Assembly: GCA_951406725.2 (NCBI GenBank)
Contig: OX597823.1
Span: forward strand, 7,998,001-8,062,000
Length of the DNA: 64,000 bases
Reading direction: 5' to 3'
Source: Octopus vulgaris
Taxonomy: Eukaryota
The notes under the pieces: generated by a model
The model's input: the letters and a program-made list of their open reading frames with translations, nothing else
The model's database searches: none
What the model was told of the DNA's origin: nothing
In this document: positions 1-64,000 of the stretch, piece after piece
Layout: each line of letters begins with the position of its first letter
Position numbering within the stretch: the stretch's first letter is position 1
Translations under genes and position numbers: made by a program

Positions 1-14
1 AAGGATTCCACATT

Positions 15-1595
15 TCAATTAATAGGATTCCTCTCAGAATGTAGTTGTTCATGTCTTTTTAAATGACGACTAGTGATAAATGACTTCTTGCATGTTCCAC
101 AATGATAGGGTCTTTCTCCAGTGTGACTGCGTTTGTGGTCCACAAGATTGGAAGTATTAATGAATGATTTCTTGCATATTCCACAATGATATGGCTTTTC
201 TCCTGTGTGAGTACGTTTGTGAACAACAAGACTTGAATTATTAATGAATGATTTTCCACACGTCTCACAGTGGAAAGGCTTTTCTCCCGTGTGACTACGT
301 TTGTGAACTACTAGACTAGAATGAAAAGAGAAGGATTTTCCACAGATTTCACAATGATAGGGTTTTTCTCCAGTGTGACTTCGTACGTGGAGAACAAGAT
401 TCCAGTTGTTGATGAAAGATTTTCCGCATATTTCACAGGGGAAGGGTTTTTCCCCCGTGTGGACCCGTTTGTGTTTTGTTAAATCCCCAGTAGAGGCAAA
501 ACCTTTCCCACATACTTCACAGTGGAAAGGTTTCTCTCCCGTGTGGATTCGTTTGTGAGTTGTTAAATTACTGTTTATCATAAACGATTTTCCACACAGT
601 TCACAGTGGAAGGGTTTTTCTCCAGTGTGGCTACGTATGTGGACACCAAGATTTGAATTATTAATAAAAGATTTTCCGCATATTTCACAGTGGAACGGCT
701 TTTCCCCAGTGTGTATTCTTCTGTGTTTTGTTAAGACACTGTAATAAACAAAAGATTTTCCGCATATTTCACAGTGGAAAGGTTTTTCTCCAGTGTGACT
801 ACGCATGTGAATAACAAGTTGAGAATTCTTAATAAAAGATTTTCCACACGTCTCACACCGGAACGGTTTTTCTTCGGAGTGGATTCGTTTGTGACTTGTT
901 AAATAGCTATTATTGACAAAAGATTTTCCGCACATTTCACAGTGATACGGTTTTTCCCCAGTGTGACTCCGTATGTGAACTGTAAGCTTAGAATTAGAGA
1001 TAAAAGTTCTTCCACATATTTCACAGTGAAACAGATTTTCTCCACTGTGCATTCGTTTGTGTGTTGTTAACATACTGTTAGAAATAAAAGATTTTTTACA
1101 TATTTCACAAGCATAGGGTTTCTCTCCAGTGTGGTTACGTTTGTGGATTGTGAGCTGAGAATTGTCAATGAATGCCTTCCCACATACTTCGCAATGATAT
1201 GGCTTTTTCCCACTGTGAATTTGTTGATGTCTTTTTAAGTGACTGCTAGTAATAAAGGATTTCTCGCATACTTCACAGTGAAATGGTTTTTCTCCAGAGT
1301 GTATTTTTTTATGTTTAGTCAAGACACTGTTGGATACAAAATATTTGCTGCAAATTTCACAGTGGAAGAGTTTTTCCTTATTATGTATTTTTTTGTGCAA
1401 GGAGACTCCATGTTTTGATGAGAATGTTTTCCTACAAACGCTACAGTTATATTCAGGAATATTTTTGTGTAATATTATTTCTTCAGTAAATGTTTCGTTG
1501 CATAAAGGTTTCTCATCACTGTATGTTTGTGTAAATGTATCTATATTGTTAAATACAGGTGTGTTTGAAGTATCCAAGTGATTAACATCCTCCAT
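15..1595 (-). CDS. Tandem C2H2 (Kruppel-type) zinc-finger protein, 526 aa, 17 fingers, no KRAB/BTB/ZAD recognisable
   Basis: Uninterrupted ORF with 17 Cx2Cx12Hx3H units joined by TGEKP(F/Y)-type linkers; short acidic N-terminal leader; in-frame TGA at 1605-1607 upstream of the ATG supports this start. Confidence 0.95.
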   Translation of the reverse strand: MEDVNHLDTSNTPVFNNIDTFTQTYSDEKPLCNETFTEEIILHKNIPEYNCSVCRKTFSSKHGVSLHKKIHNKEKLFHCEICSKYFVSNSVLTKHKKIHSGEKPFHCEVCEKSFITSSHLKRHQQIHSGKKPYHCEVCGKAFIDNSQLTIHKRNHTGEKPYACEICKKSFISNSMLTTHKRMHSGENLFHCEICGRTFISNSKLTVHIRSHTGEKPYHCEMCGKSFVNNSYLTSHKRIHSEEKPFRCETCGKSFIKNSQLVIHMRSHTGEKPFHCEICGKSFVYYSVLTKHRRIHTGEKPFHCEICGKSFINNSNLGVHIRSHTGEKPFHCELCGKSFMINSNLTTHKRIHTGEKPFHCEVCGKGFASTGDLTKHKRVHTGEKPFPCEICGKSFINNWNLVLHVRSHTGEKPYHCEICGKSFSFHSSLVVHKRSHTGEKPFHCETCGKSFINNSSLVVHKRTHTGEKPYHCGICKKSFINTSNLVDHKRSHTGERPYHCGTCKKSFITSRHLKRHEQLHSERNPIN

Positions 1596-1914
1596 ATTTA
1601 TTCTTCAGGAATTCTTAAAAACTGAGAAATATGAGAATATAATTTATGGTTCAATTTCTTGTCTTGTATACGATGAGAACTCTGCTATCATGCATGAAAA
1701 ATATACAATGTAGATATATTTTCAAATAATCATAAGAATGACTGGTCCTTTACTGGTACACATATTGTTGTATACAAAAAGCTTCTGTCTACTTAAAAAA
1801 AACGTTGGTATGGTTAATGAATGCTATGTAGATTAAAAATATGTCCATATGTGATTGGTGGTAAATGTTTCGGTGAAAGCATCTACATCTGCTCATCTTG
1901 CAATGGAATACTCA

Positions 1915-1940
1915 GCAGAACTGTTAAAGAAAAGATATGA
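1915..1940 (-). promoter_or_regulatory. Probable 3' splice acceptor of a 5'-UTR intron of the ZNF gene (AG at 1921-1922)
   Basis: Minus strand reads catatcttttctttaacag|ttctgctgag: polypyrimidine tract plus CAG, at the boundary where repeat-rich sequence begins. Confidence 0.55.
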
Positions 1941-2023
1941 CAGTGTAAGACAGATGTTAAAGAAAGAAAATGCATGCATGTATATACATGTATGTGTGTG
2001 TATATATATATATCAATAATAAA

Positions 2024-2470
2024 GGCGGTGAGCTGGCAGAAACGTTAGCACGCCGGGCGAAATGCGTAGCCATATTTTGTCTGCTGTTACGTTCTGAGTT
2101 CAAATTCCACTGAGGTCGACTTTGCCTTTCATCCTTTCGGGGTCGATAAACAAAGTACCAGTTACGCACTGGGGTCGTTCTAATCGACGTAGTCCCTTTG
2201 TCTGTCCTTGTTTGTCCCCTCTATGTTTAGCCCCTTGGGGGCAATACAGAAATAAGAAACGTTAGCACGCCGGGCGAAATGCGTAGCCGTATTTCGTCTG
2301 CTGTTACGTTCTGAGTTCAAATTCCTCTGAGGTCGACTTTGCCTTTCATCCTTTCGGGGTCGATAAATTAAGTACCAGTTATGCACTGGGGTTGATATAA
2401 TCGACTCAGTCCGTTTGGCTGTCATTGTTTGTCCTTTCTGTGTTTAGTCCCTTGTGGGTAGTAAAGAAAT
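2024..2470 (+). mobile_element. tRNA-derived SINE family A (Meta/MESC-like central domain), tandem dimer
   Basis: A box (gagctggcagaaacg) and B box (gagttcaaattcc), then gtcgactttgcctttcatcctttcggggtcgataaa..agtaccag; two consecutive units; other copies at 8330, 49639, 52640, 54706. Confidence 0.8.
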
Positions 2471-2502
2471 ATATATATTTGGGTAGTAAAAATATATATA
2501 TA

Positions 2503-2898
2503 GGCACAGGAGTGGCTGCGTGGTAAGTAGCTTGTCTACCAACCACATGGTTCCGGGTTCAGTCCCACTGTGTGGTACCTTGGGCAAGTGTCTTCTACTA
2601 TAGCCTCGGGCCGACCAAAGCCTTGTGAGTGGATTTGGTAGACAGAAACTGAAAGAAGCCCGTCGTATATATGTATGTATGTGTGTTTGTGTGTCTGTGT
2701 TTGTCCCCCTAGCATTGCTTGACAACCGATGCTGGTGTGTTTATGTCCCCGTTACTTAGCGGTTCGGCAAAAGAGACCGATAGAATAAGTACTGGGCTTA
2801 CAAAAGAATAAGTCCCGGGGTCGAGTTGCTCGATTAAAGGCGGTGCTCCAGCATGGCCGCAGTCAAATGATTGAAACAAGTAAAAGAGTAAAAGAGTA
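2503..2898 (+). mobile_element. tRNA-derived CORE-type SINE family B (Octopus OR2-like)
   Basis: tRNA-like head (gtggctgcgtggtaag..ggttcagtccc), CORE-like accttgggcaagtgtctt, internal (TA/TG)n, 3' tail (aaaagagt)n; many near-identical copies in the window. Confidence 0.85.
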
Positions 2899-2927
2899 TA
2901 TATATATATATTTTTTTTTTTTTTTTG

Positions 2928-3140
2928 TACTTGTTTCAGTCATTTGACTGCGGCCATGCTGGAGCACCGCCTTTTAGAGTGGTGAAAGAGTACAGCAGGG
3001 ATCACCACCTCCTGCCGGAGCCTCGTGGAGCTTTTAGGTGTTTTTTTCGCTCAATAAACACACACAACGCCCGGTCTGGGAATCGAAACCGCGATCCTCC
3101 GACCGCAAGTCGCTGCCCTAACCGCTAGGCCATTGCGCCT
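2928..3140 (-). mobile_element. Composite: 3' tail of SINE B (2928-2974) joined to the 5' half of SINE family C (2979-3140)
   Basis: Reverse-complement matches to the other B and C copies in the window. Confidence 0.75.
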
Positions 3141-3410
3141 AGCGGTTAGGGCAGCATATATATATATCAATAAAATTATCCACACAAATATGGAAAGGTG
3201 GACATCAAAACGCTGATAGATATGTAGGTATCCAATAAACTATGTGCTGTGGAAATCAGAGAAAGAAAATATATGTCATCTGAACACATGGGTAACTTAG
3301 ATGCATGTGTCACTGATGAAGCTAGGAAGATATGAGAGTGGACAGGTATATCAACACGGTAAGTTGGCCAGCATACATACTTAAAGAAATCTAAGTATGA
3401 TTAGAAAATA

Positions 3411-3808
3411 GCGCAGGAGTGGCTGTGTGGTAAGTAGCTTGCTTACCAATCACATGGTTCCGGGTTCAGTCCCACTGCGTGGCACCTTGGGCAAGTGTCT
3501 TCTACTGTGGCCTCGGGCCGACCAAAGCCTTCTGAGTGGATTTGGTAGACGGAAACTGAAAGAAGCCCATCGTATATATATGTATATGTATATATGCGTA
3601 TGTGTGTTTGTGTGTCTGTGTTTGTCCCCCTAGCATTGCTTGACAACAATGCTGGTGTGTTTACGTCCCCGTCACTTAGCGGTTCGGCAAAAAGAGACCG
3701 ATAGAATAAGTACTGGGCTTACAAAAAAGATTAAGTCACGGGGTCGAGTTGCTCGATTAAAGGCGGTGCTCCAGCATGGCCGCAGTCAAATGATTGAAAC
3801 AAGTAAAA
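3411..3808 (+). mobile_element. SINE family B copy
   Basis: Near-identical to 2503-2898 along its length. Confidence 0.85.
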
Positions 3809-3824
3809 TAGTATAATAGTAAAT

Positions 3825-4240
3825 CAGAAGGTGACTGAGACATTAGTGCATGCCTTTGTATCATCATGACTTGACAATGTGTTACTCTGTGGCCTACAAG
3901 GATACCAAGAGATTGCAGCTCATTCAAAATACAGCAGTTAGAGTAGCTGTGAGGAGAATGAAATTTGACCATATTTCCCAGCATAGAAAGGCTCTACACT
4001 AAGTTCCCCAATACATTAGTGAACTACTTCAGGGCAAAAGAGCTAAGAGTGTGAAATAAAGTTGAAATAAATTCCTCGTTGTACCTTACCAGGTACTAAA
4101 ATGGAGAGCTGTGGTGATCAAGCTTTCTGTAAGTCAGGCCCAGCTCTCTGGAAAGTACCTCTTTCTTCTTCTGTCTGCACAAACAGCACCAGCTAAGTCA
4201 ACTTTCAAATCAAATTGGGAGATTTATCTTTTCAGGAAAT
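3825..4240 (+). mobile_element. Decayed L2/CR1-group LINE 3' fragment
   Basis: Broken translation ETLVHAFVSS*LD..RLQLIQNTAVR..KFDHIS..ALH, typical of the L2 post-RT C-terminal region; has stops and frameshifts. Confidence 0.6.
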
Positions 4241-4339
4241 ACTGGTAGTAAATTGTCTTTTAAAAAAATTCTCAGGTTAATATGTCTATATGAATGGACA
4301 ATTAGAGCACTTATGAATATATTTTAATTTTAATGGACA

Positions 4340-4711
4340 TAAAAGTGACTGTGTGGTAAGTGGCTTGTTTATGAACTACATGTTTCTGGGTTCAGTCCCA
4401 CTGCGTGGCATCTTGGGCAAGTGTCTTCTACTATGGCCTCGGGCTGACCAAAGCCTTATGAGTGGATTTGGTAGATGGAAACTGAAAGAAGCCCATCATA
4501 TATATATATATGTGTGTGTGTCTGTTTGTCCCCGCAACATCGCCTGACAACCAATGTTGGTGTGTTTACGTCCCCGCAACTTAGTGGTTCGGTGAAAGAG
4601 ACTGATAGAATAAGTACTAGGCTTGCAAAGAATAAGTCCTGGGATCGATTTGCTCGATTAAAGGTGGTGCTCCAGCATGGCCACAGTCACATGACTGAAA
4701 CAAGTAAAAGT
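4340..4711 (+). mobile_element. SINE family B copy (more diverged)
   Basis: Same head, CORE and tail motifs with more substitutions. Confidence 0.8.
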
Positions 4712-5012
4712 GTATATGACTATATATTTTGGTGGGGTGGAGTGAGTTGATTGTTATGCCCAGTCAGCATGACTGTTGGTTTTGCTCCTACAGAGTGCTT
4801 AGGCCCAAAGGTGACTTGCCAGACTCAAATGGCTGTAGGCACATAACCACTCCACAATTGTTTGAAGTGATGTACAGATTTTATATATTAAGAAAAAGGA
4901 GGTAGTAGTCAGGATCTGGATAAAAACAATTTATTCAGCACTTCTGTTCCTTTCAGGGATTGATCATGATTGCTTAGAGAAAATTTGTACCTTTTATATA
5001 CATGTGAGTTAG

Positions 5013-5370
5013 GGCAGCGGACTTGCGGTCATAGGATCGCAGTTTCGATTCCCAGACCGGGCATTGTGAGTGTTTATTGAGCGAAAACACCTAAAGCTCC
5101 ACGAGGCTCCGGCAGGGGATGGTGGTGATCCCTGCTGTACTTTCACCACAACTTTCTCTCACTCTTACTTCCTGTTTCTGTTGTACCTGTATTTCAAAGG
5201 GCCGGCCTTGTCACTCTCTGTGTCACGCTGAATATCCCCGAGAACTACGTTAAGGGTACACGTGTCTGTGGAGTGCTCAGCCACTTACACGTTAATTTCA
5301 CGAGCAGGCTGTTCCGTTGATTCGGATCAACCGGAACCCTCGTCGTCGGAACCGACGGAGTGCTTCCATC
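5013..5370 (+). mobile_element. tRNA-derived SINE family C, slightly 5'-truncated, 12-bp TSD
   Basis: Matches the full copies at 46081, 49031 and 54072; flanked by catgtgagttag at 5001-5012 and 5371-5382. Confidence 0.88.
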
Positions 5371-5509
5371 CATGTGAGTTAGTTAAAAAAAAAACAAAAA
5401 AACATGAGTTGAATTCGTTTTCTAGGGTTTTGGAAGTGGTTATTTGAGATGTTCTTTGACATTTTGAATTTCTATATTTATTTTTTTATACACTTTAAAA
5501 CTCCCCCCC

Positions 5510-5780
5510 AGATCTTTTCCTTTTGAACGGCAGTTTGTAACATAATTTCTAGGTAACTAAAAAGTTTTAAACTTCGTATACTGGTAGAATGAGTTTATAA
5601 AACATCATTTTCTCTTGGTTTTATTGAGAAAATTCTATAGTTTGTAAGATATTTCGTCTGAAAACCCGAGCATTTCGGCAATTTTAACCAATCAATTACC
5701 TCCATTCAACTAAAATCATTTGCTGCGTCTAAAACTGAGACAATATCCTGTCACTAACCCTAAACCTCCCCCTAACCCTA
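5510..5780 (-). mobile_element. Partial copy of the GGATC-TIR telomeric-repeat MITE
   Basis: Starts gatcttttccttttgaacggcagtt like 57827; similarity ends at a (CCCTAA)-like tract. Confidence 0.7.
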
Positions 5781-6149
5781 AATTTTTTTTTCTTAATTGT
5801 TACGGTAAAGATCCACTCCTCCCCCCACACACACATATAAAAACAAAATAGCAAAGTGTTTTAAAAACAGGAAAGGAAGCATTCAATATTTTGGTCAGGA
5901 ACATTACAAAAAAAACGAAAAAAAAAAACGGGGTGGACATTAGATGAAGGCCTCTGAGCACAGGTGTGCTCAGTCAGGCTGAGCTGTGCCTAAACAATAA
6001 CACTATTTCATTGAAAACGATGGCCATATATCTATTTACGCACACATGTACATAGATGTGTGTAAAAGAAATGCAGAAACACTACGAAGAAGTTATCTCA
6101 ACTCAAAACAAAAGACAAAAGGCCTAATTAATTTCCTCTATTTCTAACA

Positions 6150-6505
6150 GATCTTCCCTATTCTTCTCATTAAGAGTATGGGGAACCCAGACACACAGCT
6201 TGCTGACTTTTGCTCTTTTTCCAAGTGGTGGATTGGGATGTGAAGTCAACTGCTAATTCCCGAGTACTTTTACGAGGAGTGAATTCCACAAATTCTCTTA
6301 AAGCATCTCGATCGAAATCTGATGAGCGTTTTGATCTGAGTTGATCTCCTAAAGACACATCTCCGGATCGAAGCTTTGAAAGCCAATTTCGCACTGCCGG
6401 TTAGTAACGACACCTTGGCCATAAACACTGCATTATTTTTTTTAGCTGTTTCTGTTCTTAAACTCTCACATCATATGTCGAATATGCATTTTCGGTTCAT
6501 CCATT
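6150..6505 (-). pseudogene. Mariner transposase N-terminal fragment
   Basis: RNWLSKLRSGDVSLGDQLRSKRSSDFDRDALREFVEFTPRKSTRELA resembles the mariner HTH region (WFxKFRSGDxSLEDxPRSGRP..STRELA); frameshifted. Confidence 0.75.
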
Positions 6506-6679
6506 TTAGCTGAGTGAGATTTACTATTAAAACGTGATTGACAGTTGAGGCTCTTTTAAAAACGGTGGTTTCCATTTCAGGTGTAAAGATCAATAGTTCG
6601 AAATGCGTCGTTACAATTAACTCCCCCCCCCTCTCAATTTATGACTCGATCCAATAATTGCTATTGGTGTTTCACTACT

Positions 6680-6805
6680 GAGATTTCAGGTGATGCACGT
6701 GAGGGTGCTTGGCTGTTTCAACGCCTTAGCCTCGCCATCTCCCGCGGTAATGCCGCGATCGTGTTGGCTTGCGTCAGTAGAACTTTGACGTGCGCGACCA
6801 TTTGA
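6680..6805 (+). mobile_element. 3' end of a CRE-clade (RLE-type) non-LTR retrotransposon ORF
   Basis: Translates EISGDAREGAWLFQRLSLAISRGNAAIVLACVSRTLTCATI*; the QRLSxAxxRGNA motif is the typical C-terminus of CRE/SLACS-like elements. Confidence 0.65.
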
Positions 6806-7086
6806 GGCACTTGATGTTGAATTGATGTTTCTTTATTCTTCTTTTTTCTCCCGGTTTTGTATTTGTATTTTTAATGTTTTTGTATTATATATGTGTCATA
6901 TACATACGTATGTAAAAAATTGATTTAATCTTAAATTTCACTCTGAAGAAAGCCAAGGCGCGGTTGTTTCCCTTGGCACTAAACTAAAAACCAATTAATT
7001 CGATAATTAATTTCGTACTTTGTCTCCATGGGGCAAATTATAATTTAAAGTTTTCTTGTTATACAATAGATTAGGGAATCAACAAC

Positions 7087-7369
7087 GGTACTACTAGCGA
7101 ACAGTGGTCCCGGTGCGCGCAAGCTAGTCGTGACTAGTCGATCCTACGACTACCTAGCAAAGTAAATAAAACACAACATAAATAATTTTTTTTTACACAA
7201 AGAAAATAATCTTTGTTAAACAAAGTAAATAAAACACAAAAGCACAAAGTAAATAATTTTTTAAATAAATTAAATAACACAAAAGCACAAAGTAAAGATC
7301 GACTAATCATGACTAGCTAGCGCGGATACGCGAGTACGCGCACCGGGACCACTGTTCGCTAGTAGTACC
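7087..7369. mobile_element. MITE with ~33-bp TIRs and 9-bp TSD (Merlin-like termini)
   Basis: TIR ggtactactagcgaacagtggtcccggtgcgcg and its reverse complement; atcaacaac duplicated at 7078-7086 and 7370-7378; AT-rich repetitive core. Confidence 0.85.
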
Positions 7370-7769
7370 ATCAACAACAACATCATCAAAGCTAGTAACC
7401 CTATAATCTTGAAATAGTTAAATATTCTAAAGTTTGAGTTTTGAAAACAATGAAGTGCGATGGAATTTAAAAAAAATTAAAATCCCATTGAAGTGCTTGT
7501 GATAGATGTATTAAAAAAATACTTACGAGACACTATTGTTAGATATGGTTAATAAAAGAGATTTCGACAGGACAATACGGAAATGGCATCAGGTTAAGTC
7601 TTTATGAAGTGAATAAACTCAGCAATGAAATGTCACTAAAAGGCTATAAATACAGAGGTACATACAGATTTATTATTAGAGACACTTTCGTACTAATTCT
7701 TTTAACAGACCAGTATGATAGACACTGTGAAGATAATAAAACAATTACTACATTTTAATATATGTAATA

Positions 7770-8164
7770 CTAGCAGTATCGCCCGGCGTTGCTCGGATTT
7801 GTAAGGGAAATAACTATAAAGCATTTTTAGAGAGTTATAGCCAAAAAATAGCACAAAATTGCATTAAAAATGGAAAAAAAATGATGGTAAATTTTTTTAA
7901 ATCGTTGACTTATCGTAGACATTTTTAGAGAGTTACTTCCCTTATATAATAGCGAAAAAATGCATTAAAATGGAAAAAAATGATGGTAAATTATTTTAAA
8001 AATCGTAGACTCATCGTAGACGCGCGCTAATACCCAGAAGGGCTCGATATGAATCACGACTATAAGATACCCGGTTTTGGTTAAACTGCACCGCAAAATG
8101 TGGGAGTAGTTAGGAATCTAAATCGTAGGAGACAGACACACAACCTTACTTTTATATATAAAGA
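7770..8164 (-). mobile_element. Non-autonomous Helitron
   Basis: Minus strand 5'-TC...CTAG-3' inserted between A and T, subterminal hairpin ccgagcaacgccggg, no TSD; copies at 47625 and 59205. Confidence 0.85.
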
Positions 8165-8329
8165 TATTTCATTGATTGAAGTTTTGTTATAAAAATCTTT
8201 ATCGTTACGTTTCCCTGAAATGTAAACATACCACATGGAGAACGAAAGAATTTTGTTTGATAATCTTGTTTCATTTTAATATCGGCGTATCAACATTGAG
8301 GCTACGTAAATTTTATGAAGTATTAATAT

Positions 8330-8522
8330 CTATTTCTTTATTGCTCACACAGGGCTAAACATAGAGGGGACAAACAAGGACAGACAAATGGATTAAGTCG
8401 ATTACATCGACCTCAGTGCGTAGCTGGTACTTATTTAATCGACTCCCCCCCCCCCGAAAGGATGAAAGGCAAAGTCGACCTCGGCGGAATTTGAACTCAG
8501 AACGTAGCAGGAGAAATGCCGC
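8330..8522 (-). mobile_element. SINE family A, 5' end cut off by the adjacent MITE
   Basis: Reverse complement of the 2024 unit. Confidence 0.75.
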
Positions 8523-8655
8523 GGATCTTTTCGGTTTGAACGGCAGTTTTTTCTAGCGATGTCATATGAAATTGTCACCCATAATTATGACCCTAGTGTC
8601 GATCTATTGCATTTCAATCTGTTTTAGGGTTAGGGTTAGTTAGGATTAGGGGTAG
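8523..8655 (+). mobile_element. Partial GGATC-TIR telomeric-repeat MITE
   Basis: ggatcttttcggtttgaacggcagttttt..., identical in layout to 50668 and 56449, ending in ttagggttagggttagttaggattagggg. Confidence 0.75.
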
Positions 8656-8747
8656 TTGTTACACTAGATAATAACAGAGTTAAGGATATCTTCACAAATA
8701 AATTTTTTGTGAACTGTGAACTATTTTTTCTTGTGAGTTATTTGCTC

Positions 8748-8774
8748 TGTATATATATATATATTCACATATAT

Positions 8775-8845
<71 letters not shown>

Positions 8846-8870
8846 CATATACATACATACACACACACAT
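8748..8870. repeat. Compound (TA)n/(CA)n microsatellite
   Basis: Seen directly. Confidence 0.95.
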
Positions 8871-9009
8871 ATCATCATCATCGTTTAGCGTTCGTTTTCC
8901 ATGCTAGCATGGGTTGGACGGTTCAACTGGGGTCTGTGAAGCCAAAAGGCTTCACCAGGACCAGTCAGATCTGGCAGTGTTTCTATGGCTGGATGCCCTT
9001 CCTAACGCC
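8871..9009 (-). mobile_element. RTE-type LINE 3'-UTR fragment with (TGA)n tail
   Basis: atcatcatcatcgtttagcg..catgctagcatgggttggacg..ctggatgcccttcctaacgcca; same family as 43771-44120 and 44399-44880. Confidence 0.65.
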
Positions 9010-9042
<33 letters not shown>

Positions 9043-9048
9043 TATATG

Positions 9049-9106
<58 letters not shown>

Positions 9107-9305
9107 GTAGGTCCCGGGTTGAGTCGGGGTTAACCACAGTAAATAAGGTACTCAATACATGGCAGAGTAAATTAATTTATTTTATAGAAGGAGCTTCTAC
9201 AGGACTAGAACTGTTTCATTCAAAAGAAATCATCAGGAAGCTTCCTGATGATTTCATTTGAATGAAACAGTTCTAGTCCTGTAGAAGCTCCTTCTATGAA
9301 ATAAA
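9107..9305. mobile_element. Fold-back element in (TA)n with a type I hammerhead-ribozyme motif on both strands (Penelope/retrozyme-like)
   Basis: Near-perfect 65-bp-arm palindrome 9176-9240/9241-9305; agcttc-CTGATGA-tttcatttgaat-GAAA-cag..ctg-TA-gaagct. Confidence 0.6.
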
Positions 9306-9569
9306 TATATGTATATATATATATATAAACATTACTTTTTATAATTATGAGTATAAATTATAACTAGGGTTCAGCAAAAAAATTTGCTTTGCCACATACC
9401 AAACTTTTAGAAATAGCAGCCAAAGAACTTAGCTATTTCTTCTAGTATAAGAAGAATCTCCCAGACAACGTATACTCAAAAACAATTCACGTAGGCATAG
9501 AGGAAAAAAATAATGAAAATTCACTCGGCATTTGATTACTTGTGGACACGTTTCTGAGTTAGATAGATA

Positions 9570-9700
9570 TGGAGATGCAAGAATTACATTTGACCCTTCT
9601 TTCTTTTTGCTTTCAATCAAGGTTCTAAGGCTGTGTATGGAAAGGGTGCCATAGCTGAAAGAACCGCTTGTGATTGGTATGCCAAGTTCAAAAATGGAAA
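9570..9700 (+). pseudogene. Mariner transposase N-terminal remnant
   Basis: Reads FAFNQGSKA..VYGKGAIAERTACDWYAKFKNG. Confidence 0.65.
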
Positions 9701-10280
9701 TATATTTATACAGGGTTCAGTGTTGACTGGATGTTTGATTTCTATCACTCTCAGCACATGTCCTCAGATTGCACTGTGCACAGATTGACACCCAAACACT
9801 CTGAAATGTTTGTATTGGAGCTTCCAGTGTAAATGCCAAGCAGTACAGCATGTTGTTTGCAAATTTCTAGCAGAGTGAATTGCGTCATAGTGCTGTTTTT
9901 CTCACAGACAGTGAGTGCCCAACTGACCCTACTATACTGTGTAATTAACAAAGTCAAAAACAAACAATGAGTATGCGTGAAATTAAAAATATAAAATGGT
10001 GACAATTTACCCATTGCACCCTGTTTGTATATAATTTCATGCTGTGTCATCATCATGTTACTTTGTATCCCATGGTAATGTGGGTTGGCTGATTTAACAG
10101 GATCCAACAGGCTAGAAGTCTGTTGCGTTCCATTGTCAGTTGTGATAAGATTTCTACAGTTGGATGCCCTTCCTAACACCATCCACTTTACAGAATGTAT
10201 TGTGTGTCATCATTTTTTGCCACTGGCACTTATGAGGTTTTTTTTTTTCTTTTTTCTTTTTCCGACCAGACCATCAGATG

Positions 10281-10552
10281 TTGTTACACATCGCTGGTCA
10301 CAATGCGTGCGCACTGTTTTAGCCTTCGAATGACATCACCCCGCTGGCTAAGCGAGCAGGCCAACAGAAGAAAGAGTGGGAGAAAGTGTGGTGAAAGAGT
10401 ACTGCAGGGATCACCACCCCCTGCCGGAGCATCGTGGAGCTTTTTAGGTGTTATCGCTCAATAAACACTCACAACGCCCGGTCTGGGAATCGAAACCGCG
10501 ATCCTACGACCGCGAGTCCGCTGCCCTAACCACTGGGCCATTGCGCCTCCAC
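10281..10552 (-). mobile_element. SINE family C variant (same head, different 3' half)
   Basis: 10380-10552 is the reverse complement of the family C head and body; 10281-10380 differs from the other copies. Confidence 0.7.
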
Positions 10553-11215
10553 ACGAGGTATTTAGGTAGCTTATAAGACATGACTCCTTGATTGAAGGAA
10601 ATGACCAGGTATTGAGAGGAAGAGCAAGAGTCTTGCTTTAGAGGAGATACATGATATACTCTCAATGTACAAAAGGTAAATATGAAGGGAATGAGGAATA
10701 AGTGAGGTGGATAGGGATAGAGGACCAAATAAGTTTGGAAGAGTGTGAGGTGAGCAATAGGTGATTAGAGGTAGGAAATACAGGGATATAGGTGATTCAG
10801 GGTATGGCCAATGGTGAATATCAGTTTGGGGAAAGGTGAAGGAAATAGGGGTGGGTCATGGAGGGGTAGGTGATAAGTGGCAGTACAAAAAAAAGGGTGG
10901 GGCAGAGAGCAGGATTGTCATTATGGTGTATGGACAAGAAATAGGAAGATGATATGAAGCATGTATGAGGAGGATGGAGGAGTGGTCATTGACTAGGGTG
11001 AAGATCAGAGGTATGTAGGGGTGAATAGAAATGTAACCACACATGGGCCGTTGGTGATTTTCCTTCTTTCTCTTTGGACTTTTCCCTTTCTAACAAAGTG
11101 CTATGTTCGAAACTTTAAAAACTCCTTTCACCAAATGTCAAACAAATAAAATTCTTGTGCATGCCCTCACGTTTGTTGTCTGTTCATTGAATTGACTATA
11201 TATATATATATATAT

Positions 11216-11576
11216 AATTGATATAGGATAAAATTTTTTTTATCAATGGCCAGCATATCAAAAAATGCTTTTAAAGGTAAAATTTATATATAATTTACAA
11301 GATAAGGGCAGAAGAAAAATTCTAATGCCAGATACGCCAAAACAAAAAAATTGTCGATAACCATTAAATTTATGCGTCTCGAAACAAACCGATAGAAATC
11401 TCTAAACAAATTCGTTATTACCGTATTGGTCCAATACGTTATTACCGTATGTGCCGCAGAGGAGGGGAAAATTTCTTGTGAATTAACCCCGAAATTGGAC
11501 CAATACGGTAATAACGATTTTTTTAGAGATTTCTATCGGTTTGTTTCGAGACGCATAAATTTAATGGTTATCAACA

Positions 11577-11578
<2 letters not shown>
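11216..11578 (+). mobile_element. Fold-back element in (TA)n with a minimal hammerhead motif (Penelope pLTR-like)
   Basis: Inverted repeat 11350-11435/11494-11578; tgccg-CAGAGGA-gggg..cccc-GAAA-ttgg a ccaa-TA-cggta at 11452-11510. Confidence 0.55.
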
Positions 11579-11629
<51 letters not shown>

Positions 11630-11864
11630 TATACGTAAATATCAAACAATGAGAATAAGTGCTCAACACAGCATTGGTGGATAAAGATTCTTTATTTGTG
11701 TATTAAGGCTAACTCTGGTTTCATGTCAAGAAAATATCTTAATAATTCTTCAAGCCAATCACATAGAGAAATTGGTGTTCATCTCCATTTTGGATTAAAA
11801 CAATATGAAGATGAACACCACTTTCTTAACATGAAACAAATGATGGCCTTAATACACAAATAAA

Positions 11865-11865
<1 letters not shown>
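11630..11865. mobile_element. Second fold-back insert between (TA)n tracts with a degenerate hammerhead-like motif
   Basis: ctttatttgtgtattaaggc (11690) and gccttaatacacaaataaag (11846) are inverted; minus strand ggc-TTGAAGA..cat-GAAAC..gtta-gcc. Confidence 0.4.
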
Positions 11866-11919
<54 letters not shown>

Positions 11920-11922
<3 letters not shown>

Positions 11923-12144
11923 ATAATGAAGGGTTAGGCAACAAATTGCTTCACCACATACCGAAAATTTAGAAATAGCAGCCAAAAGACCGCTATTTCT
12001 TTTTCCTACAAAATATGTTTCCACAGATAACAGCTATCTGTGGAAAGATATTTTGTAGGAAAAAGAAATAGCGGTCTTTTGGCTGCTATTTGTAAATTTT
12101 CGGTATGTGGTGAAGCAATTTGTTGCTTAACCCTTCATTATTGT
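11920..12144. repeat. Long near-perfect inverted repeat (~108-bp arms, ~7-nt loop)
   Basis: caataatgaagggttag..ccacagata / tatctgtgg..ctaacccttcattattg-like arms; a related single arm lies at ~9360-9440. Confidence 0.85.
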
Positions 12145-12280
12145 CATAATTATATAAACAACTTTTTGTATAAGTTTTTACCTAATATAGTTCTTTTCCA
12201 TGCCAAAAACTACTTGGTAAATTTATTAATTTATTAAATTAGTAATTCTTTACCCTATATCTGTAATGATTACATATATA

Positions 12281-12682
12281 GGCACAGGAGTGGCTGTGTG
12301 GTAAGTAGCTTGCTAACCAACAACATGGTTCCGGGTTCAGTCCCACTGCATGGCATCTTGGGCAAGTGTCTTCTACTATAGCCTCGGGCCGACCAATGCC
12401 TTGTGAGTGGATTTGGTAGACGGAAACTGAAAGAAGCCTGTCGTATATATGTATATATATATATGTATGTGTTTGTGTGTCTGTGTTTGTCCCCCTAGCA
12501 TTGCTTGACAGCCGATGCTGGTGTGTTTACGTCTCCGTCACTTAGCGGTTCGGCAAAAGAGACCGATAGAATAAGTACTGGGCTTACAAAGAATAAGTCC
12601 CGGGGTCGAGTTGCTCGATTTAAGGCGGTGTTCAGGCACGGCCGCAGTCAAATGACTGAAACACGTAAAAGAGTAAAGAGTA
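12281..12682 (+). mobile_element. SINE family B copy
   Basis: Full head, CORE and (aaaagagt)n tail. Confidence 0.85.
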
Positions 12683-12689
12683 TATATAT

Positions 12690-12955
12690 GCGTGGCACCA
12701 GTATCTACCATTTTGCCTCCGTGAGACCCAACGCTAGAAATGTGCTTTTTACGTTCCACTGGCACAGGTGCAAGTTATGTGATACGAGTAGCGGCCACAA
12801 CTACGATTTCACTTGGCCAGCCGATTATATTGCCAACGTTCTCGGTCACCAGCCATTGGCTCTGTGAGACCCAAAATTCAAAGATCATGCCTCACCACTT
12901 CGTACCATGTCTTCCTGGGTTCCCTCCACACTTAGAGATCGGCACTTTTTATACA
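12690..12955 (-). mobile_element. RTE LINE 3' fragment directly abutting the satellite
   Basis: Minus strand KKCRSLSVEGT/PRKTWYEVVRHDL*ILGLTEPMAGDRERWQY, the typical RTE C-terminal RPRKTW..DL..DRxxW signature. Confidence 0.65.
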
Positions 12956-15900
12956 GCGGATCAAATAGGAGTACCGACAGAGATCAAAGAGGAATGCCGA
13001 CAGAGATCAAAGGGGAGTACCGACAGAGATCAAAGAGGAGTACCGATAGAGATCAAAGAGGAATGCCGACAGAGATCAAAGAGGAGTACCGATAGAGATC
13101 AAAGAGGAATGCCGACAGAGATCAAAGGGGAGTACCGACAGAGATCAAAGAGGAATGCCGACAAAGATCAAAGAGGAATGCCGACAGAGATCAAAGAGGA
13201 ATGCCGACAGAGATCAAAGAGGAATGCCGACAGAGATCAAAGGGGAGTACCGACAGAGATCAAAAAGGAATGCCGACAGAGATCAAAGGGGAGTACCGAC
13301 AGAGATCAAAGAGGAATGCCGACAGAGATCAAAGAGGAATGCCGACAGAGATCAAAGGGGAGTACAGACAGAGATCAAAGAGGAATGCCGACAGAGATCA
13401 AAGAGGAGTACCGACAGAGATCAAAGAGGAATGCCGACAGAGATCAAAGAGGAATGCCGACATAGATCAAAGATGAGTACCGACAGATATCAAAGACAAA
13501 TGCCGCCAAAGATCAAAGAGGAATGCCGACAGAGATCAAAGAGGAATGCCGACAGAGATCAAAGGGGAGTACCGATAGAGATCAAAGAGGAATGCCGACA
13601 GAGATCAAAGAGGAGTACCGACAAAGATAAAAGAGGAATGCCGACAGATATCAAAGGGGAGTACCGACAGATATCAAAGAAGAATGCCGAAAGAGATCAA
13701 AGAGGAATGCCGACATAGATCAAAGATGAGTACCGACAGATATCAAAGACAAATGCCGCCAAAGATCAAAGAGGAATGCCGACAGAGATCAAAGAGGAAT
13801 GCCCACAGAGATCAAAGGGGAGTACCGACAGAGATCAAAGAGAATGACGACAGAGATCAAAGAGGAGTACCGATAGAGATCAAAGAGGAATGCCGACAGA
13901 GATCAAAGGGGAGTACCGACAGAGATCAAAGAGGAATGCCGACAGAGATCAAAGAGGAATGCCGACAGAGATCAAATATGAGTACCGACAGATATCAAAG
14001 ACAAATGCCGTCAAAGATCAAAGAGGAATGCCGACAGAGATCAAAGAGGAATGCCGACATAGATCAAAGATGAGTACCGACAGATATCAAAGACAAATGC
14101 CGTCAAAGATCAAAGAGGAATGCCGACAAAGATCAAAGAGGAATGCCGACAGAGATCAAAGAGGAATGCCGACATAGATCAAAGATGAGTACCGAGAGAT
14201 ATCAAAGACAAATGCCGCCAAAGATCAAAAAGGAATGCCGACAGAGATCAAAGAGGAATGCCGACAGAGATCAAAGGGGAGTACCGACAGAGATCAAAGA
14301 GAATGCCGACAGAGTTCAAAGAGGAGTACCGATAGAGATCAAAGAGGAATGCCGACAGAGATCAAAGGGGAGCACCGACAGAGATCAAAGAGGAATGCCG
14401 ACAGAGATCAAAGAGGAATGCCGACATAGATCAAAGAGGAATGCCGACATAGATCAAAGATTAGTACCGACATATATCAAAGACAAATGCCGTCAAAGAT
14501 CAAAGAGGAATGCCGACAGAGATCAAAGAGGAATGCTGAGAGAGATCAAAAGGGAGTACCGACAGAGATCAAAGAGCAATGCCGACAGAGATCAAAGAGG
14601 AGTACCGAGAGAGATCAAAGAGGAATGCCGACAGAGATCAAAGGGGAGTACCGACAGATATCAAAGAGGAATGCCGACATAGATCAAAGAGGAATGCCGA
14701 CAGAGATCAAAGGGGAGTACCGACATAGATCAAAGAGAATGCCGACAGAGATCAAAGAGGAGTACCGATAGAGATCAAAGAGGAATGCCGACAGAGATCA
14801 AAGGGGAGTACCGACAGAGATCAAAGAGGAATGCCGACAGAGATCAAAGAGGAATGCCGACATAGATCAAAGATGAGTACCGACAGATATCAAAGACAAA
14901 TGCCGTCAAAGATCAAAGATGAATGCCGACAGAGATCAAAGATGAATGCCGACAGAGATCAAAGGGGATTACCGACAGAGATCAAAGAGGAATGCCGACA
15001 GAGATCAAAGAGGAATGCCGACAGAGATCAAAGGGGAGTACCGACAGAGATCAAAGAGGAATGCCGACGAGATCAAAGAGGAGTACCGACAGAGATCAAA
15101 GAGGAATGCCGACAGAGATCAAAGGGGAATACCGACAGATATCAAAGAGGAATGCCGACATAGATCAAAGATGAGTACCGACAGATATCAAAGACAAATG
15201 CCGCCAAAGATCAAAGAGGAATGCCGACAGAGATCAAAGAGGAATGCCGACATAGATCAAAGGGGAGTACACATAGAGATCAAAGAGGAATGCCGAGAGA
15301 GATCAAAGGGGTGTACCGACAGAGATCAAAGAGGAATGCCGACAGAGATCAAAGAGGAATGCCGACATAGATCAAAGATGAGTACCGACAGATATCAAAG
15401 ACAAGTGCCGTCAAAGATCAAAATAGAATGCCGACAGAGATCAAAGAGGAATGCCGACAAAGACCAAAGGGGAGTACCGACAGAGATCAAAGAGGAATGC
15501 CGACAGAGATCAAAGAGGAATGCCGACAGAGATCAAAGGGGAGTACCGACAGATATCAAAGAGGAATGCCGACAGAGATCAAAGAGGAATGCCGACATAG
15601 ATCAAAGATGAGTACCGACTGATATCAAAGACAAATGCCGCCAAAGATCAAAGAGGAATGCCGACAGATATCAAAGAGGAATGCCGATAGAGATCAAAGA
15701 GGAGTACCGACAGAGATCAAAGAGAATGCCGACAGAGATCAAAGAGGAGTACCGAGAGAGATCAAAGAGGAATGCCGACAGAGATCAAAGGGGAGTACCG
15801 ACAGAGATCAAAGAGGAATGCCGACATAGATCAAAGAGGATTGCCGACAGATATCAAAGATAAATGCCGTCAAATATCAAAGAGGAATGCCGACAGAGAT

Positions 15901-18900
15901 CAAAGAGGAATGCCGACATAGATCAAAGATGAGTACCGACAGATATCAAAGACAAATGCCGTCAAAGATCAAAGAGGAATGCCGACAAAGATCAAAGAGG
16001 AATGCCGACAGAGATCAAAGGGGAGTACCGACAGAGATCAAAGAGGAATGCCGACAGAGATCAAAGAGGAATGCCGACAGAGATCAAAGGGGAGTACCGA
16101 GAGAGATCAAAGAGGAATGCCGACAGAGATCAAAGAGGAGTACCGACAGAGATCAAAGAGGAATGCCGACAGATATCAAAGGGGAGTCCCGACAGATATC
16201 AAAGAGGAATGCCGACAGAGATATATGGGAGTACCGACAGAGATCAAAGAGGAATGCCGACAGAGATCAAAGAGGAATGCCGACATAGATCAAAGATGAC
16301 TACCGACAGATATCAAAGACAAATGCCGTCAAAGATCAAAGAGGAATGCCGACAGAGATCAAAGAGGAATGCCGACATAGATCAAAGATGAGTACCGACA
16401 GATATCAAAGACCAATGCCGCCAAAGATCAAAAAGGAATGCCGACAGAGATCAAAGAGGAATGCCGACAGAGATCAAAGGGCAGTACCGACAGAGATCAA
16501 AGAGAATGCCGACAGAGATCAAAGAGGAGTACCGATAGAGATCAAAGAGGAATGCCGACAGAGATATATGGGAGTACCGACAGAGATCAAAGAGGAATGC
16601 CGACAGAGATCAAAGAGGAATGCCGACATAGATCAAAGATGACTACCGACAGATATCAAAGACAAATGCCGTCAAAGATCAAAGAGGAATGCCGACAGAG
16701 ATCAAAGAGGAATGCCGACATAGATCAAAGATGAGTACCGACAGATATCAAAGACAAATCTCGTCAAAGATCAAAGAGGAATGCCGACAGAGATCAAAGA
16801 GGAATGCTGACAGAGATCAAAGGGGAGTACCGTCAGAGATCAAAGAGGAATGCCGACAGAGATCAAAGGGGAGTACCGACAGAGATCAAAGAGGAATGCC
16901 GACAGAGATCAAAGAGGAGTACCGACAGAGATCAAAGAGGAATGCCGACAGAGATCAAAGGGGAGTACCGACAGAGAACAAAGAGGAATGCCGACATAGA
17001 TCAAAGATGAGTACCGACATATAACAAAGACAAATGCCGCCAAAGATCAAAGAGGAATGCCGACAGAGATCAAAGAGGAATGCCGACAGAGATCAAAGGG
17101 GAGTACCGACAGAGATCAAAGAGAATGCCGACAAAGATCAAAGACGAGTACCGATAGAGATCAAAGAGGAAACCCGACAGAGATCAAAGGGGAGTACCGA
17201 CAGAGATCAAAGAGGAATGCCGACAGAGATCAAAGAAGAATGCCGACATAGATCAAAGATGAGTACCGACAGATATCAAAGACAAATGCCGTCAAAGATC
17301 AAAGAGGAATGCCGACAGAGATCAAAGAGGAATGCCGACAGAGATCAAAGGGGAGTACCGACAGAGATCAAAGAGGAATGCCGACAGAGATCAAAGAGGA
17401 ATGCCGACAGAGATCAAAGGGGAATGCCGACAGAGATCAAAGAGGAATGCCGACATAGATCAAAGATGAGTACTGACAAATATCAAAGACAAATGCCGCC
17501 AAAGATCAAAGAGGAATGCCGACAGATATCAAAGAGGAATGCCGACAGAGATCAAAGGGGAGTACCGACAGACATCAAAGACAATGCCGACATAGATCTA
17601 AGAGGAGTACCGATAGAGATCAATGAGGAATGCCGACAGAGATCAAAGGGGTGTACCGACAGAGATCAAAGAGGAATGCCGTCAAAGATCAAAGAGGAAT
17701 GCCGACAGAGATCTAGGAGGAATGCCGACAGAGAACAAAGGGGAGTACCGACAGAGATCAAAGAGAATGCCGACATAGATCAAAGATGAGTACCGACAGA
17801 TATCAAAGACAAATGCCGTCAAAGATCAAATAGGAATGCCGACAGAGATCAAAGAGGAATGCCGACAGAGATCAAAGTGGAGTACCGACAGAGATCAAAG
17901 GGGAGTACCGACAGAGATCAAAGAGGAATGCCGACAGAGATCAAAGAGGAGTACTGACAGAGATCAAAGAGGAATGCCGACAGATATCAAAGGGGAGTAC
18001 CGTCAGATATCAAAGAGGAATGCCGACAGAGATCAAAGAGGAATGCCGACATAGATCAAAGGGGAGTACCGACAGAGATCAAAGAGGAATGCCGACAGAG
18101 ATCAAAGTGGAATACCAACAGAGATCAAAGGGGAGTACCGACAGAGATGAAAGAGGAATGCCGAAAGAGATCAAAGGGGAGTACCGACAGATATCAAAGA
18201 GAATGCCGACAGAGATCAAAGAGGAATGCCGACATAGATCAAAGATGAGTACCGACTGATATCAAAGACAAATGCCGCCAAAGATCAAAGAGGAATGCCG
18301 ACAGATATCAAAGAGGAATGCCGACAGAGATCAAAGAGGAGTACCGACAGAGATCAAAGAGAATGCCGACAGAGATCAAAGAGGAGTACCGATAGAGAGC
18401 AAAGAGGAATGCCGACAGAGATCAAAGGGGAGTACCGACAGAGATCAAAGAGGAATGCCGACATAGATCAAAGATTAGTACCGACAGATATCAAAGACAA
18501 ATGCGTCAAAGATCAAAGAGGAATGCCGATATAGATCAAAGAGGAATGCCGACATAGATCAAAGATGAGTACCGACAGATATCAAAGACAAATGCCGTCA
18601 AAGATCAAAGAGAAATGCCGACAAAGATCAAAGAGGAATGCCGACAGAGATCAAAGAGGAGTACCGACAGAGATCAAAGAGGAAGGCCGACAGATATCAA
18701 AGGGGAGTCCCGACAGATATCAAAGAGGAATGCCGACAGAGATCAAAGATGAGTACCGACAGATATCAAAGACCAATGCCGCCAAAGATCAAAAAGGAAT
18801 GCCGACAGAGATCAAAGAAGAATGCCGACAGAGATCAAAGGGCAGTACCGACAGAGATCAAAGAGAATGCCGACAGAGATCAAAGAGGAGTAACGATAGA

Positions 18901-21900
18901 GATCAAAGAGGAATGCCGACAGAGATATATGGGAGTACCGACAGAGATCAAAGAGGAATCCCGACAGAGATCAAAGAGGAGTACCGACAGAGATCAAAGA
19001 GGAATGCCGACAGAGATCAAAGGGGAGTACCGACAGATATCAAAGAGGAATGCCGACAAAGATCAAAGATGATTACCGACAGATAACAAAGACAAATGCC
19101 GCCAAAGATCAAAGAGAAATGCCGACAGAGCTCAAAGAGGAATGCCGACAGAGTTCAAAGGGGAGTAACGAAAGAGATCAAAGAGAATGCCAACAGAGAT
19201 CAAAGAGGAGTACCGATAGAGATCAAAGAGGAATGCCGACAGAGATCAAAGGGGAGTACCGACAGAGATCAAAGAGGAATGCCGACAGAGATCAAAGAGG
19301 AATGCCGACATAGATTAAAGATGAGTACCGACAGATATCAAAGACAAATGCTATTAAAGATCAAAGAGGAATGCCGACAGAGATCAAAGAGGAATGCTGA
19401 CAGAGATCAAAGGGGAGTACCGACAGATATCAAAGAGGAATGCCGACAGAGATCAAAGAGGAATGCCGATATAGATCAAAGGGGAGTACCGACAGAGATC
19501 AAAGAGGAATGCCGACAATGATCAAAGTGGAATGCCGACAGAGATCAAAGGTGAGTACCGACAGAGATTAAAGAGGAATGCCGACAGAGATCAAAGGGGA
19601 GTACCGACAGATATCAAAGAGGAATGCCGACAGAGATCAAAGAGGAATGCCGACATAGATCAAAGATGAGTACCGACTGATATCAAAGACAAATGCCGCC
19701 AAAGATCAAAGAGGAATGCCGACAGATATCAAAGAGGGATGCCGACAGAGATCAAAGAGGAGTACCGACAGAGATCAAAGAGAATGCCGACAGAGATCAA
19801 AGAGGAGTACCGATAGAGAGCAAAGAGGAATGCCGACAGAGATCAAGGGGGAGTACCGACAGAGATCAAAGAGGAATGCCGACATAGATCAAAGATGAGT
19901 ACCGACAGATATCTAAGACAAATGCCGTCAAAGATCAAAGAGGAATGCCAGTAGAGATCAAAGAGGAATGCCGACATAGATCAAAGATGAGTGCCGACAG
20001 ATATCAAAGATAAATGCCGTCAAATATCAAAGAGGAATGCCGACAGAGATCAAAGAGGAGTAACGACAGAGATCAAAGAGGAATGCCGACAGAGATCAAA
20101 GGGGAGTCCCGACAGATATCAAAGAGGAATGCCGACAGAAATCAAAGAGGAATGCCGACATAGATCAAAGATGAGTACCGACAGATATCAAAGACCAATG
20201 CCGCCAAAGATCAAAAAGGAATGCCGACAGAGATCAAAGAGGAATGCCGACAGAGATCAAAGGGCAGTACCGACAGAGATCAAAGAGAATGCCGACAGAG
20301 ATCAAAGAGGAGTACCGATAGAGATCAAAGAGGAATGCCGACAGAGAGATATGGGAGTACCGACAGTGATCAAAGAGGAATGCCGACAGAGATCAAAGAG
20401 GAGTACCGACAGAGATCAAAGAGGAATGCCGACAGAGATCAAAGGGGAGTACCGACAGAGATCAAAGAGGAATGCCGACAGAGATCAAAGAGGAATACCG
20501 ACAGAGATCAAAGAGGAATGCCGACAGAGATCAAAGGGGAGTACCGACAGATATCAAAGAGGAATGCCGACATAGATCAAAGATGAGTACCGACATATAA
20601 CAAAGACAAATGCCGCCAAAGATCAAAGAGAAATGCCGACAGAGATCAAAGAGGAATGCCGACAGAGATCAAAGGGGAGTACCGTCAGAGATCAAAGAGG
20701 AATGCCGACAGAGATCAAAGAGGAATGCCGACATAGATCAAAGATGAGTACCGACAGATATCAAAGACAAATGCCGTTAAAGATCAAAGAGGAATGCTGA
20801 CAGAGATCAAAGAGGAATGCCGACAGAGATCAAAGGGGAGTACCGACAGAGATCAAAGAGGAATGCCGACAGAGATCAAAGAGGAATGCCGACAGAGATC
20901 AAAGGGGAGTACCGACAGAGATCAAAGAGGAATGCCAACAGAGATCATAGAGGAGTACCGACAGAGATCAAAGAGGTATGCCGACAGAGATCAAAGGGGG
21001 TACCGACAGATATAACAGAGGAATGCCGACATAGATCAAAGATGAGTACCGACAGATATCAAAGACAAATGCCGCCAAAGATCAAAGAAGAATGCCGACA
21101 GAGATCAAAGAGGAATGCCGACAGAGATCAAAGGGGAGTACCGACAGAGATGAAAGAGAATGCCGATATAGATCAAAGAGGAATGCCGACAGAGATCAAA
21201 GAGGAATGCCGACAGAGATCAAAGGGGTGTACCGACAGAGATCAAAGAGGAATGCCGACAGAGATCAAAGAGGAATGCCGACATAGATCAAAGAATGAGT
21301 ACCGACAGATATCATAGACAAATGCCGTCAAAGATCAAAGAGGAATGCCGACAGAGATCAAAGAGGAATGCCGACAGAGACCAAAAGGGAGTACCGATAG
21401 AGATCAAAGTGGAATGCCGACAGGGATCAAAGTGGAATGCCGACAGAGATCAAAGGGGAGTACCGGCAGAGATCAAAGAGGAATGCCGACAGAGATCAAA
21501 GAGGAGTACCGACAGAGATCAAAGAGGAATGCCGACAGATATGAAAGGGGAGTACCGACAGATATCAAAGAGGAATGCCGACAGATATCAAAGAGGAATG
21601 CCGACAGAGAACAAAGGGGAGTACCGATAGATATCAAAGAGGAATGCCGACAGAGATCAAAGAGGAATGCCGACATAGATCAAAGATGAGTACTGACTGA
21701 TATCAAAGACAAATTCCCCGAAAGATCAAAGAGGAATGCCGACAGATATCAAAGATGAATGCCGACAGAGATCAAATAGGAGTACCGACAGAGATCAAAG
21801 AGGAATGCCGACAGAGATCAAAGGGGAGTACCGATAGAGATCAAAGAGGAGTACCGATAGAGATCAAAGAGGAATGCCGACAGAGATCAAAGAGGAGTAC

Positions 21901-24900
21901 CGATATAGATCAAAGAGGAATGCCGACAAAGATCAAAGAGGAATGCCGACAGAGATCAAAGGGGAATGCCTACAGAGGTCAAAGAGGAATGCCGACAGAG
22001 ATCAAAGGGGAGTACCGACAGAGATCAAAAAGGAATGCCGACAGAGATCAAAGGGGATTACCGACAGAGATCAAAGTGGAATGCCGACAGAGATCAAAGA
22101 GGAGTACCGACAGAGATCAAAGAGAAATGCCGACAGAGATCAAAGGGGAATAACGACAGATATCAAAGAGGAATGCCGACAGAGATCAAAGAGGAATGCC
22201 GACATAGATCAAGGATGAGTACCGACAGATATCAAAGAGAAATGCCGCCAAAGATCAAAGAGGAATGCCGACAGAGATCAAAGAGGAATGCCGACAGAGA
22301 TCAAAGGGGAGTACCGACAGAGATCAAAGAGGAATGCCGACAGAGATCAAAGTTGGTACCGACAGATAACAAAGACAAATGTCGCCAAAGATCAAAGAGG
22401 AATGCCGACAGAGCTCAAAGAGAAATGCCGACAGAGTTCAAAGGGGAGTAACGACAGAGATCAAAGAGAATGCCAACAGAGATCAAAGAGGAGTACCGAT
22501 AGAGATGAAAGAGGAATGCCGACAGAGATCAAAGGGGAGTACCGACAGAGATCAAAGAGGAATGCCGACAGAGATCAAAGAGGAATGCCGACATAGATCA
22601 AAGATGAGTACCGACAGATATCAAAGACAAATGCCGTTAAAGATCAAAGAGGAATGCCGACAGAGATCAAAGAGGAATGCCGACAGAGATCAAAGGGGAG
22701 TACCGACAGAGATCAAAGAGAATGTCGACAGAGACCAAAGAGGAATACCGATAGAGATCAAAGAGGAATGCCGACAGAGATCAAAGGGGTGTACCGACAG
22801 AGATCAAAGAGGAATGCCGACAGAGATCAAAGGGGGTACCGACAGATATCAAAGACAAATGCCGTCAAAGATCAAAGAGGAATGCCGACAGAGATCAAAG
22901 AGGAATGCCGACAGAGATCAAAGAGCAATGCCGACAGAGATCAAAGAGGAATGCCGACAGAGATCAAAGGGCAGTACCGATAGAGATCAAAGTGGAATGC
23001 CGACAGGGATCAAAGTGGAATGTCGACAGAGATCAAAGGGGAGTACCGGCAGAGATCAAAGAGGTATGCCGACAGAGATCAAAGAGGAGTACCGACAGAG
23101 ATCAAAGTGGAATGCCGACAGATATGAAAGGGGAGTACCGACAGATATCAAAGAGGAATGCCGACAGAGATCAAAGGGGAGTACCGACAGATATCAAAGA
23201 GGAATGCCGATAGAGATCAAAGGGGAGTACCGACAGAGATCAAAGAGAATGCCGACAGAGATCAAAGAGGAGTACCGATAGAGATCAAAGAGGAATGCCG
23301 ACAGAGATCAAAGGGGAGTACCGACAGAGATCAAAGACGAGTACCGACAGATATCAAAGACAAATTCCGTCAAAGATCAAAGAGGAATGCCGACAGAGAT
23401 CAAAGAGGAATGCCGACAGAGATCAAAGGGGAGTACCGACAGAGATCAAAGAGGATTGCCGTCAGAGATCAAAGGGGAGTACCGATAGAGATCAAAGTGG
23501 AATGCCGACAGGGATCAAAGTGGAATGCCGACAGAGATCAAAGGGCAGTACCGGCAGAGATCAAAGAGGAATGCCGACAGAGATCAAAGAGGAGTACCGA
23601 CAGAGATCAAAGAGGAATGCCGACAGATATGAAAGGGGAGTACCGACAGATATCAAAGAGGAATGCCGACAGAGATCAAAGGGGAGTACCGACAGATATC
23701 AAAGAGGAATGCCGACAGAGATCAAAGAGGAATGCCGACATAGATCAAAGATGAGTACCGACTGATATCAAAGACAAATTCCGCGAAAGATCAAAGAGGA
23801 ATGCCGAGAGATATCAAAGATGAATGCCGACAGAGATCAAAGAGGAGTACCGACAGAGATCAAACAGAATGCCGACAGAGATCAAAGAGGAGTACCGATA
23901 GAGATCAAAGATAAATGCCGACAGAGATCAAAGGGGAGTACCGACAGAGATCAAAGAGGAATGCCGACAGAGATCAAAGAGGAATGCCGACATAGATCAA
24001 AGATGAGTACCGACAGATATCAAAGACAAATGCCGTCAAAGATCAAAGAGGAATGCCGACAGAGATTAAAGAGGAATGCCGACAGAGATCAAAGGGGAGT
24101 ACCGACAGAGATCAAAGAGGAATGCCGACATAGATCAAAGAGGAATGCCGACAGAGATCAAAGGGGAGTACCGACAGAGATCAAAGAGGAATGCCGACAG
24201 AGATCAAAGAGGAGTACCGACAGAGATCAAAGAGGAATGCCGACAGAGATCAAAGGGGAGTACCGACAGATATCAAAGAGGAATGCTGACATAGATCAAA
24301 GATGAGTACCGAAATATATCAAAGACAAATGCCGCTAAAGATCAAAGAGGAATGCCGACAGAGATCAAAGAGGAATGCCGACAGAGATCAAAGGGGAGTA
24401 CCGACAGAGATCAAAGAGGAATGCCGACAGAGATCAAAGAGTAATGCCGACATAGATCAAAGATGAGTACTGACAGATATCAAAGACAAATGCCGTCAAA
24501 GATCAAAGAGGAATGCCGACAGAGATGAAAGAGGAATGCCGACAGAGAACAAAGGGGATTACGACAGAGATCAAAGAGAATGCCGCCAAAGATCAAAGAG
24601 GAATGCCGACATAGATGAAAGAGGAATAACGGCAGAGATCAAAGGGGAGTACCGACAGAGATCAAAGGGGAGTACCGACAGAGATCAAAGAGGAATGCCG
24701 ACAGAGATCAAAGAGGAGTACCGACAGAGATCAAAGAGGAATGCCGACAGAGATCAAAGGGGAATACCGACAGATATCAAAGAGGAATGCCGACATAGAT
24801 CAAAGATGAGTACCGACAGATATCAAAGACAAATGCCGCCAAAGATCAAAGAGGAATGCCGACAGAGATCAAAGAGGAATGCCGACATAGATCAAAGGGG

Positions 24901-27900
24901 AGTACCGACAGAGATCAAAGAGGAATGCCGACAGAGATCAAAGAGGAATGCCGACATAGATCAAAGGGGAGTACCGATAGAGACCAAAGAGGAATGGCGA
25001 CAGAGATCAAAGAGGAATGCCGACATAGATCAAAGATGAGTACCGACAGATATCACGGACAAATGCCGTCAAAGATCAAAGAGCAATGTCGACAAAGATC
25101 AAGGAGGACTGCCGACAGAGAACAAAGGGGAGTACCGACAGAGATCAAAGAGGAATGCCGACATAGATCAAAGAGGATTGCCGACAGATATCAAAGATAA
25201 ATGCCGTCAAATATCAAAGAGGAATGCCGACAGAGATCAAAGAGGAATGCCGACAAAGACCAAAGGGGAGTACCGATAGAGATCAAAGAGGAATGCCGAC
25301 AGAGATCAAAGAGGAAATCCGACAGAGATCAAAGGGGAGTACCGACAGATATCAAAGAGGAATGCCGACAGAGATCAAAGAGGAGTACCGACAGAGATCA
25401 AAGAGGAATGCCGACAGAGATCAAAGGGGAATACCGACAGATATCAAAGAGGAATGCCGACAGATATCAAAGAGGAATGCCGATAGAGATCAAAGAGGAG
25501 TACCGACAGAGATCAAAGAGAATGCCGACAGAGATCAAAGAGGAGTATCGAGAGAGATCAAAGAGGAATGCCGACACAGGTCAAAGGGGAGTACCGACAG
25601 AGATCAAAGAGGAATGCCGACATTGATCAAAGATGAGTACCGACAGATATCAAAGACAAATGCCATCAAAGATCAAAGAGGAATGCCGACAGAGATCAAA
25701 GAGGAATGCCGACATAGATCAAAGATGAGTACCGACAGATATCAAAGACAAATGCCGTCCAAAGATCAAAGAGGAATGCCGACAAAGATCAAAGAGGAAT
25801 GCCGACAGAGATCAAAGGGGAGTACCGACAGAGATCAAAGAGGAATGCCGACAGAGATCAAAGAGGATTGCCGACAGATATCAATGGGGAGTACCGAGAG
25901 AGATCAAAGAGGAATGCCGACAGAGATCAAAGAGGATTACCGACAGAGATCAAAGAGGAATGCCGACAGATATCAAAGGGGATTCCCGACAGATATCAAA
26001 GAGGAATGCCGACAGAGATCAAAGAGGAATGCCGACATAGATCAAAGATGAGTACCGACAGATATCAAAGACCAATGCCGCCAAAGATCAAAAAGGAATG
26101 CCGACAGAGATCAAAGAGGAATGCCGACAGAGATCAAAGGGGAGTACCGACAGAGATCAAAGAGGAATTCCGACAGAGATCAAAGAGGAGTACCGATAGA
26201 GATCAAAGAGGAATGCCGACAGAGATATATGGGAGTACCGACAGAGATCAAAGAGGAATGCCGACAGAGATCAAAGAGGAGTACCGACAGAGATCAAAGA
26301 GGAATGCCGACAGAGATCAAAGGGGAGTACCGACAGATATCAAAGAGGAATGCCGACAGAGATCAAAGAGGAATGCCGACATAGATCAAAGATGAGTACC
26401 GACAAATATCAAAGACAAATGCCGTCAAAGATCAAAGAGGAATGCCGACAGAGATCAAAGAGGAATGCCGACAGAGATCAAAGGGGAGTACCGACAGAGA
26501 TCAAAGAGGAATGCCGTCAGAGATCAAAGAGGAATGCCGACAGAGATCAAAGGGGAGTACCGACAGAGATCAAAGAGGAATGCCGACAGAGATCAAAGAG
26601 GAGTACCGACAGAGATCAAAGAGAATGCCGACAGAGATCAAAGGGGAGTACCGACAGATATCAAAGAGGAATGCCGACATAGATCAAAGATGAGTACCGA
26701 CATATAACAAAGACAAATGCCGCCAAAGATCAAAGAGGAATGCCGACAGAGATCAAAGAGGAATGCCGACAGAGATCAAAGGGGAGTACCGTCAGAGATC
26801 AAAGAGGAATGCCGACAGAGATCAAAGAGGAATGCCGACATAGATCAAAGATGAGTACCGACAGATATCAAAGACAAATGCCGTCAAAGATCAAAGAGGA
26901 ATGCTGACAGAGATCAAAGAGGAATGCTGACAGAGATCAAAGGGGAGTACCGACAGAGATCAAAGAGGAATGCCGTCAGAGATCAAAGAGGAATGCCGAC
27001 AGAGATCAAAGGGGAGTACCGACAGAGATCAAAGAGGAATGCCGACAGAGATCAAAGAGGAGTACCGACAGAGATCAAAGAGGAATGCCGACAGAGATCA
27101 AAGGGGAGTACCGACAGATATCAAAGAGGAATGCCGACATAGATCAAAGATGAGTACCGACATATAACAAAGACAAATGCCGCCAAAGATCAAAGAGGAA
27201 TGCCGACAGAGATCAAAGAGGAATGCCGACAGAGATCAAAGGGGAGTACCGACAGAGATCAAAGAGAATGCCGACAAAGATCAAAGAGGAGTACCGACAG
27301 AGATCAAAGAGGAATGCCGACAGAGATCAAAGGGGAGTACCGACAGAGATCAAAGAGGAATGCCGACAGAGATCAAAGAAGAATGCCGACATAGATCAAA
27401 GATGAGTACCGACAGATATCAAAGACCAATGCCGCCAAAGATCAAAAAGGAATGCCGACAGAGATCAAAGAGGAATGCCGACAGAGATCAAAGGGCAGTA
27501 CCGACAGAGATCAAAGAGAATGCCGACAGAGATCAAAGAGGAGTACCGATAGAGATCAAAGAGGAATGCCGACAGAGATATATGGGAGTACCGACAGAGA
27601 TCAAAGAGGAATGCCGACATAGATCAAAGATTAGTACCGACAGATATCAAAGACAAATGCGTCAAAGATCAAAGAGGAATGCCGATATAGATCAAAGAGG
27701 AATGCCGACATAGATCAAAGATGAGTACCGACAGATATCAAAGACAAATACCGTCAAAGATCAAAGAGAAATGCCGACAAAGATCAAAGAGGAATGCCGA
27801 CAGAGATCAAAGAGGAGTACCGACAGAGATCAAAGAGGAAGGCCGACATATATCAAAGGGGAGTCCCGACAGATATCAAAGAGGAATGCCGACAGAGATC

Positions 27901-30900
27901 AAAGAGGAATGCCGACATAGATCAAAGATGAGTACCGACAGATATCAAAGACCAATGCCGCCAAAGATCAAAAAGGAATGCCGACAGAGATCAAAGAAGA
28001 ATGCCGACAGAGATCAAAGTGCAGTACCGACAGAGATCAAAGAGAATGCCGACAGAGATCAAAGAGGAGTACCGATAGAGATCAAAGAGGAATGCCGACA
28101 GGCATATATGGGAGTACCGACAGAGATCAAAGAGGAATGCCGACAGAGATCAAAGAGGAGTACCGACAGAGATCAAAGAGGAATGCCGCCAAAGATCAAA
28201 GGGGAGTGCCGACAGATATCAAAGAGGAATGCCAACATAGATCAAAGATGAGTACCGACAGATAACAAAGACAAATGCCGCCAAAGATCAAAGAGAAATG
28301 CCGACAGAGCTCAAAGAGGAATGCCGACAGAGTTCAAAGGGGAGTAACGACAGAGATCAAAGAGAATGCCAACAGAGATCAAAGAGGAGTACCGATAGAG
28401 ATCAAAGAGGAATGCCGACAGAGATCAAAGGGGAGTACCGACAGAGATCAAAGAGGAATGCCGACAGAGATCAAAGAGGAATGCCGACATAGATCAAAGA
28501 TGAGTACCGACAGATATCAAAGACAAATGCCATTAAAGATCAAAGAGGAATGCCGACAGAGATCAAAGAGGAATGCTGACAGAGATCAAAGGGGAGTACC
28601 GTCAGATATCAAAGAGGAATGCCGACAGAGATCAAAGAGGAATGCCGATATAGATCAAAGGGGAGTACCGACAGAGATCAAAGAGGAATGCCGACAATGA
28701 TCAAAGTGGAATGCCGACAGAGATCAAAGGGGAGTACCGACAGAGATTAAAGAGGAATGCCGACAGAGATCAAAGGGGAGTACCGACAGATATCAATAAG
28801 GAATGCCGACAGAGATCAAAGAGGAATGCCGACATAGATCAAAGATGAGTACCGACTGATATCAAAGACAAATGCCGCCAAAGATCAAAGAGGAATGCCG
28901 ACAGATATCAAAGAGGAATGCCGACAGAGATCAAAGAGGAGTACCGACAGAGATCAAAGAGAATGCCGACAGAGATCAAAGAGGAGTACTGATAGAGAAT
29001 AAAGAGGAATGCCGACAGAGATCAAGGGGAGTACCGACAGAGATCAAAGAGGAATGCCGACATAGATCAAAGATGAGTACCGACAGATATCAAAGACAAA
29101 TGCCGTCAAAGATCAAAGAGGAATGCCAATAGAGATCAAAGAGGAATGCCGACATAGATCAAAGATGAGTACCGACAGATATCAAATACAAATGCCGTCA
29201 AAGATCAAAGAGAAATGCCGACAAAGATCAAAGAGGAATGCCGACAGAGATCAAAGAGGAGTAACGACAGAGATCAAAGAGGAAGGCCGACAGATATCAA
29301 AGGGGAGTCCCGACAGATATCAGAGAGGAATGCCGACAGAGATCAAAGAGGAATGCCGACATAGATCAAAGATGAGTACCGACAGATATCAAAGACCAAT
29401 GCCGCCAAAGATCAAATAGGAATGCCGACAGAGATAAAGAGGAATGCCGACAGAGATCAAAGGGCAGTACCGACAGAGATCAAAGAGAATGCCGACAGAG
29501 ATCAAAGAGGAGTACCGATAGAGATCAAAGAGGAATGCCGACAGAGATATATGGGAGTACCGACAGAGATCAAAGAGGAATGCCGACAGAGATCAAAGAG
29601 GTGTACCGACAGAGATCAAAGAGGAATGCCGACAGAGATCAAAGGGGAGTACCGACAGATATCAAAGAGGAATGCCGACATAGATCAAAGATGAGTACCG
29701 ACAGATAACAAAGACAAATGCCGCCAAAGATCAAAGAGGAATGCCGACAGAGCTCAAAGAGAAATGCCGACAGAGTTCAAAGGGGAGTAACGACAGAGAT
29801 CAAAGAGGAGTACCGACAGAGATCAAAGAGGAATGCCGACAGAGATTAAAGGGGAGTACTTACAGAGATCAAAGAGGAATGCCGACAGAGATCAAAGAGG
29901 AATGCCGACATAGATCAAAGATGAGTACCGACAGATATCAAAGACAAATGCCGTTAAAGATCAAAGAGGAATGCCGACAGAGATCAAAGAGGAATGCCGA
30001 CAGAGATCAAAGGGGAGTACCGACAGAGATCAAAGAGAATGTCGACAGAGACCAAAGAGGAATACCGATAGAGATCAAAGAGGAATGCCGACAGAGATCA
30101 AAGGGTGTACCGACAGAGATCAAAGAGGAATGCCGACAGAGATCAAAGGGGGTACCGACAGATATCAAAGACAAATGCCGTCAAAGATCAAAGAGGAATG
30201 CCGACAGAGATCAAAGAGGAATGCCGACATAGATCAAAGTGTAGTACCGACAGAGATCAAAGAGGAATGCCGACAGAGATCAAAGAGGAATGCCGACAGA
30301 GTTCAAAGGGGAGTACCAACAGAGATCAAAGAGGATTGCCGACAGAGATAAAAGAGGAGTACCGACAGAGATCAAAGAGGAATGCCGACAGAGTTCAAAG
30401 GGGAGTACCAACAGAGATCAAAGAGGAATGCCGAAAGAGATTAAAGAGGAGAACCGACAGAGATCAAAGGGGAGTACCGACAGAGATCAAAAAGAAATGC
30501 CGACAGATATCAAAGAGGAGTACCGACAGATATCAAAGACAAATGCCGTCAAAGATCAAAGAGGAATGCCGACATAGATCAAAGAGGAATGCTGACAGAG
30601 ATCAAAGGGGAGTACCGACAGAGATCAAAGAGGAATGCCGACAGAGATCAAAGAGGAATGCCGATAGAGATCAAAGAGGATTACCGTCAGAGGTCAAAGA
30701 GGAATACCGACAGATATCAAAGACAAATGCCGTCAAAGATCAAAGAGGAATGCCGACAGAGATCAAAGAGGAATGCCGACAGAGATCAAAGGGGAGTATC
30801 GACAGAGATCAAAGAGAATGCCGACAGAGATCAAAGAGGAGTACCGACAGAGATCAAAGAGGAATGCCGACAGAGACCAAAGAGGAGTACCGACAGAGAT

Positions 30901-33900
30901 CAAAGAGGAATGCCGACAGAGATCAAAGGGGAGTACCGACAGAGATCAAAGAGGAGTACCGACAGATATCAAAGACAAATGCCATCAAAAATCAAAGAGG
31001 AATGCCAACAGAGATCAAAGAGGAGTACCGACAGAGATCAAAGGGGAATGCCGACAGAGATCAAAGAGGAGTACCGACAGAGATCGAAGAGGAATGTCGA
31101 CAAAGATCGAAGAGGAATGTCGACAAAGATCAAAGAGGAGTACCGACAGAGATCAAAGAGGAATGCCGACAGAGATAAAAGGGAGTACCGACAGAGATCA
31201 AAGAGGAGTACCGACAGATATCAAAGACAAATGCCGTCAAAGATCAAAGAGGAATGCCGACGTAGATCAAAGAGGAATGCCGACAGAGATCAAAGGGGAG
31301 TACCGACAGAGATCAAAGAGAATGTCGACAGAGATCAAAGAGGAGTACCGACAGAGATCAAAGAGGAATGCCGAAAGAGATTAAAGAGGAGAACCGACAG
31401 AGATCAAAGGGGAGTACCGACAGAGATCAAAAAGAAATGCCGACAGATATCAAAGAGGAGTACCGATAGAGATCAAAGAGGAATGCCGACAGAGATCAAA
31501 GGGGAGTACCGACAGAGATCAAAGAGGAATGCCGACAGAGATCAAAGAGGAATGCCGACATAGATCAAAGATGAGTACCGACAGATATCAAAGACAAATG
31601 CCGTCAATGATCAAAGAGGAATGCCGCCATAGATCATAGATGAATGCTGACAGAGATCAAAGGGGAGTACCGACAGAGATCAAAGAGGAATGCCGACAGA
31701 GATCAAAGAGGAATGCCGATAGAGATCAAAGAGGAGTACCGTCAGAGATCAAAGAGGAATACTGACAGATATCAAAGACAAATGCCGTCAAAGATCAAAG
31801 AGGAATGCCGACAGAGATCAAAGAGGAATGCCGACAGGGATCAAAGGGGAGTACCGACAGAGATCAAAGAGAATGCCGACAGAGATCAAAGAGGAGTACC
31901 GACAGAGATCAAAGAGGAATGCCGACAGAGACCAAAGAGGAGTACCGACAGAGATCAAAGAGGAATGCCGACAGAGATCAAAGGGGAGTACCGACAGAGA
32001 TCAAAGAGGATTGCCGAAAGATATCAAAGATAAATGCCGTCAAATATCAAAGAGGAATGCCGACAGAGATCAAAGGAGTACCGACAGAGATCAAAGAGGA
32101 ATGCCGACAGATATCAAAGAGGAGTACCGACAGAGATCGAAGAGGAATGTCGACAAAGATCAAAGAGGAGTACCGACAGAGATTAAAGAGGAATGCCGAC
32201 AGAGATAAAAGGGGAGTACCGACAGAGATCAAAGAGGAGTACCGACAGATATCAAAGACAAATGCCGTCAAAGATCAAAGAGGAATGCCGACGTAGATCA
32301 AAGAGGAATGCCGACAGAGATCAAAGGGAGTACCGACAGAGATCAAAGAGAATGCCGACAGAGATCAAAGAGGAGTACCGACAGAGATCAAAGAGGAATG
32401 CCGACAGAGATCAAAGAGGAGTACCGACAGAGATCAAAGAGGAATGCCGACAGAGATCAAAGAGGAGTACCGACAGAGATCGAAGAGGAATGCCAACAGA
32501 GATCAAAGAGGAGTACCGACAGAGATCAAAGAGAATGCCGACAGAGATCAAAGAGGAGTATCGAGAGAGATCAAAGAGGAATGCCGACACAGGTCAAAGG
32601 GGAGTACCGACAGAGATCAATGAGGAATTCCGACATTGATTAAAGATGAGTCCCGACAGATATCAAAGACAAATGCCATCAAAGATCAAAGAGGAATGCC
32701 GACAGAGATCAAAGAGGAATGCCGACATAGATCAAAGATGAGTACCGACAGATATCAAAGACAAATGCCGCCAAAGATCAAAGAGGAATGCCGACAAAGA
32801 TCAAAGAGGAATGCCGACAGAGATCAAAGGGGATTACCGACAGAGATCAAAGAGGAATGCCGACAGAGATCAAAGAGGATTGCCGACAGATATCAAAGGG
32901 GAGTACCGACAGAGATCAAAGAGGAATGCCGACAGAGATCAAAGAGGATTACCGACAGAGATCAAAGAGGAATGCCGACAGATATCAAAGAGGAATTCCG
33001 ACAGATATCAAAGAGGAATGACGACAGAGATCAAAGAGGAATGCCGACATAGATCAAAGATGAGTACCGACAGATATCAAAGACCAATGCCGCCAAAGAT
33101 CAAAAAGGAATGCCGACAGAGATCAAAGAGGAATGCCGACAGAGATCAAAGGGCAGTACCGACAGAGATCAAAGAGAATTCCGACAGAAATCAAAGAGGA
33201 GTACCGATAGAGATCAAAGAGGAATGCCGACAGAGATATATGGGAGTACCGACAGAGATCAAAGAGGAATGCCGACAGAGATCAAAGAGGAGTACCGACA
33301 GAGATCAAAGAGGAATGCCGACAGAGATCAAAGGGGAGTACCGACAGATATCAAAGAGGAATGCCGACAGAGATCCAAGAGGAATGCCGACATAGATCAA
33401 AGATGAGTACCGACAAATATCAAAGACAAATGCCGTCAAAGATCAAAGAGGAATGCCGACAGAGATCAAAGAGGAATGCTGATAGAGATCAAAGGGGAGT
33501 ACCGACAGAGATCAAAGAGGAATGCCGTCAGAGATCAAAGAGGAATGCCGACAGAGATCAAAGGGAGTACCGACAGAGATCAAAGAGGAATGCCGACAGA
33601 GATCAAAGAGGAGTACCGACAGAGATCAAAGAGGAATGCCGACAGAGATCAAAGGGGAGTACCGACAGATATCAAAGAGGAATGCCGACATAGATCAAAG
33701 ATGAGTACCGACATATAACAAAGACAAATGCCGCCAAAGATCAAAGAGGAATGCCGACAGAGATCAAAGAGGAATGCCGACAGAGATCATAAGGGAGTAC
33801 CGACAGAGATCAAAGTTGAATGCCGACAGAGATCAAAGATGAGTACCGACAGAGATCAAAGAGGAATGCCGACAGAGATCAAAGGAGTACCGACAGAGAT

Positions 33901-36900
33901 CAAAGAGGAATGCCGACAGAGATCAAAGAAGAATGCCGACATAGATCAAAGATGAGTACCGACAGATATCAAAGACCAATGCCGCCAAAGATCAAAAAGG
34001 AATGCCGATAGAGATCAAAGAGGAATGCCGACAGAGATCAAAGGGCAGTACCGACAGAGATCAAAGAGAATGCCGACAGAGATCAAAGAGGAGTACCGAT
34101 AGAGATCAAAGAGGAATGCCGACAGAGATATATGGGAGTACCGACAGAGATCAAAGAGGAATGCCGACATAGATCAAAGATTAGTACCGACAGATATCAA
34201 AGACAAATGCGTCAAAGATCAAAGAGGAATGCCGATATAGATCAAAGAGGAATGCCGACATAGATCAAAGATGAGTACCGACAGATATCAAAGACAAATA
34301 CCGTCAAAGATCAAAGAGAAATGCCGACAAAGATCAAAGAGGAATGCCGACAGAGATCAAAGAGGAGTACCGACAGAGATCAAAGAGGAAGGCCGACAGA
34401 TATCAAAGGGGAGTCCCGACAGATATCAAAGAGGAATGCCGACAGAGATCAAAGAGGAATGCCGACATAGATCAAAGATGAGTACCGACAGATATCAAAG
34501 ACCAATGCCGCCAAAGATCAAAAAGGAATGCCGACAGAGATCAAAGAAGAATGCCGACAGAGATCAAAGTGCAGTACCGACAGAGATCAAAGAGAATGCC
34601 GACAGAGATCAAAGAGGAGTACCGATAGAGATCAAAGAGGAATGCCGACAGGCATATATGGGAGTACCGACAGAGATCAAAGAGGAATGCCGACAGAGAT
34701 CAAAGAGGAGTACCGACAGAGATCAAAGAGGAATGCCGCCAAAGATCAAAGGGGAGTGCCGACAGATATCAAAGAGGAATGCCAACATAGATCAAAGATG
34801 AGTACCGACAGATAACAAAGACAAATGCCGCCAAAGATCAAAGAGAAATGCCGACAGAGCTCAAAGAGGAATGCCGACAGAGTTCAAAGGGGAGTAACGA
34901 CAGAGATCAAAGAGAATGCCAACAGAGATCAAAGAGGAGTACCGATAGAGATCAAAGAGGAATGCCGACAGAGATCAAAGGGGAGTACCGACAGAGATCA
35001 AAGAGGAATGCCGACAGAGATCAAAGAGGAATGCCGACATAGATCAAAGATGAGTACCGACAGATATCAAAGACAAATGCCATTAAAGATCAAAGAGGAA
35101 TGCCGACAGAGATCAAAGAGGAATGCTGACAGAGATCAAAGGGGAGTACCGTCAGATATCAAAGAGGAATGCCGACAGAGATCAAAGAGGAATGCCGATA
35201 TAGATCAAAGGGGAGTACCGACAGAGATCAAAGAGGAATGCCGACAATGATCAAAGTGGAATGCCGACAGAGATCAAAGGGGAGTACCGACAGAGATTAA
35301 AGAGGAATGCCGACAGAGATCAAAGGGGAGTACCGACAGATATCAATAAGGAATGCCGACAGAGATCAAAGAGGAATGCCGACATAGATCAAAGATGAGT
35401 ACCGACTGATATCAAAGACAAATGCCGCCAAAGATCAAAGAGGAATGCCGACAGATATCAAAGAGGAATGCCGACAGAGATCAAAGAGGAGTACCGACAG
35501 AGATCAAAGAGAATGCCGACAGAGATCAAAGAGGAGTACTGATAGAGAATAAAGAGGAATGCCGACAGAGATCAAGGGGGAGTACCGACAGAGATCAAAG
35601 AGGAATGCCGACATAGATCAAAGATGAGTACCGACAGATATCAAAGACAAATGCCGTCAAAGATCAAAGAGGAATGCCAATAGAGATCAAAGAGGAATGC
35701 CGACATAGATCAAAGATGAGTACCGACAGATATCAAATACAAATGCCGTCAAAGATCAAAGAGAAATGCCGACAAAGATCAAAGAGGAATGCCGACAGAG
35801 ATCAAAGAGGAGTAACGACAGAGATCAAAGAGGAAGGCCGACAGATATCAAAGGGGAGTCCCGACAGATATCAGAGAGGAATGCCGACAGAGATCAAAGA
35901 GGAATGCCGACATAGATCAAAGATGAGTACCGACAGATATCAAAGACCAATGCCGCCAAAGATCAAATAGGAATGCCGACAGAGATAAAGAGGAATGCCG
36001 ACAGAGATCAAAGGGCAGTACCGACAGAGATCAAAGAGAATGCCGACAGAGATCAAAGAGGAGTACCGATAAAGATCAAAGAGGAATGCCGACAGAGATA
36101 TATGGGAGTACCGACAGAGATCAAAGAGGAATGCCGACAGAGATCAAAGAGGAGTACCGACAGAGATCAAAGAGGAATGCCGACAGAGATCAAAGGGGAG
36201 TACCGACAGATATCAAAGAGGAATGCCGACATAGATCAAAGATGAGTACCGACAGATAACAAAGACAAATGCCGCCAAAGATCAAAGAGGAATGCCGACA
36301 GAGCTCAAAGAGAAATGCCGACAGAGTTCAAAGGGGAGTAACGACAGAGATCAAAGAGAATGCCAACAGAGATCAAAGAGGAGTACCGACAGAGATCAAA
36401 GAGGAATGCCGACAGAGATTAAAGGGGAGTACTTACAGAGATCAAAGAGGAATGCCGACAGAGATCAAAGAGGAATGCCGACATAGATCAAAGATGAGTA
36501 CCGACAGATATCAAAGACAAATGCCGTTAAAGATCAAAGAGGAATGCCGACAGAGATCAAAGAGGAATGCCGACAGAGATCAAAGGGGAGTACCGACAGA
36601 GATCAAAGAGAATGTCGACAGAGACCAAAGAGGAATACCGATAGAGATCAAAGAGGAATGCCGACAGAGATCAAAGGGGTGTACCGACAGAGATCAAAGA
36701 GGAATGCCGACAGAGATCAAAGGGGGTACCGACAGATATCAAAGACAAATGCCGTCAAAGATCAAAGAGGAATGCCGACAGAGATCAAAGAGGAATGCCG
36801 ACATAGATCAAAGTGTAGTACCGACAGAGATCAAAGAGGAATGCCGACAGAGATCAAAGAGGAATGCCGACAGAGTTCAAAGGGGAGTACCAACAGAGAT

Positions 36901-39900
36901 CAAAGAGGATTGCCGACAGAGATAAAAGAGGAGTACCGACAGAGATCAAAGAGGAATGCCGACAGAGTTCAAAGGGGAGTACCAACAGAGATCAAAGAGG
37001 AATGCCGAAAGAGATTAAAGAGGAGAACCGACAGAGATCAAAGGGGAGTACCGACAGAGATCAAAAAGAAATGCCGACAGATATCAAAGAGGAGTACCGA
37101 TAGAGATCAAAGAGGAATGCCGACAGAGATCAAAGGGGAGTACCGACAGAGATCAAAGAGGAATGCCGACAGAGATCAAAGAGGAATGCCGACATAGATC
37201 AAAGATGAGTACCGACAGATATCAAAGACAAATGCCGTCAAAGATCAAAGAGGAATGCCGACATAGATCAAAGAGGAATGCTGACAGAGATCAAAGGGGA
37301 GTACCGACAGAGATCAAAGAGGAATGCCGACAGAGATCAAAGAGGAATGCCGATAGAGATCAAAGAGGATTACCGTCAGAGATCAAAGAGGAATACCGAC
37401 AGATATCAAAGACAAATGCCGTCAAAGATCAAAGAGGAATGCCGACAGAGATCAAAGAGGAATGCCGACAGAGATCAAAGGGGAGTATCGACAGAGATCA
37501 AAGAGAATGCCGACAGAGATCAAAGAGGAGTACCGACAGAGATCAAAGAGGAATGCCGACAGAGACCAAAGAGGAGTACCGACAGAGATCAAAGAGGAAT
37601 GCCGACAGAGATCAAAGGGGAGCACCGACAGAGATCAAAGAGGAGTACCGACAGATATCAAAGACAAATGCCATCAAAAATCAAAGAGGAATGCCAACAG
37701 AGATCAAAGAGGAGTACCGACAGAGATCAAAGGGGAATGCCGACAGAGATCAAAGAGGAGTACCGACAGAGATCGAAGAGGAATGTCGACAAAGATCGAA
37801 GAGGAATGTCGACAAAGATCAAAGAGGAGTACCGACAGAGATCAAAGAGGAATGCCGACAGAGATAAAAGGGGAGTACCGACAGAGATCAAAGAGGAGTA
37901 CCGACAGATATCAAAGACAAATGCCGTCAAAGATCAAAGAGGAATGCCGACGTAGATCAAAGAGGAATGCCGACAGAGATCAAAGGGGAGTACCGACAGA
38001 GATCAAAGAGAATGTCGACAGAGATCAAAGAGGAGTACCGACAGAGATCAAAGAGGAATGCCGAAAGAGATTAAAGAGGAGAACCGACAGAGATCAAAGG
38101 GGAGTACCGACAGAGATCAAAAAGAAATGCCGACAGATATCAAAGAGGAGTACCGATAGAGATCAAAGAGGAATGCCGACAGAGATCAAAGGGAGTACCG
38201 ACAGAGATCAAAGAGGAATGCCGACAGAGATCAAAGAGGAATGCCGACATAGATCAAAGATGAGTACCGACAGATATCAAAGACAAATGCCGTCAATGAT
38301 CAAAGAGGAATGCCGACATAGATCAAAGAGGAATGCTGACAGAGATCAAAGGGGAGTACCGACAGAGATCAAAGAGGAATGCCGACAGAGATCAAAGAGG
38401 AATGCCGATAGAGATCAAAGAGGAGTACCGTCAGAGATCAAAGAGGAATACTGACAGATATCAAAGACAAATGCCGTCAAAGATCAAAGAGGAATGCCGA
38501 CAGAGATCAAAGAGGAATGCCGACAGAGATCAAAGGGGAGTCCCGAACAGAGATCAAAGAGGAATGCCGACAGAGATCAAAGAGGAATACCGACAGAGAT
38601 CAAAGAAGTACCGACAGAATCAAAGACCAATGCCGCAAAGATCAAATAGGATACCGACAGAGATAAAGAGGAATGCCGACAGAGATCAAAGGGATACCGA
38701 CAGAGATCAAAGAGAATGCCGACAGAGATCAAAGAGGAGTACCGACAGAGATCAAAGAGGAATGCCGACAGAGATAAGGGAGTACCGACAGAGATCAAGA
38801 GGAATGCCGACAGAGATCAAAGAGGAATACCGACAGAGATCAAAGAGGAATGCCGACAGAGATCAAAGGGAGTACCGACAGATATCAAAGAGGAATGCCG
38901 ACAAGATCAAAGAGGAGTACCGACAGATATCAAAGACAAATGCCGCCAAAGATCAAAGAGGAATGCCGACAGAGTCAAAGAGAAATGCCGACAGAGATCA
39001 AAGGGAATGCCGACAGAGATCAAAGAGGAGTACCGACAGAGATCAAAGGAATGCCGACAGAGATCAAAAGGGAGTACCGACAGAGATCAAAGAGGAATGC
39101 CGACAGAGATCAAAGAGGAATGCCGACATAGATCAAAGATGAGTACCGACAGATATCAAAGACAAATGCCGTTAAAGATCAAAGAGGAATGCCGACAGAG
39201 AGATCAAAGAGGAATGCCGACAGAGATCAAAGGGGAGTACCGACAGAGATCAAAGAGAATGCCGACAGAGATCAAAGAGGAGTACCGACAGAGATCAAAG
39301 AGGAATGCCGACAGAGATCAAAGAGGAGTACCGACAGAGATCAAAGAGGAATGCCGACAGAGATCAAAGAGGGGTACCGACAGAGATCAAAGAGGAAACA
39401 AAGATCAAAGAGGAATGCCGACAGAGATCAAAGAGGAATGCCGACAGAGATCAAAGAGGAGTACCGACAGAGATCAAAGAGGAATGCCGACAGAGATCAA
39501 AGAGGAATGCCGACAGAGATCAAAGGGAGTACCACAGAGATCAAAGAGGAATGCCGACAGAGATCAAAGGGAGTACCGACAGAGATCAAAGAGGAATGCC
39601 GACAGATTCAAAGGGAGTACCACAGAGATCAAAGAGGAATGCCGACAGAGATCAAAGAGGAGTACCGACAGAGATCAAAGGGAGTACCGACAGAGATCAA
39701 AAAGGAATGCCGACAGAGATCAAAGAGGAGTACCGACAGATATCAAAGACAAATGCCGTCAAAGATCAAAGAGGAATGCCGACAGAGATCAAAATACCGA
39801 CAGAGATCAAAGGGGAGTACCGACAGAGATCAAAGAGGAATGCCGACAGAGATCAAAGAGGAATGCCGATAGAGATCAAAGAGGAATTACCGACAGAGAT

Positions 39901-42130
39901 CAAAGAGGATTGCCGACAGATATCAAAGATAAATGCCGTCAAATATCAAAGAGGAATGCCGACAGAGATCAAAGAGGAATGCCGACAGAGATCAAAGAGG
40001 AGTACCGACAGAGATCAAAGAGAATGCCGACAGAGATCAAAGAGGAGTACCGACAGAGATCAAAGAGGAATGCCGACAGAGATCAAAGAGGAGTACCGAC
40101 AGAGATCAAAGAGGAATGCCGACAGAGATCAAAGGGGAGTACCGACAGAGATCAAAGAGGAGTACCGACAGATATCAAAGACAAATGCCATCAAAAATCA
40201 AAGAGGAATGCCGACAGAGATCAAAGAGGAGTACCGACAGAGATCAAAGAGGAATGCCGACAGAGATCAAAGAGGAGTACCGACAGAGATCGAAGAGGAA
40301 TGTCGACAAAGATCGAAGAGGAATGTCGACAAAGATCAAAGAGGAATGCCGACAGAGATCAAAGAGGAATGCCGACAGAGATCAAAGGGGAATACCGACA
40401 GAGATCAAAGAGGAGTACCGACAGATATCAAAGACAAATGCCGTCAAAGATCAAAGAGGAATGCCGACGTAGATCAAAGAGGAATGCCGACAGAGATCAA
40501 AGAGGAGTACCGACAGAGATCAAAGGAGAATGTCGACAGAGATCAAAGAGGAATACCGACAGAGATCAAAGAGGAATGCCGAAAGAGATCAAAGAGGAGT
40601 ACCGACAGAGATCAAAGGGGAGTGCCGACAGAGATCAAAGAGGAATGCCGACAGAGATCAAAGAGGAGTACCGATAGAGATCAAGAGGAATGCCGACAGA
40701 GATCAAAGGGAGTACCGACAGAGATCAAAGAGGAATGCCGACAGAGATCAAAGAGGAATGCCGACATAGATCAAAGATGAGTACCGACAGATATCAAAGA
40801 CAAATGCCGCAAAGATCAAAGAGGAATGCCGACAGAGATCAAAGAGGAATGCCGACAGAGATCAAAGAGGAATGCCGACAGAGATCAAAGAGGAGTACCG
40901 ACAGAGATCAAAGAGGAATGCCGAAAGAGAGGATCCGACAGAGATCAAAGAGGAATGCCGACAGAATCAAAGACAAATCCGCAAGGAGGTATGCCGACAG
41001 AGATCAAAGAGGAATGCCGACAGAGATCAAAGGGAATACCGACAGAGATCAAAGAGAATGCCGACAGAGATCAAAGAGGATGCCGACAGAGATCAAAGAG
41101 GAATGCCGACAGAGATCAAAGGGATACCGACAGGAGATCAAAGAGGAATGCCGACAGAGATCAAGGGGAGTACCGACAGAGATCAAAGAGGAGTACCGAA
41201 AGATATCAAAGACAAATGCCGTCAAAAATCAAAGAGGAATGCCGACAGAGATCAAAGAGGAGTACCGACAGAGATCAAAGAGGAATGCCGACAGATATCA
41301 AAGAGGAGTACCGACAGAGATCAAAGAGGAATGTCGACAGAGATCAAAGAGGAGTACCGACAGAGATTAAAGAGGAATGCCGACAGAGATCAAAGGGGAG
41401 TACCGACAGAGATCAAAGAGGAGTACCGACAGATATCAAAGACAAATGCCGTCAAAGATCAAAGAGGAATGCCGACGTAGATCAAAGAGGAATGCCGACA
41501 GAGATCAAAGGGGAGTACCGACAGAGATCAAAGAGAATGCCGACAGAGATCAAAGAGGAGTACCGACAGAGATCAAAGAGGAATGCCGACAGAGATCAAA
41601 GAGGAGTACCGACAGAGATCAAAGAGGAATGCCGACAGAGATCAAAGAGGAATGCCGACAGAGATCAAAGAGGAATGCCGACAGAGATCAAAGATGAGTA
41701 CCGACAGAGATCAAAGAGAATGCCGACAAAGATCAAAGAGGAATGCCGACAGAGATCAAAGAGGAATGCCGACAGAGATCAAAGTGCAGTACCTACAGAG
41801 ATCAAAGAGGAATGCCGACAGAGATCAAAGTGGATTGCCGACAGATATCAAAGATAAATGCCGACAGAGATCAAAGAGGAATGCCGACAGAGATCAAAGA
41901 GGAATGCCGACAGAGATCAAAGATGATTGCCGACAGATATCAAAGATAAATGCCGACAGAGATCAAAGAGGAATGCCGACAAAGATCAAAGAGGAATGCC
42001 GACAGAGATCGAGTACCGACAGAGATCAAAGAGGAATGCCGACAGAGATCAAAGAGGAATGCCGAGAGATCAAAGAGGAGTACTGGAGAGAGATCAAATA
42101 GAATGCCGACAGAGATCAAGTAGGAGTACC
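12955..42130 (+). repeat. ~29-kb tandem satellite, 23-bp monomer GATCAAAGAGGAATGCCGACAGA and variants (~1,270 copies)
   Basis: Continuous head-to-tail array, one orientation, 17/23 purines on +; recurrent variants GGGGAGTACCG, GAGGAGTACCG, GATGAGTACCG, TATCAAAGACAAATGCCG(C/T)CAAA and a 22-mer. Confidence 0.98.
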
Positions 42131-42357
42131 TATAGCAGAAGACACTTTTCTAAGATACCACGCAGTGGGACTGAACCCGGAATGATGTGGTTGGTCAGCA
42201 ATATACTTATCACACAGCCACTCCAAATTTATATGATAGGCTTGTTTCAGTTTCCAGCTATTAAATCGACCCACAAGGCATTAATTGTCCTGGGGCTATA
42301 ATAGAAGACACTTGGCCAATGAGCTGTTCAGTGGGACTGAACCTGAAACCAAGTGGT
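42131..42357 (-). mobile_element. Two decayed 5' fragments of SINE B at the right edge of the satellite
   Basis: tatagcagaagacact..cacgcagtgggactgaacccgg..cacacagccactcc is the reverse complement of the B head; a second, more diverged copy follows. Confidence 0.7.
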
Positions 42358-42747
42358 ATCTAGAATGATTATATCAATGTTCTTTTATTCTCACTCAGTT
42401 ATAGGAGCCATTTTAGCAATCTTAATAATCATGATGCACACTCTTCTATCTCTACTATCTCTTCTCTGTCTATCTCTCTCCCTCTCTTGTTCATCATCCT
42501 TTCTGGTTTTCTCTCCCGCCCTTCCCTATTTTTCTCCTCTCCTCTTCACCGTTCCCTCTCTCTCACTCTTCCTCTTTGACCCTCTCATCACTGACACGTG
42601 ATGAAAGGGAATCTATCTTTCTGTCCATTTTCTTCCTAAACGCCACAGACATCCCAGTAATATGGTCACTCTCCCGTATGAATCCGTTTGTGCAGAATCA
42701 CTCGACTACTTCCAGAGAACAACTCACCAAATAAATTGCAAAGACAT

Positions 42748-43145
42748 GTTAGTTAGTTAATTTTTTGGCTCAAAAAGCAAAAAGCGAGGCCATGTAGGGG
42801 GACATGGAGTTATGTACAGGGTGGTGTTCATGTAAAGAGTTCAGGCCACTTGAGGTCAAGGGAGGCTTTGAACAAAGCGGTCGTCGGCATCTTCACCATC
42901 TCGTCTGGCAGCTTGTTCCACGGATCTGCAACCCGGACGGATAAAGCCCCTCTCCTTCGATTGAGATGAAATCGTCGCAGATAGAGCTTTTCGGAATGAC
43001 CCCTCAGCCAACGCTCTGGAGCAGGAGTGAAGAACAGCTCCTTCGCGAGGTTACACTTTCCGTTTATGATGTTGTGAGCGAGAATGAGATCACCATGGCG
43101 GCAGCGTTTTTCAAGAGAATAAAGGTCGAGCGTCTTCAGCCTGTC
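42748..43145 (-). mobile_element. CR1-clade LINE 3' fragment with (TAAC)n tail
   Basis: Minus strand RLKTLDLYSLEKRCRHGDLILAHNIING..LRGHSEKL..SVRVADPWNKLP..FKASLDLKWPELFT*; gttagttagtta tail. Confidence 0.8.
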
Positions 43146-44280
43146 CTATATGAATCCACCTGTGTTTAGTTAAATTACCACTTCCAGAGATATGGTTTTT
43201 CTCCTGTATTAATATGTTTATGAGTGGTTAAGTGACTTGTGATAGAGAATGATGCACCACGCATATATCATAGTGATATGGTTTCTCTCCTGTATGAATG
43301 TGCTTACGTTTAGTTCAGACACCGTTTTCAGAAAATGATTAACCGCAAATATTACAGTGATTGGCATCCGTGCTAGTGGAGCGCTAAGAGTACCATACAA
43401 GTGAGATCGGAGCCAGAGCAACAAGCTGACCTCTGTGCTGATGGCATGTTAAAAACACCATTCAAGCGCCATCCAACCAAAATGCAAATATATGGGAAAC
43501 TACCACCTGTGTCATCTCTTGTGAAAGGTAAGAGAGTCCAGTTTGCTGGACATTGTTGTAGAGCTGAAAAAGAGGTAATTTCTACTCTTCTCCTCTGGAA
43601 GCCATCTACTCGCAATACCAGAGGGCGCACACTCTCCTACCCTGATGTAATCTCTAGGGATACAGGCATCCAGCAACAGGACCTCCGTAATGCCATGATG
43701 GACTGTGAAGTCTGGCGTAGCATGGTAAATTCCATTGCCTCGACCACGGTCGAACAATGATGATGATGATGTTACCTGCACCACCTTACTAGCACTTGTG
43801 CTGGTGGCACGTGAAAAACATTCAAGCGAGGTCGTTGCCAGTGTTGCTGGACTGGCTCCTGTGCAGGTGGCACATAAAAAGCACCATTTGAGCGTGGCTG
43901 TTGCCAGTACCACCTGACTGGCCCTCATTCCAGTGGCATGTAAAAGCACCCACTACACTCTCGGAGTGGTTGGCATTAGGAAGGGCATCCAGATGTAGAA
44001 ACTCTACCAGATCAGATTGGAGTCAGGTGCAGCCATCTGGTTCGCCAGACCTCAGTCAAATCGTCCAACCCATGCTAGCATGGAAAGTGGATGTTAAACA
44101 ATGATGAGGATGATGATGATGTTTTGTCTCCTGTATGAATACATTTATGAGTAATGAAGTGAACTTTTTGAGAGAATGACTTTTTACATATATCACAGTG
44201 GTATGATGATTGTTCTATTTCTTTTGGAATCTCTTCAAGAAATAAAAGTCAATCCTTTGTGATACACAATTCCTTTCATC
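43146..44280 (-). pseudogene. C2H2 zinc-finger pseudogene split by RTE insertions
   Basis: 44121-44210 YHCDICKKSFSQKVHFITHKCIHTGDK; 43146-43362 HCNICG*SFSENGV*TKRKHIHTGEKPYHYDIC/GASFSITSHLTTHKHINTGEKPY with stops and frameshifts. Confidence 0.8.
43363..44120 (+). mobile_element. Nested RTE fragments: inner ORF 3' end (~43468-43770) inside an outer RTE 3'-UTR fragment
   Basis: Inner: IYGKLPPVSSLVKGKRVQFAGHCCRAEKEVISTLLLWKP..DLRNAMMDCEVWRSMV* plus (TGA)n; outer ends in tgatgaggatgatgatgat. Confidence 0.75.
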
Positions 44281-44398
44281 ATAAGTTTTCTTCTTTCACC
44301 ACAGCATATAAATATTTTTCCAGTTGTTTTTAGAGTTTGTTCATAACAAATATTCTTCATTTATATTTCCATCAACTGTTACAGTTGTTGTTATCTAC

Positions 44399-44880
44399 AT
44401 CATCGTTTAACGTCCACTTTCCATGGTAGTATGGGTTGGACGGTTCAACTGGAGTCTGGGAAGCCAGAAGGCTGCGCCAGGCCCAGTCTGATCTGGCAGT
44501 GTTTCTACAGCTGGATGCCCTTCCTAATGCCAACCACTCCGTGAGTGTAGTGGGTGCTTTTTATGTGCCACCGGCACAGGTGCCAGACGAGGCTGGTAAA
44601 CGGCCACGATCGGATGGTGCTTTTTACGTGCCACTGGCACGGAGGCCAGTTGGGGCGGCGCTGGCAACGGCCACATTCGGATGGTTCCCTTACTTGCCAC
44701 TGACACTGGTATCACAACTACAATTTCCATTGATTTTGATCGATTTCGATTTCACTTGCCTCAGCAGGTCTTCACAAGTAGAATTTTGTGTCGCAAGAAG
44801 GAAAGGTATGCATAAGAGGACTGGCTACATCCCAGGTAGAGGCCACGGGTTATGGTCTCACTTGCCTTGCCGGGTTTTCT
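44399..44880 (-). mobile_element. RTE-type LINE 3'-UTR fragment
   Basis: Reverse complement of the 43771-44120 sequence type, with internal ~55-bp repeats gtgcttttacgtgccac. Confidence 0.65.
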
Positions 44881-45539
44881 ACAGATGTTGCAAATTCTTT
44901 TGTAAATTTGTCCAAGTTTAATAATAGTGCAAACTCATGTTGCAAACATTCCAAACAGTGAAGAACAGAAATTTTGCTATTAATCTTAGTTCACAACAAA
45001 TATTTCACCATTATTTAATCCTACAGTTAAAAATAATAATAATGAAATTATTGTATACAATGCTCAGGTGCACCACAACTTGTCAAAAGTGCATATAAAG
45101 TATATGCAGTAATGTACAAATGTCTGGAAAGCAAACAGTGTATGAGTCAGATACATACTTGCGTGTGTATGGAGGGGGAAAAATCAGGTGTAGTGTTGGT
45201 GAGTTATATAAGTAGGGTGGGTTGTATCTGTTCTATACAACATCTTTCTTTAGTTTTTAAAAGATGAAAAATATTGTTGATGCTTCTACTGCAAAGTATT
45301 TATTTGAATGTCACCTGATATTCTGAAATAACAGAGAAACTGTATAAGATGTAGAAGATACTTAAAAAGTAAAGAATCAAACGGGAAATTTTATAACATT
45401 TTTGTACTAATAAACTGTCTGTACATGTGTATGTGTGTGTCCGTGTGTGCGCGTCCATGTGCGTGCACGCGTGTATATGTATGTATGTTTGTATGTATGT
45501 ATGTATGCATGTATGCATTTCAACATGTGAGCACGTGCG

Positions 45540-45735
45540 TATCGTTGGCGATTTTCTTTCTCTGTCTTCCCTTCCTTGGACCTTTCCTTTTTTCTATATT
45601 TCTGACAAAGAGCTCTGCTCGAAACATTAAATCCTCCTTCTTTCTTTCCTTCCCTGAGTGTCCAATAACATTATATTTGTTCCACGTCCTTGAGTTGTTG
45701 TGTTTTCTCTTTGTTCATGTTTGGATTAACTACAT
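45540..45735 (+). mobile_element. Penelope pLTR-like remnant with a decayed minimal hammerhead
   Basis: ctgacaa-a-gagc tct gctc-gaaacatt at 45602-45628, consistent with CpG decay of CTGACGA..GAAACGT; a more decayed relative lies at ~11050-11197; both border microsatellites. Confidence 0.45.
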
Positions 45736-46065
45736 GTACATATGTATGTACATATGTATTTATGTGTGTGTATATGTGGGAAATGCCTCTATGTGAATGA
45801 ATTGACAGGGTATAACAAAATATACCGTAACGAAAAATTCATTATGACACTGGTACAAATTGTAGACACTTATTCATGCAGTACACAACAAACAGTTCAT
45901 AGAACACATACATTATAGAAACACTCTTTTTTGTAAATTTCCAACATCCACCAAGCAGGGACAATGAAATATTTTAAAGCTAAATATTACTGTTTAGATA
46001 CAATTCGTCTAAATTAAGAATACCTAAGCAGATAAATATTTGAAAGCAGATAGGGAAAGTGTGTA

Positions 46066-46990
46066 CAGTTATACCTAACAGTGGAGGCGCAATGGCCCAG
46101 TGGTTAGGGCAGCGGACTCGCGGTTTCGATTCCCAGACCGGGCGTTGTGTGTGTTTATTGAGCGAAAACACCTAAAAGCTCCACGAGGCTCCGGCAGGGG
46201 ATGGTGGTGGTGATCCCTGCTGTACTCTTTCACCACAACTTTCTCTCACTCTTACTTCCCGTTTCTGTTGTACCTGTATTTCAAAGGGCCGGCCTTGTCA
46301 CTCTCTGTGTCACGCTGAATATCCCCGAGAACTACGTTAAGGGTACACGTGTCTGTGGAGTGCTCAGCCACTTACACGTTAATTTCACGAGCAAGCTGTT
46401 CCGTTGATTCGGATCAACCGGGACCCTCGTCGTCGTAACCGACGGAGTGCTTCCATACCTAACTTTACGAGACACTGGGTTTACGAGTTTTATTTTATAA
46501 TAAATTTTCAAGCACAAGATCCAAATTTTGAAGAAAGTGCAAAAGTTTCTACTACTGTAACAAATGTTTCTGTGTGTTACCGAGAAATTTATAGAGAGCA
46601 AAGAAAGCTTCTATGCAGACTTTTCAAAAAAGAAATCTACAAGTCCGTCTACGAGTGCTTGTGAATCGGCAATCGTGTCTACAAGTGATGGTGTGTGCGA
46701 GTCTAGTGCGAGTGGAAGTGATTCAGAAAACGATTATAATAATAATAATAATAATAATAAAATGATCTTGACATTCTTTTTACTTTACATAAAATATTCT
46801 TTACATTCTACTGTTGTTTTATTGCCATTTATTTACGAGTACTATAAATTTTATAGGTAAAATATTTTTCTTGGAATGAATTTCAATTTATAACGTTGCT
46901 ACTATGGGAAACTATTGCTCTGTTTTACGAGTTTTCGCTTTACAAGCGGTCTCCGGGAACAAATTTACACGTATATCGAGGCATTACGAT
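46066..46990. mobile_element. Old pogo/Tigger-like non-autonomous element, left TIR interrupted by a SINE
   Basis: Removing the SINE gives ta|cagttatacctaactttacgag; the right end cgtatatcgaggcattacg is a degenerate inverted counterpart. Confidence 0.4.
46081..46454 (+). mobile_element. SINE family C, full length, 9-bp TSD
   Basis: A box tggcccagtggttag, B box ggtttcgattccc; atacctaac at 46071-46079 and 46455-46463. Confidence 0.9.
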
Positions 46991-47047
46991 ATTAAATTTC
47001 CTTACAATCATACATCGCAATTTAGGGACTGATTTTGTTAATATAAT

Positions 47048-47196
<149 letters not shown>

Positions 47197-47624
47197 TCTG
47201 TTGTTTTATGTACATTAATGGTTGACTTGCGGCAAAGAAATCTCAACTTGTGATCTAAGGGAAACAACTCTTAAGAAACTAAACTCGAACATTCAAATAA
47301 TTTGACGAAAACACAACGGAGTAGATTTTACAGCCAACCTAAATTTAAATTGTTTTCATAGATACCAAATATATTTCGAAAAGATTTTGTGTAAAGGTAT
47401 AAGTTTAAACTTCTGTTATAATGATTATCTTCAACAATCCTTTCTACTGAAATTGGGCGGCAGGGGAACTAGGCGGTTAGTGGTTCACTGGTACCTAATT
47501 TATGAAAGCCAAAAATAATTAAAATTTATCTGTAAAATTAAGATTAAGATAAATAAAAGTGTTTCCTTATTTTGGACTTAATTTACAGTTATAGAAGTCC
47601 TGCAGTATATTTATTTTATTGATA

Positions 47625-48019
47625 TCTTTATATATAAAAGTGAGGTTGTGTGCTGTCTGTCTCCTACGATTTAGATTCCTAACTACTCCCGCGTTTTGCG
47701 GTGCAGTGTAACCAAAACCGGGTATCTTATAGTCATGATTCATATCGAGCCCTTCTGGGTATTAGCGCGCGTCTACGATGAGTCTACGATTAAAAAAAAA
47801 AATTACCATCAATTTTTCCCATTTTTAATGCATTTTTGGCATATATAAGGGAAGTAACTCTCTAAAAATTTATTATTAAATCTCAGAACGTAAAATGCTA
47901 CAGTAACACCCCCCTTTGTGGTTAGCCATATTGAGATGGCTATTATACTTTACATCTCTAAAAATGCTTATATAGTTATTTCCCTTACAAACCCGAGCAA
48001 CGCCGGGCGATACGGCTAG
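47625..48019 (+). mobile_element. Non-autonomous Helitron
   Basis: A|TCtttatatataaaag...cccgagcaacgccggg..CTAG|T. Confidence 0.88.
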
Positions 48020-48185
48020 TTTTATATAACTTACGTCCTTCTTTCAATCAGGCTCACACGAAGAATTGTCTTTAAGAGTGTCAAATGGAAATTTATAAAC
48101 AAAATAATGTTTTCGAATTGTGGTTTGTATTATAAGAAGAGAAGGAATATATTCAATAATGTGATTTGATGAATATACAGTTTGA

Positions 48186-48750
48186 GTGCAGGTGTGGCTG
48201 TGTGGTAAGTAGCTTGCTTATCAACCACATGGTTCCGGGTTCAGTCCCCAGTGCATGGCACCCTGGACAAGTGTCTTCTACTATAGCCTAGGGCCAACCA
48301 AAGCCTTGCGAGTGGATTTGGTAGACGGAAAGTGAAAGAAGCCTGATGTATGTATGTATGTATGTATGTATGTATGTATGTATGTATGTATGTATGTATG
48401 TATGTATGTATGTATGTATGTATGTATGTATGTATGTATGTATGTATGTATGTATGTATGTATGTATGTATGTATGTATGTATGTATGTATGTATGTATG
48501 TATGTATGTATGTATGCATGCATGCATGCATGCATGCATGCATGCATGCATGTGTATATGATTGTGTGTCTGTGTTTGTCCCCCCCCAACATCGCTTGAC
48601 AACCGATTGTGGTGTGTTTACATCCCCGCAAAAGAGATCGATAGAATAAGTACTAGGCTTACAAAGTATAAGTCCTGGGGTCGATTTGCTCGATTAAAGG
48701 CGGTGCTCCAGCATGGCCGCAGTCAAATGACTGAAACAAGTAAAAGAGTA
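48186..48750 (+). mobile_element. SINE family B with an expanded internal (TATG)n/(CATG)n tract
   Basis: B head and tail flank ~200 bp of tetranucleotide repeat at 48346-48552. Confidence 0.85.
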
Positions 48751-49030
48751 TGTCTTTGATACGGTATCCTTTTAAACTTTTGTAAGCAAATATATCATAT
48801 TTTACTTCATAAATAAACTTCACTTTAAAACTGTAAATGAATGTCTTTTAAGAACGTTTTCGTTATTGTTTCTCCTTGAATTATTCCAAAATTCGAAGTT
48901 TTGATATTTCGGAATTCTGGGTATTTAATATTTGAAGCTTTTGATATTCCGATTTTTGGTAATTTGAAATTCGATCTTTTACGTTCGGCATTCTTGTGTC
49001 CAGCCCTTTATTTGCAACTCAGTTCAAGTG

Positions 49031-49413
49031 GTGGAGGCAATGGCCCAGTGGTTAGGGCAGCGGACTCGCGGTCATAGGATCGCGGTTTCGATTCCCAGAC
49101 CGGGCGTTGTGAGTGTTTATTGAGTGAAAACGCTTAAAAGCTCCACGAGGCTCCGGCAGGGGATGGTGGTGATCCCTGCTGTACACTTTCACCACAACTC
49201 TCTCTCACTCTTACTTCCTGTTTCTGTTGTACCTGTATTTCAAAGGGCCGGCCTTGTCACTCTCTGTGTCACGCTGAATATCCCCGAGAACTGCGTTAAG
49301 GGTACACGTGTCTGTGGAGTGCTCAGCCACTTACACGTTAATTTCACGAGCAGGCTGTTCCGTTGATTCGGATCAACCGGAACCCTCGTCGTCGTAACCG
49401 ACGGAGTGCTTCC
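49031..49413 (+). mobile_element. SINE family C, full length, 13-bp TSD
   Basis: actcagttcaagt at 49017-49029 and 49414-49426. Confidence 0.9.
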
Positions 49414-49498
49414 ACTCAGTTCAAGTATGCCTGATCTCGACGACTTGTCCAATTTATTCCACCATGGAAAGCGGACGTAAAACGATGATGGTATAAAT

Positions 49499-49534
<36 letters not shown>

Positions 49535-49638
49535 CTTCCCCGTCACACAGAGTTGAATGACTTAAATTTCTATCAATATAATGTATGAAATCGGTATCTG
49601 AAAATAGATGAAACTTATTATACATCATTAATAATATT

Positions 49639-49861
49639 GGTTTCAAATTTTGGCATAAGGCCATCGATTTACGGGGCGGGAATAAATCGATTGCATCGAC
49701 ACCAGTACTCAACTGGTACTTATTTTATCGACCCCGAAAGAATGAAAAGCAAAGCCAGCTTCAGCGGAATTTGAACTCAGAACGTAAAGATGAACGAAAT
49801 GCCGCTGTCAAGGAATTTCCTCGCCACAGTAGCGATTCTGCTAGCTAGCCGCCTTACACAC
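49639..49861 (-). mobile_element. SINE family A monomer (alternative tail), 13-bp TSD
   Basis: Reverse-complement Meta-like domain; cattaataatatt at 49626-49638 and 49862-49874. Confidence 0.75.
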
Positions 49862-50040
49862 CATTAATAATATTAATTGATGTTCCAAGGACTTATTGTA
49901 CATATAAATGTATTTTCAAATTCATTCTATGCTAAAAACAGTCACATACTTGGCCACTGTGCGGTTAGAGTGAATCTAATTTCATTCTTGCCCGTCGTCC
50001 AGTTGCTCTTCCTATAAACATTATAAGTGTAAAGTATATA

Positions 50041-50607
50041 TTGGGTTGTCCGGAAAGTTCATGCCGATTTTTAAAGGAAAGGAAAAGGTTAATAAATACT
50101 TGCCATTACATTTTTAATCAACCAGATATGAACCATTTTGTTGCACAATGCGTCTCCATCTTTCCTTTAACTTGAAAATACCCTCTTCCCAGAATTGAGT
50201 TGGTTTCATGACAAGAATTTATCAAGGTATCTTTTTACGTCATCCAAAAAATTGAAATTTTTACCATTAATACTATTCTGCAGAGACCTAAATAAGTGGA
50301 AATCTGAAGGAACAATATCTGGTGAATATGGAGGGTGGGGTAACACATCCCAGCCGAGCTGCAGCAATTTTTGTCTGGTTCCCAAAGTATCAAGTGCCGA
50401 AAATGAACTTTCTTATTTTCCACTTTAAAAGGTTACAGAATTAACACAGGTTATATAGGAACATAAACCTTCTTCCACGAAAAGATAGCTTAAACTGTGC
50501 TCTAAATGGAGGTGTAGTCACATCCTATTTTATGAACTCAACCATGTTCTAAAATAAGTCGAAAGGTTAGCTACTGTAAATCGGCACAAACTTTCCGGAC
50601 AACCCAA
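50041..50607 (-). mobile_element. Internally deleted mariner element with both TIRs and TA TSD
   Basis: ta|ttgggttgtccggaaagtt..gccgattt and aaatcggc..aactttccggacaacccaa|ta; minus strand MENKKVHFRHL fused to KLLQLGWDVLPHPPYSPDIVPSDFHLFRSLQN (mariner YSPDLAPSD motif). Confidence 0.9.
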
Positions 50608-50667
50608 TACTTTACGATGCCTCTATAAGATAGAGTATCATATCAGTTCTATATTAGATAACTTCAC

Positions 50668-51089
50668 GGATCTTTTCGGTTTGAGCGGCAGTTTTTTCTA
50701 GCGGTGTCATATGAAATTGTCACCCAAAATGATAACCCTAGTATCGATCTATTGCATTTCAATCTGTTTTAGGGTTAGGGTTAGAGGTGGGGGGGGGGGG
50801 AAGGGTATCTTTTTTTCTTTAGAAATGTAAATAAACCCAATCTGTTTCTTAAACGAGGGACATATTCATACGGCACAGAATGTTGTTTACCTCAATGGAC
50901 GTCAGTGATTGGTTGAAATTGCAGAAATTGAAGAAAAAACCCCCAAATATCCTACAAACTATAGAAGTTTCTCAATAAAGCCAAAAGAAAAAGATGTTTT
51001 ATAAACACATTCTACCAGTATACGAAGTTTAAAATTTTTTAGTTACCTAGAAATTATGTTAAAAACTGCCGTTCAAACCGGAAAGATCC
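50668..51089 (+). mobile_element. GGATC-TIR MITE with internal (TTAGGG)n, 8-bp TSD (7/8 match)
   Basis: ~29-bp TIR ggatcttttcggtttga(a/g)cggcagttttt; flanks aacttcac / gacttcac. Confidence 0.88.
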
Positions 51090-51152
51090 GACTTCACCAC
51101 TTTTTCTCACTTCCTCAATCTCAGACGAAAGGAAAAGCTTGAGATGTTAGAG

Positions 51153-51488
51153 CAGGGATTCTCAACCATTTTTACCTATGAATTACTATTTTATTTTGGT
51201 GGACCCCCTTAGTCATTCGATGCTTAAAAACTAGTTTTATAAAAAATTCTTTCGAAAGTTTTATTTTGTCTTCCATACATAAACTTGTGTAGGTTGAAAC
51301 AATGTAAGATGTTAGAGAAACCTAGCTGTTTCTTGCAATACACCAATACATATGTCTAAAGCAACATTTTTTTTCAGAGGTCCTTAAAATACTATTGTGA
51401 ACTCCCAATATACTTTTTTGTTACGTGGACCTCCAAAAATCTAATTTGGATCCTCAGGGGCCATATAGACCCCGATTGAAAACCACTG
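51153..51488. mobile_element. hAT (Charlie-like) MITE
   Basis: Termini cagggattctcaac / attgaaaaccactg; 8-bp flanks tgttagag / tattagag. Confidence 0.65.
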
Positions 51489-51707
51489 TATTAGAGTTTA
51501 CAGTTCTCACTGAAAATGAATTTTCCATCTCTTCATTTGAAAACCATTCACAGATACTAACCTCCACCAGTTTTTCTCGCATTTCGGATTACTTGATAAT
51601 ATTGATCAAGTTTATTCAAATTTGGTTTTAGTAAAATGAAAGTGTAGTGTAATCACTAAAGTAAGGTGATGTAACTTACAAGGGAATTTTCGAAAAGTCC
51701 ATGCATA

Positions 51708-52118
51708 GGCGCAGGTGTGGCTGTGTGGTAAGTAGCTTGCTAACCAACCACATGGTTCCGGGTTCAGTCCCACTGCGTGGCACCTTGGGCAAGTGTCTTT
51801 TGCTATAGCCCCGGGCCGACCAATGCCTTGTGAGTGGATTTGGTAGTCGGAAACTGAAAGAAGCCTGTCGTATATATATAAGTGTGTGTGTATATGTTTG
51901 TGTGTCTGTGTTTGTCCCCCTAGCATTGCTTGACAACCGATGCTGGTGTGTTTACGTCCCCGTCACTTAGCAGTTCGGCAAAAAGAGACCGATAGAATAA
52001 GTACTGGGCTTACAAAGAATAAGTCCCGGGGTCGAGTTGCTCGACTAAAGGCGGTGCTCCAGCATGGCGCAGGCAGAAATGACTGAAACAAGTAAAAGAG
52101 TAAAAGGGTAAAGAGTAA
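51708..52118 (+). mobile_element. SINE family B copy
   Basis: Full-length match to the other B copies. Confidence 0.88.
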
Positions 52119-52639
52119 GAGGGGAAACACCAGTTACTTGAGCTAACTACTGGTTAGAAATAGCAAGAAAAGCTCTTTGAAATAGATAAAACCAACTTTA
52201 AAAAAGGCACAAACAAGACCAAAAATGACAAAAAAACCCCCAAAGAAACCTCGTATCCCTAGCCTTTTATCATGGATCTGATCTATCGGGGCTAAGCTGG
52301 TGTTAAGCAGCAATGATAAATGAAACATTTTTGTGCACAGTCGTCTTGTCGTGACCCCCCCCCACCAATCCTTAACTAGGAATTGTTTTATTGACCGCAG
52401 AAGTATGAAATGCAAAGTTGACACTAATGAGATATGAACTTAGAACACAAAGAAAATAAAGAAGTATATGAAAACAAAATTCACCCCCAGCAAGTATGCA
52501 ACAACGATCTACCATATTTTATCGAAAGTTACGTTTTCAGTGATAGCTTAACGTGAATGATTTACATAAAGTTAATGCAGAACTGATAACGCTGATCTGA
52601 TGTTCCGTTATTATGCCAGCAATATTATTTAAGAAACTA

Positions 52640-53042
52640 AGACGGCGAGCTGGCAGAAACGTTAGCACACCGGGCGAAATGCTTACCGATATTTCGCCTG
52701 CCGTTATGTTCTGAGTTCAAATTCCGCCGAGGTCGACTTTGCCTTTCAACCTTTCGGGGTCGATTAAATAAGTACCAGTTACGCACTGGGATCAAGGTAA
52801 TCGACTTAATCCGTTTGTCTGTCCTTGTTTGTCCTCTCTGTGTTTAGCCCCTTGTGGGTAGTAAAGAAATAGGTATTTCGTCTGCCGTTACGTTCTGAGT
52901 TCAAATTCCGCCGAGGTCGACTTTGCCTTTCATCCTTTCGGGGTCGATAAATTAAGTACCACTTTCGTACTGGGGTCGATCTAATCGACTGCACCCCCGC
53001 CATTTCCCCAGAATTTCGGGCCTTGTGCCTAGTGTAGAAAGG
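52640..53042 (+). mobile_element. SINE family A dimer, 19-bp TSD
   Basis: aatattatttaagaaacta at 52621-52639 and 53043-53061; two Meta-like domains with different tails. Confidence 0.85.
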
Positions 53043-54071
53043 AATATTATTTAAGAAACTAGCTGGCCCCGCACCGTAAGAAATGACGGCTAATTGTGGT
53101 ATTTTATACATAAATAAGTACAAAAGATAGAATATAGATGGTAATTCAAATTAATATACTTCTGAATGTTATCTAGTAGTTGTATTTTGAGATGTAATAT
53201 CGATCCATACAAACATTCACATACTTCTCTTGTGCACGCACACATACACACGTAAACTCACGCAGAGTTGGAACGCTGTTTGATTTTTCTTTTCAGCGTT
53301 GAATGTTCACCATCCCACTTCCATTTTGCGCGCGCGCACACATACACACACCTTCACATACCTCCCGTTTACATACACTCACAGTTGAAACGCTGTTTGA
53401 TTTTTTTTTCATCGTAGAATAGCCATCCCCGCTTCCTTCCGATTCATCTATCACCCCTTCCTTCCTCATTCATATGTTGTGACGAAGAAATATAAGTCGG
53501 GATTTGAATAAGAATGTCGTTTTTGATTTCGATTTAGAGACGGAGATGGATTATAGTTTAAATCAAGTATGAGTTCATGTTTAGTTCGGAGTTTAAAATT
53601 AGATCAAAGTTTCAATCAAACAATGTTTTCAGATTAGGCTTTAGATAACGACATATTTTAAGGTTTAAATCTAGATTTTCAATTTAAATCTACTATTTAT
53701 TTGCGTTGACGGTTGACGACGTTAATCTGATTGATGTTGGAGAATCTGCGAAAGGGAGGAACACAGAACTTTCTTTGAGACTGGAAAAAAAAGAACTAAA
53801 GAAAAAAACAGAAAATAGAGAATTTAAAACCGCAAGGCATATTGCCCGACAGTGTATCGACTCTATCACTCTATCGCTCTTAAAACTGGCTAAACACAAA
53901 AAAACTATCATGATCAACCAATAGCGGTTGCCATGTTATCAAGGGGAAGCACTCTGCAATCGACAGAAAGAATTATCTCCCTGGCCAGTTGTACGATTTG
54001 AGTGGTAGTAACGCAGTTAGAAATTAACAGTCGTGCTACTAAAGTTGCTTGACAGTACTATTAGTAACGGG

Positions 54072-54460
54072 GTAGAGGCGCAATGGCCCAGTGGTTAGGG
54101 CAGCGGACTCGCGGTCGTAGGATCGCGGTTTCGATTCCCAGACCGGGTGTTGTGAGTGTTTATTGAGCGAAAACACATAAAGCTCCACGAGGCTCCGGCA
54201 GGGGATGGTGGTGATCCCTGCTGTACTCTTTCACCACAACTTTCTCTCACTCTTACTTCCTGTTTCTGTTGTACCTGTATTTCAAAGGGCCGGCCTTGTC
54301 ACTCTCTGTGTCACGCTGAATATCCCCGAGAACTACGTTAAGGGTACACGTGTCTGTGGAGTGCTCAGCCACTTACACGTTAATTTCACGAGCAGGCTGT
54401 TCCGTTGATTCGGATCAACCGGAACCCTCGTCGTCGTAACCGACGGAGTGCTTCCCCAAA
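54072..54460 (+). mobile_element. SINE family C, full length, 12-bp TSD
   Basis: attagtaacggg at 54060-54071 and 54461-54472. Confidence 0.9.
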
Positions 54461-54705
54461 ATTAGTAACGGGAGATTTTTGAAAACAAAAACAAAAACAA
54501 AAACAAAAAACCTGTAGACGCTTTTCATAATAAGTATAATTCGATAACTGTAATTCGGATTGTTCAGAAGACTGTCCCCATCAAAATAAGCTTACCACAT
54601 TCGCTGCTACTTTCCTTTCACTACAATGCAGTATAAGCCCAATAAATTATAAAATTCCACATGAACACAGACATTGAATGCAGACGTATTTTGATAACTT
54701 AATCT

Positions 54706-55692
54706 GTTTCTTTATTACCTATTTCTTTACTACCCACAAGGGGCTAAACACGGAGAAGACAAACAAGGACAGACAAACGGATTAAGTCGATTTACATCGC
54801 CCCCAGTGCGTAACTGGTACTTAATTTATCGACCCCGAAAGGATGAAAGGCAAAGTCGACCTAGACGGAATTTGAACTCACAACGTAACGGCAGACGAAA
54901 TACCTATTTCTTTATTGCCCACAAGGGGCTAAATACTGAGAGGACAAACAAGGACAGACAAACGGATTAAGTCGATTACATCGACCCCTGTGCGTAACTG
55001 GTACTTATTTTATCGACCCCGAAAGGATGAAAGGCAAAGTCGACCTCGGTGGAATTTGAACTGAGAACGTAACGGCAGACGAAATACCTATTTCTTCACT
55101 GCCCACAAGGGGCTACACACGGAGTGGACAAACAAGGACAGACAAACGAATTAAGTCGATTACATCGACTCCAGTGCGTAACTGGTACTTAATTTCTCGA
55201 CCCCGAAAGGATGAAAGGCAAAGTCGACCTAGACGGAATTTGAACTCACAACGTAACGGCAGACGAAATACCTATTTCTTTATTGCCCACAAGGGGCTAA
55301 ATACTGAGAGGACAAACAAGGACAGACAAACGGATTAAGTCGATTACATCGACCCCTGTGCGTAACTGGTACTTATTTTATCGACCCCGAAAGGATGAAA
55401 GGCAAAGTCGACCTCGGTGGAATTTGAACTGAGAACGTAACGGCAGACGAAATACCTATTTCTTCACTGCCCACAAGGGGCTACACACGGAGTGGACAAA
55501 CAAGGACAGACAAACGAATTAAGTCGATTACATCGACTCCAGTGCGTAACTGGTACTTAATTTCTCGACCCCGAAAGGATGAAAGGCAAAGTCGACCTCG
55601 GCGGAATTTGAACTCAGAACGTAACGGCAGACGAAATACCACAAACATTTCGCCCAGCGTGCTAACGGTTCTGCCAGCTCGCCGCCTTCCAA
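54706..55692 (-). mobile_element. SINE family A pentamer (five ~184-bp units, one full head), 19-bp TSD
   Basis: Units start near 54718, 54903, 55088, 55271, 55456; tattttgataacttaatct at 54687-54705 and 55693-55711. Confidence 0.9.
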
Positions 55693-56448
55693 TATTTTGA
55701 TAACTTAATCTCAACACAGAAGTCCAGATGATATTCCTATAATGGACTGCAAATAACCTTCTCTCAAGCTGCACTCTATTGTAAATCATTTTCTTCAACT
55801 ACCTCTCTATTTGTCTCTCTGATTCTCTCTCTCTGACTCTCTCTGTCTTATTCTCTTTCTAACTATCTTCTGTTCTAAATTATGGCAAGATATGGGAGTA
55901 TGGCCTCATTTCAAGTCAGACAACCTCGAAGACTCTGCTTGTTATTGGTCATTCTTATTATTGGCATGTCGTAAGTAACCACAATCACGTTTATTATAAA
56001 ATACGATCAATGAAACTCGAAATCTCATGTTGGGCATCAATAGTTCTTTTGTTCTTGTAAGAACTTTAACGAAAACGAAGTGAGTGACATTGACACGACC
56101 AGAAGAGTCTTCAACTACACTCGGCACCGGAAATCTTGTTGCAGTTGCCTTTTATTCAGTGTATTAGAAGTTACTTGTAGCGTATGTTGACTGAGTCCGC
56201 TATATGAGTCAGTTAAATTCTTTAACTATTCTTTTTGTGCAAATTTACAAACAAGCTCACTGCTGAGTAGCCACACTCACTTCCATGAACTTCAGTTTAA
56301 TCTATTGCACACAGGTATCTCATACTCAAAATGTAGGTGCCTTCAACCGCCAGACAATTATAACTTCTACGAGATTTCAAAAAAAAATTCTTGCACTCTG
56401 CTGTGGACATTACACTTGAGACTTGTTGAGCAACAGTATGAAAATCTT

Positions 56449-56851
56449 GGATCTTTTCGGTTTGAATGGCAGTTTTTTCTAGCAGTGTCATATGAAATTG
56501 TCACCCATAATTATGACCCTAGAATCGACCTATTGCATTTCAATCTGTTTTAGGGTTAGGGTTAGGGTTAGGGGTGGGGGAAGGGTATATTTTTTTCTTC
56601 ACAAATGTAAATAAACCCAATCTGTTTCTTAAACAGAATGTTTTTTTTTTTTTTTTACCTCAATAGACGTTGGTTGAAATTGCAGAAATTGAAGAAAAAA
56701 AACAACAAATATCTTACAAACTATAGAATTTTCTCAATAAAGCCAAGAGAAAAAGATGTTTTATAAACACATTCTACCAGTATACGGATTAAAAAATTTT
56801 TTAGTTACCTAGAAATTATGTTAAAAACTGCCGTTCAAACCGAAAAGATCC
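56449..56851 (+). mobile_element. GGATC-TIR MITE with internal (TTAGGG)n, perfect 8-bp TSD
   Basis: aaaatctt at 56441-56448 and 56852-56859; both TIRs present. Confidence 0.9.
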
Positions 56852-57115
56852 AAAATCTTTATACATAGTAAGGAAACACTCTTAAAACACTATACCATCC
56901 TAGTCTTATTTAACGATATCAAGAAAACAGTCTATTACACACAGTCAAGAGAAGCTTTTATATCCTCCATACTAATGAACAATATATAGCTAAAGCTTTC
57001 ACACACCCACAAATGCTTATCTTTACAGTCTTTGGCGAACTTTTCATGGCATCAGCACATATCTAGAACAAAGCCATGATAGTATCTCGAAAATTGATAA
57101 CCTTTTCGGGATCAG

Positions 57116-57171
57116 ATGTATGTATGTATGTATGTATGTATGTATGTATGTATGTATGGTATGTATGTATG

Positions 57172-57240
<69 letters not shown>
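57116..57240. repeat. (TATG)n(TG)n microsatellite
   Basis: Seen directly. Confidence 0.95.
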
Positions 57241-57242
<2 letters not shown>

Positions 57243-57738
57243 CAATACATGCATACAAACATACAATATATGGGAAGAACAGAGCCAAAGCCCTAAAGGC
57301 AATAGGACACAGCGGTCAGCTGTTCTAGTTGGACCTAGTCGAGGAGGAACAAAACCAACTTCCATATCGATTGAAGGCGACATTTTTGTCTTAAAGCTAA
57401 GGGAAATAACTCTGAGTGAGTCATTATGCTAGCATTGACGTTTCACCGCTACCATGACAACCAACGCTATTTCTTCTTTAACTCTTAACTTTGAAAGCTG
57501 AGTCAACGGAGAGGAGTTACAACAAGATGAAATGTCCGGGCGGATTAAATGTACAGGTCACCGATATGCAAGTGGCTAAAAAGTGTTAAGCAGAAGGGCA
57601 CCCAGAAAATCATGAGTTTGATGCGGCACGGCACGTTTCGAGTGTAAGACGTTAAGGGCCGAAACACTTGCTTGCGTGGGGTTTCTTCTCTGTTCAGCTT
57701 TCTTGAGAGTTTCTTGGAACTATATACAGACAGACAGG

Positions 57739-57778
<40 letters not shown>

Positions 57779-57826
57779 TACGTACAAATAAATAGATATA
57801 CGCGCGCGCACACACACACACAAAGA

Positions 57827-58278
57827 GGATCTTTTCGGTTTGAACGGCAGTTTTTAACATAATTTCTAGGTAACTAAAAAATTTTAAAATTCGTATACTG
57901 GTAGAATGTGTTTATAAAACATCTTTTTCTCTTGGCTTTATTGAGAAAATTTTATAGTTTGTAAGATATTTGTTGTTTTTTTTTTCTTCAATTTCTGCAA
58001 TTTCAACCAGTCAATGACCGTCTATTGAGGTGAAAGCATTCTGTGCCGTATGAATATGTCCCTCGTTCAAGAAACAGATTGGGTTTATTTACATTTGTGA
58101 AAAAAAAAAAAAGATACCCCCCTAACCCTAACCCTAACCCTAACCCTAACTAACCCTAACTCTAACCCTAACCCTAAAATAGATTGAAATGCAATAGATC
58201 GATACTAGGGTCATAATTATGGGTGACAATTTCATATGACACCGCTAGAAAAAACTGCCGTTCAAACCGAAAAGATCC
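57827..58278 (-). mobile_element. GGATC-TIR MITE, opposite orientation, longest (CCCTAA)n tract
   Basis: Both TIRs intact; about 9 telomere-like hexamers at 58120-58177; no 8-bp TSD but a ~150-bp flanking direct repeat. Confidence 0.9.
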
Positions 58279-58708
58279 GTTTCTTCTCTGAAAGCCTTCT
58301 ACTGTTCAGCTGTCTTGAGAGTTTCTTGGCACTACATACAGACAGACAGACAGGCACACACACACACACACACACACACTTGTACATACAAATAAATAGA
58401 TATGCGCACGTGTACACACACACACACACACAAAGATAGTTGTTCATTAGGTTTCCATCAGTCAAATAAAACAGACACTCGTATGGTTGGCAACATTACT
58501 TATTCAGTGTTATGAATTTAGTCTCATAGCAGCTGATTCATGTTACCGAACGGTTTCGTATTACAGAATCTTCTAAGGTAAATTAACAGTCATCAGACAT
58601 GGCTGAATGGAAGTGTATAGCTTGGAGTCTTTTATTCTTGGAGATCTGAAAATATCACGTTCGGTGTACAAGTCTCAAAGACATAAAAAAAAAAAAGAAA
58701 ATAGATGA

Positions 58709-59024
58709 CCCGGGTTCAGTCCCACTGCGTGGCATCTTGGGCAAGTGTCTTCTGCTATAGCCCCGGGCCGACCAATGCCTTGTGAGTGGATTTGGTAGAC
58801 GGAAACTGAAAGAAGCCTGTCGTATATATGTATATATATGTATATGTGTGTGTGTTTGTGTGTCTGTGTTTGTCCCCCTAGCATTGCTTGACAACCGATG
58901 CCGGTGTGTTTACGTCCCCGTCACTTAGCGGTTCGGCAAAAAGAGACCGATAGAATAAGTACTAAAAGGTGGTGCTCCAGCATGGCCGCAGTCAAATGAC
59001 TGAAACAAGTAAAAGTAAAGAGTA
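58709..59024 (+). mobile_element. SINE family B, 5'-truncated with an internal deletion
   Basis: Starts at ccgggttcagtccc; lacks the ggcttacaaagaataagtcccgggg segment. Confidence 0.82.
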
Positions 59025-59204
59025 TAGGTCTTAGGTTATTTGAGTTATGTCCCTTAGATTTCTCCTTTTAGTCATTATCCTGTATGTCAGTACTCAAATG
59101 GTAACTGTCCATCGTAAATGTTTGCACGAGTGTGGAATGAAGAAGGAGTTAGAGTCAGGGAGAAAAAGGAAATGTGATACAAAGGGAAGTGCTTTATAGA
59201 AGAA

Positions 59205-59603
59205 CTAGCAGTATCGCCCGGCGTTGCTCGGGTTTGTAAGGGAAATAACTATATAAGCATTTCTAGAGATGTAAAGTATAATAGCCATCTCAATATGGCT
59301 AACCACAAAGGGTGGAGGGTGTTACTGTAGCTTTTTACGTTCTGAGATTTAATGATAAATTTTTAGAGAGTTACTTCCCTTATATATGCCAAAAATGCAT
59401 TAAAAATGGGAAAAATTGATGGTAAATTTTTTTTTAAATCGTAGACTCATCGTAGACGCGCGCTAATACCCAGAAGGGCTCGATATGAATCACGACTATA
59501 AGATACCCGGTTTTGGTTAAACTGCACCGCAAAATGTGGGAGTAGTTAGGAATCTAAATCGTAGGAGACAGACAGCACACAACCTCTCTTTTATATATAA
59601 AGA
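59205..59603 (-). mobile_element. Non-autonomous Helitron
   Basis: Reverse complement of 47625-48019 with TC/CTAG ends and AT target. Confidence 0.88.
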
Positions 59604-60174
59604 TGTGTAAAGGTGTGTCTAAGTGTTGGGCCTGGTGGAAATGATTCCTTTTATTATGGTAAGAGGGCTTCTAATGGGGAAAGAACCTACCCATCATGAT
59701 GAAAAGAGGACAATTCTTCGCTTTTAGAGTGCAGATACGATCCTGGTTAAAGGGAATTCCTCCAGGTAATCCCTTTCTCCCCTAAAGAAAATTTGCACCT
59801 CGTACTGCTGTTGAGATTGGGTAAGCTCCACATATGTTACATAGAGGCCGTCGATAATGAAGCAGCGGTAATATCGAAGGACCGCAAAAGGGTGACGCAA
59901 GTAAAGATATGTTGGTGCAATAGAAGGCCCCTTGAAGACCAGACATGACAATCACAAGTCATTTTTTAAAATTCATGAGGGACTTAACGTCACAAAATGG
60001 TGAAGCGTATATGGATATTGAAAGAAAAAGCAGCGCAATATGGTATCAGCTGAAGATCAGTGGAAAAAAGCAGACCTTACCTAAACAGCAACAAGAAATG
60101 CAGACTTGATAGAAACCATATTGAGTGGAATCTGTTGACAATTCGGCGGTTGTGAAAGATAAAGCTGAAAGGAT

Positions 60175-60346
60175 TACAGCTTGGCACCAGTGATGTCGCA
60201 ACTCATTTCTACAGCTGGGTGACCTGGAGCAACGTGAAATAAAGTGTCTTGCTCCAGAACACAGCACATAGCCCGGTCCGGGAATCGAACTCACAACGTC
60301 ATGATTGTGAGCTGGACGCTGTAGCCACTGAGCCATACGCCTTCAC
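60175..60346 (-). mobile_element. Fourth tRNA-derived SINE family (5' part)
   Basis: Minus strand gtgaaggcgtatggctcagtggctacagc..gagttcgattccc (A/B boxes) then gtgttctggagcaagacacttta (CORE/V-like). Confidence 0.65.
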
Positions 60347-61794
60347 TTAAATAATTTTTCTGTTACTTTTTTTTAAGAAATTCTTTTCGATTATTTTCAT
60401 ATCAATAATATTAGCAAAATTTCAGGGAGACAATTTTAGAAAACAGTATTTAGAAAGTAAAAATGAAATGGAAAGAAAGATATTAATACTTAAGACATTA
60501 AGAAATATTTTAAGATCTATAATTAAGTGGAGTTTTAGTACTTTCAACAGAAAGGAATACCCCTAACAGTTATTCTGTTTCTAGTGTAAAATACGATAAA
60601 AGGCCTGAAAGAAATGTGCGACAATACGGCAGTAGATATAGTCTAAAGAATTGTAAGATTCATACATACTGAAAATAAGATAAAACATCATATCATATTA
60701 TTAAGAATATATGTTATTTCTGTTAAATATTTTGTGGTATATTATAAAAGAACCTTATATCAGAATTTCATCATAATTCTTAGAAATATTGTCCTATGAC
60801 CAACTTCTATCTTGTCACAATCGTTGGTGTTCCTTACAGTAATCGGTCGTATCAAAACGCGATCACCATATATATATATATATGTAATCATCTCTTCTAC
60901 GTGATGGATTAGCAATAATATCGATCGGCAGTAAAGTTGCTCATCAATAAAACAATAAAATCACCAAACCATTTCAAAACAACAGTTAAGCAGAATTCTC
61001 TATTTGATCAATCACCAATAAAACTGTTCAGTTTTAATGTCCTCTAAAACTATTTGTTTATTTGTCCACAAAACTATTAAGACACTCTTTCAACTTCTCT
61101 TGTTAACTCACTCAGCTATTAAATGGCTTAATTATAAAAAACATAACTAGGAGGTACTCTAAGATGTTACTCAATATTTGATTATGCACCTGTCAGAAAA
61201 TCAGTCCTCCCTCAATCCTTTCCCCCCATCTCATCATTACACATATCAACAATCAACTGTCACTCACACCAATGACTTAACGAGCAATTGGTTACCCAAT
61301 AGATTGATCCAACTACCGGTTTATGCTAATGTTATAGCATCCCAAAGAGTTCACTCAAGCATGACCCATTTAAGTATTTTTGTATTTATTCAATAATGAT
61401 TTCCAAGAAAAATAATAATAATAATAAAAGGGGGAAAAAAAACGATTGCACAATTACCACTCAATACTTCGGTTATTAACCATGACGGTTGTTACCCTTG
61501 TTGCTTAGCTCCAGATCAACTATGATCCAACAGACCTTTGTTCAAAGGAACTTCTATCTAGAAAATCTGGGGCTATATTTTCTAATGCTTATTTTCTTGT
61601 TTAAGATGGTGGGAAATTTGAAGGAAATTAACTGTTCATTCTAGCAGGTCAACTACAACCACAAATAAGCTCTATATAGAGGTTTGCAGTCTCTAAATCT
61701 GGTGTAAACTCACGTTCCACACATTCTCTCAGTCATAAAACTCCCTGGGAAAAGGTCCATCCTATCATTTACTGTGTTAAAGAGTTCAAAACGT

Positions 61795-62023
61795 TGGACG
61801 GACAATTCGTCGACAGACAGTTGGCCGACAGACATGCAGTTTAATGCTGGAAAATTCCAAGCCCTGCTCTACCGACACGCAAAATTGAACAAAATGCAGG
61901 CAGGATACAGAACTCGTTTCGTTTTGATGATCTCCATGATCGATACTTCCGCATGTCGACTTTTTGTCCAATCGGCGAATTGTCTGTCGGCGAATTGTCT
62001 GTCGATGAATTGTCTGCACACGG
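61795..62023. mobile_element. Probable MITE remnant with inverted 15-bp subterminal repeats (gacaattcgccgaca)
   Basis: gacaattcgtcgacagacagttggccgacagac on the left; three tcggcgaattgtctg-type units on the right. Confidence 0.45.
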
Positions 62024-62921
62024 TTCAAAACAGGCAACGTTCTTTTGCTACGAGGAATGTAAAGACTAACGCTGTAGGTCTTATTCTAACTCTGATTTTT
62101 GGCGATGTCGGTCATCACCAGTTTCCTCAGAACCCGGAGTATTTCACATAAAAATAAAAGGAAAATTTTTTCTTAATCAGAAACCATGTTGGAGTGGCAG
62201 CGTCAGGTTGTATATTAGAATAACAGTGTAGGGTTGTATATTTCTTCTGTTTCTTTTACTACCACTACCATGATTTCTGCACTTTTAAATTCGTCCACCT
62301 CATCTAAATCACGTTGCACTTGCGCAGCATAACGTACCACTACCACTACCACTACAATTATCGCCGTAATTATCTTAAAACCCACAGTTTAATCGCCGAA
62401 ATACATTTCTCTTGCACTCAGCATACCACTTTTCCCAGCTACCATCTGGAAACGCTTTAATTTTGGTATCATTCTTTCTCCTTTTCAGATAAATGGATAA
62501 ATAAGCAATTACATCGCGGAAGAGCCATATTAGCCATGGAAATACACACACACGCACACACACACACACAACAAAAAAAAAGAGTTAAATTGAATTTCCG
62601 TTTATATTTCCAGGTGTCAATATTTTCGCTGCACGACTGTGACCTGGTCACTTACAAAGTTCCATTGCAAATGTTTGAAATTATATTAATGGCCAGTTCT
62701 AATAGTCTTCAGAGATTTTTTTTCCTTGCTGTCAGTTGTATACCTGTTGTTTCACTTTGATCTTTTGATATTGGTAATCGATTAGTTATTTCCAAGTTCC
62801 ATTCTTTTGCTTGTTCACATCTTTGTTACCATTATTGTTACCATTCCATTTTTGTCTCCCCTTATTTTGCTTCCTTCTATTCTTGAAGGTTAATTTTGAA
62901 TTTATGCCCACCCCCCCATTT

Positions 62922-63304
62922 GGAAGCACTCCGTCGGTTACGACGATGAGGGTTCCGGTTGATCCGACCAACGGAACAGCCTGCTCGTGAAATTAACGTG
63001 TAAGTGGCTGAGCACTCCACAGACACGTGTACCCTTAACGTAGTTCTCGGGGATATTTAGCGTGACACAGAGAGTGACAAGGCCGGCCCCTTGAAATACA
63101 GGTACAACAGAGACAGGAAGTAAGAGTGAGAGAAAGTTGTGGTGAAAGAGTACAGCAGGGATCACCACCATCCCCTGCCGGAGCCTCGTGGAGCATTAGG
63201 TGTTTTCGCTCAATAAACACTCACTACGCCCGGTCTGGGAATCGAAACCGCGATCCTACGACCGCGAGTCCGCTGCCCTAACCACTGGGCCATTGCGCCT
63301 CCAC
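62922..63304 (-). mobile_element. SINE family C, full length, probable 8-bp TSD
   Basis: Reverse complement of family C; ccccattt at 62914-62921 and 63308-63315. Confidence 0.88.
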
Positions 63305-63836
63305 TCACCCCATTTACTATGTATAAGAATATACAAATCTTCAAGTATTCTGGAGTTATTAACGTATAGTATTAACGCATAGTTATTAACGCAAACTTGA
63401 AAGTAGTGACGGAATCAATTTGCTAAGAACTCTATCCTCTGTATACCACAACATCCACCTCGAACTATTATCGATGTTTACCATTGGTTTTGTTTTCTTC
63501 ATCCTCACTTCCTCATCCGCGTATCGTTATCTTCATTACTTTACCGTGATACCATCGCCTGATACGATCGCAACGACACTTTTGTTATCTTTTCCCATCA
63601 CATTTACTCTGATCTGCTAATTATCGGCACGTTATTTTCTTCTCGTATCGTTTTGGACATATTTTTTAGTTTGCTTGCTATGCATTAAATAAAGTGTGTA
63701 TATGCTGTCTATCTTTATGCTTGTCGTGCGAGTGATTTTATATGTGTACGTACGCATGCGCAATTACACACACAAACACACATACACGCAGACACCGAAT
63801 AGGAATGTGTACACGTCTATGTCAGTATATGTACAT

Positions 63837-64000
63837 GTGGAGGCGCAATGGCCCAGTGGTTAGGGCAGCGGACTCGCGGTCGTAGGATCGCGGTTTCGAT
63901 TCCCAGACCGGGCGTTGTGAGTGTTTATTGAGCGAAAGCACCTAAAGCTCCACGAGGCTCTGGCAGGGGATGGTGGTGATCCCTGCTGTACTCTTTCACC
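63837..64000 (+). mobile_element. SINE family C, runs off the window edge
   Basis: gtggaggcgcaatggcccagtggttagggcagcgg head identical to the other copies. Confidence 0.88.

Follow-up and report, generated by a model that had tools for sequence, protein, structure and literature searches.

The window, a stretch of 64,000 nucleotides of Octopus vulgaris contig OX597823.1, contains a tandem array of a 23-bp unit at positions 12959..42119 (plus strand), which runs in a single orientation throughout and agrees with the satellite of about 29 kb claimed in the preliminary description (1,273 copies by TRF, about 1,275 monomers by wraparound alignment). To its left lies a dispersed-repeat fragment (12829..12957), presumably of an RTE-type LINE, which is truncated at the array edge, while other copies of it continue past this point. 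The right edge adjoins a truncated SINE fragment on the minus strand (42130..42230), with 166 matches in 69 loci, 68 starting at 42130. Since this SINE differs from the left-flank element, neither a target-site duplication nor a Helitron end is present at the locus, and a Helitron origin of the window array was rejected, its flanks being cut pieces of a LINE and a SINE. An intact C2H2 zinc-finger exon with an open frame of 529 aa (15..1604, minus strand) is located 11.3 kb from the array, and at a distance of 1-2 kb there are remains of C2H2 zinc-finger sequence, broken up by inserted repeats (43140..44340, minus strand). No usable splice junction was found at the 5' end of the intact exon in the four possibly-RNA runs aligned.

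Within the monomer, a TCF-type core ATCAAAG occupies positions 1-7, a variable spacer positions 8-12 and RCCG positions 14-17. The window array contains 1,111 exact copies of ATCAAAG, 955 of them followed by RCCG six bases downstream; RCCG six bases upstream of ATCAAAG was counted 994 times, AGATCAAAGG 170 times and GCCGCCR 40 times. The array is a dense homotypic motif cluster inside a tandem repeat, with WWCAAAG retained in 89% and the short RCCG in 90% of the 1,275 monomers. The spacer variants named earlier are indeed the common ones (AGGAAT 563, GGGAGT 173, AGGAGT 138, ACAAAT 91, ATGAGT 78 and 5-nt forms 50), and GCCGCCA does occur three bases 5' of ATCAAAG. The Helper-type 4-mer reads GCCG in 721 cases and ACCG in 430, and the commonest 7-mer at this position is GCCGACA or ACCGACA (947 of the 1,275 monomers), not GCCGCCR. 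GGAATGY, which we take to be a TEAD-like site, arises through the major spacer variant and is present 560 times. No strong short higher-order repeat was found in the window (monomer identity 0.04-0.10 at lags 1-40). The array includes a near-exact internal duplication, recognised by exact 250-mers and a repeated ORF pattern, with one copy at 27460..31500 (plus strand) and the other at about 34010-38200 (offset 6,550-6,690), which points either to unequal exchange in the recent past or to a duplication introduced by the assembly.

It had been proposed that the motifs are fixed while the spacers change, and that substitutions are therefore fewer in the motifs. In the window array, substitutions are indeed fewer there: departures from consensus occur in 2.6% of monomers at the ten fixed motif positions and in 12.6% at the others, and the motif placement is the best among 23 cyclic shifts, a control with a floor of 1 in 23. 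However, spacer positions 11, 13, 20 and 22 are kept as well as the motifs (1.0-1.9%), non-motif A/T positions are conserved to the same degree, and the motifs are not invariant, both being kept in 81% of the 1,275 monomers. Across 33 arrays ATCAAAG is the best-kept 7-mer (rank 1 of 23), and it ranked first again, of 22, in six new arrays. RCCG ranked 10 of 23 and 17 of 22 in the same two sets, and GTCG takes its place at 5% or more in 19 arrays, with a maximum of 26%. The special conservation expected of the Helper was thus not borne out, and of the TCF-plus-Helper reading only the constrained ATCAAAG part stands, RCCG being unconstrained and usually part of GCCGACA or ACCGACA.

Rare mutations strike ATCAAAG at nearly normal rates, and amplified variants spare it. 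Rare alleles at motif versus non-motif positions, per 1,000, amount to 8.0 versus 9.4 for G>A, 7.3 versus 8.2 for C>A, 8.6 versus 7.9 for C>T and 4.4 versus 5.9 for A>G, and the CpG transition rate is not above that of neighbouring C/G. Among alleles reaching 10% or more in some array, four of 26 break a motif, with 10-11 expected (p 0.0001-0.002); for substitutions only, the figures are four of 22 and 8.5-9.5 (p 0.003-0.012). The avoidance is weak at a 5% threshold (14 of 43, 17-19 expected, p 0.03-0.19). The TCF core thus behaves as if constrained.

The array carries HMG sites of the form CTTTGWW, and their pairing with RCCG corresponds to the AK5 (23-mer) or AK4 (22-mer) configuration, plus KK0 across the monomer junction, among the probes of Table S1 of PMC4154663. 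The arrangement therefore matches published AK5 and KK0 configurations, both in orientation and in distance, and is favourable. The spacing lies inside the AK0-6 and AK2-9 ranges, but differs from AK6 and FF0, reported as the best HMG-Helper spacings in vitro, and one variant, GCCGCCAAAGATCAAAGA, shares 17 of 18 bases with the core of the KK0 probe. The extended Helper (GCCGCCR/RCCGCC) is not generally found beside the HMG site, with the full fly form in the AK5 register in only 29 window monomers, and PMC4267635 judges the RCCG 4-mer too frequent to be meaningful. The host genome encodes a TCF with a C-clamp: an HMG exon nearest to LEF1 (2lef_A, E 8.7e-16) is followed 31 kb downstream on the same strand by a C-clamp exon. 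This gene was located by PF00505 together with a C-clamp motif; the PF08347 profile of the TCF N-terminus had no match in the genome and none in the controls either. The genome has 26 HMG-box matches. A second match to the C-clamp pattern (L046) was discarded as a low-complexity false match.

The window array belongs to a dispersed satellite or minisatellite family of at least 33 arrays, with short head-to-tail monomers, many loci and subfamilies, and at least 10,047 exact core matches genome-wide. Array lengths range from 26 to 1,275 monomers, the window array being the largest among those examined. The 23-bp repeat is also retained under four other organism labels, and the five indels listed in those runs all fall in the spacer; a monomer scan of viral contigs gave no matches. 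Most of the 109 array flanks are unshared, and a terminal-inverted-repeat transposon origin of the window locus was rejected, as the arrays showed no common termini with a transposase beside them, only 11 flank pairs having common sequence. Three arrays (L038, L042 and L044) sit in a Helitron-like element, and only there was a hairpin with CTAG found, in loose form, the hairpin by itself being no more stable than shuffles (z -0.26). Long frames near the arrays, judged by eye, are mostly LINE pieces. A role specific to the neighbouring zinc-finger cluster, suggested earlier, is not indicated, because the family is dispersed and zinc-finger sequence lies near only one of 32 other arrays, a comparison of low power since it covers the stretch fetched and the intact exon of the window lies beyond such a distance.

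Elsewhere in the genome, the TCF repeat is stitched into patchworks with repeats matching what we take to be TEAD, Grainyhead, MEF2, POU, STAT/kB and NRF1 sites; the literature search found no paper to anchor these non-TCF labels. Fixed TCF-Grainyhead-TEAD junctions occur in 10-12 of 75 stretches, and shared junctions point to one origin, not to independent meetings of the blocks. The 9-mer and 10-mer repeats have words in common with the TCF monomer, from which they may be derived. Six of 16 cluster families matched a panel of 22 motifs, as against none of 27 control units (Fisher p 0.0013), so that such motif content is not general among the tandem repeats of the genome; this panel was chosen after several units had been viewed, with NRF1 added later. 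The occurrence of a motif says little by itself, as 9.5% of shuffled monomers match one of the 22, and the motif excess against shuffles was seven of 18 with 3.8 expected (p 0.057). When motif conservation was first tested in eight other repeats, the outcome was negative (Fisher p 0.75), with only fixed letters masked and artefacts of indel placement. Its alignment-free replacement, part of an analysis path not fixed in advance, gave p 0.07 on the same data and, for motif rank in seven non-TCF families at new loci, a joint p of 0.006, these loci sharing ancestry with the earlier data. Grainyhead and STAT/kB motifs were not specially conserved in any version of the test. Long exact matches such as the NRF1-like 10-12-mer and the MEF2-like 10-mer form the conserved parts of their units, and AT-biased mutation does not explain the conservation of the NRF1-like motif, which is GC- and CpG-rich. 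The motif-like patchworks are moderately supported.

This pattern suggests that predicted binding by gene-regulating proteins is the likely reason for the spread of the satellites. For the TCF family, which keeps ATCAAAG and varies the spacer, it is quite possible, though short of probable, that TCF binding would favour the amplification of bound copies. TCF, modestly aided by its C-clamp, would occupy the monomers, and so, probably, would TEAD, and this occupancy would keep the array open and unmethylated. Open arrays would then undergo more unequal exchange and copying to new sites, where they may recombine with other factor-binding repeats. The array would mimic an enhancer to promote its own spread; a Wnt-dependent effect on nearby genes would be a by-product, which the host may silence or co-opt. 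It might instead be an ordinary satellite with one conserved and one variable box, the conserved one reading as a TCF site by chance and being amplified passively, with the neighbouring repeats matched to motifs post hoc. The rate of matching in shuffled monomers, which a larger motif library would raise, the ten of 16 cluster families that miss the panel, the slippage-prone purine run in the variable box, the equally conserved non-motif A/T positions, the unremarkable RCCG and the negative first test all speak for this explanation. We regard it as somewhat unlikely, because the motif avoidance persists after correction for the mutation spectrum, the control units match nothing in the panel, the replication succeeded and the long NRF1-like and MEF2-like matches are conserved.

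Selection by the host, for tandem-repeat enhancers bound by TCF, repressed enhancers or TCF-Groucho platforms serving nearby genes (here zinc-finger genes), would leave the same conservation signal, and the sequence pattern by itself would not separate it from selfish amplification. The AK5/KK0 geometry, the intact zinc-finger exon at 11.3 kb and the resemblance of the TCF-Grainyhead-TEAD module to a compound enhancer are compatible with it, and motif-cluster tandem repeats act as repressed enhancers elsewhere, although in PMC13373173 just two are shown acting on genes. Nevertheless, the arrays lie at many unrelated sites, the window array among broken LINE and SINE pieces, their lengths vary widely, zinc-finger sequence is rare beside them within the low power of that comparison, and a single point mutation among 1,275 copies would hardly be visible to selection, all of which makes host selection unlikely. 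Something other than TCF may also impose the constraint by reading AGATCAAAG, be it a protein (of the C2H2 zinc-finger type or a different HMG-box factor) or DNA structure in the form of nucleosome positioning, given that the conserved block spans AGATCAAAG and scattered A/T positions, that the Helper is not kept and that the genome has its HMG-box matches and many zinc-finger genes. This is quite unlikely, as the block has exactly the extent of the TCF site, and the two commonest flank changes, 21 G>A (to 86%) and 8 A>G (to 35%), approach the optimal site known from published work. One further common flank change, 23 G>T, departs from that site. Finally, a titration sink, as once proposed, by which the array would bind away TCF or beta-catenin and weaken Wnt signalling across the genome, seems highly unlikely. 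The family might form a large share of HMG-plus-RCCG pairs, with at least 10,047 cores against a background of two in 400 kb (very roughly 14,000 genome-wide), but for plain HMG sites this reading is weak, because background ATCAAAG amounts to about 670,000 (96 in 400 kb), of which the window array supplies about 0.2% and the whole family some 1.5% or slightly more; moreover, the Helper is suboptimal and unconstrained.

In the literature searched, which included few subscription papers, neither this satellite nor patchworks of this sort are described. The mouse major satellite is bound by Pax3/Pax9 and C/EBP-alpha, Drosophila GAGA satellites are bound by sequence-specific factors, and bivalve Helentrons carry satellites, their short arrays being dispersed by rolling-circle elements. 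The octopus family resembles these in the factor sites of its monomers and in rolling-circle dispersal of short arrays; however, those satellites are single, with incidental sites, and in octopus many unit types, each largely one site, are assembled together. MORC3-restricted tandem repeats such as IFNB1-MRE are similar in that one factor motif per unit is expanded to a dense homotypic cluster and different factors (there SPI, AP-1 and SP/KLF) use different repeats; PMC13373173 describes unrelated sequences with up to 61 motifs per element and demonstrated binding and enhancer activity. The octopus array differs in having more than 1,000 sites, in belonging to one family at dozens of loci and in its multi-factor patchworks. 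In Caenorhabditis, dense clusters of heat-shock elements were spread by Helitrons, which the three arrays in a Helitron-like element recall, and HSF-1 binding and gene induction were shown; PMC6927752 proposes for them a selfish beginning followed by co-option. Most octopus arrays, including that of the window, are without shared element ends, and their motifs are developmental (TCF, TEAD-like, MEF2-like). Bipartite HMG-Helper Wnt response elements and multimerised reporters have the same core and AK5/AK4 plus KK0 pairing, as described in PMC4154663, PMC3916239 and PMC4267635. These natural elements place a few sites by a gene, whereas the satellite has a thousand, and of its Helper forms GCCGACA and ACCGACA only the G form fits the worm GCCRAnW, the fly GCCGCCR being missed.

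It is possible, if doubtful, that enhancer-mimic satellites form a whole superfamily in octopus genomes, each unit being largely one strong site (TCF, TEAD, Grainyhead, MEF2, POU, NRF1 or STAT/kB) amplified as bound and recombined into multi-factor patchworks, which would scatter through the genome ready-made super-enhancers that respond to signals and contain hundreds to thousands of sites. Should the motif matches be due to chance, the locus would be no more than an ordinary satellite of the dispersed kind. Why particular sequences turn into satellites is an old open question, and, if factor binding influences the choice of variants for amplification, the transcription factors of the cell would shape satellite sequence. 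The octopus genome offers a direct test, with at least seven repeat families that each predict a binder of their own. If such a superfamily exists, the window array would be a natural thousand-site reporter of Wnt (and Hippo) signalling, one of several natural multi-site reporters for these pathways, and cephalopods would be able to gain new signal-responsive regulatory DNA rapidly.

In the assembly used (2.80 Gb, 227 contigs), the window carries a single array at positions 12959-42119, with a period of 23 and 1,273 copies by TRF, or 1,275 monomers by wraparound alignment. ATCAAAG occurs 1,111 times, always on the same strand, and RCCG lies six bases 3' of it in 955 cases, so the preliminary description of a 23-bp satellite with these motifs at a six-base spacing was correct; 81% of the monomers retain both motifs unbroken. 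The array also contains AGATCAAAGG (170 occurrences), GCCGCCR (40) and GGAATGY (560, made by the major spacer variant). The claim that the motifs are conserved over the spacers holds for most of the monomer: in the wraparound alignment, non-consensus bases occur in 1.1-4.0% of monomers at positions 1-7 and 15-17 and in 8-39% at positions 8, 9, 10, 12, 14, 18, 19, 21 and 23, but in only 1.0-1.9% at spacer positions 11, 13, 20 and 22. The array has a truncated LINE-like fragment on one side and a truncated SINE on the other, and includes a near-exact internal duplication of 6.55 kb. Single-base deletions cluster at 40680-41170, possibly a stretch of lower-quality assembly. The window also carries SINE-derived sequence repeated in tandem, with units of 184 and 217 bp (54716-55640; 2038-2471), an interstitial telomere-type CCCTAA repeat (58120-58177) and, between a ZNF exon and the array, a small 43-bp duplication (7179-7296) with many GTAAATA/TAAACA and ACAAAG words, presumably Fox- and Sox-like.

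Exact matches to a core pattern of 16 bases number 10,047 across the genome; the reversed control yields 25. Two DNA searches (23 of 159 and 34 of 213 candidates scored, at least 150 matches each) gave a family set of 32 arrays plus that of the window, on contigs C2, 4, 5, 7, 8, 9, 10, 14 and 17, with 6,950 of 7,003 monomers retained; the window's array is the longest of the 33. Array-edge sequence is common to 11 pairs among 109 flanks. Three stretches of contig C8 (L038, L042 and L044, at 63.67, 116.76 and 54.18 Mb) carry TCF arrays, 3.1-4.4 kb, inside a shared element that also contains a SINE, has about 700 bases of 5' flank in common and ends at a short hairpin and CTAG, past which the similarity stops. 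The hairpin is unremarkable by itself; we take the element to be Helitron-like. Abrupt strand switches with long inverted arms (L020:8056, L024:5515-6476, L026:5257-8124, L030:4031 and L041:6116) suggest template switching during expansion. Of the 24 sequencing runs listed, 20, spread over five organism labels, contain some of the array, and none has an RNA origin on record. Searched in sequencing runs, two monomers matched 851 contigs for label B, 1,668 for C, 390 for D and 36 for E, where all five indels listed fall in the spacer; run X16 may itself be the source of the window DNA. No account of this family was found in the literature searched; repeat libraries in genome-paper supplements may contain the monomer.

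Rare alleles (below 3% in an array) arise at broadly similar rates at motif and non-motif positions, several classes being somewhat lower in the motifs. Distinct alleles that rise to 10% in arrays of at least 50 monomers number 26, and 4 of them disrupt CTTTGWW or RCCG, where the rare-allele spectrum predicts 10.2-11.4 (p 0.0001-0.002); for substitutions only, the figures are 4 of 22 against 8.5-9.5. They are 1 of 12 against 4.6-5.2 at a 20% cut-off and 14 of 43 against 17-19 (p 0.03-0.19) at 5%. Indel ambiguity in the purine run raises the count of tolerated alleles. A shift test that needs no alignment ranked the TCF core 1/23 in the family set and 1/22 in six new arrays, while RCCG ranked 10/23 and 17/22; therefore, of the bipartite constraint proposed, the signal falls on the HMG site and not on the Helper.

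The AK6 probe of PMC4154663 consists of AAGATCAAAGG, six bases and GCCGCCA, in that order; by that layout the monomer is AK5 (AK4 in 22-mers), plus KK0 over the junction. Binding there was strongest for AK6 and FF0, a Helper at any nearby placement improved it, and in a single fly enhancer each of the seven Helper bases mattered. The full fly Helper is in register in only 29 monomers of the array, the commonest 7-mers being GCCGACA (587/1,275) and ACCGACA (360/1,275). Only the G form agrees with the worm consensus GCCRAnW, derived from the most diverged C-clamp (excerpts of PMC3916239 and PMC4999783). As a bipartite Wnt element, the array falls short on the Helper side. A TCF gene of the genome (C6:42.74-42.77 Mb) has a C-clamp exon and an HMG exon most similar to LEF1; the second HMG exon exists in two alternative copies with different basic tails (L047:3950-4100 and L048:2900-3060, C6:42.76-42.77 Mb, minus strand), whose mutually exclusive splicing could yield two DNA-binding forms. 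Methylation of the Helper blocks binding, according to the excerpt of PMC4267635. CpG transitions in the arrays (medians 0.024 and 0.019) lie inside the range of other C/G positions (0.010-0.059), and thus suggest little germline methylation; the part of PMC10658182 available describes mollusc repeat methylation as low and chromatin data as scarce.

The arrays adjoin other motif-like repeats, which were compared with a panel of 22 motifs; the MEF2-, POU/octamer-, STAT-, ETS-, kB-, TEAD-, Grainyhead- and NRF1-like names are tentative labels. At C17:44.30 Mb an array closes with four rounds of TCF 22-mers, AAACCGGTTC 10-mers and GGAATGTCA 9-mers, the latter two resembling Grainyhead and TEAD sites. 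This module, with fixed junctions and up to eight rounds, recurs in several stretches (L029:6773-8890, L055:2823-7140, L056, L057, L058, L060 and L129), and 10-12 of 75 stretches have its three types of junction in identical form. The 9-mer was present in 5 and the 10-mer in 2 of 35 stretches retrieved via the TCF monomer; conversely, 15 of 20 retrieved with the 10-mer and 9-mer (40 of 172 candidates scored) contained TCF blocks, and under labels B, D and E the 9-mer is found next to TCF monomers (among 21 of 51 loose ends listed). Adjoining 13- and 20-mers with MEF2-like sites build arrays of tens of kb (C13:65.5, C1:15.08, C15:30.17-30.22, C18:0.01-0.08 and 20.24 Mb), where 13- and 18-20-mers alternate with an octamer-containing 21-mer (L068:6245-9993, L115-L124). 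They are abutted by an NRF1-like 22-mer satellite, interleaved with tandem SINE pieces, whose palindrome is conserved and the rest variable (L119:1-5207, L121:656-5200); its pattern occurs 605 times in exact form, spread over many contigs, and the control pattern 0 times. Repeats of 52 and 73 bp abutting TCF arrays (L058:1-555, L125:5530-10000, L026:9018-9381, L027:7856-8305) are dense in STAT-, ETS-, kB- and CSL-like sites, which are not the best-kept part of these units. Other neighbours are 25-mers rich in TGACGT, a 59-mer that carries a pair of inverted TEAD-like sites, and a repeat of 26 bp that contains several words of the types CCAAT and TGATTGAT and lies, inverted, on both sides of a TCF and TEAD block (L133:941-3716, 7601-10000).

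Neighbouring units matched the panel, which postdates several of them, in 7 of 18 cases, where shuffles would give 3.8 (p 0.057). No match occurred among 16 control units hand-picked from 93 TRF rows in systematic samples totalling 400 kb, nor among 13 rows of period up to 100 (11 after merging duplicates) out of 16 from 40 further stretches (contig starts, small contigs); the three excluded rows, of 120-155 bases, all match. By a hand tally, the panel is matched by 6 of the 16 cluster families and by 0 of the 27 control units (Fisher p 0.0013). A first test of the motifs as the conserved part of their units was negative (p 0.75); a redesigned test gave p 0.07 and, unchanged, p 0.006 (0.02 without NRF1) on new loci, which share ancestry with the old ones. 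TEAD, MEF2 and NRF1 ranked near the top, POU 17/21 and then 1/21, and Grainyhead and STAT/kB were not outstanding. The wider motif pattern of the cluster repeats is moderately supported; chance resemblance is rather unlikely, if still a serious contender. Several adjoining units have no match in the panel, including the 13-mers CAAATAGCCAACC (L027:1-4496, L056:7954-10000, L126) and TTTGATGAAAATG (L072, L141) and the 12-13-mer GAAAATTTTCAC with an embedded 32-mer (L014, L017, L018, L020, L040); these satellites are candidates for other binders, or counter-examples. That the constraint on the TCF core comes from a binder other than TCF is improbable.

Host selection of the arrays as enhancers or silencers is slightly less improbable, but their sites are unrelated, their lengths span a fifty-fold range, no association with genes is clear, and a single monomer in a thousand would feel such selection only weakly. 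Action on the neighbouring ZNF cluster, as initially suggested, finds no backing: ZNF sequence lies near 1 of the 32 other arrays in the stretches fetched, a weak test, the window's own intact ZNF being 11.3 kb from its array. Elsewhere, at the start of C8 (L162:1-10000), an 84-bp zinc-finger coding unit has been amplified into a satellite whose copies, at least 119, are 99% identical. A titration sink for TCF, also envisaged, is very improbable, as ATCAAAG has a background of 96 per 400 kb, or about 670,000 genome-wide, and the share of these in the window is about 0.2%; the background has few HMG-plus-RCCG pairs (2 per 400 kb), so that many of them could belong to the family.

Motif-sparing amplification over even mutation is as expected from a filter on amplification or survival. 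The unrelated landing sites, the range of lengths, the want of a clear gene association and the weakness of host selection on single monomers lead us to favour, tentatively and at rather less than an even chance, self-amplification biased by binding. Motif-bearing monomers would be bound, the arrays would be open, and amplification would favour variants with intact motifs. The closest likenesses, among the systems compared, are MORC3-restricted motif-cluster repeats (PMC13373173) and Helitron-borne HSE clusters (PMC6927752, PMC8896005), and the octopus array may work in the manner of such a motif-cluster repeat.
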